A DNA stretch of 64,000 nucleotides, taken from the NCBI GenBank assembly GCA_045807565.1, contig JBJMHD010000146.1, forward strand, positions 3,085-67,084, written 5' to 3'. The translations under genes were made by a program, and so were the position numbers. The notes beneath the pieces are model-generated. The model made no database searches, was not told where the DNA came from, and was given only the letters and a program-made list of their open reading frames with translations. Positions 1-64,000 of the stretch are shown here, one piece after another (positions within the stretch are counted from its first letter, which is position 1; each line of letters starts with the position of its first letter). The stretch is from Acidimicrobiales bacterium (GTDB lineage Bacteria > Actinomycetota > Acidimicrobiia > Acidimicrobiales > VFJN01).

Positions 1-1
1 C

Positions 2-1285
2 GTGCACTTCTACGGCGCCAAGGAGGTGGACTACATCCTCCGGGCCACCGAGCCCAGGGTGGTCGTCACCGCCGACCGCTTCGGGCTCACCGACCACCTC
101 GCCACCTGGGACGCGCTGCTCGAGCAGCACGCGGGCCCGCGGTGGCTGGTGGTGGGCGACACGCCCGCGAACCAGCTGCCGAGCGGCGCGTTGGCCTTCG
201 CCGACACCTTGGACGCCGACCCGATCGAGGAGCCCGTCGCGGTCGACCCCGACGCCCCCGCGCTCATCGCGTTCACCTCCGGCACGACGAAGGACCCCAA
301 GGGCGTCATCCACTCCCATCGCACCATCACGTGCGAAGCCCGCCAGCTCGACCACATGTTCCCGAGGGGCGGACCGCCCACGATCACGGGGGCGCCGGTG
401 GGCCACTTCATCGGGATGCTCAACGCCTTCGTGGTGCCGCTGCTGCGCGACACCCCGGTGAACATGGTCGACGTGTGGGACCCCGGCGAGATCCTGCGGC
501 TCATGCTGGCCCACGACATCGGCGTTGGCGGCGGGGCCACCTTCTTCCTGACGAGCGTCCTCGACCACCCCGACCTCACCGACGAGCACCTCGCCCGCAT
601 GCCGTTCGCCGGCCTCGGCGGCTCGTCGGTGCCCGCAGCCGTCACCGAGCGGGCCGAGGGGCTGGGCATCAGGGCGTTCCGCTCCTACGGCAGCACCGAG
701 CACCCGTCGATCACCGGGTCGCTCATCGACGACGACGCCGCCAAGCGCCTCCACACCGATGGCAAGCCGCTGCCTGGGGTGGAGATCCGCCTCGACGAGC
801 ACGGCGAGATCTCCAGCCGCGGTCCCGACTGCTTCGTGGGGTACACCGACCAGGCGCTGACCGACTCCGTCTTCGACGCCGACGGCTGGTACCGCACGGG
901 CGACGTCGGCGTGCTGGATGCCGACGGCTATCTCACGATCACCGACCGCGTGAGCGACATCATCATCCGGGGCGGCGAGAACATCAGCGCCCAGGAGGTG
1001 GAGGAGCTCCTCCTCGGCGTGGACGGGGTGGCCGAGGTCGCCGTCGTCGCCGCTCCCGACGAGCGCATGGGCGAGCGCGCTGCGGCCTTCGTCCGCCTCC
1101 GCGAGGGTTCCCCAGCGCCGACCCTGGAGGACGTCCGGGCCCACCTCGCCGCGACCGGGCTGGCCAAGCAGAAGTGGCCCGAGTCGCTGCACGCCGTGGA
1201 AGGGGACCTCCCCCGCACCCCCTCGGGCAAGGTGCAGAAGTACCGGCTGCGCCAGAGCCTGCGCGACGGCACGCCCTGGAAATGA
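2..1285 (+). CDS. AMP-dependent acyl-CoA synthetase/ligase, 5' end cut by window edge
   Basis: The ORF is open at the window start. It has the AMP-binding motif FTSGTTKDPKGV, a GWYRTGD core and a C-terminal PSGKVQKY lysine loop. Confidence 0.85.
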   Translation: MHFYGAKEVDYILRATEPRVVVTADRFGLTDHLATWDALLEQHAGPRWLVVGDTPANQLPSGALAFADTLDADPIEEPVAVDPDAPALIAFTSGTTKDPKGVIHSHRTITCEARQLDHMFPRGGPPTITGAPVGHFIGMLNAFVVPLLRDTPVNMVDVWDPGEILRLMLAHDIGVGGGATFFLTSVLDHPDLTDEHLARMPFAGLGGSSVPAAVTERAEGLGIRAFRSYGSTEHPSITGSLIDDDAAKRLHTDGKPLPGVEIRLDEHGEISSRGPDCFVGYTDQALTDSVFDADGWYRTGDVGVLDADGYLTITDRVSDIIIRGGENISAQEVEELLLGVDGVAEVAVVAAPDERMGERAAAFVRLREGSPAPTLEDVRAHLAATGLAKQKWPESLHAVEGDLPRTPSGKVQKYRLRQSLRDGTPWK

Positions 1286-1292
1286 CGTTCTC
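1278..1292 (-). promoter_or_regulatory. GAGAA-N5-TTTCC box (GAGAACGTCATTTCC)
   Basis: It spans the stop of the acyl-CoA ligase gene, 44 nt upstream of the TauD operon start. Confidence 0.3.
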
Positions 1293-1335
1293 TACTCACT
1301 AGAGTCACACTTACACCTGTCACGGGAGGACGCCG

Positions 1336-2166
1336 TTGGCCGTCATCACCACCGAGAAGCTGGGCGACACCGTCGGCGCGGCGGTCCACGGCATCGACCG
1401 GGAGCAGCTGCTGCACGACGAGTCGCTGCCCGCGTGGACCCTCGACGCGCTCGAGGAGCACGGCGCGCTGGTGTTCCGCGACCTGCACCTCGACGACGAG
1501 GCGCAGGTGGTGTTCAGCCGCAAGCTCGGCAAGGTCGAGGTGTTCGGCAAGGGCGAGCACCCGGAGATCTTCCGGGTCACCCTGGACGCCGCCAAGAACC
1601 CCGCCGCGCAGTACCTGCGCGGCACCTTCGACTGGCACATCGACGGCTGCACCGACGACATCCCGATCATGGCCACGATGCTCAGCGCCCACGCCGTGGC
1701 CGAGCGCGGCGGCGAGACGGAGTTCGCCAGCTCCTACGCCGCCTACGAGATGCTCGACGACGACGAGAAGGCGACGCTCGAGGACCTGCGCGTGGTGCAC
1801 ACCATCGAGGCGTCGCAGCGGCTGTTCAACCCCGACCCCTCCGCGCAGGAGCTCGAGCACTGGCGGAAGCGCCCCGCGAAGGAGCACCCGCTGGTGTGGC
1901 GCCACCGCTCCGGCCGGAGGTCGCTCGTGCTGGGCGCGACCACCGACCACGTCGTCGGCATGGACCCCGAGGAGGGCCGGGCCCTCCTCGACGACCTGCT
2001 CCACCGGGCCACCACGCCTGACCGGGTCTACCGCCACGAGTGGCGGGTGGGCGACGTCGTGATCTGGGACAACCGAGGGGTGCTGCACCGCGCGCTCCCC
2101 TACGACCCCGCGTCGCCTCGCGACATGCACCGCACGACCTTCGCGGGCGACGAACCGATCCAGTGA
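1336..2166 (+). CDS. TauD/TfdA-family Fe(II)/2-oxoglutarate dioxygenase
   Basis: 276-aa ORF with a TTG start. It has an HxD iron motif in WHIDG, a GGETEFAS segment and a distal His in GVLHRA. Third-codon positions are G/C-rich. Confidence 0.8.
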   Translation: MAVITTEKLGDTVGAAVHGIDREQLLHDESLPAWTLDALEEHGALVFRDLHLDDEAQVVFSRKLGKVEVFGKGEHPEIFRVTLDAAKNPAAQYLRGTFDWHIDGCTDDIPIMATMLSAHAVAERGGETEFASSYAAYEMLDDDEKATLEDLRVVHTIEASQRLFNPDPSAQELEHWRKRPAKEHPLVWRHRSGRRSLVLGATTDHVVGMDPEEGRALLDDLLHRATTPDRVYRHEWRVGDVVIWDNRGVLHRALPYDPASPRDMHRTTFAGDEPIQ

Positions 2167-2930
2167 GCGCAGCGAGCGTGAGCGGACGCAGCGCCATCGT
2201 CACCGGCGGCGCGTCGGGCATCGGCCTCGCCATCAGCCAGCGGCTGGCCAGCGACGGCATCCCCGTCGGCGTGCTCGACCTGCACGGGGACGCCGCCGAG
2301 GAGGCCGCCGCCAAGATCAACGCGGCCGGTGGCACCGCGATGGCGCTCCCCGCTGACGTCACCGATCGCCCGAGCATCGACGCCGCCGTCGCCGCCCTCA
2401 CCGAGGCCCACGGTGCGCCCACGATCCTCGTGAACAACGCCGGGCTCGATGGCTTCTCCCGCTTCCTCGACATCACCCTCGAGCAGTGGAACCGCATCTT
2501 CGAGGTGAACCTCACCGGCACGTTCCACTGCTGCCAGGCGGTTGTGCCCGCGATGCTCGAGGCGGGCTGGGGGCGCATCGTGAACATCTCGTCGTCGAGC
2601 GCGCAGGGCGGTCAGCAGATGATGACCCACTACGCCTCGTCGAAGGCCGGCATGATCGGCTTCACCAAGTCGCTCGCCCTCGAGCTCGGTCCGAAGGGGA
2701 TCACGGTCAACACGATCCCGCCCGGGTTCATCGACACGCCCATGCTGCGGAAGGCGGAGGCGAAGGGGCTGCTCGGCAAGGGCGTGGAGTTCAACGAGGG
2801 CACGACCCCCGTGCGCCGCATCGGACGGCCCGAGGACATCGCCGCCACCTGCTCCTTCCTCGTGCGCGACGAGGCGAGCTACATCACCGGTCAGGTGATC
2901 GGCGTCAACGGCGGCCGGAACACCGGGTGA
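2163..2930 (+). CDS. SDR-family oxidoreductase (FabG-like)
   Basis: The GTG start overlaps the upstream TGA (GTGA). It has the TGGASGIG cofactor motif, NNAG and a catalytic YASSK. The long upstream extension in the ORF track is Arg/Pro-rich and not coding-like. Confidence 0.85.
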   Translation: MSAASVSGRSAIVTGGASGIGLAISQRLASDGIPVGVLDLHGDAAEEAAAKINAAGGTAMALPADVTDRPSIDAAVAALTEAHGAPTILVNNAGLDGFSRFLDITLEQWNRIFEVNLTGTFHCCQAVVPAMLEAGWGRIVNISSSSAQGGQQMMTHYASSKAGMIGFTKSLALELGPKGITVNTIPPGFIDTPMLRKAEAKGLLGKGVEFNEGTTPVRRIGRPEDIAATCSFLVRDEASYITGQVIGVNGGRNTG

Positions 2931-3520
2931 GCCCGCCGCGCATCCCGCCGTTGCCTCCTGCCGAGTGGCCCGAGGCCATGCAGGGCGCGCTCGCTGCGCT
3001 CCAGCCGCCGAACCCGCGCCACCCCCGTCCACCGCGCGATCCCGACCGTCCCAAGGGGCTCAACGTCCTCGGCACCCTCGCCCACCACCCCGACCTCACC
3101 ACCGCGTTCCACACGCTCACGGGGCACGTGCTCTTCGCATCCACGATCACGCCACGGCAGCGCGAGCTGCTCGTGCTGCGCGTCGCCCACCTGCGGCAGG
3201 CCGACTACGAGTGGACCCAGCACGTGCTGCTGGCCTCGGACGCCGGCATCACCGCCGAGGAGGTCGGCCGTGTCGCCGAGGGGCCCGACGCGGCCGGGTG
3301 GGCACCGCTCGAGGCGGCGCTCGTCCGGGCCGTCGACGAGCTCGTCGCCGACGCCCACGTCGCCGAGGCCACCTGGTCGGTGCTGGCCCAGCACCTGGAC
3401 ACCCACCAGCTCATGGACGTCGTGTTCACGGTCGGCACCTACGAGGTGCTCGCCATGGCGCTGCGCACCTTCGGGGTGGAGCTGGACGCCGACCTTGTCC
3501 GGAAACCGGCTTCTCCGTAG
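2927..3520 (+). CDS. carboxymuconolactone decarboxylase (AhpD-like) family protein
   Basis: The GTG start overlaps the upstream stop (GTGA). The helical CMD-like core runs RQRELLVLRVAHLRQADYEWTQH ... FTVGTYEVLAMAL. No CxxC motif is present. Confidence 0.65.
   Translation: MSPPRIPPLPPAEWPEAMQGALAALQPPNPRHPRPPRDPDRPKGLNVLGTLAHHPDLTTAFHTLTGHVLFASTITPRQRELLVLRVAHLRQADYEWTQHVLLASDAGITAEEVGRVAEGPDAAGWAPLEAALVRAVDELVADAHVAEATWSVLAQHLDTHQLMDVVFTVGTYEVLAMALRTFGVELDADLVRKPASP
3501..3515 (-). promoter_or_regulatory. GAGAA-N5-TTTCC box (GAGAAGCCGGTTTCC)
   Basis: It lies at the 3' end of the CMD gene, 55 nt upstream of the Rieske-1 ATG. An extended -10-like TGCTATCCT follows at 3531..3539. Confidence 0.3.
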
Positions 3521-3569
3521 ATGAGATCCATGCTATCCTCACACGTCGCTACCCACTGAAGAGGTCGAG

Positions 3570-4862
3570 ATGGCGCACTTCACCAAGCCCGAGGCGGGCA
3601 GCTGGACCGAGCAGTACCCCGACCTCGGCACCGGTCCCGTGTCCTACGAGGACTCCATCTCCCCCGCCTACTACGAGGTGGAGCGCGAGGCGATCTTCAA
3701 GCACTCCTGGCTGAACGTCGGCCGGGTGGAGCAGCTCCCTCGCAAGGGCGCCTACTTCACCAAGGAGATCGACGCCGCCCGCACGTCGGTGATCGTGGTG
3801 CGCGGCACCGACGGCGAGGTGCGCGCCTTCCACAACATCTGCCGCCACCGCGGCAACAAGCTGGTGTGGAACGACTACCCGGGCGAGGAGGTCGACGGCA
3901 CCTGCCGCCAGTTCACCTGCAAGTACCACGGGTGGCGCTACGACCTGGAGGGCGCCCTCACCTTCGTGCAGCAGGAGTCGGAGTTCTTCGACCTCGACAA
4001 GGCCGACTACGGGCTGGTGGCCGTGCAGTGCGAGGTGTGGGAGGGCTTCATCTTCGTCAACCTCGACCCGGACAACACCGAGTCGGCGGCGTCGTACCTC
4101 GGCGACCTGGGCGCCGGCCTCGCGGGGTACCCGTTCGACGAGATGACGGCGGTCTACAAGTACCGCGCCGACGTCGGGAGCAACTGGAAGCTCTTCATCG
4201 ACGCCTTCGCCGAGTTCTACCACGCACCTGTCCTGCACGCGAAGCAAGCCGTGGCCGACGAGTCGCACAAGCTCCAGGGGTACGGCTACGAGGCGCTCGC
4301 CTACGGCATCGACGGTCCCCACAGCATGGTGTCGTCGTGGGGCGGCATGTCCCCGCCCAAGGACCTCGGCATGGTGAAGCCCATCGAGCGGGTGCTGCGG
4401 AGCGGCCTGTTCGGCCCGTGGGACAAGCCCGACATCGGCATCGACGAGCTGCCACCCGGTCTCAACCCCGCGCGCCACAAGGCGTGGGGCACCGACTCGT
4501 TCGTGTTCTTCCCGAACTTCATGGTGCTCGTGTGGGAGCCGGGCTGGTACCTCACGTACCACTACTGGCCGACCGCCTACAACCGCCACACCTTCGAGGG
4601 GACGCTCTACTTCGTGCCGCCGAAGAACGCGACCGAGCGCCTGCGCCAGGAGCTCGCCGCGGTGACGTTCAAGGAGTACGCGCTGCAGGACGGCAACACG
4701 CTGGAGGCCACCCAGCGCAGCATCGAGTCGCGCGCCGTCACGGCCTTCCCCCTCAACGACCAGGAGATCCTCCTGCGCCACCTGCACAAGACGGCGCGGG
4801 ACAAGGTCGCCGCGTTCCAGCAGCGGAACGAGACCTCCGTCCAGATCTCCGCGGCATCCTGA
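3570..4862 (+). CDS. Rieske [2Fe-2S] non-heme iron oxygenase, alpha subunit (copy 1)
   Basis: The Rieske motif is CRHRG...CKYHGW, with a mononuclear iron region EFYHAPVLH. It is a clear paralog of 53487..54758. Confidence 0.85.
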   Translation: MAHFTKPEAGSWTEQYPDLGTGPVSYEDSISPAYYEVEREAIFKHSWLNVGRVEQLPRKGAYFTKEIDAARTSVIVVRGTDGEVRAFHNICRHRGNKLVWNDYPGEEVDGTCRQFTCKYHGWRYDLEGALTFVQQESEFFDLDKADYGLVAVQCEVWEGFIFVNLDPDNTESAASYLGDLGAGLAGYPFDEMTAVYKYRADVGSNWKLFIDAFAEFYHAPVLHAKQAVADESHKLQGYGYEALAYGIDGPHSMVSSWGGMSPPKDLGMVKPIERVLRSGLFGPWDKPDIGIDELPPGLNPARHKAWGTDSFVFFPNFMVLVWEPGWYLTYHYWPTAYNRHTFEGTLYFVPPKNATERLRQELAAVTFKEYALQDGNTLEATQRSIESRAVTAFPLNDQEILLRHLHKTARDKVAAFQQRNETSVQISAAS

Positions 4863-4873
4863 GGAGTCCCACC

Positions 4874-5200
4874 ATGGCCACCCTTCCCCCGGACTTCGCC
4901 GATCTCGAGCCGTTCGTCGACTGGTCGCTCGAGACGGAGGCCGAGCGCTACGCCAAGCGGCTCGCCAGCACCATGGACGAGCTGCAGGCGTTCTACGACG
5001 CGGCCTTCCCGCGCCTCGAAGACGCGATGGCCCACCTCGACGCCCTCGACCTCGGCGCGCTGCCCGAGGACGCCACCCGTCTGCTGTGGCTCTGCTACTC
5101 GCTCGTCAACGCATCGTTCCCCGTCGAGGTGTGGCGGCAGCCCCGTGTGCCCGACAGCGGCGCCGCGAGCATGGACCTGGTGGTGGAGCCGGCGGTCTGA
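4874..5200 (+). CDS. small helical protein of unknown function, partner of Rieske oxygenase (copy 1)
   Basis: The ATG lies 12 nt after the Rieske stop. The ORF is 108 aa with G/C-rich third positions. About 60 of ~110 hand-aligned residues are identical to 53158..53490, which sits in the same position behind the paralogous Rieske gene. Confidence 0.6.
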   Translation: MATLPPDFADLEPFVDWSLETEAERYAKRLASTMDELQAFYDAAFPRLEDAMAHLDALDLGALPEDATRLLWLCYSLVNASFPVEVWRQPRVPDSGAASMDLVVEPAV

Positions 5201-5219
5201 GAAGCGGGCGGCCAGCCGG

Positions 5220-5234
5220 GAGAACATCGTTCTC
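5220..5234. promoter_or_regulatory. perfect palindrome GAGAAC-ATC-GTTCTC, candidate TetR operator
   Basis: Read directly from the sequence. It lies 31 nt upstream of the TetR ATG at 5265. A TAGGGT -10-like hexamer sits at 5253..5258. Confidence 0.5.
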
Positions 5235-5264
5235 ACAGAAGTAGAAGCCAGGTAGGGTGGCCCC

Positions 5265-5963
5265 ATGACCTCCCAGGAGCCGGCGGACGGCACGACCGAA
5301 GCCGGCACCACCTGGCGAGATCTGGCCGTCGCCCGGTCCCTCGACCCGGCGCGGGCCCGAGCCGAGAAGCGCGTGCAGCGCTTCCTCGACGCCGCCGTCG
5401 AGCTGATGAGCAGCTCGGAGAACAAGGACTTCACCGTGCAGCAGGTGGTGGAGCGCTCGGGGCAGTCGCTCCGCAGCTTCTACCAGTACTTCGCCGGCAA
5501 GTACGAGCTCCTGCTCGCGCTGTTCGAGGAGTCGGTCCGATCCACCGCCGAGCACCTCGCCGACACGGTGGAGCCCATCGAGGATCCCCTGGACAAGCTC
5601 CAAGCCTTCCTCGTGGAGTACTACCGCATCTGCACGCCCACGCCGAAGGGCAAGCCCGGTCCCAAGCGAGCGGGGCCGAACCCCGCCGCCATCGCCGAGT
5701 TCGCGCAGCAGCTCCTCACCGAGCACCCCCGGGAGGCGGCCGAGGCCTTCACGCCCCTCGTCAGCCTGCTCGAGGGGATGCTCACCGATGCCGCCACCGC
5801 CGGCGTCCTGCGCTCCGACATCAACCACCGGCGCATCGCGGGGATCCTGCTGCAGGAGATCATGTTCAACGCGTTCGCGTCCACGATCAGCGGCACGTCC
5901 GTGCGCGAGGGCGGCGCCGACGACCTGTGGGACCTCGTGCTGCACGGCATCGCCGCCCGCTGA
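5265..5963 (+). CDS. TetR-family transcriptional regulator
   Basis: The N-terminal HTH is FTVQQVVERSGQSLRSFYQYFAGKYELLLALF. A perfect palindrome lies 31 nt upstream. Confidence 0.85.
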   Translation: MTSQEPADGTTEAGTTWRDLAVARSLDPARARAEKRVQRFLDAAVELMSSSENKDFTVQQVVERSGQSLRSFYQYFAGKYELLLALFEESVRSTAEHLADTVEPIEDPLDKLQAFLVEYYRICTPTPKGKPGPKRAGPNPAAIAEFAQQLLTEHPREAAEAFTPLVSLLEGMLTDAATAGVLRSDINHRRIAGILLQEIMFNAFASTISGTSVREGGADDLWDLVLHGIAAR

Positions 5964-5998
5964 GCGGGCGCGGTCCGCTAAGGTCACTCTCCTACGGC

Positions 5999-6013
5999 GA
6001 TAACGCCATTCTC
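5999..6013 (-). promoter_or_regulatory. GAGAA-N5-TTATC box (GAGAATGGCGTTATC)
   Basis: It lies in the 66-nt gap between the TetR gene and the LLM monooxygenase gene, immediately 5' of the SD. Confidence 0.3.
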
Positions 6014-6029
6014 AGGAGGAGCCGCCGTC

Positions 6030-7370
6030 GTGCCCAAGCGCCAGATGTCGCTCGTCGGCTTCATGCAGGCCGGCAGCACCACGGTGTACGCGGGCTCGTG
6101 GCGCCACCCAGCCACCGAGCACGGGTTCCTCGAGGCGAGCTACTACCAGAAGCTCGGCCGCACCCTCGAAGAGGGGTGCTTCGACATGATGTTCTTCGAC
6201 GACCGGCTCGCGATGCCGGGCGTCTACGGCGGGTCGGTCGCCGACGCCGTGCGCCTCGGGGCTCGTCCGGTGAAGCTCGACCTCAGCGTGGTGCTCGGCG
6301 TGCTGGCCGGGGCCACCGACCACATCGGCCTGGGCGCCACCTACTCCACCACCTACTACACGCCGTTCCACGTGGCCCGAACGTTCGCGACGCTCGACCA
6401 CCTCACCGGCGGGCGAGCCGCCTGGAACGTGGTCACGTCGGTGAACGACAGCGAGGCGCAGAACTTCGGCTTCACCGAGGTCATCCCCCACGACGCGCGC
6501 TACGACCGCGCCGACGAGTTCCTCGAGGCGACCACTGGCCTGTGGGACACGTGGGAGGACGACGCGCTCATCCTCGACCGCGAGAGCGGGACGTTCGCCG
6601 ATCCCACCAAGGTGCACGAGCTCGGCTACGCCGGGGAGTGGTTCGACGTGCGCGGGCCGCTCACCGTGCCCCGCTCGCCACAGGGCCGGCCGGTGCTGCT
6701 GCAGGCGGGCTCGTCCGGGCGCGGGCGCGACTTCGCCGGTCGCTGGGCGGAGCTCATCTTCACCGGCGATCCCGGCATCGAGGTCGCCCGGAACCACTAC
6801 AAGGACCAGAAGGATCGCATCGCCGAGCTCGGGCGCGACCCCGCGATGGTGAAGATGCTGCCGATGGCCTACACGGTCGTCGGCGAGTCGCAAGGCCACG
6901 CCGAGGAGCGCGAGCAGCTCTTCCTCAACGAGCTCGTGGACCCGAAGGCGTCGCTCACGCTGCTGTCGGAGCTCATGAACTACGACTTCTCCGGTCTCGA
7001 GCTCGACGCGCCGATCACCGACGAGCTCATCGAGTCGGCGTCGGGCATCCGCGGCCTGGTGCAGAACCTCCGGAAGCACATCGGCCACGACCTCACCCTC
7101 GCCGACCTGGCCGGCCACCGGGCCACGCTGCTGCAGGGCCCACGCTTCGTCGGCACCGGACGAGCGGTGGCCGACCAGATGGAGGAGTGGTTCGAGGGCG
7201 ATGCCTGCGACGGCTTCGTGATCGCGGCGACCCACTCCCCCGGCGCCTACGAGGACGTCGTGCGCCTCGTCGTGCCCGAGCTCCAGAAGCGCGGCGTCTT
7301 CCGAGACCGCTACACCGGCACCACCTTGCGCGACCACCTCGGGATCGAGCGACCCGCCTGCGGCTCGTGA
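6030..7370 (+). CDS. LLM-class flavin-dependent monooxygenase, NtaA/SnaA/DszA subfamily
   Basis: The GTG start has an AGGAGGA SD 9 nt upstream. The N-terminus MSLVGFMQAGSTTVYAGSWRH and the ~445 aa length are typical of the NtaA/DszA type. Confidence 0.85.
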   Translation: MPKRQMSLVGFMQAGSTTVYAGSWRHPATEHGFLEASYYQKLGRTLEEGCFDMMFFDDRLAMPGVYGGSVADAVRLGARPVKLDLSVVLGVLAGATDHIGLGATYSTTYYTPFHVARTFATLDHLTGGRAAWNVVTSVNDSEAQNFGFTEVIPHDARYDRADEFLEATTGLWDTWEDDALILDRESGTFADPTKVHELGYAGEWFDVRGPLTVPRSPQGRPVLLQAGSSGRGRDFAGRWAELIFTGDPGIEVARNHYKDQKDRIAELGRDPAMVKMLPMAYTVVGESQGHAEEREQLFLNELVDPKASLTLLSELMNYDFSGLELDAPITDELIESASGIRGLVQNLRKHIGHDLTLADLAGHRATLLQGPRFVGTGRAVADQMEEWFEGDACDGFVIAATHSPGAYEDVVRLVVPELQKRGVFRDRYTGTTLRDHLGIERPACGS

Positions 7371-8401
7371 GGCGGCTCCGCGTCGTCCAGTGGGCGACGG
7401 GGAACATCGGCACGCGCTCGCTGCGCGGCGTCATCGAGCACCCCGACCTCGAGCTGGTCGGCGTCCACGTGTACGACCCTCACAAGGTGGGGCGCGATGC
7501 CAGCGAGCTGGCCGGGGTCGCGCCCACCGGCGTGCTGGCCACGGGCTCGCTCGACGCGGTGCTGGCGCTCGAGCCCGACTGCGTCCTGTACATGCCGCGC
7601 GCGTGCGACCTCGACGAGGTCGCTCGCCTGCTGGGGGCCGGCGCGAACGTGGTGACGACGCGCGGCGAGTTCCACCGACCGGCCAGCATGGATGCGGCAC
7701 ACCGCGCCCACATCGAGGCTGCGTGCACGGCGGGCGGCGCGTCGATCCACAGCACCGGCAGCAGCCCCGGCTTCATCACCGAGGCTCTGCCCATCGTGCT
7801 CACGTCGATCCAGCGGCGACTCGATCGGGTCCTGATCGAGGAGTTCGCCGATCTCTCCCAGCGACCGTCGCCCGGGCTCCTCTTCGACGTCATGGGCTTC
7901 GGGCGCGAGCCGGCGGCGGTCGGCAAGGGGCGCCTCGACCACGGCCGCACCAGCTTCGGCCCGTCGCTGCACCTCCTCGCCGACGCGCTGGGTGCACCGC
8001 TCGACGAGCTGCAGGCGAGCGGGGAGATGGCGGTGGCGCGCCAGCAGACCGTCATCGCTGCCGGGGTGATCGACGCGGGGATGACGGCGGCGCAGCGAAC
8101 CACCGTCACGGGCCTGCGCGGCGGCCGCCCCTTCCTCGACTTCCGCGCCACCTGGTACTGCACCACCGACCTCGACGCCGACTGGGAGCTCGGGGCGACG
8201 GGCTGGCGGGTGACGGTCGACGGCGATGCGCCGTTGCGGGTGGAGCTCCCGTTCCCGTTCCCGATCGAGGAGATGGCGGAGCGCTCCCCCGGCTACACCG
8301 CCAACCGTGCCGTCAACGCGGTGCCCGTGGTGTGCGCCTCCTCCCCTGGGATCCGCACCACCGTGGACCTGCCGCAGGTCATCGCCCAGCTCGGCACCTG
8401 A
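7367..8401 (+). CDS. NAD(P)-binding DapB-N-like / amine-dehydrogenase-like family protein (copy 1)
   Basis: The GTG start overlaps the upstream stop (GTGA). The N-terminal motif is RVVQWATGNIGTRSL. It is a paralog of 22051..23118. Confidence 0.65.
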   Translation: MRRLRVVQWATGNIGTRSLRGVIEHPDLELVGVHVYDPHKVGRDASELAGVAPTGVLATGSLDAVLALEPDCVLYMPRACDLDEVARLLGAGANVVTTRGEFHRPASMDAAHRAHIEAACTAGGASIHSTGSSPGFITEALPIVLTSIQRRLDRVLIEEFADLSQRPSPGLLFDVMGFGREPAAVGKGRLDHGRTSFGPSLHLLADALGAPLDELQASGEMAVARQQTVIAAGVIDAGMTAAQRTTVTGLRGGRPFLDFRATWYCTTDLDADWELGATGWRVTVDGDAPLRVELPFPFPIEEMAERSPGYTANRAVNAVPVVCASSPGIRTTVDLPQVIAQLGT

Positions 8402-8460
8402 CACCGCCGCTCGGGGTCCCCCGCGGCTGCTCACAGACCTCCAACTGCACTTGACGGTTT

Positions 8461-8496
8461 TCGCAGATCGTATTATGTAGTACTCGACATCTGCGA
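8461..8496. promoter_or_regulatory. inverted repeat TCGCAGAT-N20-ATCTGCGA in the hsp20 upstream region
   Basis: The arms are a perfect 8 bp. The repeat lies in the only AT-rich stretch near hsp20. A TTGACG -35-like hexamer is at 8451..8456 and a TATTAT is inside the spacer. Confidence 0.35.
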
Positions 8497-8520
8497 TTGC
8501 ACTCTCGAAGGGGGTTACCG

Positions 8521-8970
8521 ATGCTGATGCGCACCGATCCGTTTCGTGACCTCGACCGCCTGGCCCAGCAGGCCTTCGGCACGCCCGCCCGCCCGGCGGC
8601 GATGCCGATCGACGCCTACCGCCACGCCGAGGAGTTCGTGGTGGAGCTCGACCTGCCCGGCGTCGACCCAGGGTCGATCGACCTGACGGTGGAGAAGAAC
8701 GTGCTGTCGATCCACGCCGAGCGCCGGCGCACGAGCCCTGAGGAGGCCGAGCTCGTCGTCGGCGAACGCCCCCACGGCACGTTCAGCCGCCAGCTCTTCC
8801 TCGGCGAGAGCCTGGACCCCGACCGCCTCGCCGCCGAGTACTCCGACGGCGTGCTCACCCTCCGGGTGCCGATCGCCGAGCGGGCCAAGCCGCGCCGCAT
8901 CGAGATCAGCCGGAGCTCGGACTCGAAGGTGATCGACGCGACGTCCGAGGAGCATGGCACCGCCGCCTGA
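8521..8970 (+). CDS. Hsp20/alpha-crystallin small heat-shock protein
   Basis: The ATG is preceded by a GAAGGGGG SD. The alpha-crystallin core runs FVVELDLPGVDPGSIDLTVEKNVLSI...GVLTLRVP. An alternative TTG start at 8497 is less likely. Confidence 0.9.
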   Translation: MLMRTDPFRDLDRLAQQAFGTPARPAAMPIDAYRHAEEFVVELDLPGVDPGSIDLTVEKNVLSIHAERRRTSPEEAELVVGERPHGTFSRQLFLGESLDPDRLAAEYSDGVLTLRVPIAERAKPRRIEISRSSDSKVIDATSEEHGTAA

Positions 8971-9313
8971 GTCGAGCGGACCGCCGGGGGGCCCGCTCGC
9001 CATCGACGACCACAACGCGCCCCTCTACACCGTGGGCCAGGTGGCCGAGCTGCTCGGCGTGCAACCCGCGTTCGTGCGACGCCTCGACACCGAGCACGTG
9101 GTGGAGCCCGCCCGATCGGCGGGCGGGCAACGCCGCTACAGCCGCGAGGACGTGGGCCAGGTGCAGGCGGTGTCGCGCATGGCGAGCGAAGGCATGACCC
9201 TTCCGGGGATCAAGCGGATCCTCGCGCTCGAGGCGCAGGTGGAACGGTTGCAGGCGCAGCTCGAGCGGCTCCAACGCAAGGTCGCGGGCACCACCCGCGG
9301 TGGCACGCGGTGA
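8954..9313 (+). CDS. MerR-family regulator, HspR-like
   Basis: The HTH is YTVGQVAELLGV, followed by GGQRRYSREDV and a coiled-coil tail that strongly recalls HspR. It overlaps hsp20 by 17 nt. Confidence 0.75.
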   Translation: MAPPPESSGPPGGPLAIDDHNAPLYTVGQVAELLGVQPAFVRRLDTEHVVEPARSAGGQRRYSREDVGQVQAVSRMASEGMTLPGIKRILALEAQVERLQAQLERLQRKVAGTTRGGTR

Positions 9314-9322
9314 CGGACGGAC

Positions 9323-9655
9323 ATGGAGGGCGGGGTGCAGGACACGAACAGCGAGCGCGCAGACGAGATGGAGGGGGAGGCGCTCCTCCGCGATGCTCGG
9401 ATCGCTGAGCTCGTCCGGGAGGTCGAGGTCCTCAAGGGCGCGATGCAGCACAGCTCGGTGATCGAGCAGGCCAAGGGCGTGCTGATGCACTCGATGCAGT
9501 GCGGTCCCGACGCCGCGTTCGCCGTGCTGGTGGCGGCATCCCAGCGCGAGAACGTGAAGCTGCGGGTCGTGGCCGCTCGCATCGCCGCCGCCCAAGACGT
9601 CGCCGCCCAGAGCGCCGCCACGCCCGACGCACCGACCCAGGACGGAGACGCCTAG
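9323..9655 (+). CDS. stand-alone ANTAR-domain (RNA-binding antiterminator-type) protein
   Basis: The ANTAR core is IEQAKGVLMHSMQCGPDAAFAVLVAASQRENVKLRVVAARI, after a short coiled-coil. Confidence 0.75.
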   Translation: MEGGVQDTNSERADEMEGEALLRDARIAELVREVEVLKGAMQHSSVIEQAKGVLMHSMQCGPDAAFAVLVAASQRENVKLRVVAARIAAAQDVAAQSAATPDAPTQDGDA

Positions 9656-10050
9656 CCCTCCGACACGAACTCGGCGGTGCGGTGGTGGAACCGCCACGCA
9701 CCGCCGTCCTCGTGCAAGACGTCCCGGTACCGGCCGACGAGCTGCACCTGCCAGCTCCCGTCGATCCGCAGCAGGAGCACGACGTCGCTGACGGCGGTGG
9801 CCTCGCGCTCGTCCCACGCCGTGATGTTGGTGTTGAGCACGAGGTGGCGCTGCGGCATCCGCGGCACCCAACGCCCGTAGGCCGCCCGCAGCCCGGCGTG
9901 ACCCTCGTGGACCCCGAGGTCGCCCATGTCGATGGCACCGTCCTCGCAGAAGGTGGCGACCACGTCGTCGGTGCGGCCGTCGTCCAGCGCATGGGCGTAC
10001 GCCGCCAGCGCGTTGCGGACACCCTCGCTCACGTCGGCGAAGCTGGCCAT
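9652..10050 (-). CDS. NTF2/SnoaL-like protein, possible beta-like partner of the upstream Rieske oxygenase
   Basis: The ATG at 10050 overlaps the TGA of the Rieske gene by 1 nt. The 132-aa ORF has a SnoaL_4-like pattern (ALAAYAHALDDGRTDDVVATF ... GAWRFHHR). Confidence 0.7.
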   Translation of the reverse strand: MASFADVSEGVRNALAAYAHALDDGRTDDVVATFCEDGAIDMGDLGVHEGHAGLRAAYGRWVPRMPQRHLVLNTNITAWDEREATAVSDVVLLLRIDGSWQVQLVGRYRDVLHEDGGAWRFHHRTAEFVSEG

Positions 10051-11417
10051 CAGAGGTCGAGGTCCACGATGGGCCGCTCGAGGGGGTTCACGTTGACCTC
10101 TCGCAGGGCCGGGAGCAGCCGCTCGTACGGCAGCCCGGCGAGGAAGCCGTCGATCACGCGCTCGAGGTTGGCCAGGTGGCCCTCGGCGCGCTCCGAGAAC
10201 CGCATGTACTCGAACCCCTTGGTGTGGAGGCCGCGCTGCTGCTTCGGCAGGTTCGAGAAGTCCTGGGTGGGGATCGGCGGCCAGCGGGGGTCGTCGTGCT
10301 CCCACACCTCCGGCGGGGTGGGCGGCGGCGGCTCGTGTCCCTCGGGGTAGCGGGTGAGCGACCAGATCTCCATCAGCGTCTCCTCCGGTCCCAGCGGCCG
10401 GAAGCGGTACGACGACGCGCTGCTGTACATCGGCAGCACGAACCAGTGCGGGAAGCAGTACCCCATCGGCTCGTTGACGCCCCGAGCCTCGAGGTCGTTC
10501 AGGTCCGGCACGTCATGTCCCTGGGCCCGGTGCCACTCGACCACGGCGTCGTTGAGCGAGCGGTACCAGGTGGCCATCCCCTCCTCGGCGTCGGCCGGGA
10601 GCTCGAGGTCGCGCAGCTCCTCGGCGATGCGGAGGTCGCTGGCGTGGACCATGCCCGCCATGCCGTCGCTCATCGTGCGCAGGTACTGCAGCTCGGCCTC
10701 GACGAACGCGCGGGGATCGAAGGGCGCCCCCTCCTTCGCCGAGTAGCGCATGCCTGGGATCACGAGCTGCGGGTGCGCCTCCACGACGTGGTACTGCTCC
10801 TGGAAGGCCTGCTGCGCGAGCTTCCAGTTCACGGGGAGCCGGCAGGCGTACCACCACTCCGTGCGCAGCGACTCCACCTTCCAGGCGTCGAGGATCGTGG
10901 CCGCCGGCTCGAGGCACTCGCGCAGCGGCGGCGCGCTGTCATCCAGGTTGATCCACGCGCACCCGCCCCAGGTGTCGCAGCGCACGGGCACGAGGTCGAT
11001 GTCACCGGGCTGGAGCTGGTGCTCGCCGAAGGTCCGGCGCTGGGGCACGTGGGTGTTCTCGCCGTCCTGGCCGTAGCACCACCCGTGGAAGGGGCAGGTG
11101 AACCCGCTCTCGCACGTGGCCCGCCCGGTGACGAGCTTCACGCCTCGGTGTCGGCAGGCGTTCTGGAACGCTCGCACCGCCCCGTCGCCGCCCCGCAGCA
11201 CGATCACGGACTGGTCGAGGATCTCGTACTCCACGGCGTCGCCGGGGCTCGGGATCTCCTCCAGGCGGCACGCCATCTGCCACACCCGGGACCACAGCTG
11301 GTCGGCCTCGAGGGCAAAGAACGCAGGATCGACGTAGCGCTCCTTGGCGGCACGGTCCGGCACCTCGATCGCGTGGGGCACCGGCAGGGCCGCCCACTTG
11401 TGATCCACGATCGCCAT
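10050..11417 (-). CDS. Rieske [2Fe-2S] non-heme iron oxygenase, alpha subunit (copy 2, divergent type)
   Basis: The Rieske motif is CRHRG...CPFHGW. The catalytic domain has a QEQYHVVEAH iron motif. Confidence 0.85.
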   Translation of the reverse strand: MAIVDHKWAALPVPHAIEVPDRAAKERYVDPAFFALEADQLWSRVWQMACRLEEIPSPGDAVEYEILDQSVIVLRGGDGAVRAFQNACRHRGVKLVTGRATCESGFTCPFHGWCYGQDGENTHVPQRRTFGEHQLQPGDIDLVPVRCDTWGGCAWINLDDSAPPLRECLEPAATILDAWKVESLRTEWWYACRLPVNWKLAQQAFQEQYHVVEAHPQLVIPGMRYSAKEGAPFDPRAFVEAELQYLRTMSDGMAGMVHASDLRIAEELRDLELPADAEEGMATWYRSLNDAVVEWHRAQGHDVPDLNDLEARGVNEPMGYCFPHWFVLPMYSSASSYRFRPLGPEETLMEIWSLTRYPEGHEPPPPTPPEVWEHDDPRWPPIPTQDFSNLPKQQRGLHTKGFEYMRFSERAEGHLANLERVIDGFLAGLPYERLLPALREVNVNPLERPIVDLDL

Positions 11418-11447
11418 GCTGCCCGTCCCCCTGGGAGCTCCGTGCCG

Positions 11448-11484
11448 GAGAACTATGCTAACCGCTCAGTACAATGACGTTCTC
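11448..11484. promoter_or_regulatory. inverted repeat GAGAAC-N25-GTTCTC in the Rieske-2 / BVMO divergent gap
   Basis: The arms are at 11448..11453 and 11479..11484. The right arm lies in codons 2-4 of the BVMO gene. Confidence 0.3.
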
Positions 11485-13105
11485 GCCCGGTTCCGAGCCG
11501 GTGGACGTGCTGGTCGTCGGCGCCGGCATCACCGGGATCTACCAGCTCTTCCGCGCCCGCGAGGCCGGGTTCTCGGTCGGTCTGCTCGAGGCGGGGGACG
11601 GGGTGGGCGGCACCTGGTTCTGGAACCGCTACCCCGGGGCCCGGTTCGACTCGGAGAGCTACACGTACGGCTACTTCTTCAGCCAGGAGCTCTTCGACGA
11701 GTGGGAGTGGTCGGAGCACTTCGCCGGCCAGCCCGAGGTGGAGCGGTACCTGAACCACGTCGTCGACCGCTTCGACCTGCGGCGCCACATGCGCTTCGGC
11801 GCGCAGGTCGCCTCGGCACGGTTCGACGAGGGCAGCGCCACCTGGGCCGTCACCACCGACGGCGGCGACGTCGTACGCGCCCGCTTCCTCATCTCCTCCA
11901 CCGGCGTGCTCTCGGTGCCGTACGTCCCGGACGTCCCCGGGCAGGACGACTTCCTCGGGGTGCAGCAGCACACCGGGCGGTGGCCGGCCTCCCCCGTCGA
12001 GCTGGCCGGGAAGCGGGTGGCGGTGATCGGCACCTCGTCGAGCGGGGTGCAGGTCGTGGCCGCGATCGTCGACGAGGTCGCCGCGCTCACCGTCTACCAG
12101 CGGTCCGCGAACTGGTGCACGCCCCTGAACAACCGACCCATCACCGCCGAGGAGCAGGCGGCCCTGCGCGCCGACTTCGAGCAGCTGCGCCACACGGTGA
12201 GCACGTCGGTGCACGGCTTCCACCACCCGGTCAACGAGCGCAGCGCCTTCGACGACACCCCGGAGGCGCGCCTCGCGTTCTTCGAGGAAATGTGGGCGAG
12301 CCCGGGGTTCATGAAGTTCACGAGCAACTACGTCGACCTCCTCACCAACCCTGAGGCGAACGCCGAGTGGTGCGAGTTCATCGCCGGCAAGATCCGCGAG
12401 CTCGTGCACGACCCCGACACCGCCGAGCGGCTCATCCCCACCGACCACCGCTACGGCGAGAAGCGACCGCCCTACGTCGCCGGCTACTTCGAGGTGTTCA
12501 ACGAGCCGCACGTCGAGCTGGTCGACCTGCGCGACACCCCGATCGTGCGCCTCACCCCGACGGGGATCGACACGACGGGGGGCACGCGAGAACACGACGT
12601 GATCGTGTGGGCCACCGGGTTCGACTTCGGCACCGGAGCCCTGCGCCGCATGGGCATCCGGGGCCGCGGCGGCCTCGCCCTCGAGGACCACTGGGCCGAC
12701 GGCCCCACCACGTTCCTGGGCGTGCAGACCGCAGGGTTCCCCAACCTCTTCTTCCCCGGCGGCCCGCACGCCGCCGCCGGCAACAACCCCCGGTACAACG
12801 GCGACCAGGTCGACTTCATCACGGACCTCCTCGTCCACGCCCGCGCCCGAGGCTGCGATCTCGTCGAGGTCACATCGGAAGCCGAGGATCGCTGGACGGC
12901 GACGATCGACAAGGCCGCCGCTCGCACCCCGTTCGGCACGATCGGCCAGTACGTGGGCGGGAACATCCCGGGGAAGCCCCGGCGGTACCTGTTGAACGCG
13001 GCCGGCCGTCCGAAGCTGTTCTCGACGATCGCCGAGGTGGTCGACGCCGGCTACGCCGACTTCAGGATGACGTCCCTCGCCGAGCCCGCCGCGCCCCGGA
13101 GCTGA
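11474..13105 (+). CDS. Baeyer-Villiger (type I flavin-containing) monooxygenase
   Basis: It has the FAD motif GAGITG, GGTWFWNRYPG, the BVMO fingerprint FLGVQQHTGRWP and a second Rossmann motif GTSSSG. Confidence 0.85.
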   Translation: MTFSPGSEPVDVLVVGAGITGIYQLFRAREAGFSVGLLEAGDGVGGTWFWNRYPGARFDSESYTYGYFFSQELFDEWEWSEHFAGQPEVERYLNHVVDRFDLRRHMRFGAQVASARFDEGSATWAVTTDGGDVVRARFLISSTGVLSVPYVPDVPGQDDFLGVQQHTGRWPASPVELAGKRVAVIGTSSSGVQVVAAIVDEVAALTVYQRSANWCTPLNNRPITAEEQAALRADFEQLRHTVSTSVHGFHHPVNERSAFDDTPEARLAFFEEMWASPGFMKFTSNYVDLLTNPEANAEWCEFIAGKIRELVHDPDTAERLIPTDHRYGEKRPPYVAGYFEVFNEPHVELVDLRDTPIVRLTPTGIDTTGGTREHDVIVWATGFDFGTGALRRMGIRGRGGLALEDHWADGPTTFLGVQTAGFPNLFFPGGPHAAAGNNPRYNGDQVDFITDLLVHARARGCDLVEVTSEAEDRWTATIDKAAARTPFGTIGQYVGGNIPGKPRRYLLNAAGRPKLFSTIAEVVDAGYADFRMTSLAEPAAPRS

Positions 13106-13181
13106 GCGCCGGAGGGTGTCGCCACGCGATCGCAACACGGCCTAGGGTCACCGGCGGCAGGCGGCCGACCCACCAGGAGAC

Positions 13182-13844
13182 GTGTTGACGGCCATCCGAC
13201 GGCACCCTGCTGCCGTTGCCTCCATCCTCGTCTTCGCCCTCGCCGCCACCGGCTGCGGAGGACGGCCGGCGGCGAGCCCCGCTGCCACTCCCACCGAGGA
13301 CGCTCGCGTCGCGGTCGCGCGCGACCACCGCTCCGTGGTCGCCGCTCCGACCACGACCACCACCACGGCACCCGCCACCACCACGACCACCGCGGCACCC
13401 GCCCCAGCGCCTCCGGTGGCCACGGTGCGGCGGGCGTCGGCGCCAGTCGCCGCCCCACCCGCCCCGGCGGTGCCGGATCCGACGGGCGAGGCGCGGGCGC
13501 TCCAGCTCGTCAACGCCGAGCGGGCGCAGGCCGGGGTGCCACCGCTCCAGCTCAACACCGCCGCTCGGTCTGTCGCGCGCACGTGGTCCGAGCACATGGC
13601 AGCGGGCGGCCTCTCGCACAACCCCGACCTCAGCGGCGACCTCAACCGCGCCGGCGTCACGGGCTGGACCACCTGTGGCGAGAACGTGGGCTACAGCGAG
13701 GACGTCGACGGCGTCCACGCTCTGTTCATGGCGTCGCCGGGCCACCGCGCCCACATGCTCGATCCTGCGTTCCTTCAGGTGGGCATCGGCGTCGTGCACG
13801 CTGCCGGGAAGACCTGGGTGACCATGGACCTGGTCGCGTACTAG
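13182..13844 (+). CDS. secreted CAP/SCP (YkwD-like) domain lipoprotein
   Basis: It has a lipobox LAATGC and a Thr/Ala/Pro linker with two TTTTT(T)AP(A) units. The CAP core runs LVNAERAQAGVPPL ... GENVGY ... SPGHRAHML. Confidence 0.8.
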   Translation: MLTAIRRHPAAVASILVFALAATGCGGRPAASPAATPTEDARVAVARDHRSVVAAPTTTTTTAPATTTTTAAPAPAPPVATVRRASAPVAAPPAPAVPDPTGEARALQLVNAERAQAGVPPLQLNTAARSVARTWSEHMAAGGLSHNPDLSGDLNRAGVTGWTTCGENVGYSEDVDGVHALFMASPGHRAHMLDPAFLQVGIGVVHAAGKTWVTMDLVAY

Positions 13845-13911
13845 GCGACCGGCCGTCAGCCGCCCTCGGGGGCGCGGACGTCGAGGTGGAGGCGCGTGAG
13901 GTCGTCCACGG

Positions 13912-14970
13912 TCACACGGTCGCGATCGGGGTGACCGGCGAGCCGACGATGCCGGGCAGCCGCAACGGTGGCGCGGTGAGCAGGAAGCGACTGCGCTGGT
14001 GCTCGCGCAGCCAGGCCGCCAGCTCGTGCAGGTACCACAGCTCTCCCAAGGGCACGCCGAGCTTGAAGAGGCAGAGGTGGTGGATGGGCAGGAACGAGTG
14101 ACGGCTCGGGTCCCTGTCCTTCCCGAGCAGGCCCTCCACCGCGTAGTTGTCGGCCACCAGCGCCGAGATCTGCGAGCTGCCGATCCACTGGAGCAGGGCG
14201 TCGTCCTTGGCATCGAGGTACGCGCAGGTGGTGAAGAGCTCTCGCGGATCGGGGGTGCCCGCCCACTCGACCACCTTGGTGGCGAACCCGGTGTGGAGCA
14301 GGAGCACATCGCCCGGCTCGACCACCACGCCGTCGGCGTCCATCACCTCCTGGAGGGTGCCGAGGTCGACGGCGCGCCAGTCGTGGCCGAGGTGGTGCGC
14401 CAGGTCGACGAGCACGCCGCGGCCCTGCACGCCGTGGACGGCCATGTGCTCCAACCCCAGGTGGTGCGCGAAGGATCGGTGCCCACCGCCGTCGCCCCGG
14501 GCATCGTCGCGCGGACCGACCAGGTCGATCCCCGCCCGGTAGCCGTTGTAGTACACGGCCTCCTCGGCGCCGTCGCCGTCGGCGTCGAACTCGGCACCGA
14601 CGTGGGCCAGCGAGTCCCACTGGGTCGAGTACTGGAGCGACAGCGTCACGACGTCGTCCGCCCAGACATCGACGTACTTGGGATCGCCGAAGTCAGGCAT
14701 CTCGCTCATGTGCACGTTGAAGAAGGTGGCGGCGTTCCCGTCCATGTCCTCGGTGGGGGCCAGGGCCGGAGGGTGGCGTCGCTGGTTGAGCGCGGTGCCC
14801 CCGGGCAGGTCGAGCGGGAGGCTGAGGCAGAAGGTGATGCCGTGCTGCACCTCGCTGATCCCCTGCCGCACCTTCTCGGGGGTCAGCAGGTTGATGCGGC
14901 CGAGCTCGTCGTCGTCGCCCCAATCGCCCCAGGTGGAGCCGTCCGGCCGCTGCTTCCAACGCTTCGCCAC
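13912..14970 (-). CDS. cyclase-family protein (kynurenine-formamidase-like fold)
   Basis: The GTG at 14970 has a GAGAGGGG SD 5 nt upstream. WGDDDELGRINLLT and QWDSLAHVG segments are typical of the putative cyclase family. The upstream 89 codons in the ORF track are not coding-like. Confidence 0.75.
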   Translation of the reverse strand: MAKRWKQRPDGSTWGDWGDDDELGRINLLTPEKVRQGISEVQHGITFCLSLPLDLPGGTALNQRRHPPALAPTEDMDGNAATFFNVHMSEMPDFGDPKYVDVWADDVVTLSLQYSTQWDSLAHVGAEFDADGDGAEEAVYYNGYRAGIDLVGPRDDARGDGGGHRSFAHHLGLEHMAVHGVQGRGVLVDLAHHLGHDWRAVDLGTLQEVMDADGVVVEPGDVLLLHTGFATKVVEWAGTPDPRELFTTCAYLDAKDDALLQWIGSSQISALVADNYAVEGLLGKDRDPSRHSFLPIHHLCLFKLGVPLGELWYLHELAAWLREHQRSRFLLTAPPLRLPGIVGSPVTPIATV

Positions 14971-15022
14971 CGCTGCCCCTCTCGTTGCACGCCCTCGACG
15001 GCTGTGCGTACTCTTGCAACCA

Positions 15023-15051
15023 GGTTCGCGCCTGTCGAGAACCATATTTCC
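15023..15051. promoter_or_regulatory. inverted repeat GGTTCGCG-N5-CGAGAACC overlapping a GAGAACCATATTTCC box
   Basis: It lies in the 97-nt divergent gap between the cyclase-family gene (start 14970, minus) and the amidohydrolase gene (start 15068, plus). Seven of eight arm positions are complementary. Confidence 0.35.
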
Positions 15052-15067
15052 ACCCCGGGGGACCGCC

Positions 15068-16312
15068 ATGGCCGACAAGGACTTCGTCGTCTCCGGCGAC
15101 GGCCACCTGCTCGAACCGATCGACCTCTTCAGGACCCGCCTCCCCGAGCACCTGCGGGACCGCGCCGTGTGGGAGGAGGACTTCGAGATCGAGCCGCTGG
15201 TGCCAGGCGGCGCCACCGTGTTCCGCCGCCTGCACACCGCCGGCTACGAGGGGTGGACGGTCTCCCGCTACCGCCAGACGAGCGGGCGCACACCTGAGGG
15301 CGACCCGGACGTGATCCTCGAGGACATGGACCTCGACGGCGTGGACGTGCAGGTGATGCACCCGAACCTCTCGCTGTTCGGGCTGTACTCCGACGACCAC
15401 GAGCTCTCGATGGCGCACGCCCGCGTCTACAACGACTACGTCGCGGAGCGGTTCGGATCGCACTTCGATCGGATCTGCCCCACCGCACCCGTGCCGATCA
15501 CCGACGTGGGCGACGCCGTCGCGGAGATCGAGCGGGTCGCCGCTGCCGGCTTCCGTGCGGTCTTGCTGCCGGCCACGCCGCCGCGCAGCTACTACACCCG
15601 CGACCTCGACCCGGTGTGGGCGGCGCTCAGCGACACCGGGCTCCAGCCCTTCTTCCACACCCAGACCGGTGGCGTGAGCGTCCACGACGACGAGGCGGTC
15701 ACCCTCAAGGTCGTGCTCGAGAACGCCGCCCAGGTGAACCAGCCCATGACCGAGAAGGCGGCGGCCAAGCGCATGGTCACCCAGGCCGTGTACAGCACGC
15801 TGGCGCCGAGCCAGCTCATCTGCCAGCTCGTGGGCGGCGGCGTGCCCGAGCGCTACCCGCGGCTCCACTTCTCGCTCATCGAGTTCAACGCCCACTGGCT
15901 CGCGTCGCTCGTCGGCGGCATGGACAAGTGCTGGGTGACGGGCATCGGACAGGACGCCGACTGGTGGCTCGGCCGATGGGATGACACCCGTCCGCCCGAC
16001 GACCAGCCCGACATGGCGCAGCTGTTCAAGCTGAACGAGAAGTGGCCCTACCCGCTGAAGCCGAGCGAGTACGTGCAACGCCAGTTCCACGTCCAGTTCC
16101 AGGACGACCCGGTCGCCATCGCGTGCCGCCACATCACCGGGATCTCCACGCTCGTCTGGGGCAACGACTACCCGCACGCCGAAGGCACGTTCCGCGGCAG
16201 CCGCGAGCTCAACGCCCAGCAGTTCGCCGGCGTCCCCGACGACGAGCGCCGGGCGATCCTCGGCGGCACCCTCGGCGACCTCCTGGGCTACCGAGCCCCC
16301 GTCGCCGCCTGA
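15068..16312 (+). CDS. amidohydrolase-2 (ACMSD/LigW-like) family protein
   Basis: The ATG at 15068 is followed by VVSGDGHLLEP. A C-terminal WGNDYPHAEG segment is present. Confidence 0.75.
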   Translation: MADKDFVVSGDGHLLEPIDLFRTRLPEHLRDRAVWEEDFEIEPLVPGGATVFRRLHTAGYEGWTVSRYRQTSGRTPEGDPDVILEDMDLDGVDVQVMHPNLSLFGLYSDDHELSMAHARVYNDYVAERFGSHFDRICPTAPVPITDVGDAVAEIERVAAAGFRAVLLPATPPRSYYTRDLDPVWAALSDTGLQPFFHTQTGGVSVHDDEAVTLKVVLENAAQVNQPMTEKAAAKRMVTQAVYSTLAPSQLICQLVGGGVPERYPRLHFSLIEFNAHWLASLVGGMDKCWVTGIGQDADWWLGRWDDTRPPDDQPDMAQLFKLNEKWPYPLKPSEYVQRQFHVQFQDDPVAIACRHITGISTLVWGNDYPHAEGTFRGSRELNAQQFAGVPDDERRAILGGTLGDLLGYRAPVAA

Positions 16313-16324
16313 GCCCGGTCGATC

Positions 16325-17215
16325 GTGGACCTTCGCTTCGACGGGCGCGTCGCGGTCGTCACCGGCGCCGGGCGCGGGCTCGGGCGCTCCTACGCGCTCC
16401 TGCTGGCGGAGCGCGGGGCCAGCGTCGTGGTGAACGACCTCGGCGGTGAGGTCGACGGCACGGGCGCCGACACCACGCCGGCGGCGCGCGTCGTCGCCGA
16501 GATCGAGGGCGCCGGCGGCACCGCCGTGGCAGACGCGAGCGACGTGTCGACCGAGCCCGGCGCGACGGCGCTGATCGCCACTGCGGTCGAGCAGCTCGGA
16601 CGCCTCGACGTCCTGGTGGCCAACGCGGGGATCATGCGGTGGGCGGAGTTCCCCGACGTGGACGCTGACGACCTCGCCCGGCACCTCGCCGTGCACGTGG
16701 GAGGCTCCTTCCACACCGCCCGCGCCGCGTGGCCGCACCTCGTCGCCCAGGGCTACGGCCGCATCGTGCTCACGACGTCGACGGGGCTCCTCGGGGTCCG
16801 GGGCAACACGTCCTACGCCGCCGCCAAGGGCGCCGTGCTCGGACTGGCGCGCAGCCTGGCCCTCGCCGGCGCCCCTCACGACATCAAGGTGAACTGCATC
16901 GCCCCGGCCGCCTCCACCCGCATGGCGGGGGGGCACGGCCCCGAGCTGCCCGAAGAGGAGGCGGCGCCGATGGCGGCCTACCTCGCCCACGAGTCCTGTC
17001 CGGTCTCGGGTGAGACGTACACCGCGGGGGGCGGCCGGTTCGCACGGCTGTTCATCGGCTCCACCGAGGGCCACGTGCCGGCCGGCGAGGGACCGGCGAC
17101 GATCGAGGACGTCGCCTCGCACTGGGCAGAGATCAACGACCCGGCCGACTTCTACGTGCCGGCCGACCTGATCGCCTGGTCGACGCGGTTCCTCTCGCAC
17201 CGGAGCGCGCGATGA
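16325..17215 (+). CDS. SDR-family oxidoreductase
   Basis: GTG start, with TGAGRGLG, NAG and catalytic YAAAK. Confidence 0.8.
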   Translation: MDLRFDGRVAVVTGAGRGLGRSYALLLAERGASVVVNDLGGEVDGTGADTTPAARVVAEIEGAGGTAVADASDVSTEPGATALIATAVEQLGRLDVLVANAGIMRWAEFPDVDADDLARHLAVHVGGSFHTARAAWPHLVAQGYGRIVLTTSTGLLGVRGNTSYAAAKGAVLGLARSLALAGAPHDIKVNCIAPAASTRMAGGHGPELPEEEAAPMAAYLAHESCPVSGETYTAGGGRFARLFIGSTEGHVPAGEGPATIEDVASHWAEINDPADFYVPADLIAWSTRFLSHRSAR

Positions 17216-18747
17216 GCACGACCATGGAGCCCGACCTGAGCTGGTGCTCGGTGCTCGCGCACCATGCCGTCCGCACGCCCCACAAGGCGATCACGCTGTT
17301 CGAGGGGGAGGCGATCACCTACGCCGAGATGGCCGAGCGGTCCGCGGCGCTGGCCGCCGGCCTCGCCGAGCGAGGTGTCCGCCGTGGGGACGTGGTCGCG
17401 CTGCTGTCCTACAGCTGCCCGGAGATGATCGAGACGGTGTTCGCCGCGAACCACCTCGGCGCCATCGCCATGCCGATCAACTGGCGCCTCGCCGCGCCCG
17501 AGGTGCGCTACATCCTGGAGCACTCCGGCGCCCGCGCCCTCGTGTGCGACCGTGACCTGCTCGCGCTGGCCGACGAGGCGACCAAGGGCATCGAGGGCAC
17601 GATCGTGCGAGCCGCGATCGCGCCGACTGCACCGGACGGCTGGGTGGCCCTCGCTGACGTCCGCTCGCGCCCGATCGACGCCGTCGCGGTGGCAGCCGAC
17701 GACGTCCATCGCCTCATGTACACCTCGGGCACCACCGGACGGCCCAAGGGCGTGATGCTCACGCACGCCAACCTGGCCTGGAAGAACCTGGCGCACCTGG
17801 TGGAGTTCGGCTTCACCAGCGCCGACCTCGGGCTGGCGTGCGGGCCGCTGTACCACGTCGGCGCCCTCGACCTCACCACCACCACGCTGATCGCCGCCGG
17901 TGCGACGGTCATCGTCCATCGCACCTTCGATGCGGCGGCGGTGGTCGACGAGCTCGAGCGCTCGCGCGTCACCACCGTGTGGCTCGCCCCGGCCATGGTC
18001 AACGCGATCATGGCGCTGCCCGACGTGGAGCGGCGCGATCTCTCGTCGGTGCGCGTGATCATCAACGGTGGCGAGAAGATGCCCATCCCGCTCATCGAGC
18101 GGATCCAGCGCACCTTCCCCTCGGCCTGGTTCGCCGACGCCTACGGGCTCACCGAGACCGTGTCGGGTGACACGTTCCTGGACCGCGACAGCATCGTCAC
18201 CAAGCTCGGCAGCGTCGGGCGTCCTTGCCTGCACCTCGAGCTCGACATCTGGGACGACGCCGGTCGACCGTTGCCGCCCGGCGAGCGCGGGGAGATCGTG
18301 CTGCGCGGGCCCAAGGTGTTCAAGGGCTACTGGCGCGACGAGGACGCCACCGCTCGCGCCTTCGCCGGCGGCTGGTTCCACACCGGCGACGTCGGGGTGG
18401 TCGACGACGACGGCTACCTCTTCATCGTCGACCGGCTGAAGGACATGATCGTCTCCGGCGGCGAGAACATCGCCAGCTCCGAGGTGGAGCGCGTGCTCTA
18501 CGAGCACGATGCCGTGCTGGAGGCTGCCGTCGTCGGCCGGCCCGACGAGCGCTGGGGCGAGGTGCCGGTGGCGTACGTCGTGCTCCGCGACGGGTCGAGC
18601 GCCACCGAGGAGGAGCTGCTCGAGCGGTGCCGGCGCGACCTCGCCAAGTTCAAGGTGCCGAAGGACCTGTCGTTCATCGATGCCTTGCCGCGCAACCCGT
18701 CCGGCAAGGTCCTGAAGCGAGAGCTGCGCGCTGGGAGACCCGAGTGA
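17212..18747 (+). CDS. AMP-dependent acyl-CoA synthetase/ligase
   Basis: The ATG overlaps the upstream stop (ATGA). It has YTSGTTGRPKGV, GWFHTGD and a PSGKVLKRE loop. Confidence 0.85.
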   Translation: MSTTMEPDLSWCSVLAHHAVRTPHKAITLFEGEAITYAEMAERSAALAAGLAERGVRRGDVVALLSYSCPEMIETVFAANHLGAIAMPINWRLAAPEVRYILEHSGARALVCDRDLLALADEATKGIEGTIVRAAIAPTAPDGWVALADVRSRPIDAVAVAADDVHRLMYTSGTTGRPKGVMLTHANLAWKNLAHLVEFGFTSADLGLACGPLYHVGALDLTTTTLIAAGATVIVHRTFDAAAVVDELERSRVTTVWLAPAMVNAIMALPDVERRDLSSVRVIINGGEKMPIPLIERIQRTFPSAWFADAYGLTETVSGDTFLDRDSIVTKLGSVGRPCLHLELDIWDDAGRPLPPGERGEIVLRGPKVFKGYWRDEDATARAFAGGWFHTGDVGVVDDDGYLFIVDRLKDMIVSGGENIASSEVERVLYEHDAVLEAAVVGRPDERWGEVPVAYVVLRDGSSATEEELLERCRRDLAKFKVPKDLSFIDALPRNPSGKVLKRELRAGRPE

Positions 18748-20027
18748 CGGACTGGAAGACGATCGACTACTTCTTCGACGAGGCGCTCGTCGAAGACCCG
18801 TACCGCTACTACGACGACCTCCGCGCCGAGTGCCCGGTTCTGTCGCTCGACCACCTCGGCGTGTTCGCGGTCACCGGCTACGACGAGCTGCTCGAGGTCT
18901 ACCGCGACACGGGCTCGTTCTCGTCGTGCAACTCGGTGGTCGGCCCCTTTGCCACGTTCCCGGTGCCGCTCGAGGGTGATGACGTCAGCGAGATCATCAG
19001 CGCCCACCGGGATCAGCTGCCCATGGCCGAGCACATGGTCACCATGGATCCGCCGGACCACACCCGTGAGCGCGCGCTGCTGATGCGCCTCATCACCCCG
19101 AAGCGCCTCAAGGACAACGAGGACTTCATGTGGCGGCTGGCCGACCACCAGCTCGACGACCTCGTCCCGTCCGGCGCCTGCGAGTTCATCTCCGCCTACG
19201 CGCAGCCCTTCGCCATGCTCGTGGTGGCCGACCTGCTGGGCGTGCCCGAGGAGGACCACCAGATGCTCCGCGAGTTCTTCGGGATGAGCGGCACGCCGGG
19301 CAAGGTGGGCGCCGGGAAGGGCGGCGTGTCGGGCTACAACCCGCTGGGCAGCCTCGACGAGTACTTCGCCTCCTACATCGAGGAGCGCCGCCGCGTGCCG
19401 CGCAGGGACGTGCTCACCGACCTCGCGCTCGCCACCTACCCCGACGGCGACGTCCCCGACGTCACCGCCGTGGTGCGCACGGCGACGTTCCTCTTCGCGG
19501 CGGGGCAGGAGACCACAGCGCGCCTGCTCGCCGCCGCCCTCAAGCACCTCGCCGAGCACCCCGACCTCCAGGACGACCTGCGGCACGACCGGGAGAAGAT
19601 CCCCAACTTCCTGGAGGAGGTGCTGCGCGTCGAGAGCCCGGTGAAGACGGACTTCCGGCTCACCAAGCGGACGACGACCGTCGCCGGCGTGGAGGTGCCG
19701 GCGGGGAAGCCGCTGATGCTGCTCAACGGTGCCGCCAACCGCGACCCCAGGCGCTTCGAGTGCCCGCACGAGTTCCGCATCGACCGCCCGAACGCCGCCG
19801 CCCACGTCGCCTTCGGGCGGGGCGCGCACTCGTGCCCGGGCGGACCCCTGGCGCGCTCGGAGGGCCGGGTGAGCCTCGAGCGCATCCTCGAGCGGCTGCG
19901 GAACATCCGGCTGTCCGACGACCACCACGGTCCGCCCGGCGCTCGGACGTTCCGCTACGAGCCGACGTGGGTGCTGCGCGGCCTCACCGAGCTGCACCTC
20001 GAGTTCGATCCGATCGAGGCGTCATGA
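18744..20027 (+). CDS. cytochrome P450
   Basis: The GTG overlaps the upstream stop (GTGA). It has the ExxR motif in EEVLRVES and the heme loop FGRGAHSCPG. Confidence 0.85.
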   Translation: MTDWKTIDYFFDEALVEDPYRYYDDLRAECPVLSLDHLGVFAVTGYDELLEVYRDTGSFSSCNSVVGPFATFPVPLEGDDVSEIISAHRDQLPMAEHMVTMDPPDHTRERALLMRLITPKRLKDNEDFMWRLADHQLDDLVPSGACEFISAYAQPFAMLVVADLLGVPEEDHQMLREFFGMSGTPGKVGAGKGGVSGYNPLGSLDEYFASYIEERRRVPRRDVLTDLALATYPDGDVPDVTAVVRTATFLFAAGQETTARLLAAALKHLAEHPDLQDDLRHDREKIPNFLEEVLRVESPVKTDFRLTKRTTTVAGVEVPAGKPLMLLNGAANRDPRRFECPHEFRIDRPNAAAHVAFGRGAHSCPGGPLARSEGRVSLERILERLRNIRLSDDHHGPPGARTFRYEPTWVLRGLTELHLEFDPIEAS

Positions 20028-20076
20028 GCCGCACCGAGCGCAGCACTACCTTGCCGACGACCAGGAAGGGGACGGG

Positions 20077-21285
20077 GTGACCGCCACCGAGCCAGACCTG
20101 TACTACGACCCGTACGACTTCGAGATCGACGCCGACCCGTACCCGCTCTGGCGACGGCTCCGCGAGGAGTCACCGCTGTACCACAACGAGAAGTACGACT
20201 TCTTCGCGGTGAGCCGGTTCGACGACTGCGAGAAGGCACTCGTCGACTGGCGCACCTACAGCTCAGCGCGCGGCACGGTGCTCGAGCTCCTGAAGGCCAA
20301 CCTCGAGATGCCCCCGGGATCCATCATCTTCGAGGACCCGCCGAACCACGACCTGCACCGCGGCCTGCTGTCTCGGGTCTTCACCCCCCGGCGGGTGAAC
20401 GGGCTCGAGCCGAAGATCCGCGAGTACTGCGCGACGCGCCTCGACCCCACGGTCGGCACCGGCACGTTCGACTTCATCCACGACCTCGGCGCCTACATGC
20501 CGATGCGCACCATCGGCATGCTGCTCGGCATCCCCGAAGCGGACCAGGAGGCGCTCCGCGAGCACATCGACAAGGGCCTCGAGCTCGAGTCGGCCGAGAT
20601 GCCGGACATGCTCGAGAAGATGGCCAACGGCATGGCGCAGTCCGAGGTCTTCGGCGACTACGTCGACTGGCGCATGCAGAACCCGTCCGACGACCTCATG
20701 ACCGAGCTCCTCAACGCCGAGTTCGAGGACGTCGACGGCGAGCGCAAGAAGCTCACCCGTGAGGAGGTCCTCAACTTCATCAACCTCCTCTCGGGAGCGG
20801 GCAACGAGACAACCACCCGCCTCATCGGCTGGACGGGCAAGACCCTCGCCGAGCACCCGGACCAGCTGCGGAAGGTGGCCGAGGACCGATCGCTGGTGCC
20901 GAACGTGATCGAGGAGGTCCTCCGCTACGAGGCGCCCTCACCGGTCCAGGCCCGGTTCGTGATGCACGACGTCGAGCTGCACGGCCAGACCGTGCCGCAG
21001 GGCAGCGCGATGGTGGTCATCAACGGCTCCGGCAACCGCGACGATCGCCACTTCGAGGATGGTGACTCCTTCGACATCGAGCGCACCATCGACCACCACC
21101 TCTCCTTCGGCTACGGGATCCACTTCTGCCTCGGCGCCGCGCTGGCCCGGCTCGAGGGTCGCATCGCCCTCGACGAGGTGTTGAACCGCTTCCCCGACGG
21201 GTGGGACGTCGACTGGGACAACGCCAAGCAGGCCCGAACGTCCACCGTGCGGGGATGGCAGACGCTCCCGGTGGTGACGCGGTGA
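20077..21285 (+). CDS. cytochrome P450
   Basis: It has the ExxR motif in EEVLRYEA, the heme loop FGYGIHFCLG and the I-helix AGNETT. Confidence 0.9.
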   Translation: MTATEPDLYYDPYDFEIDADPYPLWRRLREESPLYHNEKYDFFAVSRFDDCEKALVDWRTYSSARGTVLELLKANLEMPPGSIIFEDPPNHDLHRGLLSRVFTPRRVNGLEPKIREYCATRLDPTVGTGTFDFIHDLGAYMPMRTIGMLLGIPEADQEALREHIDKGLELESAEMPDMLEKMANGMAQSEVFGDYVDWRMQNPSDDLMTELLNAEFEDVDGERKKLTREEVLNFINLLSGAGNETTTRLIGWTGKTLAEHPDQLRKVAEDRSLVPNVIEEVLRYEAPSPVQARFVMHDVELHGQTVPQGSAMVVINGSGNRDDRHFEDGDSFDIERTIDHHLSFGYGIHFCLGAALARLEGRIALDEVLNRFPDGWDVDWDNAKQARTSTVRGWQTLPVVTR

Positions 21286-22040
21286 CGGCCGTGCGGACCG
21301 TCGTGGTCGGCGCGTCCAGCGGCCTCGGGCGCTCGATCGCCGTGGGCCTCGGCCAGCGGGGGCACCGGGTGGCGCTCCTGGCTCGGCGCCAGGACCGACT
21401 GGAGCGCGCGGCCAAGGAAGCGGGCGAGGGCTGCGTCCCGATCGTGTGCGACGTCACCGACGAGGCATCCGTCGAGTCGGCGATGGCATCGGCCGTCGAG
21501 CACCTCGGAGGCGTCGACGGGCTGGTGTACGCGACGGGCATCGGCGAGCTCTCGACCCTGATGGAGCACGACAAGGACCGCTGGCACCGCGCCTTCGACA
21601 CCAACGTGATCGGTGCGTGGCAGGTCACCAGGGCGGCCATCCCCCACCTGGCGGCGTCACAGGGCGCGGCGGCCTACCTCTCGTCGGTCAGCGCCTCGCT
21701 CACCCCGCCGTGGCCCGGGCTCGGCTCCTATGCGGTGAGCAAGGCCGCACTCGACAAGCTGGTCGAGGCCTGGCGCGCCGAGCACCCCCAGATCGGCTTC
21801 ACCCGTGTCATCGTCGGCGACTGCGCCGGCGGCGAGGGCGAGTCGCTCACCGAGTTCGCCGACGGCTGGGACCGCGAGGCCTCGGGCGACTTCGTCATGG
21901 AGTGGTACACGCGCAAGTACATCACCGGCACGCTCATGGACGTCCAAGAGCTGGTCGGCACCGTCGACTTCGTCGTCCGCTCCGGGAGCACGGTGTGCAT
22001 CCAGAGCGTCACGGCCGCCCCGCGCCCACCGGCGCCGTGA
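21282..22040 (+). CDS. SDR-family oxidoreductase
   Basis: The GTG overlaps the upstream stop (GTGA). It has GASSGLG and catalytic YAVSK. Confidence 0.75.
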   Translation: MTAVRTVVVGASSGLGRSIAVGLGQRGHRVALLARRQDRLERAAKEAGEGCVPIVCDVTDEASVESAMASAVEHLGGVDGLVYATGIGELSTLMEHDKDRWHRAFDTNVIGAWQVTRAAIPHLAASQGAAAYLSSVSASLTPPWPGLGSYAVSKAALDKLVEAWRAEHPQIGFTRVIVGDCAGGEGESLTEFADGWDREASGDFVMEWYTRKYITGTLMDVQELVGTVDFVVRSGSTVCIQSVTAAPRPPAP

Positions 22041-22050
22041 GGAGCGAGAG

Positions 22051-23118
22051 ATGACCGCACCACCCCATCGCGTCGTCCAGTGGACGACCGGCAACGTGGG
22101 CAAGAGCTCGGTGAAGGCGATCGCCGCCAGCCCCACCCTCGAGCTGGTCGGTTGCTACGCCTGGTCCGCCGACAAGGTCGGCCGCGACGTGGGCGAGCTG
22201 TGCGGCATCGAAGCCCTGGGGGTGACGGCCACCGACGACGTCGACGCGCTGCTCGCGCTGGAGCCCGACTGCGTCGTCTACAACCCGATGTGGATGGACG
22301 TCGATGAGCTCGTGCGCATCCTGTCGGCGGGGGTGAACGTGGTGTCCTCCGCAGCGTTCGTCACCGGCGAGCGGCTCGGGCCGGATCGCGATCGGATCGT
22401 CGAGGCCTGCGACCAGGGCGGCGCGACCATGTTCGGCACCGGCATCAGCCCCGGGTTCGCCGAGCTGCTCGCCATCGTCGCCACGTCGATCTGCGATCGC
22501 GTCGACAAGGTCACCGTGGCGGAAGCGGCCGACACCACCTTCTACGACTCCCCCGACACCGAGCGTCCCGCCGGGTTCGGGCTGCCGATCGACGACCCGA
22601 GCCTGCCGGGGATGGCCGCCGAGGGCACGGCCGTGTTCGGCGAGGCGGTTCGGCTGGTGGCCGACGCGCTGGGCGTCGAGCTCGACGAGGTGCGCTGCGA
22701 CGCCGAGTACGCCCAGACCACCGAGGACCTCGATCTCGGCTCCTGGGTGATCCCGGCCGGTCACGTCGCCGGGGTCGCCGCGTCCTGGAAGGGCCTGGTG
22801 GGCGGCCGGGTCGTCGTCGACCTCAACGTGCGCTGGCGCAAGGGGTCGACCCTCGAGCCCGACTGGAAGATCGAGCAGGACGGCTGGGTCATCACCATCG
22901 AGGGCCGTCCGACGGTCACGATGAACGTGGGCTTCCTCCCGCCACCCGACTTCGAGGCCGAGACGATCGCCGACTTCATGGTGCTCGGCCACATCATGAC
23001 GGCGATGCCGCCGCTCAACGCCATCCCCGCGGTCGTCGCGGCGCCGCCCGGGATCGTGACGTACAACGACCTCCCGCTCACGGTCCCCCGCGGCTCCGTG
23101 CCGCTGGGTGGGTCGTAG
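22051..23118 (+). CDS. NAD(P)-binding DapB-N-like / amine-dehydrogenase-like family protein (copy 2)
   Basis: The ATG at 22051 is followed by RVVQWTTGNVGKSS. It is a paralog of 7367..8401. Confidence 0.65.
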   Translation: MTAPPHRVVQWTTGNVGKSSVKAIAASPTLELVGCYAWSADKVGRDVGELCGIEALGVTATDDVDALLALEPDCVVYNPMWMDVDELVRILSAGVNVVSSAAFVTGERLGPDRDRIVEACDQGGATMFGTGISPGFAELLAIVATSICDRVDKVTVAEAADTTFYDSPDTERPAGFGLPIDDPSLPGMAAEGTAVFGEAVRLVADALGVELDEVRCDAEYAQTTEDLDLGSWVIPAGHVAGVAASWKGLVGGRVVVDLNVRWRKGSTLEPDWKIEQDGWVITIEGRPTVTMNVGFLPPPDFEAETIADFMVLGHIMTAMPPLNAIPAVVAAPPGIVTYNDLPLTVPRGSVPLGGS

Positions 23119-23140
23119 GACCCGGTCGTAGGATCGCCCG

Positions 23141-23908
23141 ATGGCGTCTGACCGACCTCCCACGCAGCTCCCGACCTTCGACAGCGTCGAGGAGGAGCGC
23201 CTCCACCGAAAGCAGCGCCTCGCCGCGGCGTTCCGCCTGTTCGGGCAGTTCGGCTTCGACGAGGGCGTCGCCGGCCACATCACCGCGCGCGACCCCGAGC
23301 TCCTCGACCACTTCTGGGTCAACCCGCTGGCGATGAGCTTCAAGCAGATCAAGGTGAAGGACCTCATCCTCGTGAACGACCACGGCGAGGTCGTCGACGG
23401 CACCTGGCCCGTGAACGCGGCGGCGTTCGCCATCCACTCGCAGGTCCACGCCGCCCGGCCCGACGTGGTCGCCGCCGCGCACTCGCACTCCGTCTACGGC
23501 AAGTCGTGGTCCTCCCTCCGCCGCCTCCTCGACCCGCTCACCCAGGACTCGTGCGCCTTCTACGGCGACCACGCCCTGTTCGACGACTTCACGGGCGTCG
23601 TCCTCGACCTCGAGGAGGGCAAGCGGATCGCCCACGCCCTCGGGGACCACAAGGCCGTGATCCTCTCGAACCACGGGCTGCTCACCTGCGGCCACACCGT
23701 CGACGAAGCGGCGTGGTGGTTCATCACCATGGAGCGCACGTGCCAGGCACAGCTCCTCGCCGAGGCGGCCGGCTCCCCGGTGCTCATCGACCGCGAGCAG
23801 GCGGAGAAGACCGCCCAGCAGGTCGGCAGCCACCTGGCCGGATGGTTCTCCTTCCAGCCGCTCTACGACTGGATCACCTCGGTCCAGCCCGACCTCCTCG
23901 AGGAGTAG
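23141..23908 (+). CDS. class II aldolase/adducin-family protein
   Basis: It has GVAGHITARD, an AIHSQVHAARPDV segment and a His cluster AAAHSHS. Confidence 0.8.
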   Translation: MASDRPPTQLPTFDSVEEERLHRKQRLAAAFRLFGQFGFDEGVAGHITARDPELLDHFWVNPLAMSFKQIKVKDLILVNDHGEVVDGTWPVNAAAFAIHSQVHAARPDVVAAAHSHSVYGKSWSSLRRLLDPLTQDSCAFYGDHALFDDFTGVVLDLEEGKRIAHALGDHKAVILSNHGLLTCGHTVDEAAWWFITMERTCQAQLLAEAAGSPVLIDREQAEKTAQQVGSHLAGWFSFQPLYDWITSVQPDLLEE

Positions 23909-23914
23909 CCCTCT

Positions 23915-25216
23915 GTGACCTGGAGCTTCGAGACCGAACCCGAGTTCCAGGAGAAGCTGGACTGGGCCGACGCCTTCGTGCGCGAGGAGGTGGAGCCACT
24001 CGACCTGCTGTGGCCGGACCTCGTGTTCACGCCCCCGGACGACACGCTCAAGAAGGTGCTCGACCCGCTCAAGGAGCAGGTCCGCGCCCAGGGGCTCTGG
24101 GCGACGCACCTCGGCCCCGAGCTCGGCGGCGCCGGCTACGGCCAGCTGAAGCTGAGCCTCCTCAACGAGATCCTCGGCCGGTCGTCCTGGGCGCCGGTGA
24201 TCTTCGGCTGCCAGGCACCCGACACCGGCAACGCCGAGATCATCGCCCACTACGGCACGCCCGAGCAGAAGGAGCAGTACCTCAAGCCGCTGCTGAACGG
24301 CGAGCTGTTCTCGTGCTACTCGATGACCGAGCCCCACGCCGGGGCCGACCCCACGCTGTTCAAGACCCGCGCCACCAAGGACGGCGACGAGTGGGTGATC
24401 GAGGGGTGGAAGTTCTTCTCCTCGAACGCGAAGACCGCGGCCTTCCTGATCGTGATGGCGGTCACCGATCCCGACGTGAGCGCCTACCAGGGCATGTCGA
24501 TGTTCCTGGTCCCCACCGACACACCAGGCGTCGACATCGTGCGCGACATCGGCCTCGGCGGTGAGCCCCTCGGCGAGGGCTCGCACGCCCTCATCCACTA
24601 CGACGGCGTCCGCGTGCCCGCCGACGCGCTGCTCGGCGGGGAGGGCCAGGCCTTCGCCATCGCCCAGACGCGGCTGGGCGGTGGGCGCATCCACCACGCC
24701 ATGCGCACCATCGGCATGGCCACCAAGGCGCTCGACGCCATGTGCGAGCGCGCCCTGAGCCGCGAGGTGTCGGGCGGCCTGCTCGCCGAGAAGCAGTTCG
24801 TGCAGGGCTACATCGCCGACTCCTACGCGCAGCTCGTGCAGTTCCGGCTCTTCGTGCTCTACACCGCCTGGACGATCGACAAGCACAACGACTACCGCAA
24901 GGTGCGCAAGGACATCTCCGCGGTGAAGGTGATCATGCCCACCGTGCTGCACGACATCGCGTGGCGCGCCATGCAGGTGCACGGCGCCCTGGGCGTGAGC
25001 AACGAGATGCCGTTCCACGGCATGATGCTCGGCGCCAGCGTGATGGGGCTCGCCGACGGGCCCACCGAGGTGCACAAGGTCACCGTCGCCCGGCAGGTGC
25101 TCCGCGAGCACAAGCCGACCGACGACCTCTGGCCCACGTCCCACCTGCCCAAGCGGCTCGCGGCCGCCCGCGAGAAGTACGCGGAGCACCTCGAGCACAC
25201 GGTGGGCAACCTGTGA
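23915..25216 (+). CDS. acyl-CoA dehydrogenase, ACAD10/ACAD11/FadE2-like subfamily
   Basis: GTG start. It has the ACAD middle and C-terminal domains. The C-terminal motif LADGPTEVHK is one I recall as typical of this subfamily. Confidence 0.8.
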   Translation: MTWSFETEPEFQEKLDWADAFVREEVEPLDLLWPDLVFTPPDDTLKKVLDPLKEQVRAQGLWATHLGPELGGAGYGQLKLSLLNEILGRSSWAPVIFGCQAPDTGNAEIIAHYGTPEQKEQYLKPLLNGELFSCYSMTEPHAGADPTLFKTRATKDGDEWVIEGWKFFSSNAKTAAFLIVMAVTDPDVSAYQGMSMFLVPTDTPGVDIVRDIGLGGEPLGEGSHALIHYDGVRVPADALLGGEGQAFAIAQTRLGGGRIHHAMRTIGMATKALDAMCERALSREVSGGLLAEKQFVQGYIADSYAQLVQFRLFVLYTAWTIDKHNDYRKVRKDISAVKVIMPTVLHDIAWRAMQVHGALGVSNEMPFHGMMLGASVMGLADGPTEVHKVTVARQVLREHKPTDDLWPTSHLPKRLAAAREKYAEHLEHTVGNL

Positions 25217-26229
25217 TCGACGTCCAGCGGCTGGAGACGTGGCTCGACGACGAGGGGCTGCCCGGCAAGGGCGAGCCGCTGGAGGCGACCTTCGTGACCG
25301 GCGGCACGCAGAACGAGATCTACGAGGTCCGCCGCGGCGAGCTGCACGGCGCCCTGCGCATCCCTCCGCCAGAGGCGCCGGCGCCGCGCGACGACGGCAT
25401 CCTCCGGGAGTGGCGGATCATCGACGCGCTGAGCGGCACCGACGTGCCCCACACCCCCGCCCTCGCCGCCTGCACGGACGCGTCCGTCCTGGGGCGCACC
25501 TTCTACCTGATGGGGTTCGTCGACGGGTGGTCGCCCATCAACGTCGACGGATGGCCGGCGCCGTTCGACGCCGACGTGGAGGCACGCCGGGGGTTGGCGT
25601 ACCAGCTCGTCGAGGGGATCGCGCTCCTGTCCAAGGTCGACTGGCAGGCCAAGGGCCTGCAGGACCTGGGGCGGCCCGACGGGTTCCACGAGCGGCAGGT
25701 GGACCGGTGGACCACCTTCCTCGAGCGGATCAAGGGCCGTGAGCTGCCGGGGTTCGAGGACGCCGCGGCCTGGCTGCGCGCCCACAAGCCGTACGACTAC
25801 GTGCCGGGGATCATGCACGGCGACTACCAGTTCGCCAACGTGATGTTCTGCCATGGCGGTCCGGCGCGCCTGGCCGCCATCGTCGACTGGGAGATGGGCA
25901 CCGTGGGCGACCCGAAGCTCGACCTCGGCTGGGTCACGAACTCGTGGCCCGAGGACACCTCGGAGGGCAAGGGCACGGTCGGCAGCTACGTCGACATGAC
26001 GGGGATGCCCTCGAAGTCGCAGGTGCTGGCCCACTACGCGGAGGTCTCGGGCCGTCAGGTCGACGACATCGCGTACTACGAGATCCTCGCCAAGTGGAAG
26101 CTCGCGGTGGTGCTCGAGCAGGGCTTCCAGCGCGCCGGCGACGACATCAAGCTGCAGGCGTTCGGGCCGGTGGTCCTCGACCTCATGCGCGAGGCGGCCG
26201 AGCTGGCGGCCACCACCGACTACCGGTGA
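25213..26229 (+). CDS. APH-type phosphotransferase (kinase) family protein
   Basis: The GTG overlaps the ACAD stop (GTGA). It has the catalytic loop HGDYQFANVMF and the metal-binding segment IVDWEMG. Confidence 0.8.
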   Translation: MIDVQRLETWLDDEGLPGKGEPLEATFVTGGTQNEIYEVRRGELHGALRIPPPEAPAPRDDGILREWRIIDALSGTDVPHTPALAACTDASVLGRTFYLMGFVDGWSPINVDGWPAPFDADVEARRGLAYQLVEGIALLSKVDWQAKGLQDLGRPDGFHERQVDRWTTFLERIKGRELPGFEDAAAWLRAHKPYDYVPGIMHGDYQFANVMFCHGGPARLAAIVDWEMGTVGDPKLDLGWVTNSWPEDTSEGKGTVGSYVDMTGMPSKSQVLAHYAEVSGRQVDDIAYYEILAKWKLAVVLEQGFQRAGDDIKLQAFGPVVLDLMREAAELAATTDYR

Positions 26230-26262
26230 CGTCCGCCCGCCGGCTGCGCTGAGGACGGCTCG

Positions 26263-27246
26263 ATGCGCGCCGCGGTGTGTCGCACCAACGGACCGCCCGA
26301 GGTCGTGGCGGTGGAGGACTGGCCGGTGGCAGCGGTGGGGGCCGGCGAGGCGCGCGTGCGCGTCGTCGCGGCTGCCGTGAACTTCCCGGACGTCCTGCTC
26401 GTCGCCGGTCAGTACCAGATCGAGGCGCCGCTCCCGTTCGTCGTCGGCAGCGAGCTGGCGGGCGTGGTGGAGGAGGTCGCCGGCGGCGTCGACCACGTGC
26501 GGCCCGGTGACCACGTGACGGGCACCAGCCTGGTGGGGGCCTTCGCCGAGGAGGTCGTGATGCCCGCAGCGACGTTGTCGCCGATCCCTGCGGGCCTGTC
26601 GGACGTCGACGCCGTGGCCGCAGGGGTGGCACACCGCACCGCCATCCACGTCCTCCGCTCCGGCGCTCGGCTCGCCGCGTCCGACGAGCTCGTCGTGCTC
26701 GGGGCGGGTGGCGGCGTCGGTCTCGCGACGGTCCAGCTGGGCGCTGCGCTCGGCGCCACCGTCACCGCCGTCGCGTCATCGGAGGAGAAGCTCCACGCGG
26801 CGCGAGCGAACGGGGCACAGCGCACAGTCCGCTCGGGCGGCGACCTGCGCGCCGCCCTGCGGGGAGCGCTGCCCGACGGGGCCGACGTCGTGGTGGACCC
26901 CGTCGGCGGCGAGCTGGCGGAGCCCGCGCTCCGCTCGCTGCGGTACGGCGGGCGCTTCGTGAGCGTGGGGTACGCCTCTGGTGAGATCCCGCGCATCCCG
27001 CTCAACGTCGTGCTGCTCAAGGGGATCGAGGTCCGAGGGTTCGAGTTCCTCGGCTTCGCCACCCACGAGCCCGATGCCCTCGTGCGGAACGAGGCCGAGC
27101 TGCGCGACCTGCTCACCAGCGGTCGGGTCCGTCCGCACATCGGCGCGACCTTCGCCCTCGACGAGGTGGCGGCTGCGCTGCGCTTCGTCGCCGACGGCCG
27201 AGCGGTGGGCAAGGTCGTGATCGACGTCGCCGGCGGCAGCGACTAG
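26263..27246 (+). CDS. MDR-family NADPH:quinone oxidoreductase / zinc-type alcohol dehydrogenase-like
   Basis: It has a GroES-like N-terminus and the nucleotide motif GAGGGVG. Confidence 0.8.
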   Translation: MRAAVCRTNGPPEVVAVEDWPVAAVGAGEARVRVVAAAVNFPDVLLVAGQYQIEAPLPFVVGSELAGVVEEVAGGVDHVRPGDHVTGTSLVGAFAEEVVMPAATLSPIPAGLSDVDAVAAGVAHRTAIHVLRSGARLAASDELVVLGAGGGVGLATVQLGAALGATVTAVASSEEKLHAARANGAQRTVRSGGDLRAALRGALPDGADVVVDPVGGELAEPALRSLRYGGRFVSVGYASGEIPRIPLNVVLLKGIEVRGFEFLGFATHEPDALVRNEAELRDLLTSGRVRPHIGATFALDEVAAALRFVADGRAVGKVVIDVAGGSD

Positions 27247-27277
27247 GACGAGCGGGCCAGAGCGGGAGGAGGACGGG

Positions 27278-28261
27278 GTGTACAGGTTGCGGTTCGACAT
27301 GCGGGCCCCGGGCAGCACCGCCGAGCAGCGGGCGCACCTCTACGAGACCGCCCTCGAGATGTCGGCCTTCGTCGACGAGCGGGGCGGCTGCCAAGCCATC
27401 GCGGTGTCCGAGCACCACGCGTCCGCCGATGGCTACCTCCCGTCGCCGTTCACCATGGCCGCCGCGATCGCGGCGGTCACGAGGAGCGTGCCGATCATGG
27501 TCGCCGCTGCGCTGCTCCCGCTGTACGACCCCGTGCGCATGGCGGAGGAGATGATCGTCCTCGACCACCTGTCTCGGGGGCGCGTGATCCACATCCTGGG
27601 CATCGGCTACCGGCCCGTCGAGTACGAGCTCCACGGCGTCGACTACCGCCGTCGTGGCGCCATCGCCGACGAGAAGCTCGCCGTCCTGCTCGCCGCGCTC
27701 CGGGGGGCCGGCGGCGACGGCGCCCACGTCACGCCAGAGCCCTTCACCAGCGGGGGCCCGATGGTCGTGTGGGGCGGCACCACGAAGAAGGCGGCGGAGC
27801 GAGCGGGCCGCAACGGGCTGGGCTTCATCGCGCAGTCGGGCGATCCCGCCCTCGGCCCCGCGTACGAGGGCGCGGCATGCGACGCTGGTCACCAACCGGG
27901 CCTCTGCATCCTGCCGAGCCCTGACACCCCGGCGTCGGTGTTCGTCGCCGAGGACGTGGACGACGGCTGGGCGGAGCTGGGCGAGGCCCTCCTCGCCGAT
28001 GCCAGCGCGTACTGGGCGTGGAACGAGGCAGCCGGGCTCACCGACGCGACCGTGTCGCTCACCGCGGGCTCCACGGTCGAGGCGCTGCGGGCCGCCCACG
28101 GCTCCCATCGGGTCGTCACCGTCGACGAGGCGGTGGCGCTCGTGCGCCGCGACGGCGCCCTCGGCCTGCAGCCGCTGTGCGGCGGCCTGGACCCGGCCGT
28201 GGCATGGCCCTACCTGCGGCGTGTCGTCGACGAGGTGGTCCCGCTCGCCTCCGCCGGATGA
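27278..28261 (+). CDS. LLM-class (luciferase-like) flavin-dependent oxidoreductase
   Basis: GTG start. The SEHH segment and TIM-barrel-like pattern are typical of the LLM family. Confidence 0.7.
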   Translation: MYRLRFDMRAPGSTAEQRAHLYETALEMSAFVDERGGCQAIAVSEHHASADGYLPSPFTMAAAIAAVTRSVPIMVAAALLPLYDPVRMAEEMIVLDHLSRGRVIHILGIGYRPVEYELHGVDYRRRGAIADEKLAVLLAALRGAGGDGAHVTPEPFTSGGPMVVWGGTTKKAAERAGRNGLGFIAQSGDPALGPAYEGAACDAGHQPGLCILPSPDTPASVFVAEDVDDGWAELGEALLADASAYWAWNEAAGLTDATVSLTAGSTVEALRAAHGSHRVVTVDEAVALVRRDGALGLQPLCGGLDPAVAWPYLRRVVDEVVPLASAG

Positions 28262-28274
28262 GAACACCGTTTCC
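28260..28274 (+). promoter_or_regulatory. GAGAA-N5-TTTCC box (GAGAACACCGTTTCC)
   Basis: It starts inside the TGA of the LLM gene, 26 nt upstream of the ACAD pair ATG at 28300. Confidence 0.3.
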
Positions 28275-28299
28275 GAAAAGCGAGTAGCCTCTTCTCACC

Positions 28300-29439
28300 A
28301 TGCTCCTCCAGCCCGACCGCGACCAGGAGTCCTTCCGCGACACCACCGGGCGCTTCCTCGACCGCCACGTGCCCGCCGGCGAGGTGCGGCGGCTGCGCGA
28401 CGACCCCGCCGGGTTCGACCTCGCCTACTGGCGCCAGGGTGCCGAGCTCGGGTGGACCTCGCTGCTCGTCGACGAAGCCCACGGCGGCGGCAGCATCAGC
28501 GATCGCGGCCTGGTCGACCTCACCCTCGTCGCCGACGCCTTCGGACGCCGCGCCGCACCGGGCCCGCTGATCCCCGCCAACCTCGTCGCCCACGCCCTGA
28601 GCGCGGCGGGCCACGACACCACTGGTGGCGTGCTCGACGACCTCCTCAGCGGCGCGGGGGTGGCCACGTGGGCGCTGTCCGAGCGGCAGCCGGGCGCGGC
28701 CATGGGCTCGCCCAGCCTGCAGGTCTGGAGCGACGGAGCCGAGGTGGTGCTCCGCGGCGAGAAGCGTCCCGTGGAGTCCGCCGACCGTGCCGACCACCTC
28801 CTGGTCACCGGCCGCACCGACGACGGGCTCACGCAGGTCCTCGTGCCCCGCGACTCGGCGGGCGTGTCCGTGGCGCCCATGCGCACGGTCGACCTCACCC
28901 GACGGTTCTCGGTGGTCACCTTCGACGACGTGCGCGTACCGGCGAGCGCCGTCGTCGGCGCGCTCGGCCAGGCTCGCGCCCAGGTCGAGCAGCAGGCACG
29001 CATCGCGATCGTGCTCGCGTGCGCCGAGTCGGTGGGCGCCATGCAGGCTGGCTTCGACCTCACCGTGGCATGGGCGTTCGACCGCTACTCGCTGGGCCGG
29101 CCGCTCGCCTCGTACCAGGCGCTCAAGCACCGCTTCGCGGACATGCTCTCGTGGCTCGAGGCCAGCCACGCCGTGAGCGACGAGGCCGCCGTCGCGGTGG
29201 CCGATGGCTCCTCCGACGCACCCGAGCTGGCGAGCGCCGCAAAGGCCTACGTGGGGCTGCACGGCACCGAGCTGCTGCAGGACTGCGTGCAGCTCCATGG
29301 CGGCATCGGCGTCACCTTCGAGCACGACCTCCACCTCTACCTTCGCCGCCACACCCTGAACCGGGTGCTCTACGGCTCGCCCCGCGAGCACCACCAGCGG
29401 CTCACCGACCTGCTCGAGGCCCGGGAGGCGGCGGCATGA
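28300..29439 (+). CDS. acyl-CoA dehydrogenase family protein (first of an overlapping pair)
   Basis: The C-terminal ACAD pattern is LHGGIGVTFEHDLHLYLRR. No YEG-type catalytic Glu is seen at the usual C-terminal position. Confidence 0.8.
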   Translation: MLLQPDRDQESFRDTTGRFLDRHVPAGEVRRLRDDPAGFDLAYWRQGAELGWTSLLVDEAHGGGSISDRGLVDLTLVADAFGRRAAPGPLIPANLVAHALSAAGHDTTGGVLDDLLSGAGVATWALSERQPGAAMGSPSLQVWSDGAEVVLRGEKRPVESADRADHLLVTGRTDDGLTQVLVPRDSAGVSVAPMRTVDLTRRFSVVTFDDVRVPASAVVGALGQARAQVEQQARIAIVLACAESVGAMQAGFDLTVAWAFDRYSLGRPLASYQALKHRFADMLSWLEASHAVSDEAAVAVADGSSDAPELASAAKAYVGLHGTELLQDCVQLHGGIGVTFEHDLHLYLRRHTLNRVLYGSPREHHQRLTDLLEAREAAA

Positions 29440-30686
29440 GCGACGAGCTCGAGACGCTCGACCACTTCCGGGAGCGCGCCCGGCGCTGGATCACCGACAA
29501 CCTGAAGCCCGTCGGCCGCGTGATGGTCTCGCTTCGCACCCTCCGCACCGACGAGGAGGAGCTGGCCGAGATCGCCCGCGAGCGCGAGGTGCAGCGGATG
29601 CTCTTCGACGCCGGTCTGGCGGGGATCTGCGTCCCCCTCGAGTACGGCGGTCAGGGCCTCACGCCCGAGCACCAGCTCGTGCTCAACGAGGAGCTCGATG
29701 GCTACGAGTTCCCGAGCCGATTCCAGGTCCCCACCTTCACGCCCTGCCTCGCCGTGCTGCTCGACTTCGGCACCGAGGAGCAGAAGCAGCGGCACGTCCC
29801 CGCCATCCTCCGGGGCGAGGAGCTCTGGATGCAGTTCCTCTCCGAGCCGAGCGGCGGCTCCGACGTCGCCGGCGCCCTCACCTCCGCGGTGCGGGACGGC
29901 GACGAGTGGGTGCTCAACGGCTCGAAGGTGTGGACCACCGGCGCGTGGTGGTCCGACTGGGGGCTGTGCCTGGCTCGCACGAGCTGGGACGTCCCGAAGC
30001 ACCGCGGTCTCACCGTGTTCATGCTCCCGATCCGCCAGGAGGGCGTCGAGGTGCACCGCATCGAGATGCTGAACGGCAACAAGGAGTTCTGCCAGGAGTT
30101 CCTGTCCGATGTGCGCGTGCCCGACAGCGATCGCATCGGCGAGGTGAACGACGGCTGGACCGTCGGCACGCGGTGGATGTTCCACGAGCGGATGCTCTTC
30201 AACTCGCCCCTCGTGACCTTCCCCGTGGGCACCATGCGAACGGGTGACGAGTCGCTGCTGGCCCTCGCGCGCGACGCCGGGCGCGACCAGGATCCGATCG
30301 CACGCGACCTCATCGGCGAGGCCCGCGCCCACGAGCTCGTCGGCGACGCCCTCCGGCGGCGGATCGCCCTGGGCGTCACCACCGGCGCGCTGTCACAGCA
30401 GGCGGCGGCGGTCGCTCGCCTCTGGGGCGGCGTCGCCCACACGCGACGGGCCACGATCGCCCTCGAGCTCGCCGGCGACATCGGCGGCGCGTGGCTGCCG
30501 GAGGACGGCCTCCCCACGGTCGCGGCCGACGACTTCCTGATGCGCCAGGTCTCCTGCATCGGCGGCGGCACCACGGAGATGGCTCGCAACGTGATCAGCG
30601 AGCGCGTCCTCGGCATGCCGAGGGAGCGGACGCTCGATCGAGACGTGCCGTTCCGCGACGTGCCCCGGTCCGCACCATCGAGCTGA
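29436..30686 (+). CDS. acyl-CoA dehydrogenase family protein (second of the pair)
   Basis: The ATG overlaps the upstream stop (ATGA). It has LSEPSGGSDVAG and a C-terminal IGGGTTEMARN. Confidence 0.8.
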   Translation: MSDELETLDHFRERARRWITDNLKPVGRVMVSLRTLRTDEEELAEIAREREVQRMLFDAGLAGICVPLEYGGQGLTPEHQLVLNEELDGYEFPSRFQVPTFTPCLAVLLDFGTEEQKQRHVPAILRGEELWMQFLSEPSGGSDVAGALTSAVRDGDEWVLNGSKVWTTGAWWSDWGLCLARTSWDVPKHRGLTVFMLPIRQEGVEVHRIEMLNGNKEFCQEFLSDVRVPDSDRIGEVNDGWTVGTRWMFHERMLFNSPLVTFPVGTMRTGDESLLALARDAGRDQDPIARDLIGEARAHELVGDALRRRIALGVTTGALSQQAAAVARLWGGVAHTRRATIALELAGDIGGAWLPEDGLPTVAADDFLMRQVSCIGGGTTEMARNVISERVLGMPRERTLDRDVPFRDVPRSAPSS

Positions 30687-30694
30687 GGGGGCAG

Positions 30695-31834
30695 GTGGTG
30701 GCCGAGCCGAGCACGCCGGTCCCGTACCGGGCCCGCGCTCGCCTGGGCGACACGGTGCTCGCCGACACCCGAGCTGCGACGCGCGTCGATCGCCCTGATG
30801 CCGCGCCCGAGCTGTGGTTCCCGCGCGGCGACGTCGTCGACGGAACCCTCGGTCGCAGCGGCACGGGGGCTCGCGCCGAGCAGGTGACCTTCGACCACGA
30901 GGAGGTGCACCTCGAGCTGATCGACGCGGCCCCCGGGGACGACGAGCGCGACATCACCGTGAAGCGGTTCCCGGTGTGGGGTGACGCCGCCGATCTCATC
31001 GACATCATCGACGTGCGGCCGAGCCGCGACGGCACGTTCGAGTCCGTCGTCCCCTGCTACGACTGGCGACGCCCCGTCGTCGAGGGCAGCCAGATCCTCG
31101 GGCAGTCGATCGTGGCGGCGTCCCGGCACGCTTCGAGCCGGCGGGTGGTGGCGGCGTCGATGGTGTTCCCGCGGCCGGCCGACGCACGCGACCCCTATGC
31201 CATCGGGCTCGACGAGGTGACCGGCGGCCGGACCTTCACCGCGCTGCGGGCCGAGGCCACCCAAGGAGGCCGCACCTGCGCCTTCGGAACCCTCCTGCTC
31301 GACGTCACGGCGCCCGACGTGATCCGCCACGCCGACCCGCCGCCACCGGTCCCGGGTCCCTACGAGTCGCCGCCCTACGACATGTCGGTGACGGGTCGGG
31401 ACCTGCGCATCGTCGACGACGCGTACACGGGCGACCCGGACGCGCCCGCTGGGCCGCCGGTGCTCGACGCGTGGGTGCGGTTCCGCGAGGTGCCCGACGA
31501 CCCGCCGATCCACGCCGGGCTCCTCGCGCAGCTCACCGGGCACCTGTCGATCGCCGCTGCCCTCCGTCCGCACGCCGGGATCGGTCAGGACCAGGCCCAC
31601 CGCACGCTGTCCACCGCGATCAACGCCATCTCGATCTCGATCCACGGCGACGTCCGCGCCGATCGGTGGATGCTCTACCACCATCGGTCGACCTTCGCCG
31701 GCGACGGCATGACCCATGCCGAGTGCCGGGTGCACGACGAGGCCGGAGCGCTCCTGGCATCCTTCACGGTCGACGCCATGGTGCGCTCGTTCGCCGATCC
31801 CTCCTCCGCCGCCGACGACAGGACCGCGTTGTGA
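30695..31834 (+). CDS. acyl-CoA thioesterase II (TesB-like) with an N-terminal ~100-aa DUF427-like extension
   Basis: GTG start after a GGGGGCAG SD. The double hot-dog pattern is QILGQSIVAA ... GDGMTHAECRVHDEAGALLAS. The N-terminal segment LGDTVLADTRAATRV...ELWFPRGDV resembles the start of DUF427. Confidence 0.6.
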   Translation: MVAEPSTPVPYRARARLGDTVLADTRAATRVDRPDAAPELWFPRGDVVDGTLGRSGTGARAEQVTFDHEEVHLELIDAAPGDDERDITVKRFPVWGDAADLIDIIDVRPSRDGTFESVVPCYDWRRPVVEGSQILGQSIVAASRHASSRRVVAASMVFPRPADARDPYAIGLDEVTGGRTFTALRAEATQGGRTCAFGTLLLDVTAPDVIRHADPPPPVPGPYESPPYDMSVTGRDLRIVDDAYTGDPDAPAGPPVLDAWVRFREVPDDPPIHAGLLAQLTGHLSIAAALRPHAGIGQDQAHRTLSTAINAISISIHGDVRADRWMLYHHRSTFAGDGMTHAECRVHDEAGALLASFTVDAMVRSFADPSSAADDRTAL

Positions 31835-32526
31835 CCCTCACCTCCGCTCGAGGTCCGCTCGGCCCGGAGCCTGCCGGCCGGTTCTCTCCCCCGATCGCGC
31901 CCGGCACCGTGTACATCGAACCCCACCCCCGGCGGGTGAACGCCCTCGTCGGCGGGGAGGCCGTGCTCGACACCGAGGCGGCGCTGCTCGTGCACCGTCC
32001 CGCGTGTCCCCCGTCGTACGCGTTCCCCCGTGCCGTCGTCGGTGACCTCCCCCACGACGCCGTGCCCGAGGCGCCCGGCTACGTGCAGGTGCCCTGGGAC
32101 GCCGTGGACCGGTGGGTCGAGGAGGGGCGGACGCTCGTGCACCACCCGCCCAACCCGTACCACCGGGTGGACTGCCGGCCGACCACGAGGCATCTGCGCG
32201 TGGAGGTGGCCGGCGCGGTGCTGGTCGACACCGACGAGACGATCATCCTGTTCGAGACGGCTCTCGAGCCCAAGCTCTACGCGCCACGATCCGCCGTCCG
32301 GACCGATCTCCTGCGGCGCTCGCCGACGTCCACGTACTGCAGCTACAAGGGCGAGGCCACCTACTGGTCCGCCGCCGTCGGCGACACCGTCGTCACGGAC
32401 GTGGCGTGGAGCTACGAGGACCCCTACCCCGAGAGCACCGCCATCGGGGGGTGGTTCAGCTTCGACCCAGCCCGAGCCGACGTGATCGCCGAGCTCCCCC
32501 AGCCGTCAACGTTGGCCGAGGGCTAG
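31831..32526 (+). CDS. DUF427-domain protein (apparently two tandem copies)
   Basis: The GTG overlaps the upstream stop (GTGA). The second copy has the hallmark TYCSYKGEATYWS ... DVAWSYEDPYPES. Confidence 0.7.
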   Translation: MTLTSARGPLGPEPAGRFSPPIAPGTVYIEPHPRRVNALVGGEAVLDTEAALLVHRPACPPSYAFPRAVVGDLPHDAVPEAPGYVQVPWDAVDRWVEEGRTLVHHPPNPYHRVDCRPTTRHLRVEVAGAVLVDTDETIILFETALEPKLYAPRSAVRTDLLRRSPTSTYCSYKGEATYWSAAVGDTVVTDVAWSYEDPYPESTAIGGWFSFDPARADVIAELPQPSTLAEG

Positions 32527-33800
32527 TAGACGCCGATCCCGGCCGCCTCGTTCTGCTGCTTCCACTCGGCCCGGGTCATGCGGGTGGTGTCCACCTGGCC
32601 CGCTTCGGCCCGCCTGCGCAGCGCGCCGACGGTGGCGTCCTGCCGCGCCGTGTGCTCGAACGGATCCCAGTCGAAGAACCGGCAGGCGTTCTCCCACGTG
32701 ATCTTGTGGATCTCCTCGTCGCTGCACCCCGCGCCCTGCAGCTCACCCCACGCGTGCTCGGGCGACTCGGGCCACGTCGTGTCGGTGTGGGGGTAGTCGC
32801 ACTCCCAGGCGATGATGTCGATGCCGATCCGGTCGCGGAGGGCGAGGCCGGACGGGTCGGTGATGTAGCAGGCGAGGATGTGGTCGCGGAACACCTCCGA
32901 GGGCAGCTTGCCGCCGAAGTCGTCGCCGCCGTGCAGCCAGGTCTGGTTCTGGACGTGGCGGTCGATGCGATCGAAGTAGAACGGGATCCAGCCGATCCCG
33001 CCCTCGGACAGGGCGACCCTCAGGTCGGGGAACTGGCGCAGCGTGGGACCGAACAGGAGGTCCTGCGCGGTGATGGCGCTGATCTGGCACGCCAGCACCA
33101 TGAGGTGGTCGATGGGCGCCTCCGGGGGTCGCTTGATGACCTCGAAGCCCGCACCGATGTGCAGGGAGAGCACCATCCCCTCGTCACAGATGGCCGCGAG
33201 CATCGGGTCCCAGTGGCCCGACAGGAAGCTCGGGAAGCCCTGCACGTGGGGCGTCTCGAGGAAGCTGATCGACCGACAGCCCTTCTTCCCGACCCGCCGG
33301 ATCTCCTCGACCGCCAGGTCGACGTCCCACATCGGGATGATGCCCTGGGCGATGAACCGGCCCGGGTAGCTGCCGCACCACTCGTCGATCGCCCAGTCGT
33401 TGTAGGCGCGCAGGGCGACCAGCGCGACCTCCTTGTCCCCCGCCTCGGTGAACGTGCGCGCGTTGAAGCCGGCCATCGTGGGGAAGTTCATCGAGCCGAG
33501 CACGCCGTTGGCGTCCATGTCGCGCACCCGCTGGTGCACGTCGAAGCAGCCGGGCCGCAGCTCCGAGTACGAGCCGGGGTTGAAGCCCCACTCCTCCCGG
33601 TTCCAGCCCACGGTCGCCGCCATGCCGAACGGCGTCGACGTCGCCTGGCCCTGGAAGTGCCACTCGTCGACGCCCGCGTCGTTGCGGACGACCTTGGGCA
33701 CGAGGTCGCGATACTTGTCCGGCACGTGGTTGTCGTACATGTCGGGCGGCTCGACCATGTGGTCGTCGATGCTCACCAGGATCATGTCGTCCATCTGCAT
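32523..33800 (-). CDS. amidohydrolase-2 family protein
   Basis: It has ILVSIDDHMVEPPDMY and a CDYPHTDTTWP segment. It is the last gene of the minus-strand ABC operon. Confidence 0.8.
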   Translation of the reverse strand: MQMDDMILVSIDDHMVEPPDMYDNHVPDKYRDLVPKVVRNDAGVDEWHFQGQATSTPFGMAATVGWNREEWGFNPGSYSELRPGCFDVHQRVRDMDANGVLGSMNFPTMAGFNARTFTEAGDKEVALVALRAYNDWAIDEWCGSYPGRFIAQGIIPMWDVDLAVEEIRRVGKKGCRSISFLETPHVQGFPSFLSGHWDPMLAAICDEGMVLSLHIGAGFEVIKRPPEAPIDHLMVLACQISAITAQDLLFGPTLRQFPDLRVALSEGGIGWIPFYFDRIDRHVQNQTWLHGGDDFGGKLPSEVFRDHILACYITDPSGLALRDRIGIDIIAWECDYPHTDTTWPESPEHAWGELQGAGCSDEEIHKITWENACRFFDWDPFEHTARQDATVGALRRRAEAGQVDTTRMTRAEWKQQNEAAGIGVY

Positions 33801-33824
33801 GGCTTGCTCCTCTGCGTTGCTCCG

Positions 33825-34520
33825 TCAGGGGGTCCCGGTGAGGTACGCCGCCTCGACCTTGTCGAGCTGGCCGGCCACCTCGGTGGCGGTGCCGCTCAGG
33901 ACGATGCGACCCCGCTCCATCACGTAGGCACGATCCGCGACCCCGAGCGCCCGGCGGACGTGCTGCTCCACCAGCAGCACGCCGACACCCTCCTGGTCGG
34001 CGGCGTCACGTACCGCTTGGAGCAGGTTCGTGACGATGATCGGCGCCAAGCCGAGCGACAGCTCATCGGCGAGGAGGACCTTCGGCGACCGGCCCAGGGC
34101 GCGGGCGAGCGACAGCATCTGCTGCTCTCCACCGGAGCACAGGCCCGCCCGACGGCTGAGGATCGCCTCCAGCGCCGGGAAGTGCTCGAAGGCTCGCGTG
34201 CGATCGACGCCCGCCAGCTTGAGGTTGTCGGCCACGGACATGTCCATGATCACCGAGCGCTCTTCGGTGACGTAGCCGAGCCCGTTGCGGCAGCGCACGT
34301 GCATCGGCGCGCGGGTCGCGTCGCCGAGGAAGCGGACCTCTCCCGCCATCGGCGCCAGCTCCCCGGCGAGCGTCAGGAGGGTGGTGGTCTTCCCAGCGCC
34401 GTTGGCGCCGAGCAGCGCGACCACCTCGCCGGCGTCGACGTGGAGGTCCACGTCGTGCACCACGGCGAGCTTGCCGTAGCCCGAGGAGAGGCCGGCCGCC
34501 TCGATGAGGGTGTCCGTCAC
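33825..34520 (-). CDS. branched-chain-amino-acid-type ABC transporter ATP-binding protein (LivF-like)
   Basis: The GTG overlaps the upstream stop (GTGA). It has Walker A GANGAGKTT, signature CSGGEQQML and Walker B LLADELSLGLAP. Confidence 0.85.
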   Translation of the reverse strand: MTDTLIEAAGLSSGYGKLAVVHDVDLHVDAGEVVALLGANGAGKTTTLLTLAGELAPMAGEVRFLGDATRAPMHVRCRNGLGYVTEERSVIMDMSVADNLKLAGVDRTRAFEHFPALEAILSRRAGLCSGGEQQMLSLARALGRSPKVLLADELSLGLAPIIVTNLLQAVRDAADQEGVGVLLVEQHVRRALGVADRAYVMERGRIVLSGTATEVAGQLDKVEAAYLTGTP

Positions 34521-37249
34521 GCGTGCACCTCGGCGGCCTCGTCGGCATGCCCGAGGTAGGCCTCGCGCACGGCCGGGTGCGACCGGATCTCCGTCGGCGT
34601 CCCGCTGGCGATCACCACGCCGAAGTCGATCACGACGATGCGATCGCAGGTGCTCATCACGAGCCCCACGTCGTGCTCCACGAGGAGCACGCCCATGTTC
34701 CGCTCGTCGGCCAGCCGCCGGATCAGGCGAGCCAGCTCCGCGCTCTCGTTCTCGTCGAGGCCGGCGGCGGGCTCGTCGAGCAGCACGACCGACGGGCCCG
34801 ACGCCACGGTCCTCGCGATGCCGACGAGCCGGCGCCGACCGTAGGGCAGCTCGTCGGGCGTGTCGTCCAGGTGCGCCTCCAGCTCGAACTCGCGGACGGC
34901 GGCCCCCGCGGTGGCCGGGAGGTCGTGCCGACCCGGCCCGATGAGATAGGTGACCCACGAGAGCCGCGAGGCGCCGACATCGCTCCCGGCACGGATGTTC
35001 TCCTCCACGCTGATGTCCTCGAAGAGCTCCAGCGACTGGAACGACCGCCGCAGCCCGAGCCGGGCACGCCGTGTCGCGTTCAGGCGTTCGATGCGCCGGC
35101 CGTCGAGCGTGATCGATCCGCGGCCCACCGGCACGAACCCGGTCACCGCGTCGATGAGGGTGGTCTTCCCCGCGCCGTTCGGTCCGATGAGCCCGACCAC
35201 CTCGCCGGGCCCGACCTCCAGCGATACGTCGTGCACGGCGACCACGGAGCCGAAGCGGACGGTGAGCCCCTCCACCGCGAGCGTCGCGCCGGTCACGGGC
35301 TCGACGGCGGCGGGCGGGAGCTCGGCGCGCGTGACCCGTGGCGACACGAGCCGCAGTCGCTCCCAGAGGCGCCGGTCGTGGGTGACGACGTCCGCGATGC
35401 CGTTCTGGTGCACGATCAGGATCACGAAGAGGAGCAGCGACCCGAGGATGAGGTCCCACTGCCCACCGAGGTTCACCCAGTCCTCCACGACGCGCGTGCC
35501 GAACCCCCCGATGGCGTTGGGGGCACCGAACACGGCGCCGAGCACGAAGCCGAGACCGCCGATCACGGCGTGACCGAGGCTGTTGATGGATGCGAACACG
35601 TTGAACTCGCCATAGGTGACGACCTGGCTGCGGAACCCGATGAGGATCCCCGCCACGGCAGCGAGCCCAGCCGACACCGCGAACGCGTACAGCTTCACAC
35701 CGAACACGGAGATCCCGAGGGAGGCGGCGGCCCGCTCGTTGGTGCGGACGGCGAGCAGCCGTCGGCCGGTCCGAGACCGGCGGAGGTTGGCGACGAGGAG
35801 GGCCAGGACGACGAAGCAGACCAGGCTGACGGCCGCCCACGCATGCGGGTGGTTGAAGGCGTCGACCCGCATGCCGAACAGCTCCACGCGGTCGATGCGC
35901 GTGCCGTTGTCGAGGATGTTCCCCAGGTAGTGCGGGTTGGCGAACACGACCTCGGACACGAGGAAGCCCAACCCGAGGGTGACGACGGCGAGGTTGACGC
36001 CGCGCGTGCGCAGCGCGGGCACGGCGAACACGAGGCCCACCAGGATCGTCAGCGCGATGCCCAGCACGACCGACACCTCGACGGGCAGCCCGGCGCGCAC
36101 CAACCGTGCCGCGATCAGGGCACCGATCCCGGCCAGCGCCCACTGGGCCAGCGAGATCTGGCCGGCGTAGCCGGTGAGGACGACGATCGACAGGATCATC
36201 ACGGCGGAGGCGAGGGTGGTGTAGCTCGCCCGCGCCCACGGGTCGTCCATCACACCGAAGAGCAGCACCAGGAACACGGCCGCCGCCAACACGACGGCGC
36301 GCGGGTTGATCTGGCCGGTGCCGAGGCGAGGCAGGCGTGCGGCCACGTGCGAGCGCAACGGGAGCCCGCGACCGCGGACGACGACCACCAGGAAGATCAC
36401 CAGGAAGGCCGAGGCGCGGTTGAGGCCGGTGATGAGGTCCTGGTGGAGGAGGTCGGTGAGGTCACCCCCGTAGAGCGTGGCCATCGCCTCGCCCACCCCG
36501 ATGATGAGACCGCCGACGAGCGTCCACGGGAACGAGTGGAAGGCACCGAGGAGCGCCGCGCCGAGACCGGCCACCGTGACCACGATGGTGAAGGTGGTGG
36601 CCGACAGCCCGGTGAGGGGCGCAGCCAGCACCGCGGCCAGGCCCGCGAGCATGCCGCCCATCGTCCAGGTGAGCACGGCAAGGCGGTCGGGCGACCACCC
36701 CAGCGTCTGCACGGCGCGCTCGTTCTGCGCGCTGGCGTTGATGGCCAGCCCGACGCGCGTGTACCGCGTCCACGCCCACAGCGCGAACGTGAGCACGAGC
36801 GTGATGCCGATCAGGTACAGCCGCTCCTCCTGCACCGTGTAGCCGCCCCAGTCGAAGACCCGGTTCGGGAGGTACGAGGCGACCCGGTGGTTGCTCGACC
36901 CCCATCGCTTGGCGATCACGGCCTGCAGCAGGCCGAGCAGCCCGATGGTGGCGATCACCCGGACGATCGCCGCCGCGCCGCGCAGCGAGCGGAGCACGAC
37001 CAGCTGGAACAGGAAGCCCACGGCGCCGGCGGCGAGCACCGCGAGCACGAGCGCCGGGACCAGCTGGAGGGGCTTTCCCTCGCCGTAGAGCTCGAGGAAC
37101 GCGAGGTAGGCGGCGAAGGTGCCGACCGCGCCCTGCGCGAAGTTCACGAGGCCCGACCCGCGGTAGATGAGCACCGCGCCTTGGGCGAAGAGGGCGTAGG
37201 TGGCTCCCGCGCCCAGCCCGATGATCAGGAACTGCAGGAACGAGTGCAC
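34517..37249 (-). CDS. fused LivH-like permease / LivM-like permease / LivG-like ATPase, single 910-aa polypeptide
   Basis: This is one uninterrupted frame. The N-terminus is LivH-like (FLQFLIIGLGAGATYALFAQG). The middle is a LivM-like polytopic region. The C-terminus is an NBD (GPNGAGKTT, LPYGRRRLVGIAR, LLDEPAAGLD). Confidence 0.8.
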   Translation of the reverse strand: MHSFLQFLIIGLGAGATYALFAQGAVLIYRGSGLVNFAQGAVGTFAAYLAFLELYGEGKPLQLVPALVLAVLAAGAVGFLFQLVVLRSLRGAAAIVRVIATIGLLGLLQAVIAKRWGSSNHRVASYLPNRVFDWGGYTVQEERLYLIGITLVLTFALWAWTRYTRVGLAINASAQNERAVQTLGWSPDRLAVLTWTMGGMLAGLAAVLAAPLTGLSATTFTIVVTVAGLGAALLGAFHSFPWTLVGGLIIGVGEAMATLYGGDLTDLLHQDLITGLNRASAFLVIFLVVVVRGRGLPLRSHVAARLPRLGTGQINPRAVVLAAAVFLVLLFGVMDDPWARASYTTLASAVMILSIVVLTGYAGQISLAQWALAGIGALIAARLVRAGLPVEVSVVLGIALTILVGLVFAVPALRTRGVNLAVVTLGLGFLVSEVVFANPHYLGNILDNGTRIDRVELFGMRVDAFNHPHAWAAVSLVCFVVLALLVANLRRSRTGRRLLAVRTNERAAASLGISVFGVKLYAFAVSAGLAAVAGILIGFRSQVVTYGEFNVFASINSLGHAVIGGLGFVLGAVFGAPNAIGGFGTRVVEDWVNLGGQWDLILGSLLLFVILIVHQNGIADVVTHDRRLWERLRLVSPRVTRAELPPAAVEPVTGATLAVEGLTVRFGSVVAVHDVSLEVGPGEVVGLIGPNGAGKTTLIDAVTGFVPVGRGSITLDGRRIERLNATRRARLGLRRSFQSLELFEDISVEENIRAGSDVGASRLSWVTYLIGPGRHDLPATAGAAVREFELEAHLDDTPDELPYGRRRLVGIARTVASGPSVVLLDEPAAGLDENESAELARLIRRLADERNMGVLLVEHDVGLVMSTCDRIVVIDFGVVIASGTPTEIRSHPAVREAYLGHADEAAEVHA

Positions 37250-37322
37250 GTCGTCAGCATCGTCGCAGGCGGGCCGGGGGGGCGCTCGTCGAGCACCTCA
37301 CCCCGGCCCATCGCTGCATCGC

Positions 37323-38660
37323 TCAGCAGGTCTCCGCAGGGGCTCCGAAGATGGAGCCGCACAGGACGTCGTCGAAGGACATCTCCCCGATCTGGACGAA
37401 GTTCCCGTCGAAGTCTCCCTTGGCGCTCGGATCCCACTTGTAGGTGGCCCAGTGGTTCATGCCGGCGCGCTGGAACAGGCCGGGGTGGTCGGTGTCGGGC
37501 GTCCAGCTCTCGTCGCCGAACATGCCGAGCATCGGGACGTCCTTGGCCGCTTCGATCATGGCCTTGAGCGACTGCCGGCTCAGCTCCGCAGGCTTCGCGT
37601 CGCGGATCATGTAGAGGAGCCCGTAGAGGCCGATCCACGACCGCATCGGGCTGGCCTTCAGGTTCTCGGGCTGGAGCGCATCCTCGCCTGACGCAGCCAG
37701 GTCGCTGCGCAGCGCCTCGTACACGGGCAGGTCCGCGGTGGCCGGCGGGAACGACCACGTGAGGGCCATCTGCTCGGCGAAGTCGCCCATGTCGGCCACG
37801 GCCGAGTGCGCGAAGGTGCCGAGGGTCCCGCCCACGGTGAGGTCCGTGCCGAGCTGCTGCGCGGCGTCGACGACCTGCAGGGCCTCCTGCTCGCCGAGGG
37901 CGAGCATCACGCCGGTGGCGCCCGCCTGCTCAGCGCCTTGGATGAACTGCGTGAAGTCTGTGGTGCCAGACGGGACCTCACCGTCGTACACGAAGGTCGC
38001 ACCGTCGTCGGCGTACACCGGCTCGAGCAGGCCCTTCATGGCGGCGGCCCCGCCGCCGACGCGGATGAGCCCGATCTCCTTGGCGTCGGCGTCGATGAGC
38101 GCCTGCGGCATGAGGAAGGTCGACCCGGTGCCGGACGCATCGAGGGGGTACGCGTTCTGGTCGCCCCAGTCGTTGTTCGTCACGTTGCCGGCCAACCTCG
38201 GGATCCCGAGCGACGCGAACTTCTGCGAGACCTCGAGCTGGGACTGCAGGCCCTGGTCGTTGATCGTGACCATCACGCCGGCCTTGTCCATGTCGTCCAC
38301 GCACGCCAGCGCCTGGTCGGCGTTGTTGTTCTCGTCGCAGTTGTGGACCTCGACGCACGAGCCGTTGGCGCCGCCTCGCTCGTTGAAGGCGTCGGCGGCC
38401 GCCTCGAGCGCCTTGGCCTGGTCGCCGAGCGAGATGACCGGCGTCTCGAAGGTGGTGATGAGACCGACGACCAGCGGGTCCTTCGCCTCGTCGCAGGGTC
38501 CGTCGTCCCAGAGGCCGATCCCCTCGTAGTCGATCTTCTCCTCGGGCGCGGCGCCGCCATCACCACCGGCGTCCCCGTCGTCGCTGTCGTCGGCGCACGC
38601 CGCCGCGGCCAGCGACAGGGCGACGAGCACGCCGAGCAGTCGTACCAAGGTCCTGGACAT
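37323..38660 (-). CDS. ABC transporter substrate-binding lipoprotein (LivK / Peripla_BP_6-like)
   Basis: The ATG at 38660 has a GAGGGGGGAA SD. It has the signal + lipobox LSLAAAAC and a type I periplasmic binding fold pattern. Confidence 0.8.
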   Translation of the reverse strand: MSRTLVRLLGVLVALSLAAAACADDSDDGDAGGDGGAAPEEKIDYEGIGLWDDGPCDEAKDPLVVGLITTFETPVISLGDQAKALEAAADAFNERGGANGSCVEVHNCDENNNADQALACVDDMDKAGVMVTINDQGLQSQLEVSQKFASLGIPRLAGNVTNNDWGDQNAYPLDASGTGSTFLMPQALIDADAKEIGLIRVGGGAAAMKGLLEPVYADDGATFVYDGEVPSGTTDFTQFIQGAEQAGATGVMLALGEQEALQVVDAAQQLGTDLTVGGTLGTFAHSAVADMGDFAEQMALTWSFPPATADLPVYEALRSDLAASGEDALQPENLKASPMRSWIGLYGLLYMIRDAKPAELSRQSLKAMIEAAKDVPMLGMFGDESWTPDTDHPGLFQRAGMNHWATYKWDPSAKGDFDGNFVQIGEMSFDDVLCGSIFGAPAETC

Positions 38661-38672
38661 CCGGTTCCCCCC

Positions 38673-38691
38673 TCGGGCTCGTCGAGCCCGA
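38673..38691 (-). promoter_or_regulatory. 8-bp-stem / 3-nt-loop GC-rich hairpin abutting the SD of the minus-strand SBP gene
   Basis: TCGGGCTC-GTC-GAGCCCGA was read directly from the sequence. On the minus-strand mRNA it ends immediately 5' of the GAGGGGGGAA SD. Confidence 0.3.
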
Positions 38692-38733
38692 TCGTCTGCA
38701 GCCCCGCGGTCGCGAAGCCCACGCTCACATTCG

Positions 38734-38748
38734 GAGAACCACATTATC
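38734..38748 (+). promoter_or_regulatory. GAGAA-N5-TTATC box (GAGAACCACATTATC)
   Basis: It lies in the 345-nt divergent region between the two ABC substrate-binding protein genes. Confidence 0.3.
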
Positions 38749-39005
38749 GCGCGAGTGCCGGCGCGTCATCGCGGAGCGAGCCCTAGGGCGCACATCCGCA
38801 GCGTAGGTGCTCGGCAAGCGGCATGAACCGGCGGAAACGGGCTTTACACCCAAACAGAACCTACCTACACTTCCGCAAGAGTCGCGTGCGCACCGCGGTC
38901 GTGGATGGGGCCTCTCGGCAGGGAAAGCGGTCGGCCGGCCAGAACCACGTCCCAACCGGGTGAGCGGGCGCGCACCCACGTCGCCGTCGTGTTGGGAGGG
39001 GAGCC

Positions 39006-40445
39006 GTGAGCCGTCGGGACGACACAGGCGGACGACGCACCCCTCCTCGACCGACGCGGCTGCTGTCGCTGCTGGTGGCGAGCGCGCTCCTCGCATCGGG
39101 GTGCGGTGCTCGTTGGGACCACGACCAGAAGGAGGCGGTGGCGGCTCGCTACGCCGCGGGCGGCGGCGTCGGTGGGGGTGCGCAGACCGCGAGCGGCGAA
39201 GAGGTCACCTCCGACGCCGACGCCGGCGCGGCCACGGCGTCCGGCGACCAGAGCACCGCCTCGGGCGCCCCGGCGGCGACGGGCGCGGGCACCGGTTCGA
39301 GCGGTGCGAGCGGCGCCACGGCGCCCTCGAGCAAGCCCTGCGCGGCGAAGTCCAGCGCACCCGGGGTCACCGACGACCAGCTCACCATCGGCTCCATCTC
39401 GTCGCTGTCGGGACCCGTTCCCGGCATCGGGGCATCGGCCGCGGCAGCCGCTCGCGCCTACGTCGCCTACCTGAACTCCACCGGCGGGGTGTGCGGGCGC
39501 AAGATCGTGCTGAAGGAAGCCGACGACGGCACCGACAACGGGCGGCACCGCGCCGTGGTCACCGAGCTCGGACCGCAGGTGCTCGGCCTCGCGGGAGGGT
39601 TCGGCGCTGGCGACGTCGGGGCGGTGGACGTCCTCCGCCAGCAGAAGATCCCGGTGGTCGGCCTGCCGAGCGGTCAGGCGGTCGCCGACCTGCCCAACGT
39701 GTTCGACATCAACCCGAAGTTCCGCGACGAGCACGCCGTGATCGGCAAGTACCGCTACCTGAAGGAGCACGGCGCCAACACCGTGGCGGTCGTGTACCTG
39801 GCCATCGAGCAGTCGCGGGCGGAGGCCCGCACCCAGCGCAACCTCATGGAGGCGGCGGGGATCAAGGTGGTGCTCCAACAGGAGCTCCCCATCCAGACGC
39901 TCAGCTTCGACTCGACCGCACGGAAGGTCGCCAACAGCAAGGCCGACTACCTCTTCTTCATCGGCGACACGAACAGCAACGCGTCGATGGCGCGAGCGAT
40001 GGCCGACACCGGCTACAAGCTGAAGGTGTTCGAGCTGTTCACGCTCATCTACGGCACGAGCTTCGTCCAGCGGGCCGGCGCGGCGTCCGAGGGCGTGGTG
40101 ACGTGGCTCCGCTCGCTGCCGAACGAGGAGGCCAGCAGCAACGCCGCGCTCGCCACCTTCAACGAGTGGATGGGGCGCGTCGCCCCCAGCTCGGCGCGCG
40201 ACCCGTTTGCCGTCGACTCGTGGTCGTCGGCCAAGGCCCTCTTCGACGCGTTGGCCTCTCTGCCGGGTCCGATCACGCGCGACGCGCTCATCGCGCAGCT
40301 GGCGAAGGTCGGCACCTACGACGCCGGCGGGCTGTACGGACCGATCGAGCTGGGCCACGAGGTGACGAAGGGCTGTGAGGTCGCCATGACGGTGTCGGGC
40401 GGCAAGTGGAAGCGCCTCGCGCCAGCGAAGGGCTTCATCTGTTGA
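39006..40445 (+). CDS. ABC transporter substrate-binding lipoprotein (LivK / Peripla_BP_6-like), second system
   Basis: GTG start. It has the lipobox LLASGC and a long Gly/Ala/Ser/Thr linker, followed by a binding-protein core. Confidence 0.8.
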   Translation: MSRRDDTGGRRTPPRPTRLLSLLVASALLASGCGARWDHDQKEAVAARYAAGGGVGGGAQTASGEEVTSDADAGAATASGDQSTASGAPAATGAGTGSSGASGATAPSSKPCAAKSSAPGVTDDQLTIGSISSLSGPVPGIGASAAAAARAYVAYLNSTGGVCGRKIVLKEADDGTDNGRHRAVVTELGPQVLGLAGGFGAGDVGAVDVLRQQKIPVVGLPSGQAVADLPNVFDINPKFRDEHAVIGKYRYLKEHGANTVAVVYLAIEQSRAEARTQRNLMEAAGIKVVLQQELPIQTLSFDSTARKVANSKADYLFFIGDTNSNASMARAMADTGYKLKVFELFTLIYGTSFVQRAGAASEGVVTWLRSLPNEEASSNAALATFNEWMGRVAPSSARDPFAVDSWSSAKALFDALASLPGPITRDALIAQLAKVGTYDAGGLYGPIELGHEVTKGCEVAMTVSGGKWKRLAPAKGFIC

Positions 40446-41197
40446 GCCCGCGCCTGCGCGCTGCCCCGCTCGAGGAGACACCGGCCGCCCCGGCGTTCCA
40501 GCCGCTCGCGCTCCACGGCGTGGCCGCGGGCTACGGGCGGATCGAGGTGGTGCACGGCCTCGACGTCGCCGTGCGACGCGGCGCCGTCACCGCGCTCCTC
40601 GGCCCCAACGGCGCCGGCAAGTCCACCACCCTCGGCGTGATGAGCGGCCTGCTCGGGCCCTGGCGGGGGTGTCGCCACGTCGAAGGTCGCCACCTCAACC
40701 ACGCCACCGCCGACGAGCTCGCCCGCATCGGGGTGTGCCACATCCGCGAGGGCCGCTCGGTGTTCCCGAACCTCAGCGTCGCCGACAACCTCTCCGTGGC
40801 CACGGCATGCGGCGCCGACCGCGAGCACCTCGTCGACGTGGCGTACTCCCTGTTCCCGGTGCTCGGCGAGCGGCGCCGCCAGCTGGCGGGCACGCTGTCG
40901 GGCGGCGAGCGCCAGATGCTCGCCCTCGCCCGCGGCCTCGGCACGGATCCGAGCGTGCTCCTCGTCGACGAGCTGTCGATGGGGCTCGCACCCAAGATCG
41001 TCAACGTGCTCTACGAGGCCCTCGAGCAGGTGGCGGGCACCGGGGTGTCGGTGCTCGTGGTCGAGCAGTTCGCCACCATCGGCCTGCGGTGCGCGTCGCA
41101 TGTGTACGTGATGGCCCACGGCGTCGTCACCTACGACGGGCCGAGCGAGAGCGCGATGGACGCCGTGCACGCCGCCTACCTCGGAAGCGGTGAGTGA
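40442..41197 (+). CDS. ABC transporter ATP-binding protein (LivF-like)
   Basis: The TTG start overlaps the upstream stop (TTGA); an alternative start is at 40406. It has GPNGAGKST, LSGGERQML and LLVDELSMGLAP. Confidence 0.8.
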   Translation: MSPRLRAAPLEETPAAPAFQPLALHGVAAGYGRIEVVHGLDVAVRRGAVTALLGPNGAGKSTTLGVMSGLLGPWRGCRHVEGRHLNHATADELARIGVCHIREGRSVFPNLSVADNLSVATACGADREHLVDVAYSLFPVLGERRRQLAGTLSGGERQMLALARGLGTDPSVLLVDELSMGLAPKIVNVLYEALEQVAGTGVSVLVVEQFATIGLRCASHVYVMAHGVVTYDGPSESAMDAVHAAYLGSGE

Positions 41198-41210
41198 CCG
41201 GGATGGCGTC

Positions 41211-43139
41211 ATGACCGAGCTCTTCCAGTTCACGCTCTTCGGCCTGATGCTCGGCTGCGTCTACGCCATCGCGGCCATGGGCCTGGTCCTCACCTACACC
41301 GTCACCGGCGTCTTCAACTTCGCCCACGGCGCCGTGGGCATGCTCGCCGCCTTCACGTACTTCGAGCTCCGCGAGCGGCACGGCGTGCCTGCCCCGATCG
41401 CGGTCGTGTTCGTCGTCGGCATCCTCGCCCCACTCGGAGGCCTGGCCGCCGAGCGCCTGCTGCGGCGCTTCCAGAACGTCGACTTCGCCACCTCGCTGGT
41501 GGTCACCGTCGCGCTCACGGTGGGCCTGCTCGGGGTCGCCCAGCGGCTCTTCGACCCCGGCGAGGCGCGGTACGCGCCGTACCTCTTCGGTGACGGGCGC
41601 ATCGAGGTGCTCAGCGTGCCGATCACCTACGACCGCATCTTCATCGTCGTCGTCGCGATCGCGGTGGCGTTCGGCCTCCGGTTCCTGCTGTTCGGCACGG
41701 GCCTGGGAGCGCAGATGCGCGCCGTGGTCGACGACGGGGAGCTGGCGCAGCTCCACGGCGTGCGGTCGCGCGTCGTCGCGCGCATCAGCTGGATGATCGG
41801 CTTCATGCTGGCCGCGCTCGGAGGCGTGCTGTTCGCCGGCGGGCAGAACCTCAGCGCGATCGTGCTCACGCTCCTCGTGCTGAACGCGTACGGCGCGGCC
41901 ATGGTCGGTCGGCTCACCAGCCTGCCGCTCACGTGCGTGGGCGCGCTCGCGCTCGGCTTGATCCAGGAGCTCACCAACGTGTCGTGGCTGTGGCCCGACA
42001 ACGACATGGCGATCCGGATCCAGCTCGCCCTCCCGGGGATCTTCCTGGTCGCGGCGGTGCTCTTCGTTCCCTCGTTCCGCCTCTCGGCGGGCCGGATCGT
42101 GGGGCGCGACGAACCCCGCGTCCCCACGTTGCGATCGTCATTGATCACCGGCGCGCTCCTCGTCAGCGGCGTCGCGCTCTTCGCCAACGTCGGCAGCGAC
42201 GACCTCCAGAGCCACGTCGTGCGTGCGCTCGTCACCGCCACCATCGCCCTCTCGCTCGTCGCCCTCACCGGCCTGTCCGGCCAGGTCTCCCTCGCGCAGT
42301 ACCTCTTCGTCGGCATCGGCGCCTTCGTCACCGGCAAGACGTTCGGCGGTGACAGCGTCCTCGGCATGCTCGCTGGCGGATTGGTCGCCGCCGTCCTTGC
42401 CGGGATCGTGGCGCTGCCGGCCGTGCGCCTGCGCGGCCTGCACCTCGCGCTCTGCACGTTCGGCATGGCGCTCATCGGCCGCGAGGTGGTGCTCGGCGAC
42501 ACCCGCGTGTTCGGCCTCAGCGGGCTCACCATCGGACGGCCCGAGGTGCTCGGCGTCTCCTTCGCCTCGGACGGCGCCTTCGCGGTGTGGTGCGCCATCG
42601 TGTTCGCTGTCCTCGCCGTGGTGGTCGGCGTGGTGCGCCGCAGCTGGTTCGGTCGCCAGCTCACCTCGCTCCGCGACAGCGAGCTCGCCGCCGCCACCCT
42701 CGGGCTGCCGGTGAAGTCCACCAAGCTCACGATCTTCGCGGTGTCCGGCTTCGTCGCCGGCTGCGCGGGCGCCCTCTACGGCGGCCTGTCCGGCGCGGTG
42801 CAGGGCACCCAGTTCGAGCCCGTGAACAGCCTGGTGATCCTGCTCTTCGCCTACGTCGGCGGTGTCACCACCGTGCTGGGCGCGGCGCTGGCCGGTGCCC
42901 TCTACGCCCTGCTGGTCTACGCCGAGTCCACCTTCGAGGGGCTCGGCGGTCTCGTGTTCGTGGCAATCGCCGCCGCCGCGGTGAGCCTGGGTCGCCAGCC
43001 GAACGGGCTGGCCGGCATCGTGCTCGACCGGCTGGAGCCGCTGCGCGAGCGGTGGCTGGCGCGACCTCGCGCCGTGCCCCGCCCGACCGGCGCCGGCCGC
43101 GTCGCCGTGAGCCCCGCCGAGGCGGAGGCGCCGGCATGA
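41211..43139 (+). CDS. fused LivH-like / LivM-like ABC permease
   Basis: The ATG at 41211 gives a LivH-type N-terminus, MTELFQFTLFGLMLGCVYAIAAMG. An alternative GTG lies at 41190. The second half is LivM-like. Confidence 0.8.
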   Translation: MTELFQFTLFGLMLGCVYAIAAMGLVLTYTVTGVFNFAHGAVGMLAAFTYFELRERHGVPAPIAVVFVVGILAPLGGLAAERLLRRFQNVDFATSLVVTVALTVGLLGVAQRLFDPGEARYAPYLFGDGRIEVLSVPITYDRIFIVVVAIAVAFGLRFLLFGTGLGAQMRAVVDDGELAQLHGVRSRVVARISWMIGFMLAALGGVLFAGGQNLSAIVLTLLVLNAYGAAMVGRLTSLPLTCVGALALGLIQELTNVSWLWPDNDMAIRIQLALPGIFLVAAVLFVPSFRLSAGRIVGRDEPRVPTLRSSLITGALLVSGVALFANVGSDDLQSHVVRALVTATIALSLVALTGLSGQVSLAQYLFVGIGAFVTGKTFGGDSVLGMLAGGLVAAVLAGIVALPAVRLRGLHLALCTFGMALIGREVVLGDTRVFGLSGLTIGRPEVLGVSFASDGAFAVWCAIVFAVLAVVVGVVRRSWFGRQLTSLRDSELAAATLGLPVKSTKLTIFAVSGFVAGCAGALYGGLSGAVQGTQFEPVNSLVILLFAYVGGVTTVLGAALAGALYALLVYAESTFEGLGGLVFVAIAAAAVSLGRQPNGLAGIVLDRLEPLRERWLARPRAVPRPTGAGRVAVSPAEAEAPA

Positions 43140-44566
43140 GCGCCCGGCGCGCCGCTCGGGGCGTCGCCATCGCCACCTGCGGGGCCGTCGCGTTCCTCGG
43201 CTTCGGCGACGCCCGAGCCCAGGAGGCGCCTCCCGAGGCACTCGGCGGCTACCAGGGCCTGGGGGCCTCGACGGGCCTGAACGCGTACTACCTCCCGCAG
43301 GGCGCGCTGCCCCTCGAGACCTTCATCGACCTCGGCGCACCTGACGCCCTCGCCAGCATCACCAGCGGCCCGACCACGTTCGCGCGGGCGTCGGCTGCCG
43401 ATCCCGGGGACCTGCTGGCGAGCCCCGAGACCCTCTTCACCAACGCGAGCCCCGACTACCCAGCGGGCACCGTCCCGAGCTACCCGTACCGCGTGAGCGC
43501 CACCAGCGGCTTCGGGGCACCCGCGGCCGAGTCCGAGCCCGCGCCCGGGTTGCGGGCCGAGGTCGAGGCGAAGCAGAACGGCTCCACCGCGCGCGCAACG
43601 ATGCCGCGAGCGGCGGCGCCCGCGGTGGCGACCTTCGGCTCCGTCAGCGCAAGCGCGAGCACCAGCACGGACGGGTCCACGGTCAGCGTGCACGTGCGGA
43701 CGACGATGAGCGACTTCAACCTGCTCGGCATGCTGCTGATCGACTCCATCGTCACCGACCTCACCGCCACCTCGGACGGCACGACGACGAAGCTCACCGG
43801 CGACACCAAGGTGTCCGGAGCAGAGATCCTCGGCACGCCGGTGACCATCGACGACGACGGCATCCACGGCTCGCCCCGGCAACCGTCGACGTCGGGCCCG
43901 GGCCCCCTGATCGGGGCGATCGGCAGCGCCACCGACCCGCTGGCTGAGGTGCTCGCCGGTGCCGACGGCTTCGACGAGGTCCTCAGGTCGGCGGGCATCC
44001 GGGTGACAGCAGCCCGACCGGTGGAGCAGGACGCCGGCACCGAGGGTCAGCTCGACTCAGGCGGCCTCCGCATCGACTTCGAGCTCTCCAGCAGGACCGC
44101 ACCCGCCCTCGTCACGCTCACCGACGCGCTGCCGCCGGTCGAGCCCATCGTGCCGGGCGCGCCCGGGGTCGAGGACCTGGTGGCCTTCGCCCGGGCCCAC
44201 CACCTCACCCGCCTCGAGGTCGCCCGAGGGATGGTGAGCCTCGCCGCCACCCCGGCGTTCACCTACGAGGCCCCGCCGTTCGCATCCCCGGGCGACAGCG
44301 GCACCGCCGGGTTCGCGCCGACGGGTGACGTCCCCGTCGCCGCGCCCGCCGCGGCCAGCCCGGTGTCGCCGACCCAGCCGGGCAGCCCCCTCTCCACCAC
44401 CCCCGCCACGGCCCTCCCCGACCTGCCGCTCGGGGTGGGGATCGGCGCGCTCGTCGCCCTCGTCCTCCTCGCCCAACCCTTCCTCGGCGCCCGCCTCGCC
44501 CGGTTCTCCACCGGCCTGCTCGCGGCCGGCGACACCGCCAGCTGTCCCCTGGAGGAACGACCATGA
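43136..44566 (+). CDS. secreted, C-terminally membrane-anchored protein of unknown function
   Basis: The ATG overlaps the permease stop (ATGA). It has a signal peptide ending GDARAQE, a Ser/Thr/Ala/Gly-rich body and a Pro-rich stalk, then a TM helix GVGIGALVALVLLAQPFLG. Third-codon positions are strongly G/C. Confidence 0.55.
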   Translation: MSARRAARGVAIATCGAVAFLGFGDARAQEAPPEALGGYQGLGASTGLNAYYLPQGALPLETFIDLGAPDALASITSGPTTFARASAADPGDLLASPETLFTNASPDYPAGTVPSYPYRVSATSGFGAPAAESEPAPGLRAEVEAKQNGSTARATMPRAAAPAVATFGSVSASASTSTDGSTVSVHVRTTMSDFNLLGMLLIDSIVTDLTATSDGTTTKLTGDTKVSGAEILGTPVTIDDDGIHGSPRQPSTSGPGPLIGAIGSATDPLAEVLAGADGFDEVLRSAGIRVTAARPVEQDAGTEGQLDSGGLRIDFELSSRTAPALVTLTDALPPVEPIVPGAPGVEDLVAFARAHHLTRLEVARGMVSLAATPAFTYEAPPFASPGDSGTAGFAPTGDVPVAAPAAASPVSPTQPGSPLSTTPATALPDLPLGVGIGALVALVLLAQPFLGARLARFSTGLLAAGDTASCPLEERP

Positions 44567-45042
44567 CGACCGAGCCCACCCCCACCGCCCCCGCGGGGCT
44601 CACCCTGGAGGAGCGCGAGGCCCGCCTGGCCGACGGTGCCGACGAGCTGGCCAAGGGGCACCGCTCCCTGCAGTCCCACCCGCAGCTGCTGGTGGGCGTG
44701 GCGGCTGCGCTGATGACCACCGGGCTCTCGATCATCGTCCTCGGGTGGTTCGGTGCTGCTCGCTCCACCATCGTGGAGGAGCAGATCCCCTACCTCATCT
44801 CCGGGGGTCTGCTCGGGGTGGCGCTGGCCACGATCGGCGCCCTCACGCTGTTCGCCCACTGGCTCACGGTCCTCGTCCGCGAGAACCGCCGGCAGGAGAC
44901 GGTGCGCAAGCAGGAGCACGTCGAGCTGATGGAGGCGCTCGCTCAGCTCACCGCCGCCCTCGACCGGAAGGAGGGGACGAATGCCCGTGCTCGAAGTGCT
45001 CAGCCTGAACGTGCGGTTCGGCGAGCATCAAGCCGTCCGTGA
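44563..45042 (+). CDS. small two-TM membrane protein with coiled-coil ends, unknown function
   Basis: The ATG overlaps the upstream stop (ATGA). It has two hydrophobic helices (LLVGVAAALMTTGLSIIVLGWF and LISGGLLGVALATIGALTLFAHWL). Its last 62 nt overlap the next gene. Confidence 0.45.
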   Translation: MTTEPTPTAPAGLTLEEREARLADGADELAKGHRSLQSHPQLLVGVAAALMTTGLSIIVLGWFGAARSTIVEEQIPYLISGGLLGVALATIGALTLFAHWLTVLVRENRRQETVRKQEHVELMEALAQLTAALDRKEGTNARARSAQPERAVRRASSRP

Positions 45043-45706
45043 CGTCTCCCTGTCCGTCGACGGTGGAGAGATCGTCGGCCTGATCGGCCCGAACGGGGCC
45101 GGGAAGACCACCACCTTCAACGCCATCGCGGGCGTGCAACGCTGCGAGGGATCAGTGCACCTCGGCGGCATCGACATCTCGACCGCCACGCCGCAACGCC
45201 GCGCCAAGCTCGGGATGAACCGCACCTTCCAGCGGCTCGAGGTGTTCGGCTCGATGACGGCGTACGACAACGTGCGCACCGCCGCGGAGATCGCGGCGCG
45301 CGCCCGCAACGAGTCGATGAAGCCAGCCGTGGCGACGGCGGATCGCCTCGTCGACGTCCTCGGCCTGACGGACGTCACCGGCCACCGAGCCGATGCCCTG
45401 CCCACCGGGCGGGCGAGGTTGGTGGAGCTCGGGCGCGCCCTCGCCACGGCCCCCAAGGTGCTCCTGCTGGACGAACCGGCATCGGGCCTGGACGACGTGG
45501 AGACGCGTCGCCTGGCGTCCGTCCTCGAAGACCTGCGGGACCAAGGGCTGGCGGTGCTGCTCGTCGAGCACGACATCGACCTCGTGATGAGCCTCTGCTC
45601 GCGGATCTACGTGCTCCACCTCGGCGAGCTCATCGCGCAGGGCACACCCGCGCAGGTACGCGAAGATCCCTACGTGCGAGAGGCGTACCTCGGCGCCGAG
45701 GTCTGA
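44981..45706 (+). CDS. ABC transporter ATP-binding protein (LivG-like)
   Basis: The ATG is preceded by a GGAGGGG SD. It has GPNGAGKTT and LLLDEPASGLD, and a C-terminal EAYLG. Confidence 0.85.
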   Translation: MPVLEVLSLNVRFGEHQAVRDVSLSVDGGEIVGLIGPNGAGKTTTFNAIAGVQRCEGSVHLGGIDISTATPQRRAKLGMNRTFQRLEVFGSMTAYDNVRTAAEIAARARNESMKPAVATADRLVDVLGLTDVTGHRADALPTGRARLVELGRALATAPKVLLLDEPASGLDDVETRRLASVLEDLRDQGLAVLLVEHDIDLVMSLCSRIYVLHLGELIAQGTPAQVREDPYVREAYLGAEV

Positions 45707-45709
45707 GCG

Positions 45710-47221
45710 GTGGCAAGCAGGCGGGCGGGCGCGCTGCTCGTCGCCGCCCTCGTGCTGGTCGCGGCCGCCTCGTGCACGAGCCACGAGAGCTCCGATGAGG
45801 AGGGCGACGACGTGACCCCCGCGACCGTGGACCGTCCCGCCGGGGCCGCGGCGAAGCTGGGTGGTCCCCTCACGGGCGGCCACGGCATCAACCTGGTGAC
45901 GGCCGGCGGTGGTCCCTCCCTCGCCGAGGTCGGGTACACCGAGGCGGAGTACACGGCGAGCGGCACCGCCACCTCCTACGCCACGACGCAGGATCCCTCG
46001 CCCACCGACGGCCACCTGGAGCTGGAACCGAACGGCGAGGCCGAGTACACCACCCGCGTCGTCGTGCGCCGGCCGGCGGACCCTGCCGCGTTCAACGGCA
46101 CCGTGGTGCTCGAGTGGCTCAACGTGAGCGCAGGCGCCGACTCGGCCCCCGGCTACACCTACCTCGCCGACGAGCTCGTGCGGGGCGGATACGCGTGGGT
46201 CGGGGTCTCCGCCCAGCAGGTGGGGATCGAGGGCGGCGTCGTCGCCGCCGCTCCGGACGTCGAGGGAGCGGGGCTCGGCCGGGGGCTCAAGGCGAACGAT
46301 CCAGAGCGCTACGGCTCGCTCGACCACCCGGGCGACGCCTTCTCCTACGACATGTACACGCAGGTCGCCCGGGCCCTGCGCGCCCCCGACTCGCCCGATC
46401 CCCTCGATGGCCTCGACGTGCGGTGGGTGGTGGCGATGGGCCAATCCCAGTCCGCGGCCGCGCTCACCACCTACGTGAACGGGGTGCAGCCGCTCACCGA
46501 GGCGTTCGACGGCTTCCTCATCCACAGCCGCTTCGGCGGCGCCGCACCCCTCGGCGAGCCGGGCGAGGCGTTCGAGATCGTGTCCATGATCAGGTCGGAT
46601 CCCGTGCCGCTCCGAACCGACGGGCGAGCCCCGGTCCTCGTCGTGGAGACCGAGACCGACGTCGTGGGGTTCCTCCTCTACCTTCCGGCGCGGCAGCCCG
46701 ACGACGAGCGGCTGCGGCTCTGGGAGATCGCGGGCACGGCCCACGCCGACAAGACCCAGGCCGGTGCCGGGGAGGCGCTGTTCGGCTGCCCGCTGCCGAT
46801 CAACCGTGGGCAGCAGCGGTTCGTCCTCCGAGCGGCGCTGCGCCACCTCGTGGGGTGGGTCGAGGGCCGTTCGAGCCCGCCCGAGGCCGACCGCCTCGAG
46901 GTGGACGACAGCGGCGCGGCGCCGAGGCTCGTCGTCGACGACGTGGGGAACGCGCGCGGCGGGGTGCGCACACCAGCGGTGGACGCACCCGTCGACGTCC
47001 TGTCGGGGACCGCCCAACCGGGCGCGCCGATCGTCTGCCTCCTCAGCGGCTCCACCGTGCCCCTCGACGAGGCGCAGCTCGCAGCCCGCTACGAGTCACC
47101 GGACGACTACCTGGCCCAGTACGAGGCCGCGACCGACGACATGATCGAGCGCGGCTTCGCGCTGCGCGACGACCGCGACCAGCTCCTGGCCGACGCCGAC
47201 CCTGGGCGGCTCGCCGGCTAG
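45710..47221 (+). CDS. lipoprotein, possible alpha/beta-hydrolase-fold protein
   Basis: GTG start 4 nt after the upstream stop. It has the signal + lipobox LVAAASC and a nucleophile-elbow-like MGQSQSA. The family assignment is from memory only. Confidence 0.55.
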   Translation: MASRRAGALLVAALVLVAAASCTSHESSDEEGDDVTPATVDRPAGAAAKLGGPLTGGHGINLVTAGGGPSLAEVGYTEAEYTASGTATSYATTQDPSPTDGHLELEPNGEAEYTTRVVVRRPADPAAFNGTVVLEWLNVSAGADSAPGYTYLADELVRGGYAWVGVSAQQVGIEGGVVAAAPDVEGAGLGRGLKANDPERYGSLDHPGDAFSYDMYTQVARALRAPDSPDPLDGLDVRWVVAMGQSQSAAALTTYVNGVQPLTEAFDGFLIHSRFGGAAPLGEPGEAFEIVSMIRSDPVPLRTDGRAPVLVVETETDVVGFLLYLPARQPDDERLRLWEIAGTAHADKTQAGAGEALFGCPLPINRGQQRFVLRAALRHLVGWVEGRSSPPEADRLEVDDSGAAPRLVVDDVGNARGGVRTPAVDAPVDVLSGTAQPGAPIVCLLSGSTVPLDEAQLAARYESPDDYLAQYEAATDDMIERGFALRDDRDQLLADADPGRLAG

Positions 47222-47229
47222 GCCGCCGC

Positions 47230-48366
47230 CTACGCGGGACGCGCCTTCGTCGTGAGCTCCACCGGCACGTACTCGGGGTCGGACTCGTCCCGCATGCTGA
47301 ACCGCCACCGGCAGCACACGTCGCCGTCGTCGACGCGGGGCGGGATGGCGAGGATGTCCACCTTCATGTTCGGGTTGTAGAGCTTGGTGGTGACGATCAT
47401 CGACTTCGGACAGGTGGAGTGGCAGTTCTTCTCCAGGATGTCCGGGCGACCCATGCCCTCCCACTGGTCGACCGCGACGCAGCGGTTGAAGGTCATGATC
47501 CCCACGTCCGGCTCCGGCATCTCGAAGGAGAGGTCGAACGCCTTCCCTGGCAGGGCCGTCGCGTCCATCTGGAGGTCCTTCATCCAGTCCTCCACCGTGT
47601 TGCCGGTGATCCCGAGGTACTGGGCCTTGAGCTCCTTCACGCCCGGGAGGACGACGTCGCCCCAGAGCGTGTACTGGATGTCGAACATCACATCGAGGCC
47701 GTAGCGGAGGACGAGCTGCGCGGCCCAGCCCTCGATGCACTGCAGCAGGTACTCGTGGCTCCCGAGGAACCACGTGACGAGCTCGGGCTTGGCCAGCTCG
47801 TCCAGCTCCGCGCTCGGTGAGAAGAGCCCCGAGTAGACCACGCGGGTGCGGCTGCGCCGCTCCTCGGGCACGGATCCGTTCGGATCCTCGTACGGGTGGC
47901 CGGCGGGGAGGAACTCGGCCTTCATGCGCTCGAGCTCGGGGCTCATCTGGTCGTTCCAGGCCGCCCACTCGATCTCAGCGCTGGTGTCGGCGCCGTAGCG
48001 CGTCGCGACCTCGTCGAACCATCCGTCCACGCACAGCTGGAGGTATGCCTCGCTCCAGGGGATGATCCTCGTGGCCAGCGCCTCCCGCGAGAAGTCGGTG
48101 AACCGAAGGTCGGCGCGATACGGGCCGCTGTAGTCCGCCAGCTCCGCGCCGGAGTCGACGTCGAGCTGCTGGCGGACGTCGAGGTCGGTGCGCGGGTAGG
48201 TGACGGTGTCGTCGACCTTCGGGAACCTCGGGTAGTCCACGAGGTCGACCCCGAGCATCAGCACGAAGTCGTCGGGGACGTGCTCCTCGCCGAGGTGCGC
48301 CCCGGGCTTCCGGACCTCCAGGAACGTGTCGAGCTGGGCGTCGTCGCGGCTGGTCGAGGGTGTCAT
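47230..48366 (-). CDS. hypothetical protein with internal duplication and Cys-rich C-terminus
   Basis: 378-aa ORF with coding-like composition. Residues ~105-153 and ~203-251 align to each other. The C-terminal Cys pattern RC..., NCHSTC, DVCCRWRF faintly recalls the ATC-hydrolase-like family. Confidence 0.6.
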   Translation of the reverse strand: MTPSTSRDDAQLDTFLEVRKPGAHLGEEHVPDDFVLMLGVDLVDYPRFPKVDDTVTYPRTDLDVRQQLDVDSGAELADYSGPYRADLRFTDFSREALATRIIPWSEAYLQLCVDGWFDEVATRYGADTSAEIEWAAWNDQMSPELERMKAEFLPAGHPYEDPNGSVPEERRSRTRVVYSGLFSPSAELDELAKPELVTWFLGSHEYLLQCIEGWAAQLVLRYGLDVMFDIQYTLWGDVVLPGVKELKAQYLGITGNTVEDWMKDLQMDATALPGKAFDLSFEMPEPDVGIMTFNRCVAVDQWEGMGRPDILEKNCHSTCPKSMIVTTKLYNPNMKVDILAIPPRVDDGDVCCRWRFSMRDESDPEYVPVELTTKARPA

Positions 48367-48377
48367 GCGGACCGACC

Positions 48378-48393
48378 CTAGCCGATCGGCTAG
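48378..48393. promoter_or_regulatory. 16-bp perfect palindrome CTAGCCGATCGGCTAG, candidate operator of TetR 48444..49025
   Basis: Read directly from the sequence. It lies 11 nt from the start of the minus-strand gene and 50 nt from the TetR start. Confidence 0.5.
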
Positions 48394-48443
48394 CCCCGCC
48401 CTGCCACCGTCGGCTCGGGCGTCGACCCCGGTAGGTTCCCGCC

Positions 48444-49025
48444 GTGCCCGATGCCGAGGTCGTGACGCTCCGCGAGCGGGCGGCGCGCTACTCCCCCGCC
48501 CAGCGGCGCACCATCGACGTCGCCCTGCAGCTGTTCGCGGCGCACGGCGTGGGCGGCACGTCGCTGCAGATGATCGCCGACGACGTCGGGGTCACGAAGG
48601 CGGCGATCTACCACCAGTTCTCCACGAAGGAGGCGATCGTCCTCGGCGTGATCGACGTGAAGCTCCAGCCGTTGGAGGACGCCATCGAGGCGGCGGAGTC
48701 CGCCGCCCTCACGCGGGCGGCACGCGAGGCGGTGCTCGTGCGGGTGGTCGACACGGTGGTCGCCAACCGTCGGGCCCTCGGCCCGCTCCAGAACGACCCG
48801 GTGCTGTTCCGGCTCCTCGGGGAGCACGAGCCCTCACGGCGGCTCTGGGTCCGCCTGTTCTCCGAGCTCCTCGGCGACGACCGCGGCGCGCAGGCGCGCG
48901 TCCGTGCCGCGGTCCTGTCGGCCGCCATCGGCGCCGCCGCCCACCCGTTCGTGGAGGACCTCGAGGACGACACCCTGCGCCACGAGCTCCTCCAGATCAC
49001 CCACGCACTGGTCTTCGGGGACTGA
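48444..49025 (+). CDS. TetR-family transcriptional regulator
   Basis: The HTH is IDVALQLFAAHGVGGTSLQMIADDVGVTKAAIYHQFSTKEAI. It is divergent from 47230..48366, with a 16-bp perfect palindrome between them. Confidence 0.85.
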   Translation: MPDAEVVTLRERAARYSPAQRRTIDVALQLFAAHGVGGTSLQMIADDVGVTKAAIYHQFSTKEAIVLGVIDVKLQPLEDAIEAAESAALTRAAREAVLVRVVDTVVANRRALGPLQNDPVLFRLLGEHEPSRRLWVRLFSELLGDDRGAQARVRAAVLSAAIGAAAHPFVEDLEDDTLRHELLQITHALVFGD

Positions 49026-49077
49026 GCCGTCCCCGCCCACGCAGGAGGACGGCCGGCTGCGCCGAACTGAGGTCTCC

Positions 49078-49899
49078 ATGGCCATCGACGAGGTGAGCGA
49101 GGCGATCGTGCTGCCCGATCCAGGGGCAGCCCGCGACCCGCAGGCAGTCGCCGCCTTCATGAGGGTGGTCGCGCCGCTGATGCGGACGTACTTCCGCAGC
49201 GAGGTGCGCGGGATGGAGCACGTCCCGGCCGGGGGTGCCTTGGTGGTCGGCAACCACAGCGGCGGGATGCTCACCATGGACCTGCCGGTGTTCCTCACCG
49301 CGTTCGTCGATGAGTTCGGCTTCGAGCGCCCGTTCCACCTCCTGTCCCACGAGGGCCTCTTCATGCTGGGCCCGGTCGGCCGCCTGTTCCGCGCGTGGGG
49401 GATGGTCGAGGCCACTCGCGAGAACGCCGAGCAGCTGCTCCGCGCCGGCGGGGTGACGATGGTGTTCCCGGGGGGCGAGTACGACGCCGCCCGACCCTTC
49501 TCCGAGCGGAACCAGATCGACTTCGGCGGACGCACGGGCTACGTCCGCACCGCGAGCGAAGCGGGCGTCCCGATCATCCCGTCGGTGTCCATCGGCGGCC
49601 ACGAGACGCAGCTGTTCCTCGGCCGCGGCGAGCAGCTCCTCAAGGGGCTGGGGCTCGACAAGCTCTTCCGCGCCCGAGGGATCCCGTTCAGCTTCGGCTT
49701 CCCGTTCGGGTTCAGCGCCGTTCTCCCGGTGAACCTCCCGCTCCCGTCGAAGATCGTGACCTCGGTCCTCGCTCCCATCGACCCCGGCGACGACCTCACT
49801 CCCGAGGGCATCGCGGCGGTCGACGCACAGGTGCGCACCGCGATGCAGACTGAGCTCGACGCGCTCGCGGCCGAGCGCCGCTACCCCGTCCTCGGCTGA
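49078..49899 (+). CDS. PlsC-like lysophospholipid/glycerolipid acyltransferase family protein
   Basis: It has VVGNHSGGMLTMD, an FPGGEYDA block and a VPIIPSVSIGG block. Confidence 0.6.
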   Translation: MAIDEVSEAIVLPDPGAARDPQAVAAFMRVVAPLMRTYFRSEVRGMEHVPAGGALVVGNHSGGMLTMDLPVFLTAFVDEFGFERPFHLLSHEGLFMLGPVGRLFRAWGMVEATRENAEQLLRAGGVTMVFPGGEYDAARPFSERNQIDFGGRTGYVRTASEAGVPIIPSVSIGGHETQLFLGRGEQLLKGLGLDKLFRARGIPFSFGFPFGFSAVLPVNLPLPSKIVTSVLAPIDPGDDLTPEGIAAVDAQVRTAMQTELDALAAERRYPVLG

Positions 49900-49927
49900 C
49901 TCGGCCGGACCCCGCAAGGAGCACCGC

Positions 49928-51070
49928 GTGTCCTCGCCTTCCCCTGCCGTCCCGCTCGACGACGACGCCGGCGGGATCCCCGGGCCGACGACCCACCCGC
50001 TGGCCTCGGCGTTGGGCATGGGCGCCTGGGGGCTGCGCATGGCACCGGAGGTCGCGACGGGCCTCGCCCGACTGCTCCTGAACCCGGCCCGGCTGTACCG
50101 CCGCGCCCGGGGCCAGTCGCGCACCGCCCGAACGCTCGGCGACGCGCTCTCCGAGGTGGTCACGGGCCCCAAGGGGATCACCGCTCCCAGCGTGGCCACG
50201 GTCGGCCGGCTGGTGCTCGACAGCGGTCGCTACCGCGTGGCACGGGGCGTCGCGTACGGGCCAGCACGGGGCCAGGTGCTCGACGTGTGGCGGTCACCCG
50301 ACCTCGACCCGGCGACGAGCTCGGCGCCCGTGCTCGTGTACGTCCCTGGTGGCGGCTGGGTGTTCGGCTCGACCGCGCTGCAGGGCACCGCGCTGCTGGG
50401 CCACCTCGCGGCGCACGGATGGGTGTGCGTCAGCGTGGGCTACCGAGCCTCGCCGCAGCACCGCTGGCCCACCCACCTCCACGACGTGAAGCGCGCGCTG
50501 GGCTGGGTCCACGGCACCATCGCAGAGCACGGCGGTGACCCCGAGCAGATCGCCATCGCCGGTGCGTCCGCGGGAGGCCACCTGGCCGCCCTCGCCGCGC
50601 TCACGCCCGGCGACACCTCGCTGCAGCCCGGGTTCGAAGGCGACCGCACCGATGTGACCGCGGTGGTCGGGCTCTACGGCCGCTACGACTGGGAGAGCCG
50701 CGACACCCTCGAGCGACAGCGGTTCATGGCGTTCCTCGAGCGGATCGTGGTCGGTGCGACGCAGGCCGAGGCGGCCCACCTGTTCGCGGCCGCGTCCCCG
50801 ATCGCCCTCGCCGGCGACCACGCTCCGCCCTTCCTCGTCGTCCACGGTCGCAGCGACGCCGTCATCCCCGTGCACCAGGCGCGCGAGTTCGTGGCTCGGC
50901 TCCGCGAGGTGTCCGCCGCGCCCGTCGCCTACGCCGAGCTCCCGGGCACCGGCCACGCCTTCGACCTCATCGACCCGTTCCGCGCCGCCCACCTGGCGCG
51001 CGCCGTGGAGCTGTTCCTGCGCACGGTCCAGGTCGACTCGGCACGACCGCCCGCGGAGCAGACGGCCTGA
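49928..51070 (+). CDS. alpha/beta hydrolase (esterase/lipase, Abhydrolase_3-like) with N-terminal extension
   Basis: It has the oxyanion region VPGGGWVFGS, the nucleophile elbow GASAGGH and a distal GTGHAFD. Confidence 0.75.
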   Translation: MSSPSPAVPLDDDAGGIPGPTTHPLASALGMGAWGLRMAPEVATGLARLLLNPARLYRRARGQSRTARTLGDALSEVVTGPKGITAPSVATVGRLVLDSGRYRVARGVAYGPARGQVLDVWRSPDLDPATSSAPVLVYVPGGGWVFGSTALQGTALLGHLAAHGWVCVSVGYRASPQHRWPTHLHDVKRALGWVHGTIAEHGGDPEQIAIAGASAGGHLAALAALTPGDTSLQPGFEGDRTDVTAVVGLYGRYDWESRDTLERQRFMAFLERIVVGATQAEAAHLFAAASPIALAGDHAPPFLVVHGRSDAVIPVHQAREFVARLREVSAAPVAYAELPGTGHAFDLIDPFRAAHLARAVELFLRTVQVDSARPPAEQTA

Positions 51071-51081
51071 GAGACCTGCGC

Positions 51082-52323
51082 TCAGGCGCGGCGCTTGTGC
51101 ACGACGCCGTCCTTCATCACGAACGGGACGCGCTGGAAGGTGGTGACGTCGGCGAGGGGGTCGCCCGTCACCCCGATGATGTCGGCGAGCATCTCCGGGG
51201 CGATCCGGCCGAGCTCGGGCCGATCGATGAGGTCGGCCGCCACCGTGGTCGCCGCCCGGATCGCCTGGATGGGGGTCATGCCCCGCTGCACGAGGACCTC
51301 GAGCTCCTCGGCGTTGCGGCCGTGCCAGATGGCGGGAGCATCGGTGCCGAGAGCGATCTTCACCCCCGCCTCGATGGCCTTGGCGAGCGACTCCTTGGCC
51401 TTCGGGAAGACCTCGGCCGCCTTGGCCTGGAGCGATCGGGGCTGGTTGGACATGTCCCAGTTCTCGGTGAGCGCGCAGGTCGACACGAGGAACGTGTCGG
51501 TGTCCACGAGCCGCCGGATCGTGTCGTCGGTGATCATCATCCCGTGCTCGATGCAGTCGATGCCGGCGTCCAGAGCGGCGTTGACGGCGGTGTCGCCGTG
51601 GCAGTGCGTGGCGACCCGGAGGCCGCGACGATGCGCCTCGTCCGCGATCGCCGCCAGCTCCTCGGTGGAGTACTGCTGGGCGCCGGGCGGGCCCGTCGGC
51701 GTCATCACGCCGCCTGACGCGCAGCACTTGATCAGCTGCGCGCCGTGGGTGATCTGGTAGCGGACGGCCTTGCGCACCTCGTCGATGCCGTCGGCGATCC
51801 CCTCCTCGACGGTCATCGGCATGATCCCCGGCGCGAGGCCGCTCTGGGCGCTGGGGTCGAGGTGACCGCCCGTGGGGCAGATGGCATGGCCGGCCGGGAT
51901 CACGCGCGGGCCCACGACCCACCCGGCGTCGATGGCCTCGGCGAGGGCGACGTCCACCAGGTAGCCGCCCGTCTTGATGAACAGGCCGAGGTTCCTGACG
52001 GTGGTGAAGCCCGCCCGGAGGGTGCGCTGCCCGTTGGCGACGGCACGGAGCCCCATCTTCACGGGGTCGAGGCGGACCGGGTCCGTGAGGCCGGCGCCGG
52101 GACCCCCGAGCACGAGGTCCACCTCCATGTCCATGAGCCCGGGGACGAGGATCAGGTCGGGCAGGTGGATGACCTCGTCGGCGCCGTCGGAGGCTCCGGG
52201 CTCGTCGGTCACCGCAGTGACCCGGTTCCCCTCGACCACCACGGTGGCGCCGTCGAGGACCTCACCTCGTTCGACGTCGAGGACGCCCTTGGCGCGCAGC
52301 ACGGTGACGGTGGCTTCGGACAT
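51082..52323 (-). CDS. amidohydrolase-superfamily protein with substituted HxH motif
   Basis: K (IKCCASGG), HCH, IEHG and GTDA positions are present. The usual GLxDxHxH strand reads PGLMDMEVD. Confidence 0.7.
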   Translation of the reverse strand: MSEATVTVLRAKGVLDVERGEVLDGATVVVEGNRVTAVTDEPGASDGADEVIHLPDLILVPGLMDMEVDLVLGGPGAGLTDPVRLDPVKMGLRAVANGQRTLRAGFTTVRNLGLFIKTGGYLVDVALAEAIDAGWVVGPRVIPAGHAICPTGGHLDPSAQSGLAPGIMPMTVEEGIADGIDEVRKAVRYQITHGAQLIKCCASGGVMTPTGPPGAQQYSTEELAAIADEAHRRGLRVATHCHGDTAVNAALDAGIDCIEHGMMITDDTIRRLVDTDTFLVSTCALTENWDMSNQPRSLQAKAAEVFPKAKESLAKAIEAGVKIALGTDAPAIWHGRNAEELEVLVQRGMTPIQAIRAATTVAADLIDRPELGRIAPEMLADIIGVTGDPLADVTTFQRVPFVMKDGVVHKRRA

Positions 52324-52346
52324 GGTGCGGCTTCGTCCTCTCTGAC

Positions 52347-53129
52347 CTAGCGGTCCCCGGCACCCTTGGCCGAGATCTCGTCGAGCTTGATGGGTGGCGG
52401 TCCGGCGGTGGTGCCTCCGTCGACCGGGAGCACGGTGCCGGTGACCTGCGCCGACCGGTCGCTGGCCAGGTACACGGCAGCGTTGGCGACATCGCGCGTG
52501 CTGCCGAGGCGCTGGAGGGGTTGGAGCCGCCGCACGATCGACGCCGTGTCGAAGGAGGCGTTGATGTCGGTGGAGATGTTCCCGGGGGCGATGACGTTCA
52601 CGCGCACCCCGAGCTCAGCCACCTCCACGGCCGCGCAGCGGCTGAAGTGGATCACCGCGGCCTTGGCGGCGCGGTACGAGCTGAACCCGATGCCCGGGCT
52701 GATCCCGCCGATCGAGGTGATGTTGATGATCGACCCACCGTCGCGCATGACGCGCGCGGCGCGCTGCGTGCCCACCATCACGCCGTAGAGGTCCACGGCC
52801 ATCACGCTGTCGAAGTCGCGCAGGTCGTCCTGCATCAGCCGCCGGAACGAGCCGGAGATGCCAGCGTTGTTCACCATCACGTCCACGCCCCCGAAGTGCT
52901 CCTGGGCGTGGTCGATGGCCGCCTGGACGCTGTCGGCGCTCGTGACGTCGGTGTGGTGGAACGTGGCGGCATCGCCCAGCGCCTCCACGACGTCACCGCC
53001 CGCGGGGTCGTCGATGTCGGCGACGACCACCCGGCCGCCCTCCGCCACGAACAGCTCAGCGATGGCCCGCCCGATGCCGTTGGCGGCGCCCGTCACGATC
53101 GCGACCTTGTCGGCCAGCTCGATGCCCAT
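52347..53129 (-). CDS. SDR-family oxidoreductase
   Basis: It has TGAANGIG, NNAG and catalytic YRAAK. Confidence 0.85.
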   Translation of the reverse strand: MGIELADKVAIVTGAANGIGRAIAELFVAEGGRVVVADIDDPAGGDVVEALGDAATFHHTDVTSADSVQAAIDHAQEHFGGVDVMVNNAGISGSFRRLMQDDLRDFDSVMAVDLYGVMVGTQRAARVMRDGGSIINITSIGGISPGIGFSSYRAAKAAVIHFSRCAAVEVAELGVRVNVIAPGNISTDINASFDTASIVRRLQPLQRLGSTRDVANAAVYLASDRSAQVTGTVLPVDGGTTAGPPPIKLDEISAKGAGDR

Positions 53130-53157
53130 GGTTGCTGCCTCCGTCCTCGGTCGTGGC

Positions 53158-53490
53158 CTACGGGCGCGGCTCAGCGACGCGATCGATCACTGCCGCACCC
53201 GTGTCGATCGGGAGCGCCTGCTGCCACACCTCGATGGCGTACGACACGAGGGCGAGGGAGTGGAGGAGCTGCAGCAACCTGGTGGCGTCGGCCGGCAGCG
53301 CGTCGAGGGGGAGCTCGTCGCAGTGCTCGATGGCGGCCTCCGCACGGGGGAAGCAGGCGTCGTAGAAGCGCTGCATCTCGTCGAACGGCGTCGCCAGGCG
53401 CTGAGCCCACCGCTCGGGCTCCGTGGCCAGGCACCACGCCTCGGCAAAGGGCTCGAGGTCGGCGAACTCAGAGGGCAGCAGCTGGGTCAC
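53158..53490 (-). CDS. small helical protein of unknown function, partner of Rieske oxygenase (copy 2)
   Basis: The GTG at 53490 overlaps the Rieske stop (GTGA). The ORF is 110 aa and is a paralog of 4874..5200. Confidence 0.6.
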   Translation of the reverse strand: MTQLLPSEFADLEPFAEAWCLATEPERWAQRLATPFDEMQRFYDACFPRAEAAIEHCDELPLDALPADATRLLQLLHSLALVSYAIEVWQQALPIDTGAAVIDRVAEPRP

Positions 53491-54758
53491 CGGACTGCTC
53501 CCGCGGTCGCGGCCTCGTCCCGGTGGTGCTGCACCCAGTCGTTGACGCTCTTGTGGAAGTGGCGGACGAGGATCTCCTGGTCGTTGAGCGGGAAGTCGGC
53601 GAAGGCCCTGGACTCCAACCCGAGCTGCGTGCCGTCGAGGGTGCCGGCGTCCTGGAGGGCGTACTCCTTCACGGTGATCGCGGCGTACTCGCGGGCGAGG
53701 CGTTCGCGTGCCGTCGTCGACGGTGTGAACCAGAGGTCCGCCTCGAAGACGTGGGTGTTGTGGGAGGTCGGCCAGAACCGGTAGGTCAGGTACCAGCCCC
53801 GCTCGTAGACGAGGATCTCCAGGTTCGGGAACACCTGGAAGTTGTCGATCCCCCAGCTCTCCACGCCGCCGGGGTTCACTCCCGCACGAGCCTCGTCGAG
53901 GTCCGCCGCGTCCCACGGGCCCATGTTCCCGCTGCGGAAGAGCGCCTCGCTCGGGTAGAGGTGCTCGCGGGGGAAGCGGTGCTTGTGCGAGCCGCTCGTG
54001 CTCACCACGCGGTGCGGGCCGTCGAGCTGGTAGTGCGCTGCCTCGAACTCGGCCTCCGGGTTTCGGTAGCTCGGTCCGAGCTGGTGCGTGTGCAGCGGGG
54101 GCACGTGGTAGTACTCCTGGAAGGCGTCGATGAACACCTTCCAGTTGCTGCGGTTGGCCGCCCGGAAGGAGTACCGCTCCGTCATCTGGTCGAAGGGGTA
54201 CGCCTCCAGGGCGCCGACCATGGGTCCCAGGTACTCGCGCAGCGTCTGGCTCGGACGGTCGGCGAGGTTCACGAAGATGAAGCCGGCCCACACCTCGCAG
54301 TGCACACCCGCCAGCCCCAGCGTCTCCTTCTCGATGTCGAAGAACTCGCGCTCCTGGTGGACGTAGGTGCACGCGCCGTCCAGGCCGTAGCGCCAACCGT
54401 GGTACTTGCAGACGAGCTGGCGTCCGGAGCCAGCGACGTCGTCCCGCGGCGACCCGATCCACACGAGCTTGTTGCCCCGATGGCGGCACACGTTGTGGAA
54501 GGCGCGCACCTCGTCATCCATGCCGCGGGTCACGAGCAGGGAGGTGCGAGCGGCGTGCAGGTCCTTGGTGAAGAAGGTCCCCTTGCGCGGCAGGTCATCG
54601 ATGCGTCCCACGTTCAGCCACGCCTGCCGGAAGATCGCGTCCCGTTCGAGCTCGTAGAAGGCGGGTGACACGGAGTCCTCGAAGGCCACGAAGCCGGTGC
54701 CCAGCTCAGGGTGGTGCTGGGTCCAGGTGCCCTCGGCCGGCCGGGGGAAGCCGGTCAT
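53487..54758 (-). CDS. Rieske [2Fe-2S] non-heme iron oxygenase, alpha subunit (copy 3, paralog of copy 1)
   Basis: The ATG is at 54758. The Rieske motif is CRHRG...CKYHGW, with an iron motif EYYHVPPLH. It is collinear with 3570..4862 along its whole length. Confidence 0.85.
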   Translation of the reverse strand: MTGFPRPAEGTWTQHHPELGTGFVAFEDSVSPAFYELERDAIFRQAWLNVGRIDDLPRKGTFFTKDLHAARTSLLVTRGMDDEVRAFHNVCRHRGNKLVWIGSPRDDVAGSGRQLVCKYHGWRYGLDGACTYVHQEREFFDIEKETLGLAGVHCEVWAGFIFVNLADRPSQTLREYLGPMVGALEAYPFDQMTERYSFRAANRSNWKVFIDAFQEYYHVPPLHTHQLGPSYRNPEAEFEAAHYQLDGPHRVVSTSGSHKHRFPREHLYPSEALFRSGNMGPWDAADLDEARAGVNPGGVESWGIDNFQVFPNLEILVYERGWYLTYRFWPTSHNTHVFEADLWFTPSTTARERLAREYAAITVKEYALQDAGTLDGTQLGLESRAFADFPLNDQEILVRHFHKSVNDWVQHHRDEAATAGAVR

Positions 54759-54900
54759 CGTCCCCGATACCTCGCGCTCATCGAGCGATCTAAGCAGACT
54801 CCGCCGCCTCGACCGCTCCCCCCGGACCCCGCCGACGCTCGAACGGATTCCTCGGCAGGACCCGTCTGCGCGCCGGCCCGCATGGGTAGGCGGGGTCGCC

Positions 54901-55968
54901 ATGGACGCGATCACGCTGCTGAAGAACGACCACAAGACCGTCGAAGCGCTCTTCAAGCGCTTCGAGCGCGCCGGCGACGGCGCCCACGCCGAGAAGCGTG
55001 AGGTCGTCGACAAGATCATCGAGGAGCTGGCGATCCACGCCGCCGTCGAGGAGCAGCTCTTCTACCCCGTGACGCGTGCCACCGTGCCCGAGACCGAGGA
55101 CATCGCCCTGGAGAGCCTCGAGGAGCACCACATCGTGAAGTGGGTGCTCTCGGAGCTCGACGGGATGGACCCGAGCGACGAGCGCTTCGACGCCAAGGTC
55201 ACCGTGCTCATGGAGAACGTTCGCCACCACGTGGAGGAGGAGGAGGACGACTACTTCCCCAAGGTCCGGGACGAGCTCGGCCGCAACGCCCTCAACGACC
55301 TCGGCGACGCCATGGAAGCCGCCAAGCGCGTGGCTCCGACCCATCCGCACCCGCGCTCGCCGGACGCGCCTCCGGGGAACCTCGTCGTCGGCACCGCCGC
55401 CGGGGTCGTCGATCGCGTGGGCGACACGATGGCGGGGGCCGCCCAAGGTGGCGCCTACGCCATCGGCGACCTGATCGCCACGGTCCTCCGCCGGAAGAAG
55501 CCCACGTCCTCGCCGCGGGGCAGCTCGACGGCACGGTCGACCGCCACCAAGGTGCGCGACAAGGCCGCCCAAGCGACCGACGCGCTGATCGAGGCTGCCA
55601 CCGACGCCAAGGAGTCGACGACGGCGCGCACCACCAAGGCACGTCGGGCGGGCAAGACCACGGCGCGATCGGCGTCGCGTGGCGCCACGAAGACGGCGAA
55701 GGCCGCCCGGTCAGGCGCCAAGGCCACCGCCACGTCGGCGCGGAAGGGTGCGAAGCGCGTGGCCACCACCGCGAAGCGCTCCGCGAGCGGTGCCCGCAAG
55801 GGCACGACCTCCGCACGGTCCGCCAGCAAGGCGACGGCGACGTCGACGCGGAAGGCGGCAAAGCGCACGCGCAGCACCGCCAAGCGCGCTGCCACCAGCA
55901 CCGGCCGCACCGCACGCAAGGCGACCCGCTCGGCGAAGTCCACCGCCAAGCGGGCGACGAGCCGGTGA
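54901..55968 (+). CDS. hemerythrin (HHE cation-binding) domain protein with long basic low-complexity tail
   Basis: It has NDHKTVEALF, HAAVEEQLFYP, EEHHIVKW and VRHHVEEEEDDYFP His/Glu ligand blocks. The last ~155 aa are almost only K/R/A/T/S/G. Confidence 0.75.
   Translation: MDAITLLKNDHKTVEALFKRFERAGDGAHAEKREVVDKIIEELAIHAAVEEQLFYPVTRATVPETEDIALESLEEHHIVKWVLSELDGMDPSDERFDAKVTVLMENVRHHVEEEEDDYFPKVRDELGRNALNDLGDAMEAAKRVAPTHPHPRSPDAPPGNLVVGTAAGVVDRVGDTMAGAAQGGAYAIGDLIATVLRRKKPTSSPRGSSTARSTATKVRDKAAQATDALIEAATDAKESTTARTTKARRAGKTTARSASRGATKTAKAARSGAKATATSARKGAKRVATTAKRSASGARKGTTSARSASKATATSTRKAAKRTRSTAKRAATSTGRTARKATRSAKSTAKRATSR
55498..55965 (+). repeat. coding low-complexity region: degenerate (S/T)A(K/R)(K/R)xA-type basic repeats
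   Basis: The translation reads ...TARSASRGATKTAKAARSGAKATATSARKGAKRVATTAKRSASGARKG...STAKRATSR. The other frames on both strands also stay open here (55140..56093 +, 55679..56176 +, 55292..56377 -, 55455..56144 -, 55711..56097 -). Confidence 0.6.
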
Positions 55969-56153
55969 CCGAACCGACCGAGCCCGCGGCCGACCCCACC
56001 GACGCCGACCCGGTGCCACCGCCGCCGATCGAACAGAACCCGTCGGCAACAGGGCTCGTCGTCGACGACGACGAGGGGCAGCAGGACGACTGAGCACCGC
56101 GCCCTTGGCGTGGAGGCAACCGCCGCCGGACTCGGCGAGGGCAACGCGACCGC

Positions 56154-57068
56154 TCAGGCGGCTGCCAGCTCCCTGAGGAGCGCCCGGGTCCGGTGGCGCG
56201 ACGCAGAGCGGTCATCGCCCACCGGGAAGGGCGCGGCCCACAGGTCGGTTGCGCCCGCCTCGAACAGCGCTTCGATCTGCGCGGTGACCGCCCCCTCGTC
56301 ACCCACGATCGCGGCATCGCCAGGACCCCGGGCGTCGCCGAGGTCGAGGATGCGGCGGTAGTTCGGCAGCGTTCCATAGCCGGCGAACATCTCGGCGGCG
56401 GTCGCGTGGGCTTGGGCGACGTCGTCGTGCACGGCGACGGGGAGGCCGGCGACGATGCGCGGTGCGGGACGTCCGACGGCGGCCGCGGCGGCCCGGATGC
56501 GGGGCGCCACGTGCGTCTCGATGGACCGGGCGTTGGCCATCCAGAGGATCGTCCCGTCGGTCAGCTCCCCTGCCACCCGCAGCATCCTCGGCGCCAGGGC
56601 CGACAGCATCACCCGGACCGGCTGCGGCAGGGGCGCGGGAGTCGGGACGTTGACCCGGAAGTGCGTGCCGCGGTGGTCGACCCCCTCCCCGCGGAGAAGG
56701 GAGGCGAGCACGCTCACGTACTCCTCCGTGTGCGCACCCACCTGGTCGTAGGAGAGGCCGTAGGCACCCTCGATGGCTGGCTGGTGCGACGGTCCGACGC
56801 CGAGGGTCAGACCGGGTCGCCCCATCGCCGCAGCGGTCGATGCCGCTCGGTTGGCCTGGAGGACCGGGTGGCAGGTGTAGGTCTGGAGCACGGAGGTGCC
56901 GAGCTCGATCGCGCTCGTCGCCCGTCCCGCCAGGGCCATGGCGACCAAGGGGTCGCCGAACACCGCGCTGGCGTACCACAGGCTCGAGAACCCGTCCGCC
57001 TCGGCGTCCACGGCCTGCTGGATGATGCGGTCAGCGGTCGAGCCGCCGCCTGTGATCCCGATGCGCAT
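56154..57068 (-). CDS. LLM-class oxidoreductase, probably F420-dependent subtype
   Basis: The MRIGITGGG N-terminus and the GVGPSHQPAIEGAYG segment resemble the F420-dependent LLM subgroup. Cofactor specificity is inferred only. Confidence 0.7.
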   Translation of the reverse strand: MRIGITGGGSTADRIIQQAVDAEADGFSSLWYASAVFGDPLVAMALAGRATSAIELGTSVLQTYTCHPVLQANRAASTAAAMGRPGLTLGVGPSHQPAIEGAYGLSYDQVGAHTEEYVSVLASLLRGEGVDHRGTHFRVNVPTPAPLPQPVRVMLSALAPRMLRVAGELTDGTILWMANARSIETHVAPRIRAAAAAVGRPAPRIVAGLPVAVHDDVAQAHATAAEMFAGYGTLPNYRRILDLGDARGPGDAAIVGDEGAVTAQIEALFEAGATDLWAAPFPVGDDRSASRHRTRALLRELAAA

Positions 57069-57279
57069 GCCCAGAACCTAGGCAGGGAGCCGACCGCCGT
57101 CCGGCGGCGTGGCCCCACCGAGAGGTGTGACCGCGGCCGTGGAGGCGACGGTGGTCCGCACCCAACGAAGGCGCTCTGCCGGTCGGATTAGGGTCGGCGC
57201 CGACATCGAGGCGACGCGAGCGCGAAGGGTCGGCTTCCCACCCGAACGAGGACCGCGGCGCAGCTGGGGAAGGGTTCAC

Positions 57280-58248
57280 GTGTCCGGATCACGAGACGAG
57301 ACCGATCGCGGCGACGTTCGTGCTCTCACCGAGGCGTTGCAGGAGAACACCCGTCGCCTCCTGGAGCTCGAGGCGCTGGCCCGGGTGGGTAGCTGGGAGT
57401 GGGATGTCGCCGCCGATGTGGTCGCCTGGTCGGACGAGATGTACCGGATCTTCGGGGTGAAGCAGGACCAGTTCGACGCGACCTTCGCCGCGTACCTGTC
57501 GTGCCTGCACCCCGAAGACCGGGCGTTGGCGCGCGAGACGGTGGAGCGGTCGTTGCGGACCGGCGATCCGTACGTCGCCGACTATCGGATCGTGTGGCCA
57601 GACGGCGAGGAGCGCTGGCTGCACTGCCGAGGTCGGGCGATCGTCGGCGCCGCCGGTCGCGTGTCCCGGCTGCTGGGGACGAGCCAGGACATCACGGAGC
57701 GCAAGGAGCTCGAGGAACGGCTCGCGCACCAGGCGTTGCACGATCCCCTGACCGGTCTTCCCAACCGGTCGCTCTTGCAGGACCGGCTGAGCCATGCGAT
57801 GCAGCGCACGTTGCGGACGCAGCGCCACACCGCGGTGTTCTTCGTCGACCTCGACCGGTTCAAGCGCATCAACGACGGCGCCGGTCACGCCACCGGCGAC
57901 CACGTGCTGCACACCATCGCCGGGCGGCTCCGCGAAGCCATGCGCGAGTACGACACGGTCGCCCGGTACGGCGGCGACGAGTTCGTCGTCATCGCCGAGG
58001 ATCTCTCCTGGCCCGTCGAGGCCGTCGACGTCGCCGATCGCATCGTTCGGACCATCGAGCTCCCGATCGGCCATGGGAGCGGCGAGCTGGTGCTGACGGC
58101 CAGCGTCGGTGCCACGGTCGTCGCCGGACGAGCTGGCCCTGCCGAGGTCCTTCGTGACGCCGACATCGCGATGTACCAATCGAAGCACCGTGGCGGCGCG
58201 ACGGTCACCTGGACCGAGAACCCGGCACCGGGCCGATCGACCACCTGA
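57280..58248 (+). CDS. PAS-GGDEF diguanylate cyclase
   Basis: GTG start after a GGGGAAGGG SD. The PAS core is GSWEWDV...YRIVWPDGEERWLHCRG. It has an intact GGDEF (ARYGGDEFVV) and DLDRFKRIND. Confidence 0.85.
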   Translation: MSGSRDETDRGDVRALTEALQENTRRLLELEALARVGSWEWDVAADVVAWSDEMYRIFGVKQDQFDATFAAYLSCLHPEDRALARETVERSLRTGDPYVADYRIVWPDGEERWLHCRGRAIVGAAGRVSRLLGTSQDITERKELEERLAHQALHDPLTGLPNRSLLQDRLSHAMQRTLRTQRHTAVFFVDLDRFKRINDGAGHATGDHVLHTIAGRLREAMREYDTVARYGGDEFVVIAEDLSWPVEAVDVADRIVRTIELPIGHGSGELVLTASVGATVVAGRAGPAEVLRDADIAMYQSKHRGGATVTWTENPAPGRSTT

Positions 58249-58480
58249 ACCGGGTCGCTGAGCGACGACCGCACCGCATCATCCGGGCGAGCGCTCGGTC
58301 GATGTCTTCGCCTCTCGCCGCGATCGGCCGATGTGCGCCGCGGTCCCCAGCGTCCTCCGATCACATCGCCTCAATGACCGCCGCGGTCCTGCCGATGTGG
58401 GCGAGTAGACGATTCCCAGGGGTGGTGCCTGGGGTCTCCGGCCCACCGAGGACGCCGGGGCTCCGCCCGGAAGGCCGGCC

Positions 58481-59254
58481 ATGGACCAACCTCCGCAGGT
58501 GCGCGTCGTGCTGTGCGACGACGACGTCTTCATGCTCGACCTCGTCGAGGCTGCCGTGATGGCCGCGGGCCACCAGGTCGTGGGCATCGCGGACACGACC
58601 TCGGACGCCGTGCGGTTGATCGAGGCCGCTCGGCCCGACGTGGTGATCCTGGATCTGTCCCTCGGCTACAACACGGACTTCGACATCGTCGCGACCTCGA
58701 TCTCCGTCGGCGCGCAGGCGATCGTGTTCTCACACAACGCCGACGCCGAGGTCCTCGACCGCTACGACCCGAAGCCCCTCGTCGTGCCGAAGCCCGACCT
58801 GACCGCCCTCGAGCAGGTCCTCGGGAGGCTGCGACCTCGCGCGGGAACCCAGCCTGTGGTGCGCGATCGCCGCCGGCGCAGCCGGGTCGCCGCCGGAGCG
58901 CCTCCGACCGGGCTGGAGGACGCCAGGGCCTTCTTCGAAGCGGTCAACGCCGCCGAGCCGGGCGACGCCCTCGTGGCGATCATCGAGACCGACGAGTCCC
59001 GGCCGATCGAGCTCGACCGCCTGCAGGTCACGCGAGAGACCGACCGGATCCTCGTGTCACGAGGCGCGACCCGATACTTCCTCCCGGGTGCCGGATCCGA
59101 CGGCGCCGAGGCCGTGCTCGCACGGCTCGCCGACGCTCGACCGCTGCCAACCGACGTCCGGGTGACCGTGGTCGTCGTGGGCGACGACGAGCAGGGCGGC
59201 GACGCCTTCGAACGACTCAAGGACGGCGACCGCCAGCCCACCCCCCCGCCCTGA
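58481..59254 (+). CDS. orphan response-regulator receiver protein with unrecognised C-terminal domain
   Basis: The REC signature has the acidic pair LCDDD, a phospho-acceptor in VVILDLSLG and a conserved VPKP. The C-terminal ~135 aa has no clear family. Confidence 0.7.
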   Translation: MDQPPQVRVVLCDDDVFMLDLVEAAVMAAGHQVVGIADTTSDAVRLIEAARPDVVILDLSLGYNTDFDIVATSISVGAQAIVFSHNADAEVLDRYDPKPLVVPKPDLTALEQVLGRLRPRAGTQPVVRDRRRRSRVAAGAPPTGLEDARAFFEAVNAAEPGDALVAIIETDESRPIELDRLQVTRETDRILVSRGATRYFLPGAGSDGAEAVLARLADARPLPTDVRVTVVVVGDDEQGGDAFERLKDGDRQPTPPP

Positions 59255-59278
59255 GCGCCGGGGGGGATCGGCAGCTCG

Positions 59279-60106
59279 CTACCGGTACCGGGTCCCCACG
59301 TGGTCGACCACGAGATCGGCGAGCTGCTGAGGCCGGACTTCGGGTACCCAGTGGGGCGTGTCCTCGAGGACGACGAACCGGTAGGGCGCGTCGACGTGCT
59401 GAGCCGTCCGCTCTGCGGCGCGCCGGCCAAGCGCGACATCGTCGCTCGGCCAGACGTACAGGGTTGGGACCCTGGATGGCCCCACCGACGTCAGCGAGCC
59501 GACGTCGTTCGCCCGGTACCAACCGAGAGCGTGGTGGAGCACGTCATCCCTCAGCATCGCGACCGCGTACTCCGCCGCGTGCTGCCGGTCGAGGCCGCTT
59601 CGTACGAGCAGCGCGCGAAGGAACGTGCCGTCGCCGGCTCGCAAGAGCACCTCGGGCAGGACAGGCACCTGGAACGCAGCGACGTAGAGGGAGCGCACGG
59701 CCTGGAGCCCGACCATCGACCGCACCAGCGCGCGGGGATGCGGGGTGGCGACGATCGTGGCGGTCAACAGGTCCTCCGGCGCATCAGCGGCCAACCGCCA
59801 GGCCACGGCCCCTCCCCAGTCGTGCCCCACGACGTGGAACCGCTCGCGTCCGAGGGCACGAACGACCGCAAGGACGTCCTCGGCGAGCGCGTCGAGCCGC
59901 AGCGAGGCCGGCGGCCGGCCATCGGGCTCGCGCCGGTAGCCGCGCTGGTCGAACGCCACCGCTCGGTACCCCGCGCCGGCGAGCTCCGAAGCGACGGAGC
60001 TCCATGCCGCCTTCGTCTGTGGGAACCCGTGCAGCAGCACCACCAGGTCCCCGTTCGCCGGGCCGTCGACCAGCGCGGGGAAGGGAACGGATGAGGTGCA
60101 CGGCAT
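59279..60106 (-). CDS. alpha/beta hydrolase (epoxide hydrolase / haloalkane dehalogenase-like)
   Basis: The ATG is at 60106. It has LLHGFPQT, the nucleophile elbow VGHDWGG and a C-terminal HW. Confidence 0.8.
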   Translation of the reverse strand: MPCTSSVPFPALVDGPANGDLVVLLHGFPQTKAAWSSVASELAGAGYRAVAFDQRGYRREPDGRPPASLRLDALAEDVLAVVRALGRERFHVVGHDWGGAVAWRLAADAPEDLLTATIVATPHPRALVRSMVGLQAVRSLYVAAFQVPVLPEVLLRAGDGTFLRALLVRSGLDRQHAAEYAVAMLRDDVLHHALGWYRANDVGSLTSVGPSRVPTLYVWPSDDVALGRRAAERTAQHVDAPYRFVVLEDTPHWVPEVRPQQLADLVVDHVGTRYR

Positions 60107-60186
60107 CTCAGGCGCCTTCCCACCACCAGGCCATCGGATCCCTGATGACCGCGACGTGACCCGCGTGTGCGGCGTGGTGCCGGGCC

Positions 60187-60594
60187 CTAGGCGTCCAACG
60201 GGGCGGTGACCTCGAGCTCCATGCCATCGACGTCTCGGAAGAACAGCGACCAGTCGCCGCCGAGCTCCTGGATGTCGCCGATGTCGGCGCCGGCGGCGAC
60301 GAGTCGACCCTTGACCTCCTCGAGCGTGGCCCGGGAGTCGACCCCGATGCCGAAGTGGTCGATCGGACCGCGTCCGCCCTGCCGGCCACGGTCGCCGACG
60401 ATCTGGTCGGCGGTGGTCTCGAACACGTTGAAGGACGAACCGCCGCCCAGCTCGTAGATCCACATGCGCGGATGGTCGTCGGTCGCCTCCATCGTGAAGG
60501 TGACGGTCACGCCGAAGACGTCGGCGTAGAACTTCGCGTGGCGCTCCAGGTCAGTCGTGACCATGGCGATGTGGTTGATCCCGGTGACTGCCAT
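60187..60594 (-). CDS. VOC-family (glyoxalase/bleomycin-resistance/dioxygenase) protein
   Basis: The ATG is at 60594. It has INHIAMVTTDLERHAKFYADVFG and a paired beta-alpha-beta-beta-beta pattern. Confidence 0.8.
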   Translation of the reverse strand: MAVTGINHIAMVTTDLERHAKFYADVFGVTVTFTMEATDDHPRMWIYELGGGSSFNVFETTADQIVGDRGRQGGRGPIDHFGIGVDSRATLEEVKGRLVAAGADIGDIQELGGDWSLFFRDVDGMELEVTAPLDA

Positions 60595-60663
60595 GGTCTC
60601 GAGGTTACGGCCCGCGATCGGACCTCTGGACCCGCCGCCCACGGGTTCCGTCGTGATCGGTGG

Positions 60664-60680
60664 GACAGACTGTCGTCTGT
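60664..60680. promoter_or_regulatory. nested palindromes GACAG-A-CTGTC and ACAGAC-TGTC-GTCTGT
   Basis: They lie in the divergent gap between the VOC gene and the cyclase-STAND gene, 28 nt upstream of the ATG at 60708. Confidence 0.3.
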
Positions 60681-60707
60681 GGATCCCGGGGCGGCGGCGT
60701 GAGCCCG

Positions 60708-63308
60708 ATGCGCGACTCGATCGTGATGGTCACGGACATCGTGCAATCCACGTCGCTTGCTCGGATGGTCGGAGACGAGTGGCCTGCGCTGCTGGCGCGT
60801 CACGACGAGATCGTCGACCGGGCTTGTTCGTCGTTCGATGGGCGACGTTCGGGCTTCACCGGCGATGGCTTCTCCTACGTGTTCGCCGATCCTGCTGCCG
60901 CACTGGGAGCCGCGGTGCGGACGGTGAGGGACGTCGACGCCGAACCATGGCCGGGGGAAGCGGGGGTGCGGCTTCGCATCGGCCTTCACGCCGGGCCAGT
61001 GCATGAGGTGGCGGGCGAGTTCAGCGGCGTCACGATCCACGAGGCGGCGCGGGTGGCGGCCCTCGCGGGCACGGGGCGAGTGCTCATCAGCGAAGCGGTT
61101 CGGATCGCGCTCACTGCGCTCCCTCAGGAGCTTCGGATCGTCGACCTCGGTCCGCACGAGGTTCGGGACCTTCCTGGTCCAACCCGCTTGTACAGCGTCG
61201 AACCGGTGGACGCGATCGACGCGGAGCTCGGCGAAGCCCTGGAATCACCGAGTGCGACGCCGCTCCTCGGGCGCGGTGAGGTCCTCGAGTCCCTTCGATC
61301 GGAGCTCGAACAGACGCGGGTCTTGTCGCTGGTCGGCCCCGGCGGCATCGGCAAGACGAGGCTGGCGACCGAGCTGCACCGGACCCATGCCGGAGACGCC
61401 GTGCTGGTCGACCTGACGCGCCTCGACGCGGGGCGCGGCCTCGAGCCGACCCTCGTCGACGCGCTCGTCGCCCGCGGGGCGGCGCCTCAGGACAGCGCGG
61501 CGGAGGCGATCGGCTCGCGCTCGATCCTCCTCGTGCTGGACAACTGCGAGCACGTGGCATCGGAGGCCCGTTCGTTGTGTGAGGAGCTCATCGTCGTCTG
61601 CCCCCGGTTACGTGTCGTCACGACGAGCCGCCGAGTGCTCGGGATCGACGGTGAGCGTGTCTGGTTCGCACCGACCCTGCCGGAGACTGCTGCCCGCGAG
61701 CTCTTCTACTCCCGCGCGGCCGGTGCCATCGGAACGGCCCGTGCCCAGGCGCTCGACCCGCTCGGCGTCGCAGAGGTGTGCCGGCGGGTGGACTGCATGC
61801 CCCTGGCCATCGAGCTGGTCGCCGCCCGATTGCGCGCGTTCGGGCTCATCGACCTGCTTGCACACATGGACGACCAGCCTCGCCTGCTCGTCGACCGCAG
61901 CCGACCAGCCGAAGACCGTCGTCACGGCATCGCCACGGCGATCGAGCAGACCGTCGAAACCCTCGACGAGAGCTGCCGAGATGTCTTCGCTTCGATGTCC
62001 GTCTTCCGGGGCGGCGCGGACCTCGACGGCCTCTGCGCGGTGATGCCTGACCACGACAGCCTCGATCTGCTCGACGCTCTGGAGGAGCTGGTCGACACCT
62101 CGCTCGTCCAACGATCCGACGGGCCGAGCGGACGATCTCGCTACGGACAGCTCGAGCCCGTTCGTCAGTACGCCGATCACGCTCTCCTCGACGTGGATCG
62201 GCGCCGACTGCAGGACCAGCACGCCAGCTGGGTCGCGCGGACCGTCGGCCCAGCTGGACTGGAGGTGCTCGTGCGGCTCAGCGCTCGTCAGCTCCTCAAC
62301 GCCGAATCACCGAACATCGAGCAGGCGCTCGCTCATCTCGTGGCCAGCGACCAGCTTCCCGAGGCTCTGCGGGTGGTGGGCCACCTCGGCTACTACTGGT
62401 TCTCCGAGAGCCCGGCGCTGGGTTGGGATCTCAGCAATCGGGTGCTCGACGCGGCGACGGGAGAGGAACCCCCACGCATCCGCGCGAACGCCCTCATCGC
62501 GGCGGGACAGCTCGCGCTGCAGACAAAGCGCCTCGGCGACGCACGCAACATGTTCGCTGCTGCATTGGAGCTCCTCGGCGATGAGCCCTCCCGGCAGCGC
62601 GGCTGGGCCCAGTACCACCTGGGCCGCGCGCAGGCCTTCGACGAAGGGTTGGACACAGCCATCCCCACCTTCGAGGCGGCCACCGCAGACTTCCTGGAGG
62701 TGGACGACCACCTCGGCCGCGCCTGGTCTCTCTTCTGGCGAGCGAACCTCAACGCCGACCTCGACGCCGCGCGTCCCATGGAGGAGGAGCTCCTGGCGCT
62801 GGCGCGGACCGAAGGCATCGACCACGTCCTCCCCGCGGTGTTGCAGAACTTCGAGGCGTTCCACGCCTTCAGGTCCGGACGGCCGGGAGACGCCTACCAG
62901 CACCTCGAAGAGGCAGTTTCCATCCTCGAGAGGCTCGGCGACCTGTGGCAGCTCGCCGACATCCGGATCGCCTCGGCCAGCCTCACCCTGACGTTCCAGC
63001 AACCGCAGTACTGGCACTACCTCCGCTTGGCGGCCGAGGGGATGGGTCACGAGGCCGCCATGGCGCACGCGGACCACTTCCTGATCGTCGCGGCAGAGGG
63101 GTTGCGTCGGCACGGCCAGCTCGCGCTCGCATGCGAGCTCGCCTGGTCCATCGACGAGCACACGATGGTGCGCGAGACCCCCCGCCGGTCCGACTTCGAC
63201 GGGTGGGTCTACGGGTGTCGAGCGTTCGGGCCCCGACCAGCGCAAGCACTGGATCGCGAGGACGCCGTCGCTCTCGCCGTCACCGCCATCCTCGCCAGCG
63301 ACGAGTGA
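60708..63308 (+). CDS. class III nucleotidyl-cyclase-like domain fused to a P-loop STAND (NB-ARC-like) NTPase and TPR-like repeats, no DNA-binding domain seen
   Basis: The cyclase-homology blocks are VTDIVQST, TGDGF, IGLHAGPV and EAARVAALA. Walker A is GPGGIGKTRLA and Walker B-like is LLVLDNCEH. The C-terminal half is helical repeats. An alternative GTG start lies at 60660. Confidence 0.75.
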   Translation: MRDSIVMVTDIVQSTSLARMVGDEWPALLARHDEIVDRACSSFDGRRSGFTGDGFSYVFADPAAALGAAVRTVRDVDAEPWPGEAGVRLRIGLHAGPVHEVAGEFSGVTIHEAARVAALAGTGRVLISEAVRIALTALPQELRIVDLGPHEVRDLPGPTRLYSVEPVDAIDAELGEALESPSATPLLGRGEVLESLRSELEQTRVLSLVGPGGIGKTRLATELHRTHAGDAVLVDLTRLDAGRGLEPTLVDALVARGAAPQDSAAEAIGSRSILLVLDNCEHVASEARSLCEELIVVCPRLRVVTTSRRVLGIDGERVWFAPTLPETAARELFYSRAAGAIGTARAQALDPLGVAEVCRRVDCMPLAIELVAARLRAFGLIDLLAHMDDQPRLLVDRSRPAEDRRHGIATAIEQTVETLDESCRDVFASMSVFRGGADLDGLCAVMPDHDSLDLLDALEELVDTSLVQRSDGPSGRSRYGQLEPVRQYADHALLDVDRRRLQDQHASWVARTVGPAGLEVLVRLSARQLLNAESPNIEQALAHLVASDQLPEALRVVGHLGYYWFSESPALGWDLSNRVLDAATGEEPPRIRANALIAAGQLALQTKRLGDARNMFAAALELLGDEPSRQRGWAQYHLGRAQAFDEGLDTAIPTFEAATADFLEVDDHLGRAWSLFWRANLNADLDAARPMEEELLALARTEGIDHVLPAVLQNFEAFHAFRSGRPGDAYQHLEEAVSILERLGDLWQLADIRIASASLTLTFQQPQYWHYLRLAAEGMGHEAAMAHADHFLIVAAEGLRRHGQLALACELAWSIDEHTMVRETPRRSDFDGWVYGCRAFGPRPAQALDREDAVALAVTAILASDE

Positions 63309-63327
63309 GGGCGTGTCTACGGAGAGC

Positions 63328-63951
63328 TCAGGACGGCGCCGCGGACCCGACGAGCACGCGGCGGCCCGATGATCCAGGATTGCCGTCGACGGTCTCCTCG
63401 GTGATCGTCATCGTCGGGTGCTCGGCCGGAGACACGCCCGACCAGAGGATCACCTCGGGACCCTCGTTGAAGGTACCGATCGCTACGAGCTCGCCGGCGT
63501 CGTCGCGCAGCCAGGCCTGGTAGAAGGCGCCGTCGTCGCGGCGCGGCAGTCCCGTGACCTCGAGCTCGATGCGCCACCCTGAACCGGTGCGGGTGAACGC
63601 CGCATCGCCTTGGGCTTGCGGCGCCAGCTCCGTGGCCGAGAGTGCGGCCTCGAACTGGGCGGCGTCGTCTCCGCCGCTCGTCAGCAGAGCCGCCACGCCG
63701 ACGGCAGCGAGGGCGACTGCCGCCACGGCGCCGAGGGCGACCGCGAGGCGGGTCGGCCGCCGGCGATGTGCTGAAGGACGGGCAAGCGCTGCGACCACAG
63801 TGTCCTCGAGCGCGGGGCTGGGTTCCTCCCAGAGTGCAGGATCCCCGAGCAGCGCGCGGAGCTCGTCGAGCTCGACGCGCTCGTCCTCATCGAGATCATG
63901 CTCGTGCCCATCACCGGCCAAGTAGGCGATCCGGTCGTCGTCGCTGGTCAT
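63328..63951 (-). CDS. membrane anti-sigma factor, RskA-like extracytoplasmic domain
   Basis: The ATG has a GGAG 9 nt upstream. It has a single TM helix LAVALGAVAAVALAAVGVAALL and a C-terminal FYQAWLRDDAGELVAIGTF pattern. The cognate sigma gene would lie beyond the window end. Confidence 0.55.
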   Translation of the reverse strand: MTSDDDRIAYLAGDGHEHDLDEDERVELDELRALLGDPALWEEPSPALEDTVVAALARPSAHRRRPTRLAVALGAVAAVALAAVGVAALLTSGGDDAAQFEAALSATELAPQAQGDAAFTRTGSGWRIELEVTGLPRRDDGAFYQAWLRDDAGELVAIGTFNEGPEVILWSGVSPAEHPTMTITEETVDGNPGSSGRRVLVGSAAPS

Positions 63952-64000
63952 GTCGTCTCCGTTGTACACGGGTACGTCGGCGGTCTCGCCGCGGTTCCGG

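Follow-up and report, generated by a model that had tools for sequence, protein, structure and literature searches.

We found a 15-bp box that recurs directly before operon starts in the window (the whole analyzed stretch of 64,000 nucleotides from an Acidimicrobiales bacterium). The box is probably the operator of the TetR-family regulator encoded at 5265-5963, which would repress about nine operons spread over about 38 kb and also its own gene. The box is an imperfect palindrome, G-R-N-A-A-Y-N3-G-T-T-C-T-C. In the spacer scan, 145 matches had a spacer of 3 nt, as compared with 1-19 matches for any other spacer of 0-8 nt; a 2-nt spacer was found in 3 sites, and a 4-nt spacer in none in the window and in two in 1.3 Mb of orthologous loci. 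With respect to the gene that follows, the sites are found in either orientation. Because the spacer is strict and both orientations are used, binding by a symmetric dimer would fit.

Seven strict boxes had been predicted by reading the sequence, and a pattern search confirmed all of them. The pattern GAGAANNNNNTTHYC gave 8 matches, whereas 0.03 were expected from dinucleotide shuffles (maximum 1); thus, the repeated box is real and, as predicted, does not look like chance. The 8 matches come from seven loci because the box at 5220 is palindromic. When the window was scanned with a symmetric weight matrix built only from the seven strict window sites, the scores were bimodal: eight positions scored 13.9-22 bits and the next best position scored 10.5 bits. 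These eight are the seven strict sites and the box at 11470-11484 (TACAATGACGTTCTC), which had been listed as a weaker relative; the strong sites in the window therefore number eight instead of seven. All eight lie at gene boundaries and none within a gene body in a window that is 93% coding, and the matrix scan found no strong box in its coding DNA. According to our GC3-based gene calls, every site immediately precedes a gene start, either in a short gap or across the final codons of the gene before it, which agrees with the predicted placement upstream of operon starts. As for the other weak sites of the original prediction, those at 3523 (rank 17) and 11448 (rank 35) are supported as tandem partners of a strong site exactly 22 bp away, and that at 11470 ranks eighth among about 64,000 positions; the site at 38833 is ambiguous (10.2 bits) and that at 54839 is unsupported (-1.9 bits, rank 1092).

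Conservation of the box was analyzed in 80 loci (1.3 Mb), which were chosen only for encoding an orthologue of the TetR protein and derive mostly from Acidimicrobiales MAGs, together with Aquihabitans, Streptomyces and Frankiaceae. With the window-derived matrix, the box was found in 73 of the 80 loci. At a threshold of at least 14 bits there were 192 sites, of which 153 lay at gene boundaries, so that the density was 0.59 per kb at boundaries and 0.037 per kb inside genes (about 16-fold). Because 189 of the 192 site contexts are unique, the cross-species matches are no artefact of near-identical contigs. In the consensus taken from these 189 sites, the half-sites are GAGAAC and GTTCTC, and the outer bases are G..C. 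The box precedes operon-leading genes, namely those for AMP-ligase (32 of 37 orthologues), TauD (18/19), Rieske oxygenase (16/21) and amidohydrolase (16/24), whereas it was found before operon-internal genes in only 0-4 of 20-32 orthologues; these orthologue counts are not independent events because many of the loci are phylogenetically related. At such orthologous positions, the columns of the box carry 1.1-1.6 bits of information, as compared with 0.1-0.5 bits in the flanks, which are not conserved. Thus, both the comparison of intergenic with coding DNA and the position of the box in relatives favor the predicted operator. Among 77 TetR orthologues, some of which lie within operons, 34 have an upstream box of at least 13 bits and 54 have one of at least 10 bits (within 220 nt).

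The gaps of the window contain 53-67% G+C against 71% overall, which favors A/T-rich words, and the pattern was defined only after the data had been looked at. The matches might then be a functionless by-product of A+T-richer gaps, or copies of a small dispersed repeat. However, boundary matches to sixty column-permuted, composition-matched matrices averaged 0.23 in the window, with a maximum of 2, and 4.6 in the loci, whereas the real matrix gave 7 and 153, respectively (more than 30-fold in the loci). In addition, the flanks of the sites share no similarity, the box is kept at orthologous positions while its flanks diverge, and the matrix scan found no site above 9.4 bits in the twelve gaps of 39-64 kb. 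The permuted-matrix, position-specific and flank-divergence results already contradict this explanation, and its probability is close to negligible. The empty gaps would also delimit the proposed regulon, which had been predicted to be window-wide: the sites extend to 38.7 kb and the remainder is without a box.

Table 1. Boxes, regulator gene and candidate target operons in the window.
Feature	Coordinates	Strand	Score or basis
AMP-dependent CoA ligase gene	2..1285	+	Truncated at window edge, promoter outside window
Strong box GGAAATGACGTTCTC	1278..1292	.	19.8-20 bits (pattern and matrix)
Second, degenerate box TAGAGTCACACTTAC	1300..1314	+	22 bp downstream of 1278 box; 0.9 bits in window
TauD - SDR - CMD operon, candidate target	1336..3520	+	Pfam and gene calls
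Box GGAAACCGGCTTCTC	3501..3515	.	14.4 bits; kept in 16/21 orthologues
Second box GAGATCCATGCTATC	3523..3537	+	22 bp downstream of 3501 box
Rieske oxygenase alpha subunit and 108-aa protein, candidate target operon	3570..5200	+	Pfam
Perfect palindrome GAGAACATCGTTCTC	5220..5234	.	Top score, ~22 bits; 30 nt before TetR start
TetR-family regulator gene	5265..5963	+	Pfam TetR_N
Weak box GCTAAGGTCACTCTC	5977..5991	+	8.1 bits, rank 27; exactly 22 bp from 5999
Strong box GATAACGCCATTCTC	5999..6013	.	About 20 bits; orthologous sites in L010, L045, L068
FMN monooxygenase (NtaA/DmoA family) and DapB-like dehydrogenase, candidate target operon	6030..8401	+	
Tandem pair GAGAACTATGCTAAC (11448-11462) and TACAATGACGTTCTC (11470-11484)	11448..11484	.	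7.1 and 13.9 bits, 22 bp apart
Strong box GAGAACCATATTTCC (15037-15051) and weak partner (15015-15029)	15015..15051	.	19.1 and 5.0 bits
Long same-strand gene run	15068..28261	+	Pfam
Strong box GAGAACACCGTTTCC (28260-28274) and partner GAGTAGCCTCTTCTC (28282-28296)	28260..28296	.	18.3 and 9.2 bits, 22 bp apart
ACAD pair and thioesterase, candidate target operon	28300..31834	+	Pfam
Liv-type ABC importer and amidohydrolase, candidate target operon	32523..38660	-	Pfam; extent inferred
Strong box, reads GATAATGTGGTTCTC on - strand	38734..38748	.	20.5 bits

The boxes are paired at most of the promoters. The distance between neighboring boxes was 22 bp in 37 pairs and 21 bp in 10 pairs, and each other distance of 8-60 bp was found in 0-5 pairs. 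The second box is the weaker one and overlaps conserved predicted -10 elements of the TGnTAnnnT type. It should be mentioned that the -10 and -35 elements were assigned by eye; a sigma-70 consensus scan of 1200-6100 gave no match. Relative to the predicted -10 element, the box is upstream by only 7 nt at TauD and by 17-18 nt at both Rieske and TetR; at the LLM446 promoter it comes after this element. This variable position bears on the idea that the box itself is a promoter element for an alternative sigma factor, with GTTCTC as the -35 or GATAAT as the -10 element. That idea would explain why, at the Rieske and TetR promoters, a TANNNT hexamer follows GTTCTC or CTTCTC after 17-18 nt, the distance expected for a -35 element, and why the left half is GATAAT in the AMP-ligase and binding-protein sites, but a dyad with a strict 3-nt spacer, present in both orientations to the downstream gene, does not suit it. 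Moreover, a single -35 or -10 element would not be expected to recur within one promoter at a distance of 22 bp, as the box does. We regard a sigma-factor element as quite improbable.

Between 1 and 6 kb, the box at 1278 overlaps the AMP-ligase stop codon and is located 43 nt upstream of the TauD start (1336). Its partner at 1300 includes the predicted -10 hexamer TAGAGT and reads TAGAGT....CTCT in orthologues, with 1.05 bits of column information against 0.24-0.49 in the flanks. The extent of the TauD operon is proposed from 11-nt and overlapping gene junctions. The AMP-ligase gene itself has the box GATAAT-N3-GTTCTC at its promoter in relatives (32 of 37 orthologues). The CoA ligase is the most conserved candidate target. 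The box at 3501 lies within the last CMD codons, at the -35 position of the predicted Rieske promoter, and the 3523 box overlaps a predicted extended -10 element (TG, 3531-3532; TATCCT, 3534-3539). The orthologue consensus of the latter, GAGA.C..TG.TATC, holds 1.29 bits per column as compared with 0.3-0.4 in the flanks; the Rieske alpha subunit is encoded in 21 of the loci and the 108-aa protein in 20. The right half of the 5220 palindrome is 18 nt upstream of a predicted -10 element, TAGGGT (5253-5258). If these promoter elements are read correctly from the sequence, the ATG at 5265 implies that the TetR mRNA would be leaderless. Downstream of the TetR gene, the weak box at 5977 includes the predicted -10 element TAAGGT (5979-5984), and the strong box at 5999 is placed between this element and the ribosome-binding site of the NtaA/DmoA-type monooxygenase gene. 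The same weak and strong arrangement was observed in two further loci (L010 and L019).

Between 9 and 39 kb, the pair at 11448 and 11470 lies in the divergent gap between the Rieske2-SnoaL genes (-) and a flavin monooxygenase gene (+), and the 15037 pair lies in that between a cyclase gene (-) and an amidohydrolase gene (+). The long run that follows encodes amidohydrolase, SDR, AMP-ligase, two P450s, SDR, DapB-like, aldolase, ACAD, APH-like, ADH and LLM proteins; the matrix scan found no strong box in its small intergenic gaps, and the run is probably expressed as one or a few transcripts downstream of the 15037 box. The partner at 28282 includes the predicted -10 element TAGCCT (28285-28290), directly followed by the ATG at 28300. 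Box pairs were found at the position equivalent to 15037 in a 90%-identical orthologue (L008) and at the ACAD orthologue of another locus (L034); thus, conservation is based on one orthologue each for 15037 and 28260 and on none for 11448/11470. The box at 38734 faces the binding-protein gene (start 38660) of the importer, which further comprises a fused permease/ATPase and an ATPase, and its GATAAT may double as the -10 element. In 8 of 21 independently fetched metagenomic orthologues of the binding-protein gene, the box recurs at -93 to -158 in the same orientation. The recurrence at the importer is in line with the original prediction, and the sites support the proposal that the oxygenase island and the ABC importer belong to one regulon.

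In RNA, the perfect palindrome could also form a stem of 6 bp that closes a loop of 3 nt; co-directional genes flank several of the boxes, and an ANTAR-domain protein is encoded at 9323-9655. The box could then act in the transcript, as a small hairpin in leaders or between genes that directs processing or attenuation or is recognized by an ANTAR protein. In contrast to what a hairpin demands, most sites are imperfect palindromes and show no compensatory changes at their mismatches (GGAAAT/GTTCTC, for instance). Furthermore, with respect to transcription the sites are found on both strands, transcripts from the predicted promoters would not include several of them, which are located upstream of the -10 element, and there was no Rfam match. 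A function in RNA is highly improbable.

The TetR protein encoded at 5265-5963 has a Pfam TetR_N domain at residues 41-86, and its DNA-binding region is nearly invariant across 16 orthologues. The predicted fold is all-helical and TetR-like and matches hundreds of solved TetR structures, the nearest being FadR proteins with acyl-CoA (TM 0.6-0.67, identity 13-20%). A TetR_N regulator with inverted repeats of ~15 bp in its own and adjacent predicted promoters is the arrangement expected of a TetR repressor and its operators. Alternatively, the box might serve as operator for another transcription factor, whose gene lies elsewhere in the genome and for which the neighboring TetR gene is just one target. 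All evidence for the association is co-location, and box and regulator are statistically inseparable in the 80 loci because these were selected via the TetR gene; about 30% of the TetR orthologues have no upstream box of even 10 bits. However, the box also precedes TetR orthologues in other, unrelated gene contexts (for example, L037, L051 and L055). Perfect N3 boxes also accompany a 40%-identical Streptomyces paralogue, in which the DNA-binding signature is kept and the ligand domain has diverged; no box with a 4-nt spacer was found in the Streptomyces paralogue loci, and these paralogues adjoin a divergent operon for an acyl-CoA dehydrogenase pair. The best site in the window is the palindrome right before the TetR gene, and the box, palindromic over 15 bp around a central base, has the classical geometry of TetR operators. 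None of the remaining regulators in the window is a good candidate: a separate, different palindrome belongs to TetR2, and the promoter gap of the MerR/ANTAR block contains an inverted repeat of its own. We consider it rather unlikely that another factor is responsible.

If the TetR protein at 5265-5963 is the repressor, a homodimer would bind the imperfect palindrome with one half-site per monomer, as TetR does on tetO. Because 21-22 bp correspond to two helical turns, two dimers on paired boxes would sit side by side on one face of the DNA. The paired dimers would cover the -35 and -10 elements at the TauD, Rieske, TetR and ACAD promoters, and the -10 element and transcript start at the LLM promoter, and RNA polymerase would thereby be blocked. 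The targets would be the regulator's own gene and about eight further transcription units from 1 to 38.7 kb. Their products (CoA ligase; TauD, Rieske, P450, flavin and LLM oxygenases; acyl-CoA dehydrogenase pairs; an ABC importer) look like a CoA-dependent oxidative catabolic pathway for a carboxylic or lipid-like substrate. The repressor would be released by an inducer, for which a CoA thioester formed by the ligase of the pathway is the most plausible candidate. Indirect hints at such a ligand are the acyl-CoA-bound FadR proteins as nearest solved folds and the CoA ligase as most conserved candidate target; the structural hint is weak because the resemblance to FadR is that of TetR folds in general. 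In this reading, oxygenase, acyl-CoA and transporter genes would be switched together, as one large block, by a fairly ordinary bacterial gene switch.

Several elements of this system are found in known TetR-type systems. In TetR/tetO, one dimer binds a 15-bp operator with a central base pair and operators are paired on one promoter, but the centre-to-centre distance of 21-22 bp here differs from the tetO1/tetO2 arrangement. The predicted fold is closest to that of the FadR-type acyl-CoA-responsive repressors of Bacillus, Thermus and Sulfolobus; the operator sequences of TetR and of these FadR-type repressors are unrelated to the box. The motif of BioQ, the actinobacterial TetR-type biotin regulator (TGAAC-N3-GTTCA), has the same GAAC-N3-GTTC core, spaced by 3 nt, and a TetR dimer binds it, as we propose for the box; its outer positions differ (TGAAC against GAGAAC). 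A biotin regulon was rejected since the flanks differ and Pfam found no bio genes among the targets. The closest published motif is that of SAV7471 from S. avermitilis, reportedly studied by Liu et al. (2013, J Bacteriol 195:4365); we compared it as quoted in secondary sources. SAV7471 is described as a TetR-family repressor of SAV7472-SAV7473 and other acyl-CoA/CoA-metabolism genes (PMC10933834, Table 2; PMC11584518; PMC5640586), and its site is printed as 16 bp, GAGAACSWWCGTTCTC or GAGAAC-N3-CGTTCTC (PMC10933834, PMC11584518). Both palindromes have the half-sites GAGAAC and GTTCTC, but the spacer is 4 nt as printed there and strictly 3 nt in the window, the loci and the Streptomyces paralogues. 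According to these sources, SAV7471 represses a neighboring flavoprotein operon as well as further, scattered acyl-CoA metabolism genes; the context of the Streptomyces paralogues resembles this description, acyl-CoA dehydrogenases being flavoproteins. The candidate targets in the window are much larger in number, with oxygenases and a transporter among them. S. avermitilis was absent from the homologues listed for three queries and from the cluster members.

Inducers of KstR-type regulators are CoA thioesters. KstR (Rv3574) is the mycobacterial TetR repressor of a large cholesterol and lipid catabolic regulon, with the motif TnnAACnnGTTnnA (PMC1995591). Its AAC and GTT are 2 nt apart, against 3 nt here, as the original prediction had pointed out; its outer bases are T..A, against G..C here, and the half-sites of the box fit SAV7471 better than KstR. 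A KstR orthologue was considered and rejected: the TetR protein is not a close relative of KstR because no KstR chain is among its 18 PDB sequence matches at E<=0.01, the best of which (2oer) covers the N-terminal domain only. Nevertheless, the proposed logic is the same, an autoregulated TetR repressor and a short AAC...GTT palindrome before many separate operons, and the KstR island is, like the present one, rich in Rieske oxygenases, P450s, acyl-CoA dehydrogenase pairs and CoA ligases.

As shown in the table, the seven strict sites of the candidate operator, GAGAA-N5-TT(T/C/A)(C/T)C, exist as proposed: the pattern GAGAANNNNNTTHYC matched exactly these loci (8 matches, the site at 5220-5234 being palindromic). 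In dinucleotide-preserving shuffles of the window, the mean number of matches was 0.03 and the maximum was 1, in line with the earlier estimate of well under one strict match by chance. Because the G+C content of the window is approximately 71%, genes were called from third-codon-position G+C. Approximately 60 genes were obtained, 93% of the window being coding, and gene functions were assigned with Pfam and NCBIfam. All strict sites lie in a short gap or over the last codons of the upstream gene, with a gene start next, and this agrees with the predicted position just upstream of operon starts. Because the pattern had been picked after the data were seen, two controls were added. First, all window positions were scanned with a symmetric weight matrix built from the seven strict sites. 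Eight positions scored 13.9-22 bits, the next best scored 10.5 bits, and 0/8 of the top positions were inside gene bodies. Thus, the seven strict sites stand but the total of seven strong sites does not, because the scan adds an eighth. Second, we permuted the matrix columns symmetrically, which preserves composition and palindromy. Averaged over sixty such matrices, the window had 0.23 boundary hits (maximum, 2), vs 7 with the real matrix. The twelve gaps in 39-64 kb contained no site above 9.4 bits. Enumeration of exact-word dyads in the window gaps (palindromic 4-mers and 4-mer pairs with a 0-12 nt spacer) was intended as an unbiased rediscovery of the box; dyads derived from the box, such as AGAA-N5-TTTC and GAAA-N6-TCTC, were tied near the top without standing out. 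Since exact words cannot capture sites this degenerate, we relied on the permuted-matrix controls and on cross-species prediction. A dispersed repeat or MITE was ruled out because the site flanks have no mutual similarity, and no RNA family from Rfam matched anywhere in the window.

Sites, predicted promoter elements and neighboring repeats in the window and in related loci
Feature	Position	Sequence	Place or remark
Strict site	1278		AMP-ligase end / TauD junction
Strict site	3501		CMD end / Rieske gene junction
Strict site	5220		5′ of TetR gene; perfect palindrome
Strict site	5999		TetR gene end / NtaA/DmoA-type monooxygenase junction
Strict site	15037		Divergent cyclase/amidohydrolase gap
Strict site	28260		LLM gene end / ACAD pair junction
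Strict site	38734		5′ of Liv-type ABC importer binding-protein gene
Eighth strong site	11470-11484	TACAATGACGTTCTC	Matrix scan
Intermediate-scoring box	38833-38847	GGAAACGGGCTTTAC	10.2 bits; gap before second ABC locus (39-47 kb)
Predicted -10 with TG	3531-3539	TGCTATCCT	By eye and conservation
Predicted -10	5979-5984	TAAGGT	By eye and conservation
Predicted -10	1300-1305	TAGAGT	By eye and conservation
Predicted -10	28285-28290	TAGCCT	By eye and conservation
Inverted repeat	8461-8496	TCGCAGAT-N20-ATCTGCGA	119-nt gap 5′ of HSP20-MerR-ANTAR block (8521-9655)
Perfect 16-bp palindrome	48378-48393	CTAGCCGATCGGCTAG	Divergent gap between gene 47230-48366 (-) and TetR2 gene
Paralogue-locus N3 box, L102	5879-5893		
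Paralogue-locus N3 boxes, L103	4894-4908, 9256-9270		
Paralogue-locus N3 boxes, L105/L106	268-282, 4894-4908		
17-mer with 5-nt spacer, L102	137-153		Unannotated
17-mer with 5-nt spacer, L103	2375-2391		Inside enoyl-CoA hydratase gene as called
17-mer with 5-nt spacer, L105/L106	2438-2454		Inside enoyl-CoA hydratase gene as called

The TetR encoded at 5265-5963 has thousands of homologues, which are mostly metagenomic; the named ones are from Acidimicrobiales. Among 16 of its orthologues (66-94% identity), the N-terminal DNA-binding region hardly varies. From a one-genome-per-species scan we collected 80 loci, each encoding a TetR relative with 57-69% identity, from Acidimicrobiales and Microthrixaceae MAGs, the cultured Aquihabitans sp. 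McL0605, two Streptomyces and Frankiaceae MAGs. In 73 of the 80 loci, the matrix, which was derived from the window only, found a total of 228 sites scoring 13 bits or higher. The comparison of intergenic with coding density, suggested as a check, favored the boundaries: at a threshold of 14 bits or more, there were 153 boundary vs 39 intragenic sites (0.59 vs 0.037 per kb), and permuted matrices gave a mean of only 4.6 boundary hits. The expected positional conservation was also found, the box lying 5′ of the same genes in the relatives as in the window. It is upstream of the orthologues of AMP-ligase (32/37), TauD (18/19), Rieske oxygenase (16/21), amidohydrolase (16/24) and TetR (34/77, or 54/77 at 10 bits). 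Before operon-internal genes it was found in 0/20 orthologues of the 108-aa protein, 0/9 of the APH-like gene and 1/24 of CMD. In box-anchored alignments, the box columns hold 1.1-1.6 bits, and the 25 nt upstream and the positions further downstream hold 0.1-0.5 bits. The sites at 15037 and 28260 have counterparts at a 90%-identical orthologue (locus L008) and a 63%-identical orthologue (locus L034), respectively; for the 11448/11470 pair there are too few orthologues for a conservation count. In Streptomyces jeddahensis (L046, 9700-10700), a 60%-identical TetR homologue lies in an unrelated gene context. No GAGAAC box was found within 10 kb of it, and its upstream gap contains an A/T-rich element, CAATATACC...GGTTATATAAC; this locus possibly represents a relocated or lost regulon.

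When 189 unique sites from the window and the related loci were pooled, the consensus was G-R-N-A-A-Y-N3-G-T-T-C-T-C, and no information was found outside the 15 bp. The box is an imperfect palindrome of GAGAAC, in which the GTTCTC half is nearly invariant and the looser half-site reads GATAAT, GGAAAC, GGAAAT or GAGAAC. With a 3-nt spacer, the loci contain the half-site pair 145 times, as compared with 1-19 times for every other spacer of 0-8 nt.

Many boxes are paired. Among the weaker relatives named in the original prediction, several hold up, each with a strong site exactly 22 bp away (3501/3523 and 11448/11470), but 54839 does not, as it scored -1.9 bits in the matrix scan. Two further 22-bp pairs, 5977/5999 and 28260/28282, had been missed. 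When distances from strong boxes to neighbors of at least 6 bits were counted in all loci, there were 37 pairs at 22 bp, 10 at 21 bp and 0-5 at the other distances between 8 and 60 bp. The second box, which lies outside the matrix selection in the anchored alignments of orthologues, is kept at the Rieske (GAGA.C..TG.TATC), TauD (TAGAGT....CTCT) and AMP-ligase (G..AA.G) promoters; its columns hold 0.6-1.3 bits and the 7-nt linker holds 0.3-0.5 bits. The second boxes appear to contain actinobacterial-like -10 elements, some with an upstream TG. Because a scan of 1200-6100 with a generic sigma-70 consensus gave no promoter, these elements were assigned by eye and by conservation. If the -10 assignments are right, the strong box would cover the -35 region at the Rieske, TetR and ACAD promoters. 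At the TauD promoter it would end 7 nt before the predicted -10 element, over the spacer and the -35 region, and at the LLM promoter it would cover the transcript start. The weak box would lie over the -10 element. Such a layout would be that of a repressor and not that of an activator.

In the window, the box precedes the following units: TauD-SDR-CMD; the Rieske alpha subunit and the 108-aa protein; TetR; the NtaA/DmoA-type FMN monooxygenase and a DapB-like dehydrogenase; Rieske2-SnoaL, divergent from a flavin monooxygenase; the cyclase, divergent from a 13-kb run (amidohydrolase, SDR, AMP-ligase, two P450s, aldolase, ACAD, APH-like, ADH and LLM); the ACAD pair and a thioesterase; and the ABC importer and an amidohydrolase. 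The AMP-ligase gene truncated at the window edge has a box upstream in relatives; judged from these relatives, the regulon extends upstream beyond the window edge. In relatives, this box lies in a divergent gap with a second operon opposite. The opposite operon of L008 (1239-4838) comprises genes for a KshB-type reductase (FAD_binding_6/NAD_binding_1/Fer2), a SnoaL protein and an ACAD pair; that of L070 (2372-4931) has the genes for the SnoaL protein and the ACAD pair, and gene calling gave no reductase. The KshB-type reductase is likely the electron donor for the Rieske oxygenases. The window counterpart of this operon lies just beyond the window edge. Another amidohydrolase gene, 51082-52323 (-), has boxed orthologues in 16 of 24 other genomes, where it adjoins TetR and an LLM monooxygenase gene. 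In the window, it is the last gene of a Rieske-SDR operon 45 kb away (region 51082-54900), the promoter gap of which contains no box (best score, 7.9 bits). It seems to have moved out of the regulon here.

The ABC importer and the TetR gene are 32 kb apart, so orthologues of the importer's binding protein were fetched from metagenomes independently of TetR. A box was present 93-158 nt 5′ of the binding-protein gene in 8 of 21 metagenomic loci, always in the window orientation, with GATAAT/GGAAAT...GTTCTC towards the gene. In one further locus, L081, boxes of the TetR-locus type lie within a few kb of the transporter gene. The proposed link between the oxygenase island and the importer is supported. 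In the window region 38661-39074, the start of a second binding-protein gene is uncertain (38807, 39006, 39075 or 39489), and the gap after the 38734 box is at most 400 nt.

The evidence points to TetR 5265-5963 as the protein that would read the box. The best site in the window is the perfect palindrome 30 nt 5′ of the TetR start codon, and the box accompanies TetR orthologues even amid different neighboring genes. In L037, L051 and L055, for example, one box is 5′ of TetR and a second lies in a divergent ACAD/AMP-ligase gap. When plasmids were searched with tblastn, the sole hit was a distant relative from Streptomyces sp. N50 (40% identity), whose similarity is mostly in the DNA-binding domain (RAEQRVQRFLDAA...QSLRSFYQHF). 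The upstream gap of its gene contains a perfect GAGAATATCATTCTC, and GAGAGTACGGTTCTC lies 5′ of the next gene. At other Streptomyces paralogues, GAGAATAGCATTCTC and GAGAATAACATTCTC lie in the gap common to a divergent acyl-CoA dehydrogenase-pair/enoyl-CoA hydratase operon, and GAGAACTACATTCTC is 5′ of a DapB-like gene. One DNA-binding domain with one operator, despite diverged ligand domains and targets, is the pattern expected if the domain reads the box. Because our comparison was confined to genomes that carry the TetR, the box could instead be read by a different, unlinked regulator; given its association with the TetR gene, we consider this improbable. TetR2 (48444-49025), the second TetR of the window, was ruled out as the box binder because it has its own, different palindrome. 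This sequence occurs once in the window (0.01 expected) and is probably TetR2's own operator, unrelated to the GAGAAC box. MerR was likewise ruled out, since the promoter gap of its block has its own inverted repeat, which looks like a separate heat-shock-type control site; the block interrupts the catabolic island and has no GAGAAC box.

The paralogue family, approximately 40% identical to TetR 5265-5963, occurs widely in Streptomyces, Actinomadura and Thermomonospora. It has the same DNA-binding signature and N3 box and adjoins the divergent ACAD-pair/enoyl-CoA hydratase operon and the DapB-like gene. A 17-mer, GAGAAC/T-N5-GTTCTC/ATTCTC, is also present at three of the Streptomyces paralogue loci; it may reflect either a coding constraint or a variant site.

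Taken together, a conserved TetR repressor/operator regulon is well supported, in which TetR would bind the box, repress the targets and respond to a ligand. By their annotation, the targets look like a CoA-dependent oxidative pathway for an ABC-imported carboxylic or lipid-like substrate. No close characterized TetR came up when the PDB was searched by sequence, and a fold search gave only generic TetR-fold neighbors. The model predicted for TetR (pLDDT 77) most resembles FadR-type repressors whose structures were solved with acyl-CoA, a generic similarity (TM 0.6-0.67). On account of this resemblance, and by analogy with KstR, KstR2, FadR, PaaR and MbdR, a CoA thioester is our preferred guess for the inducer. 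These results reveal no new kind of regulation. Their value is practical: they provide a regulon map for a 38-kb catabolic island common in uncultured Acidimicrobiales, abundant Actinomycetota, and a route to its substrate. In the map, a CoA ligase, several oxygenase classes, acyl-CoA dehydrogenase pairs and an ABC importer form one co-regulated pathway, and this co-regulation is the strongest available clue to a single common substrate. With a strict 3-nt spacer and pairing at 21-22 bp, the operator lends itself to genome-wide searches for further pathway genes and to reporter-based screens for the inducer, which would in turn lead to the substrate. Together with TetR, it may serve as a compact, orthogonal repressor/operator pair in high-G+C hosts. 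The prediction can be put to the test directly in Aquihabitans sp. McL0605, a carrier that is in culture and has a complete genome.

The box had been said to resemble the KstR box of mycobacteria without being the same, and we agree. The regulatory logic is alike, in that a large catabolic island with many operons is served by one TetR and one short AAC...GTT palindrome. However, the window box has a spacer of 3 nt vs 2 nt in KstR, the outer bases differ, and no KstR structure was among the PDB sequence matches; the regulon is therefore not classed with that of KstR. The BioQ site, TGAAC-N3-GTTCA, has the same core and spacer as the window box, but BioQ controls biotin genes. A motif closer than that of KstR came from the literature: SAV7471, a TetR-family repressor of S. 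avermitilis (PMC10933834, PMC11584518, PMC5640586), is quoted as binding GAGAACSWWCGTTCTC or GAGAAC-N3-CGTTCTC and as repressing SAV7472-SAV7473, a flavoprotein operon, and other acyl-CoA genes (PMC10933834, PMC11584518). As quoted there, the half-sites are identical to those of the window box, and operator half-sites of this kind are thus already reported for at least one Streptomyces TetR. In contrast, the site as printed is 16 bp long with a 4-nt spacer, a spacing found 0 times in the window and twice in 1.3 Mb of loci. S. avermitilis is absent among the homologues listed in our protein searches and among the cluster members. Because the Streptomyces paralogues lie divergent from a flavoprotein ACAD operon, it is plausible that SAV7471 may belong to the same paralogue family. 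We tentatively propose, at slightly less than an even chance, that the box is the common operator code of a broad, experimentally uncharacterized actinobacterial TetR subfamily with the near-invariant DNA-binding signature RAExRVQRFLDAA...QSLRSFYQYF, from uncultured soil Acidimicrobiia to Streptomyces and Actinomadura. In this subfamily, phased pairs at 21-22 bp would control a multi-operon CoA-dependent oxygenase pathway, and the ligand domains would have diverged for different CoA thioesters. If this is true, the SAV7471 site would be a one-base-longer variant of the code, or the same code misprinted.

Follow-up and report, generated by a model that had tools for sequence, protein, structure and literature searches.

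Two copies of a Rieske oxygenase gene followed by a small gene

The window, that is, the entire 64-kb stretch of Acidimicrobiales DNA analysed here, contains two copies of a two-gene unit consisting of a gene for the alpha subunit of a Rieske oxygenase and a small open reading frame (ORF) downstream of it. At locus 1, on the forward strand, alpha1 (430 aa; 3570..4862) is followed by S1, an acidic protein of 108 aa with a pI of 4.06 and an ATG start codon (4874..5200). Locus 2, on the reverse strand, consists of alpha2 (423 aa; 53487..54758) and S2 (110 aa, pI 4.25; 53158..53490), the latter with a GTG start. A preliminary description of this DNA had delineated both units at these coordinates, with the second on the opposite strand, and had placed S1 right after alpha1 with a gap of 12 nt; the arrangement stands, and the distance from the TGA of alpha1 to the start of S1 is corrected to 11 nt. 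A Shine-Dalgarno-like site, GAGGAG, precedes S1 at positions 4861-4866, and the stop codon of alpha2 overlaps the start codon of S2 as GTGA.

The two alpha subunits are collinear, as had been reported, and are 54% identical over 413 residues. S1 and S2 share 60 of 104 aligned residues (58%; E = 9e-34), which agrees with an earlier hand count of about 60 and with the shared motifs listed alongside it. The coding-like preference for G or C at third codon positions of the small ORF was likewise recovered, third-position G+C being 0.94 in S1 and 0.93 in S2, similar to the neighbouring genes.

Upstream of the unit at locus 1, on the same strand, lies an operon identified by Pfam searches as encoding a TauD/TfdA dioxygenase (1336-2166), a short-chain dehydrogenase/reductase (SDR; 2163-2930) and an AhpD-like protein (CMD; 2927-3520), the three genes being joined by GTGA overlaps (1336..3520). 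It is preceded by a gene for an AMP-dependent ligase truncated by the start of the window (2..1285, forward strand), and a TetR-family regulator (Pfam TetR_N) is encoded downstream of S1 (5265..5963, forward strand). At locus 2, S2 is followed on the reverse strand by genes for an SDR (52347-53129) and an amidohydrolase (51082-52323), both assigned with Pfam.

Rieske oxygenase alpha subunits

Both alpha subunits are recognised by the Pfam profiles Rieske (E = 7.7e-16 for alpha1 and 2.5e-14 for alpha2) and Ring_hydroxyl_A (E = 6.4e-36 and 9.2e-40, respectively), and both have the Rieske [2Fe-2S] domain and the catalytic domain that define the alpha subunit of a Rieske non-heme iron oxygenase. 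The cluster ligands of alpha1, read in the sequence, form the pattern CRH(x23)CKYH, with a 23-residue spacer between CRH and CKYH, and its iron ligands lie in NWK...EFYHAPVLH, whose NWK...E-F-Y-H-x4-H motif matches CntA and BphA in the alignment; the carboxylate ligand of the 2-His-1-carboxylate iron site was placed only by eye, in ALQDG. The best PDB sequence match of the alpha subunit is CntA, with the biphenyl dioxygenase alpha subunit a close second, and the top NCBIfam match, GbcA, scores 125 bits against an equivalog cutoff of 670 bits. Alpha subunits of the clade that is paired with the small protein show an LGT(G/D)P-type motif at the N-terminal end; in those from Actinobacteria, the Rieske loop also contains an insertion of 6 residues.

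The bridging position (E-x-Y-H motif) is occupied by Glu, the same residue as in CntA, a Rieske oxygenase that works without a beta subunit, and no beta subunit was therefore to be expected; no NTF2-like gene was found adjoining either locus in the window. The preliminary description had presented the small protein as occurring instead of a beta subunit. The absence of the beta subunit is borne out, and the implied contrast is overstated, given the CntA-type bridging Glu of the alpha subunit.

Residues, predicted fold and family searches of the small protein

AlphaFold2 models of S1 (pLDDT 94.2) and S2 (pLDDT 91.2) both consist of four helices (residues 6-17, 22-31, 34-56 and 65-87 in S1; 7-19, 24-33, 36-58 and 67-89 in S2) followed by an extended C-terminal tail, which is conserved and predicted with lower confidence (pLDDT 68-84). 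The all-helical structure that had been guessed by eye is reproduced in both models. Across 115 diverse members, the family is acidic (median pI 4.5), its conserved positions being hydrophobic residues together with D10, E12, E22, R25, R29, R47 and E85, and no column of conserved Cys or His is present. Being acidic and devoid of conserved Cys or His, the small protein can be classed neither as a ferredoxin nor as a beta subunit of the NTF2 type. Both identities had been discounted in the preliminary description and are ruled out by residues, fold and profiles: no ferredoxin model matched, the proteins of 108-110 aa are predicted to be all-helical, and none of the 115 members matched Ring_hydroxyl_B or another model of the NTF2 clan.

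Searches against Pfam-A (2025, including Ring_hydroxyl_B and the other NTF2-clan models) and NCBIfam 20.0 gave no match that rose above the noise, whether with S1, with S2 or with the 115 members. A PDB sequence-profile search with the small protein gave nothing significant, and Foldseek comparison of both confident models with PDB and BFVD gave no significant match either (best E-values 5.2, 0.87 and 1.2; TM-scores ≤0.52, or ≤0.41 when query-normalised, over short alignments). Every named homologue is annotated as “hypothetical protein,” and no described small partner of Rieske oxygenases was found in the literature searched. The inability to assign the protein to a known family, first expressed from inspection of the sequence, thus extends to sensitive searches, which placed it in no well-known family.

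Two further candidate identities were considered and rejected. Fifteen of the 115 members have weak matches to NCBIfam NF004638 (formate dehydrogenase gamma, NuoE-like; best E = 0.0037), which score 12-17 bits against a cutoff of 198 bits. In the three members checked, the matches are in the same register, with residues ~24-93 aligned to profile positions 6-72, corresponding to the helical region that precedes the [2Fe-2S] domain. NuoE and FdsG chains are present in PDB. As the matches are below threshold and no NuoE or FdsG chain was retrieved in the PDB-profile or Foldseek searches, an identity with this N-terminal helical domain was not retained, and the likeness is kept as a low-weight lead. 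The other candidate was PicB2 of the four-component 6-hydroxypicolinate monooxygenase; three loci of the small gene (L081, L088 and L094) are located among pyridine-type catabolic genes. It was rejected because PicB1-4 are described as homologues of the classical components, namely, large, small, ferredoxin and reductase (10.1101/530550).

Conservation and selective constraint

Homologues of S1 form 5,852 clusters at 90% identity, the S2 subtype has 845 homologous clusters of its own, and the family comprises 1,228 representatives at 50% identity, with homologues reaching down to ~35% identity in several phyla. The dN/dS ratio is ~0.17 (43 ungapped orthologue comparisons). Over 67 orthologous loci, the median identity is 78.7% for the small protein and 78.9% for the alpha subunit; for the other proteins encoded at the same loci, the values are 73% (SDR), 73% (TauD), 63% (CMD), 60% (amidohydrolase) and 56% (TetR). 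Hence, the small gene is real and under purifying selection, and its product is as conserved as the catalytic subunit. Spurious long ORFs are common in high-GC genomes, and a chance ORF might be suspected in DNA of 71% G+C; however, the thousands of homologues in several phyla, the low dN/dS ratio, the gene-like G+C by codon position and the two confident AlphaFold2 models speak against such an origin, which is already refuted by the conservation.

No natural fusion of the alpha subunit and the small protein was seen. Twelve longer proteins among the 150 representatives listed (including P0121, P0130, P0161 and P0167) were considered as Rosetta-stone fusions; they look like frameshifted read-throughs of neighbouring genes and are apparent artefacts.

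Linkage of the small gene to the alpha subunit gene

In 78 of 80 related loci, each from a different species-level genome, the sequence that encodes the C-terminus of an alpha subunit ends less than 400 nt ahead of the small gene, and the two remaining loci are one cut by a contig end and one true exception (78 of 79 assessable loci). These 80 close loci come mostly from Acidimicrobiia and are not independent observations; the genome scan sampled mainly close relatives. A more distant sample of 20 distinct contexts, with members at 35-47% identity, spans Actinomycetota, three proteobacterial classes (Alpha-, Beta- and Gammaproteobacteria) and taxonomically unassigned contigs from metagenomes; it includes loci of Acinetobacter (L087), Rhodococcus qingshengii (L089) and Novosphingobium (L092). 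The small gene and the alpha gene are immediate neighbours in 17 of these contexts (L082, L083, L087-L093 and L095-L102) and have one Amidohydro_2 gene between them in two (L081 and L094), and no alpha gene is present in one (L086), so that 19 of the 20 have the alpha gene beside the small gene or one gene away. Alpha is the only constant neighbour across the distant contexts; the variable ones include SDRs, amidohydrolases, CoA-transferases, a StyA-type monooxygenase, NTF2-like genes and TetR. The expectation that both genes are kept together, and that the small ORF is conserved beside orthologous Rieske genes, was therefore confirmed by this neighbourhood survey.

The spacers between the two genes are mostly 11-18 nt in Acidimicrobiia, whereas the stop and start codons overlap by 1 or 4 nt at S2 and at L083, L089, L090, L092, L096, L100, L101 and L102. 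Alpha subunits of the A1 type always accompany small proteins of the S1 type. Loci L098 and L041 each contain two alpha-small pairs in tandem, and the two units of the window probably represent the dispersed form of such an alpha-small-alpha-small module. In L101, the pair is isolated, with IS21 copies on either side. The small gene occurs without an adjacent alpha gene in L064, where it lies between an SDR gene and an ORF resembling Zn-dependent alcohol dehydrogenase/quinone oxidoreductase (assigned by reading of the translation), and in L086 and its relatives on lindane-degrader plasmids, where it is coupled to an EthD-domain gene between IS6100 copies.

Other neighbours and redox partners

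The TauD/TfdA-SDR-CMD order upstream of the pair was found in most of the 80 related loci, and the order alpha-small-SDR-amidohydrolase of locus 2 recurs in L097 and L098. The frameshifted long homologues mentioned above also confirm an alpha gene upstream and an amidohydrolase gene downstream of the small gene. The TetR gene is conserved after the pair in the relatives from Acidimicrobiia. It is not a constant partner, because most of the proteobacterial loci examined lack it and in L092 it is located upstream of the pair.

No reductase gene was found inside the 64-kb window. Near the pair in other genomes, reductases are mostly of the PDR/VanB type, present in L088, L089, L091 and L098; otherwise, a Rieske-type ferredoxin is encoded with or without a separate reductase, as in L099 and L102 (ferredoxin) and in L087 (ferredoxin and reductase). 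Since these ordinary electron-transfer partners coexist with the small protein, the latter does not replace them. In orthologous loci, a PDR-type reductase gene is often located just upstream of the ligase gene, on the other strand (for example, in L001, L009, L012 and L034), so that the redox partner of locus 1 is probably encoded just beyond the left edge of the window.

Possible role of the small protein

The small gene is tightly and widely linked to one clade of alpha subunits, and no relative of its product with a known function or fold could be detected. Being encoded right after one kind of Rieske oxygenase in many bacteria, the small protein most likely serves the enzyme as a previously undescribed partner subunit or helper. 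In our main reading, to which we assign a probability of about 0.5, the product of the ~110-aa ORF is an acidic protein of four helices, devoid of cofactors, that serves as the dedicated partner of a single clade of beta-less Rieske alpha subunits. The small protein would be made in step with the alpha subunit from one mRNA and would bind it as an accessory subunit (for example, alpha3-small3) or as an assembly factor; in this capacity, it may help the trimer to form or keep it stable, or mould the surface that surrounds the Rieske domain. Electron transfer and chemistry would not be among its tasks, and each paralogous alpha subunit would keep its own cognate small protein. The physical binding, the stoichiometry and the stabilising role are inferences, as is the choice among subunit, chaperone and effector, the kinds of functional partner named in the preliminary description, whose interpretation is otherwise supported. 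A more far-reaching version can be put forward tentatively, namely, that the small protein is an obligatory third kind of component, an acidic helical protein of novel fold that forms a stable alpha3-small3 complex in the architectural place of the NTF2-type beta subunit, and without which these enzymes would be insoluble or inactive. In either version, the structural need for the small protein is not obvious, because, to our knowledge, the studied beta-less Rieske oxygenases CntA, Stc2 and KshA function without a small protein of this kind.

A transient chaperone or an effector would be equally compatible with the high conservation and the operon coupling. A maturation or assembly chaperone would bind the nascent alpha subunit, help it to fold, to form trimers, or to acquire its [2Fe-2S] cluster or mononuclear iron, and no longer be part of the mature enzyme. 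Operon linkage and coupling would be the same as for a subunit, the small, helical and acidic build with an extended conserved tail is characteristic of proteins whose action consists in binding to others, and the small gene occasionally survives without alpha. Nevertheless, we consider a chaperone unlikely: Foldseek revealed no chaperone in PDB, RbcX included, with a similar fold, conserved metal-binding residues suggestive of iron delivery are lacking, and the private, equally conserved copy kept for each paralogous alpha subunit is more typical of stable subunits, although none of these points is decisive.

The small protein might instead be an effector or coupling protein that docks near the Rieske domain and tunes electron transfer from the reductase or O2 activation, or an adaptor related to the helical domain at the N-terminus of NuoE/FdsG-type proteins. 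Its strong acidity, common among redox-docking proteins, and the consistent register of the NF004638 matches point in this direction, but the low scores of these matches, the missing NuoE/FdsG chains, and the alpha/beta rather than helical structure of MmoB-type effectors, together with the lack of a Pfam match, make such a function rather improbable. More improbable still is a pathway or regulatory role without binding to alpha, as an anti-repressor or ligand binder acting on TetR or as a handler of a common oxygenase product. It would account for the TetR gene that follows the pair in Acidimicrobiia, for the frequency of amidohydrolase-type genes among the neighbours and for the EthD-coupled copy that lacks alpha; yet TetR and all other neighbours are dispensable across lineages whereas alpha is constant, and neither a catalytic-type residue pattern nor a known ligand-binding fold was found.

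Comparison with known systems and implications

One of the closest parallels to the partner-subunit reading is the NTF2-like beta subunit (Ring_hydroxyl_B) of alpha3beta3 oxygenases, which is also small, non-catalytic, cofactor-less, encoded right after alpha and co-inherited with it, and whose role is likewise presumed to be structural. However, ring-hydroxylating beta subunits are proteins of ~150-190 aa with an alpha+beta cone fold, whereas the small protein is shorter, all-helical and without a Pfam match. NdmE, the glutathione-S-transferase (GST)-like structural subunit of the NdmCDE caffeine N7-demethylase, sets a precedent, as the soluble, active complex of this Rieske-type oxygenase depends on an unconventional partner without a redox function. 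Unlike the proteins described here, NdmE has the GST fold and its partner NdmC lacks a Rieske domain of its own, whereas the present alpha subunits have a complete Rieske domain and their small partner has neither the GST fold nor another known one. With CntA/CntB, GbcA/GbcB and Stc2, the system shares the lack of a beta gene, the PDR/VanB-type reductase encoded nearby in relatives and, with CntA, the bridging Glu; the alpha subunits differ in scoring far below the family cutoffs, in the LGT(G/D)P motif and, in Actinobacteria, in the Rieske-loop insertion, and none of these known enzymes is known to have a small partner of this kind.

Helper proteins of catalytic subunits are exemplified by the Rubisco assembly chaperone RbcX and the ~14-kDa nitrile hydratase activators, small proteins that are encoded beside a large catalytic subunit and whose sole job is binding, as the small protein would do; no similarity to them in sequence or fold was detected. 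MmoB and DmpM, effectors of soluble diiron monooxygenases, are ~100-aa cofactor-less proteins of oxygenase operons that act by binding the hydroxylase, a mode of action that may also apply here, but they belong to another enzyme superfamily and have an alpha/beta fold.

The member at L087 belongs to an Acinetobacter plasmid cluster, which matches, by gene order only, a chromosomal cluster of A. piscicola p38 reported to be induced by indole and skatole (PMC11434297). This likeness offers a tractable experimental entry point. If the alpha3-small3 reading is true, these enzymes would represent a new class of Rieske oxygenase by quaternary structure, and the small proteins a new family. In practical terms, members of the clade may need co-expression of the small gene for solubility or activity. 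Rieske oxygenases play a central part in the degradation of aromatic and N-containing compounds and have found wide use as biocatalysts; their accepted parts are the alpha subunit, sometimes a beta subunit, a ferredoxin and a reductase. A conserved extra protein tied to a whole clade would extend this parts list, and a family with thousands of “hypothetical proteins” would gain a function.

Two Rieske oxygenase loci with a small partner gene

The window (71% G+C) contains two loci in which a Rieske oxygenase alpha gene is followed by a gene for a small protein. At locus 1, alpha1 (3570-4862, + strand; 430 aa) precedes S1 (4874-5200, +; 108 aa), which starts 11 nt past alpha1 after a spacer containing GAGGAG; upstream lie the TauD, SDR and CMD genes (1336-3520, +), in which the stop codon of one gene overlaps the start codon of the next as GTGA (2163-2166 and 2927-2930). 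At locus 2, alpha2 (53487-54758, - strand; 423 aa) precedes S2 (53158-53490, -; 110 aa), whose GTG start overlaps the alpha2 TGA. Both alpha subunits carry the Pfam Rieske and Ring_hydroxyl_A domains and are 54% identical across 413 residues, while the small proteins are 58% identical (60/104, E 9e-34). By codon position, G+C in the small ORFs amounts to 0.73/0.45/0.94 and 0.74/0.46/0.93, as in real genes. The preliminary description of both loci was accurate in every detail that could be checked. Divergent from alpha2, a gene at 54901-55968 (+) encodes a hemerythrin-domain protein with a basic tail of ~200 residues rich in Lys, Ala, Thr and Arg.

Judged from sequence and neighbouring genes, alpha appears to be a beta-less Rieske monooxygenase. 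Among NCBIfam models it comes closest to the glycine-betaine monooxygenase GbcA (125 and 114 bits against a cutoff of 670), and among PDB sequences it matches carnitine monooxygenase CntA best, with biphenyl dioxygenase alpha a close second. In the iron-site motif, NWK...E-F-Y-H-x4-H, the residue bridging the Rieske cluster and the iron is Glu, as in CntA. No NTF2-like gene flanks either locus, and the reductases near the pair in relatives, where present, are of the PDR/VanB type or consist of a Rieske-type ferredoxin, alone or together with a separate reductase. Beta-less Rieske monooxygenases are normally alpha3 trimers. The contrast drawn in the earlier proposal, that the small protein occurs instead of a beta subunit, is therefore not quite apt.

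In partnered alphas, the Rieske domain is preceded by a common N-terminal motif, (W...YPE)LGT(G/D)P, which is missing from a small sample of three unpartnered alphas (L083 alpha2, a divergent Rieske gene of L088, both loci from other genomes, and the window gene at 10050-11417). The Rieske loop also has an insertion of 6 residues (23-residue spacer) in the actinobacterial members and locus L087 only, so that its distribution does not follow that of the partner. The window gene at 10050-11417 (-, 455 aa), a third alpha-like gene whose Rieske domain shares ~35% identity with those of alpha1 and alpha2, has neither a small partner nor a beta gene; it adjoins a flavin (Baeyer-Villiger-type) monooxygenase-like gene (11474-13105, +).

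The small protein is a conserved helical family

The small ORF encodes a real, conserved protein. S1 and S2 correspond exactly to "MAG: hypothetical protein ACJ739_14905" and "ACJ739_15130" (Acidimicrobiales bacterium), and the matches are named "hypothetical protein" in every case. With S1 as query, searches of proteins clustered at 90% identity retrieved 5,852 clusters, and with S2 they retrieved 845; a profile of distant members gave 2,178, and a profile search of a 50%-identity library yielded 1,228 representatives (E ≤ 0.001). Nearly all members are 100-130 aa long; the 12 longer ones inspected look like frameshifted read-throughs of adjoining genes, and no natural alpha-small fusion was seen among them. 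The gene is under purifying constraint (dN/dS ~0.17, 43 ungapped orthologue comparisons), and a spurious ORF is accordingly a negligible prospect. Compared with the window proteins, orthologues at 67 loci have a median identity of 78.7% for the small protein and 78.9% for alpha, followed by TauD and SDR (73% each), CMD (63%), amidohydrolase (60%) and TetR (56%). Such whole-length conservation of a 108-residue helical protein, equal to that of the catalytic subunit, is simplest to explain by assuming that a large part of its surface makes contacts.

Neither S1 nor S2 has a Pfam or NCBIfam match, even at E ≤ 1, and a scan of 115 members of a diverse alignment against both databases gave scattered noise only, apart from NF004638, a NuoE-like formate dehydrogenase gamma subunit. 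Weak matches to this model, scoring 12-17 bits where the cutoff is 198, recur in 15 of the 115 members, and in the three members checked the match falls in the helical N-terminal part of the profile. Kinship with NuoE-like proteins is supported neither by PDB profile searches nor by Foldseek with the two confident AlphaFold2 models (pLDDT 94.2 and pTM 0.84 for S1; 91.2 and 0.80 for S2), for which the best E values were 5.2 and 0.87 (PDB) and 1.2 (BFVD), with TM-scores ≤ 0.52 (query-normalised ≤ 0.41). The confidently predicted fold has no solved relative. In both models, four helices (about 6-17, 22-31, 34-56 and 65-87 in S1) lead into an extended C-terminal tail, which is conserved and predicted with lower confidence. 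As a family, these proteins are acidic (median pI 4.5), with invariant P5, W17, R25, R29 and L70 and near-invariant L4, F8, D10, L11, E12, L19, E22, F40, Y41, R47, L60, P64, S76, L77 and E85. Because the models are helical and no Cys or His is conserved, the protein has no metal site and can be classed neither as a ferredoxin nor as an NTF2-type beta subunit, in line with the lack of any significant profile match.

The small gene is linked to the Rieske alpha gene

A pattern scan using one genome per species found 464 loci, of which 80, mostly from Acidimicrobiia plus a cultured Spirillospora, were fetched. A Rieske alpha has its C-terminus <400 nt upstream of the small gene, on the same strand, in 78 of these 80 loci, with spacers mostly of 11-18 nt; one of the remaining two is cut by a contig end, and L064 has no alpha there. 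Split alphas and the choice of nearest match account for most loci that missed an alpha-upstream score in the first count; the alpha genes in at least two frames (L031, L042, L062, L070, L074 and L100) probably reflect sequencing or assembly frameshifts. The conserved order, matching locus 1, is PDR-type reductase (opposite strand), AMP-ligase, TauD, SDR, CMD, alpha, small gene, TetR and amidohydrolase (opposite strand). The window itself yielded neither a reductase nor a ferredoxin; given the order in relatives, the locus 1 reductase probably lies just beyond the left edge, because the window begins within the AMP-ligase gene. The locus 2 order (alpha, small gene, SDR, amidohydrolase) recurs in L097 and L098.

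Since the fetched loci are closely related to one another, we also considered distant members (35-47% identity) in 20 distinct contexts from Rhodococcus, Sphingomonas, Sphingobium, Novosphingobium, Paroceanicella, Acinetobacter, Variovorax, Cupriavidus and metagenome contigs of unassigned origin. The small gene abuts a Rieske alpha of ~395-440 aa in 17 of these, frequently with a 1- or 4-nt overlap, once in reversed order (L091) and once with a frameshift-split alpha (L100). In two (L081, L094), a single Amidohydro_2 gene intervenes. Alpha is absent only from L086 (Sphingobium indicum B90A pSRL1, 6282-7330), where the small gene overlaps a 228-aa EthD-domain gene by 1 nt, downstream of linC and between IS6100 copies; the arrangement is found again on plasmids of sphingomonads that degrade lindane (HCH), with matches of identical score on a further six plasmids from four strains (H8-H11, H13, H14). 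Across the distant contexts, alpha is the sole constant neighbour and all others vary.

In several proteobacterial loci, the pair is followed, usually directly, by an NTF2/SnoaL-like gene (L087 7354-7845, L099 3862-4368, L102 4550-5065, L088 7442-7885, L093 5510-5809; two cupin genes intervene in L102), for which neither window locus has a counterpart. Its product could be a divergent beta-like subunit or a cofactor-independent oxygenase resembling IifA.

Several loci show the pair acting as a module. Two tandem pairs occur within a few kb in L098 (2059-5336), with a PDR-type reductase and AMP-ligase just upstream, and in L041 (4702-9667), whereas in L101 (Sphingobium sp. RSMS pRSMS1, 2224-3833) the pair stands alone between IS21-family copies (ISRsp3), as though the two genes had been mobilised together. 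Alphas resembling alpha1 are invariably paired with S1-like small proteins. Taken together, these observations give the two window loci the appearance of a two-gene module that was duplicated and then dispersed, and suggest derivation from a tandem duplication whose copies later came to lie 48 kb apart.

Possible role of the small protein

The analysis establishes that the small gene is real, selected, free of redox residues and of known relatives, and linked to alpha; from this we infer that its product binds alpha, in what stoichiometry and in which role. With a probability of about 0.5, it is a cofactor-less accessory subunit, which would be co-translated with alpha, bind it stably and help with folding, with the stability of the trimer or with the surface surrounding the Rieske domain, taking no part in electron transfer or chemistry. 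Against such a subunit stand the lack of natural fusions, the two alpha-less contexts (L064, L086) and the fact that the beta-less Rieske oxygenases studied are not known to need such a protein. A chaperone acting transiently in assembly or maturation is a distinctly weaker candidate than the accessory subunit, and an effector or docking adaptor, at which only the NuoE-like lead hints, is less probable still. A pathway or regulatory role independent of alpha, set against the constancy of alpha as neighbour, appears improbable.

A full-text literature search returned no description of a small partner of Rieske oxygenases. Pyridine-type neighbourhoods led us to consider a PicB-type partner, which was rejected because the small subunit of that four-component system is classical (10.1101/530550). 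In the transcriptome of Acinetobacter piscicola p38, gene1684 (ring-hydroxylating alpha), gene1687 (styrene monooxygenase) and gene1690 (ferredoxin) are listed as induced by indole or skatole (PMC11434297); the gene order matches that of L087, in which the gene after alpha is a member of the small-protein family, so that, from gene order, p38 gene1685 may be a homologue. Collectively, the small protein represents a real, widespread and apparently undescribed family tied to one clade of the very well known Rieske oxygenases, of which it would be an unrecognised extra component.

What the first reader, a model, noticed from the sequence alone, without database searches (positions are those of the whole stretch)
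23141..26229. Split ACAD10/ACAD11-like module: ACAD translationally coupled to an APH-type kinase, preceded by a class II aldolase
ACAD 23915-25216 has a C-terminal LADGPTEVHK motif. It overlaps by GTGA a kinase-fold gene (25213-26229) with an HGDxxxxN catalytic loop and a DWE metal site. Mammalian ACAD10/ACAD11 are natural fusions of exactly these two domains. They are reported to process 4-hydroxyacyl-CoAs through a phosphorylated intermediate, and Pseudomonas putida LvaA/LvaC act likewise on 4-hydroxyvaleryl-CoA. The pair here would give the island a route for gamma-hydroxy acids, which could arise from BVMO-derived lactones. Lactonase candidates (cyclase-family and amidohydrolase genes) lie nearby.
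Basis: partly seen in the sequence, partly recalled or inferred. Interest (0 to 1): 0.6.

Follow-up and report, generated by a model that had tools for sequence, protein, structure and literature searches.

The report
Split bacterial ACAD10/11-type kinase–flavoenzyme pair
Two overlapping genes in an uncultured Acidimicrobiales bacterium encode, as separate proteins, the kinase and the flavoenzyme that mammals fuse in ACAD10/ACAD11 to feed 4-hydroxy fatty acids into beta-oxidation; this is a sound but common bacterial example, and the neighbouring "aldolase" is not part of it.

Summary
The window carries a class II aldolase-like gene (23141-23908), an ACAD (23915-25216) and an APH-fold kinase (25213-26229), and the last two overlap by GTGA.

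The ACAD has every residue shown to matter in mouse ACAD11. These are the catalytic Asp (D381) in place of the usual Glu, and the phosphate-binding R253, H261 and R264. It matches ACAD11 far better than conventional ACADs (E 2e-74 against 2e-41). The kinase matches the ACAD11 kinase domain (2e-25) and its bacterial relatives (about 1e-42), not aminoglycoside kinases (about 1e-4).

A signature ACAD lies next to the kinase in 26 of 29 orthologous loci. The aldolase-like gene does so in 1 of 29. Here it abuts the ACAD only because a TetR gene present in the closest relative is missing. The commoner third partner is the zinc-free MDR reductase downstream (15 of 29).

Both proteins sit in an uncharacterised, mostly actinobacterial sister clade. 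Its kinases read HGDYQFAN and its ACADs read HAMR and carry a C-terminal tail.

Split, adjacent pairs have already been assayed in Pseudomonas and Burkholderia. Verdict: a new member of a known kind. The BVMO/lactone origin of the substrate is untested.

The parts
23915..25216 (+). ACAD10/11- or LvaC-type flavoenzyme (433 aa, P0002), the predicted 4-phosphoacyl-CoA phosphate-eliminating 'ACAD'
   Evidence: It has the three ACAD domains. The best solved relatives are M. abscessus 4hr3 (1e-77) and mouse ACAD11 (2e-74), against 2e-41 for MCAD. R253, R258, H261 and R264 correspond to ACAD11 R626, R631, H634 and R637, D381 corresponds to D753, and CQAPDTGN is present. A conserved C-terminal tail of about 35 aa is specific to its clade.
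25213..26229 (+). APH/protein-kinase-like small-molecule kinase (338 aa, P0003), the predicted 4-hydroxyacyl-CoA kinase
   Evidence: PF01636. PDB matches are 3dxp at 2e-42, 9o56 (the C. thermarum ACAD10-like kinase) at 4e-41 and the mouse ACAD11 kinase domain at 2e-25; capreomycin and viomycin kinases reach only about 1e-4. R49, R65-E66, R161, H202-G-D204, N209 and D225-W-E227 are invariant across the family. Q206 replaces the Lys/Arg of the assayed clade.
25213..25216 (+). GTGA start/stop overlap coupling the ACAD and the kinase
   Evidence: Read directly from the sequence.
26263..27246 (+). Zinc-free MDR (quinone-oxidoreductase / enoyl-thioester-reductase type) reductase (P0124), the most frequent third partner of the pair
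   Evidence: ADH_N and ADH_zinc_N domains. The best matches are QOR, 2-haloacrylate reductase, enoyl-thioester reductases and PKS ER domains, and it is PIG3-like. It has no Cys/His zinc ligands, reading VGSELAG, and contains a single Cys. An orthologue lies next to the pair in 15 of 29 loci.
23141..23908 (+). Class II aldolase/adducin-fold protein (P0001), NovR-like; adjacent to the pair but not part of the module
   Evidence: PF00596 and NF004855. The best solved relative is the decarboxylase NovR, 9ryg, at 8e-78. It is next to the pair in only 1 of 29 related loci. It is present in 34 of 41 related genomes, and in each of the seven same-genus kinase-bearing genomes compared it lies on a different contig from the kinase.
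23909..23914 (.). Junction where a divergent TetR gene and its operator region (about 660 bp) are missing relative to the closest relative
   Evidence: Alignment with L033. The TetR lies beside the ACAD in 11 of 29 related loci.
17212..18747 (+). Acyl-CoA synthetase in the same co-directional gene string, a possible LvaE-like activating step (inference only)
   Evidence: AMP-binding domains. It clears the NF004837 subfamily cut-off for long-chain-fatty-acid--CoA ligase, 498 bits against 476; its best-scoring model, acyl-CoA synthetase NF004797 (558 bits), is below that model's cut-off of 850. It is not conserved with the pair.
21282..22040 (+). SDR, a possible LvaD-like 4-oxoacyl-CoA reductase (inference only)
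   Evidence: adh_short. A 58-59% identical SDR lies directly downstream of the kinase in two same-genus loci, L013 and L014.

Best explanation
Genes 23915-25216 and 25213-26229 encode, as two polypeptides, the two activities that mammals fuse in ACAD10/ACAD11 and that Pseudomonas and Burkholderia encode as LvaA/LvaC-type pairs.

Inferred mechanism, taken from the assayed homologues:
1. The APH-fold kinase uses ATP to phosphorylate the 4-hydroxyl of a 4-hydroxyacyl-CoA. D204 is the catalytic base, and N209 and D225 bind the metal.
2. The FAD-containing ACAD-like enzyme abstracts the alpha-proton with D381 and transiently oxidises C2-C3.
3. It expels the 4-phosphate, which is held by R253, H261 and R264, and returns the reducing equivalents. 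This releases a 2-enoyl-CoA for beta-oxidation, with no net redox change.

The two genes are co-translated through the GTGA overlap. In this genome they have lost their own TetR regulator and promoter region and are fused onto the upstream operon.

The zinc-free MDR reductase downstream is a frequent partner. It probably makes or consumes an enoyl intermediate (inferred). The chain type of the substrate is unknown. The surrounding P450s, paired ACADs, ligase and thioesterase suggest a bulky or modified lipid. The aldolase-like gene upstream belongs to the neighbouring DapB-like gene's unit, not to this module.
For: **ACAD**
- It matches ACAD11 and 4hr3 at E about 1e-74 to 1e-77, against 2e-41 for MCAD.
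- Residue-by-residue alignment to mouse ACAD11 shows R253, R258, H261, R264 and D381 at the positions of R626, R631, H634, R637 and D753. Mutating R626, H634, R637 or D753 abolishes ACAD11 activity (PMC12440821).
- The window's two other ACADs and MCAD lack all of these residues.

**Kinase**
- E-values are 2e-42 to 3dxp, 4e-41 to 9o56, 2e-25 to the ACAD11 kinase and about 1e-4 to aminoglycoside-type kinases.
- All catalytic residues, and the Arg equivalent to ACAD11 R176 (CoA contact), are invariant.

**Linkage and co-diversification**
- A signature ACAD is adjacent in 26 of 29 orthologous loci. The order varies (ACAD then APH, APH then ACAD, or divergent), which argues for function rather than inherited gene order.
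- All 39 neighbouring ACADs with at least 33% identity to P0002, across 80 wider loci, carry R....R..H.MR. DGP.EVH is present wherever the alignment reached it, apart from one Haladaptatus partner that reads DGADEVH.
- The kinase and ACAD trees mirror each other.

**Precedent**
- Split adjacent pairs have been shown to do this chemistry in P. putida and B. pseudomallei (Q63VL0/Q63VL1) (PMC11342911).
Against: - No enzyme of this clade has been assayed.
- In the kinase tree the window's protein lies in a strongly supported sister clade (100 SH-aLRT, stem 0.77) to the one holding ACAD11, 3dxp and 9o56.
- The residue two positions after the catalytic Asp is Gln in 27 of 27 members of its subclade. 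It is Lys/Arg in the assayed clade, and mutating that Lys (K216) abolished activity in the C. thermarum kinase (bioRxiv 10.1101/2025.09.10.675409).
- The ACAD reads HAMR, not HCMR. The Cys was not among the residues tested.
- LvaA and LvaC themselves could not be placed, because no sequence was available to the tools.
- No LvaB-like small gene is present.
- The source of a 4-hydroxyacyl-CoA in this cluster is unknown.
Confidence: 0.7

Rival explanations
1. The pair uses the same phosphorylate-then-eliminate logic on a different gamma-oxygenated thioester from the Lva and ACAD10/11 enzymes. Candidates are a 4-hydroxy-2-enoyl-CoA or 4-oxoacyl-CoA-derived intermediate, or a bulky sterol- or terpenoid-derived acyl-CoA. 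The MDR reductase would then be an obligatory third enzyme of a distinct actinobacterial pathway.
For: Both proteins form a separate clade. The clade has its own signatures: HGDYQFAN, HAMR, DGPTEVH and a conserved C-terminal tail. The MDR reductase is present in 15 of 29 loci, and a hydratase or an SDR in a few others. The neighbourhood is lipid- or steroid-like, with two P450s, a paired ACAD and a thioesterase.
Against: All residues that contact the phosphate and the CoA in ACAD11 are unchanged. The MDR is absent from about half of the loci, including most same-genus ones. Nothing here identifies a substrate.
Confidence: 0.12
2. The kinase is a lipid-alcohol kinase (a 1-O-alkylglycerol kinase), as reported for the ACAD10 kinase domain and several prokaryotic homologues. 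The ACAD next to it works independently.
For: P0003's second-best solved relative, 9o56, matches the numbering of the C. thermarum kinase (R61, E78, D214, K216, N219, D234). That kinase phosphorylates chimyl alcohol.
Against: That kinase belongs to the other clade. The genome has its own member of that clade on contig C175, which is unlinked to an ACAD. The window's kinase is almost always encoded beside an ACAD that keeps the phosphate-binding residues. The essential K216 equivalent is Gln here.
Confidence: 0.07
3. The two genes are functionally unrelated neighbours. The ACAD is a conventional dehydrogenase for bulky acyl-CoAs, and the APH is an antibiotic or other small-molecule phosphotransferase.
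For: Public annotation calls the kinase an 'aminoglycoside phosphotransferase'. ACAD11-like enzymes have been proposed to take bulky substrates because of the E-helix proline (PMC11153573).
Against: Similarity to real antibiotic kinases is marginal, about 1e-4. Linkage is kept in 26 of 29 loci despite rearranged order. The catalytic Asp and the Arg/His/Arg cluster are absent from conventional ACADs.
Confidence: 0.05
4. The aldolase-like protein, the ACAD and the kinase form one three-enzyme unit, with the class II aldolase-fold enzyme acting on the phosphorylated intermediate.
For: The genes are separated by 6 nt and are co-directional. Many class II aldolase-fold enzymes bind phosphate esters (general knowledge).
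Against: The aldolase-like gene is adjacent in only the closest relative, and there a TetR gene on the opposite strand separates it from the ACAD. In the seven same-genus genomes compared it lies on a different contig from the kinase. Its nearest solved relative is the decarboxylase NovR.
Confidence: 0.03

Closest known systems
Mammalian ACAD10 / ACAD11 (PDB 8v3u, 8v3v, 2wbi; PMC12440821, PMC11342911)
   Same: Both have the same two catalytic modules. The ACAD shares the catalytic Asp, the R/H/R phosphate cluster and the APDTGN proline loop. The kinase shares the beta3 Arg, the alphaC Glu, HGD...N, DWE and the R176-equivalent Arg.
   Different: The bacterial version is two polypeptides, not a fusion, and has no HAD domain. 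It reads HAMR instead of HCMR and HGDYQ instead of HGDFK. The ACAD has an extra C-terminal tail. Both proteins lie in a sister clade. In the six-sequence alignment the kinases are 27% identical.
Burkholderia pseudomallei kinase Q63VL0 + ACAD Q63VL1, and Pseudomonas putida LvaA(B)/LvaC of the levulinate operon
   Same: These are separate, neighbouring kinase and ACAD genes in bacteria. They have been shown in vitro to convert 4-hydroxyacyl-CoA through 4-phosphoacyl-CoA to enoyl-CoA. A CoA ligase and SDRs are present in the same gene string here, as LvaE and LvaD are in lva.
   Different: The sequences of these proteins were not available to the tools, so their place in the trees is untested. 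There is no LvaB-like small gene and no LvaR here. The ligase and SDR here are not conserved partners.
Caldalkalibacillus thermarum ACAD10-like kinase (PDB 9o56; bioRxiv 10.1101/2025.09.10.675409)
   Same: Same fold and catalytic residues, with E 4e-41 to P0003.
   Different: It was assayed as a 1-O-alkylglycerol kinase. It belongs to the other clade and has HYDYK, with an essential Lys where P0003 has Gln.
Mycobacterium abscessus ACAD, PDB 4hr3 (structural-genomics entry, function unassayed)
   Same: It is the best solved match to P0002 (1e-77). It shares HHAMR and LADGPDEVH.
   Different: It falls in the ACAD11 clade, not the window's clade, and lacks the C-terminal tail.

Membership tests
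ACAD10/11-LvaC-type phosphate-eliminating ACADs | Catalytic Asp at the position of the MCAD Glu376 base (ACAD11 D753) | tested here: met
   D381 in LADGPTEVH aligns with D753 of ACAD11 and E376 of MCAD.
ACAD10/11-LvaC-type phosphate-eliminating ACADs | Phosphate-binding Arg/His/Arg cluster (ACAD11 R626, H634, R637), which is essential by mutagenesis | tested here: met
   R253, H261 and R264 are present. The mutagenesis is in PMC12440821.
ACAD10/11-LvaC-type phosphate-eliminating ACADs | Exact HCMR motif | tested here: not met
   The motif is HAMR, with A262 in place of Cys, as in 4hr3 and the whole clade. The Cys was not among the residues shown to be essential.
ACAD10/11-LvaC-type phosphate-eliminating ACADs | Closer to ACAD10/11 than to any conventional ACAD | tested here: met
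   2e-74 against 2e-41. In the tree, MCAD and the window's other ACADs sit on very long branches outside. It lies in a sister clade to the ACAD11 clade.
ACAD10/11-LvaC-type phosphate-eliminating ACADs | 4-phosphoacyl-CoA to 2-enoyl-CoA activity, FAD-dependent and needing no external acceptor | not testable with these tools
   This needs an enzyme assay.
ACAD10/11 N-domain / LvaA-type acyl-CoA kinases (APH/PKL fold) | APH fold with HxD...N catalytic loop, DWE metal motif, beta3 Arg and alphaC Glu | tested here: met
   PF01636. R49, E66, H202, D204, N209, D225, W226 and E227 are invariant.
ACAD10/11 N-domain / LvaA-type acyl-CoA kinases (APH/PKL fold) | Arg contacting the CoA moiety (ACAD11 R176) | tested here: met
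   R161 aligns with it and is invariant in all 99 family sequences. The CoA contact itself comes from MD modelling in PMC12440821.
ACAD10/11 N-domain / LvaA-type acyl-CoA kinases (APH/PKL fold) | Lys/Arg two residues after the catalytic Asp (HGDxK/R; K216 is essential in the C. thermarum enzyme) | tested here: not met
   Q206 is Gln in 27 of 27 sequences of the subclade; the sister subclade mostly has His.
ACAD10/11 N-domain / LvaA-type acyl-CoA kinases (APH/PKL fold) | Groups with ACAD10/11 kinase domains rather than with aminoglycoside or choline kinases | tested here: met
   The E-value gap is 1e-25 to 1e-42 against 1e-4 to 1e-9, and no choline kinase hit appears. The tree places it in a sister clade to the ACAD11/3dxp/9o56 clade, with only one outgroup used.
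ACAD10/11 N-domain / LvaA-type acyl-CoA kinases (APH/PKL fold) | Encoded with, or fused to, a signature ACAD | tested here: met
   GTGA overlap here; 26 of 29 orthologous loci.
Pseudomonas lva operon (lvaRABCDE) | LvaB small partner, LvaR regulator, and dedicated LvaD reductase and LvaE ligase | tested here: inconclusive
   There is no room for an LvaB-like ORF between or beside the pair. No regulator is present, because the TetR has been lost. A ligase and SDRs exist in the gene string, but orthology to LvaE and LvaD was not testable and they are not conserved partners.
   1 of 29 loci. It lies on other contigs in the same-genus genomes compared.

The most novel reading that the evidence does not exclude
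The window's pair belongs to an uncharacterised, mostly actinobacterial clade of kinase + ACAD. Its kinases have Gln or His in place of the essential catalytic-loop Lys, and its ACADs read HAMR and DGPTEVH and carry a conserved C-terminal tail. This clade, together with a zinc-free MDR reductase and often its own TetR, could form a distinct three-enzyme pathway for a gamma-oxygenated acyl-CoA that differs from the plain 4-hydroxy acids handled by the Lva and ACAD10/11 enzymes.
Probability: 0.15. Interest if true: 0.5.

Novelty: new member of a known kind. Interest (0 to 1): 0.25.

Why it matters
It corrects a routine misannotation. Thousands of metagenomic proteins of this type are labelled "aminoglycoside phosphotransferase". 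It also assigns uncultured Acidimicrobiia, and some mycobacteria, a likely route for 4-hydroxy acids.

It shows that the enzyme pair recently worked out for mammalian ACAD10/11 has a second, unassayed bacterial clade with its own active-site variant. One recombinant assay would extend or limit the known chemistry.

It does not open a new kind of system, and the pathway context in this window stays speculative.

Tried and rejected
- **Exact-sequence look-up.** Looking up the kinase in public assemblies found nothing.
- **LvaA/LvaC and the B. pseudomallei pair.** I tried to obtain their sequences for the trees. The control genomes of the genome search do not include Pseudomonas putida. The supplement of PMC11342911 holds only images and two short motif strips. 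I did not type sequences from memory, so these proteins are unplaced.
- **Aldolase as a module member.** Rejected by synteny.
- **BVMO or lactonase link.** A BVMO homologue lies near the pair in only two related loci, L017 (76% identical) and L057 (29%). The cyclase and amidohydrolase genes are not conserved partners, apart from one 46% amidohydrolase in L017.
- **Island operator box.** GAGAAC-N3-GTTCTC has no copy in front of the pair. The 5 matches at up to 2 mismatches are within chance expectation, since 6 of 100 shuffles reach 5.
- **ACAD11 'R86' CoA contact.** I could not map it with confidence. The SEQRES numbering offset (+1) puts an Arg at 84 rather than 86, so I do not use it.
- **Structure prediction.** Not run, because sequence matches to solved structures were already decisive.
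Full report
**Observation**

The window is about 70% G+C. It comes from a 3.5-Mb metagenome-assembled genome whose closest named relatives are Acidimicrobiales (Aquihabitans, Acidimicrobiaceae, Microthrixaceae). The three ORFs are real (translations).
- 23141-23908 is a class II aldolase/adducin-fold protein (PF00596 at 1.4e-47; NF004855 at 438 bits against a cut-off of 255).
- 23915-25216 is a three-domain ACAD.
- 25213-26229 is an APH-family phosphotransferase.

The ACAD stop and the kinase GTG share GTGA. The ACAD GTG lies 6 nt after the aldolase stop, behind a GAGGAG hexamer.

**The ACAD**

Against all solved structures, P0002 matches M. abscessus 4hr3 (1e-77) and mouse and human ACAD11 (2e-74 to 1e-72). 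The next group, the MCAD/SCAD type, starts at 2e-41.

The printed alignment to mouse ACAD11 places P0002 R253, R258, H261, A262, M263 and R264 on R626, R631, H634, C635, M636 and R637, and D381 on D753. The D753N mutant chain 8v3v shows N at that column. MCAD has its catalytic Glu there.

In ACAD11, substitutions of R626, H634, R637 and D753 abolish conversion of 4-phosphoacyl-CoA, and these residues are described as absent from conventional ACADs (PMC12440821). The 'APDTGN' proline loop that PMC11342911 highlights is also present. MCAD and the window's two other ACADs (28300-29439 and 29436-30686) have none of these features. The one departure is HAMR for HCMR. It is shared by the whole clade and by 4hr3, and the Cys was not among the residues tested.

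**The kinase**

P0003 matches 3dxp (Cupriavidus, 2e-42), 9o56 (4e-41) and the kinase domain of mouse ACAD11 (2e-25). Other APH-like proteins reach about 1e-9, and capreomycin and viomycin kinases about 1e-4.

The residue numbers of 9o56 fit the Caldalkalibacillus thermarum 'ACAD10 kinase' of a 2026 preprint (R61, E78, D214, K216, N219, D234).

P0003 keeps several residues that are invariant in 99 family sequences:
- the beta3 Arg (R49);
- the alphaC Glu (E66);
- H202-G-D204, N209 and D225-W-E227;
- R161, the equivalent of ACAD11 R176, which was modelled to contact CoA.

One experimentally essential residue differs. The Lys two positions after the catalytic Asp (K216 in C. thermarum, K/R in ACAD11 and 3dxp) is Gln206 here. 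From my own recollection, choline kinases also have Gln at this position. I did not test this.

**Linkage**

I fetched orthologous and more distant loci from relatives' genomes and from 185,579 species genomes.

Among the 29 loci whose kinase is at least 51% identical, neighbours within 3.5 kb were counted as follows:

| Neighbour | Loci (of 29) |
|---|---|
| ACAD with at least 56% identity | 26 |
| Zinc-free MDR reductase like 26263-27246 | 15 |
| TetR | 11 |
| Enoyl-CoA hydratase | 3 |
| SDR like 21282-22040 | 2 |
| Aldolase-like gene | 1 |

One of the three loci without an ACAD has only 605 nt of flank on one side of the kinase. Gene order varies between ACAD then APH, APH then ACAD, and divergent. 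That points to selection for proximity.

In the wider set of 80 loci, 39 have a neighbouring ACAD with at least 33% identity to P0002. Every one of those carries R....R..H.MR, and DGP.EVH wherever the alignment reached it, apart from one Haladaptatus partner that reads DGADEVH. These include Streptomyces, Myxococcota, Dormibacterota and haloarchaea.

**Trees**

The kinase tree has two deep groups.
- One holds mouse ACAD11, 3dxp, 9o56, the Streptomyces kinases and this genome's own second kinase on contig C175.
- The other (100% SH-aLRT, stem 0.77) is almost entirely actinobacterial. It splits into the window's subclade (27 rows, mostly ACAD-linked, all HGDYQFAN) and a roughly 40%-identical subclade (HGDYH.AN).

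The ACAD tree mirrors this. The window's ACAD sits in a sister clade to the one with ACAD11, 4hr3, the Streptomyces partners and this genome's paralogue on C52. ACADs of the window's clade carry a conserved tail of about 35 residues (W-PT-HLP...KYAE-LEH-VGNL) that the ACAD11 clade lacks.

The genome therefore has two sets, a linked pair (this finding) and an unlinked pair of the ACAD11-like clade.

**The aldolase-like gene**

Its best solved relative is the decarboxylase NovR (8e-78), followed by TqaM and other non-aldolase members of the fold. It occurs in 34 of 41 related genomes. In each of the seven same-genus kinase-bearing genomes I compared, it lies on a different contig from the kinase.

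In the closest relative (L033, kinase 91% identical) the same long gene string exists, but a 226-aa TetR gene on the opposite strand lies between the aldolase-like gene and the ACAD. The alignment shows that the window lacks exactly this stretch of about 660 bp, including a CAGAAT-GCC-ATTCTG palindrome just upstream of the ACAD.

In Aquihabitans the unit is TetR (divergent), then ACAD, kinase, hydratase and MDR. So the aldolase adjacency looks like a by-product of TetR loss. I infer loss because the TetR sits beside the ACAD in 11 of 29 related loci, although an insertion in the other lineages is not formally excluded. The aldolase-like gene instead goes with the upstream DapB-like/DAP_DH_C gene. 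In Aquihabitans that gene type sits next to an HpcH/HpaI aldolase.

**Context**

The co-directional string from about 15.3 to 32.5 kb encodes the following:
- an amidohydrolase;
- an SDR;
- an acyl-CoA synthetase;
- two P450s;
- a second SDR;
- a DapB-like oxidoreductase;
- the aldolase-like protein;
- the ACAD-kinase pair;
- the MDR reductase;
- a luciferase-like oxidoreductase;
- a paired ACAD;
- a thioesterase;
- DUF427.

The MDR protein has no zinc ligands (VGSELAG, one Cys). It resembles quinone oxidoreductases, 2-haloacrylate reductase and enoyl-thioester reductases.

A ligase and an SDR could play the LvaE and LvaD roles, but they are not conserved with the pair. The BVMO at 11474-13105 and the cyclase and amidohydrolase genes show no conserved association either.

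**Comparison with what is known**

Split, adjacent kinase + ACAD genes doing this chemistry have been shown for P. putida LvaA/LvaC. They have also been shown for the B. pseudomallei proteins with neighbouring accessions Q63VL0 and Q63VL1, which can replace the ACAD10 domains in vitro (PMC11342911).

Earlier notes of this scan list the same pattern in well over a hundred genomes. One covers the same subclade and independently reports the Gln, the tail and the MDR partner. I treated these as leads and reproduced those points myself.

The finding is therefore a well-supported new member of a known kind, in a clade that has not been assayed. I put 0.7 on the 4-hydroxyacyl-CoA kinase / phosphate-eliminating flavoenzyme reading. 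The rest is spread over a variant substrate, an alkylglycerol-kinase role and unrelated neighbours.

Noticed in passing
window 23909-23914; L033 8001-8702: Relative to the closest relative, the window lacks a stretch of about 660 bp. That stretch carries a divergent TetR gene and a CAGAAT-GCC-ATTCTG palindrome just upstream of the ACAD. The pair has therefore lost its own regulator and is fused to the upstream operon.
   Followed up: yes
G000 contigs C175:3492-4394, C52:2283-3473, C26:8108-9304 (L025, L027, L026): The same genome encodes a second, unlinked kinase and ACAD of the ACAD11/3dxp/9o56-like clade. It also has a third signature ACAD (53% identical, with a similar C-terminal tail) that lies next to a hydratase but not next to a kinase.
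   Followed up: partly
L038 (Mycolicibacterium bacteremicum), L042 (Mycobacterium neumannii), L044: The pairs in mycobacteria (kinase 69-70% identical, ACAD 76-77%) nest inside the Acidimicrobiia sequences in both trees. This suggests horizontal transfer of the pair between Acidimicrobiia and Mycobacteriaceae.
   Followed up: partly
window 25105-25213 (P0002 residues 398-433): The C-terminal extension (W-PT-HLP...KYAE-LEH-VGNL) is specific to the window's ACAD clade. It is absent from ACAD11, 4hr3 and the Streptomyces partners. Its role is unknown, and it could be a docking element for the separate kinase.
   Followed up: partly
window 22051-23908; L031 16917-18868: A DapB_N/DAP_DH_C oxidoreductase is followed by the NovR-like aldolase-fold protein here. 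In Aquihabitans an HpcH/HpaI aldolase sits directly upstream of the same type of oxidoreductase. This may be a recurring oxidoreductase + C-C lyase/decarboxylase pairing.
   Followed up: no
L046, L047, L048, L052 (Mycobacterium-type MAGs): In this subgroup the order is APH, then a gap of about 0.8 kb, then ACAD, TetR and MDR. A second, 30%-identical APH gene sits on the opposite strand, 0.7-1.7 kb upstream of the first.
   Followed up: no
window 32526/32523 junction; L033 17270-18043: The closest relative has an extra SDR/epimerase gene between DUF427 and the minus-strand amidohydrolase. The window lacks it, which is a second small gene-content difference in an otherwise collinear cluster.
   Followed up: no
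window 28260-28274: GAGAACACCGTTTCC is a 2-mismatch copy of the island's GAGAAC-N3-GTTCTC box. It sits at the boundary between the luciferase-like gene, overlapping its last two bases, and the paired ACAD genes. The total count of such near-matches in the window is within chance.
   Followed up: partly
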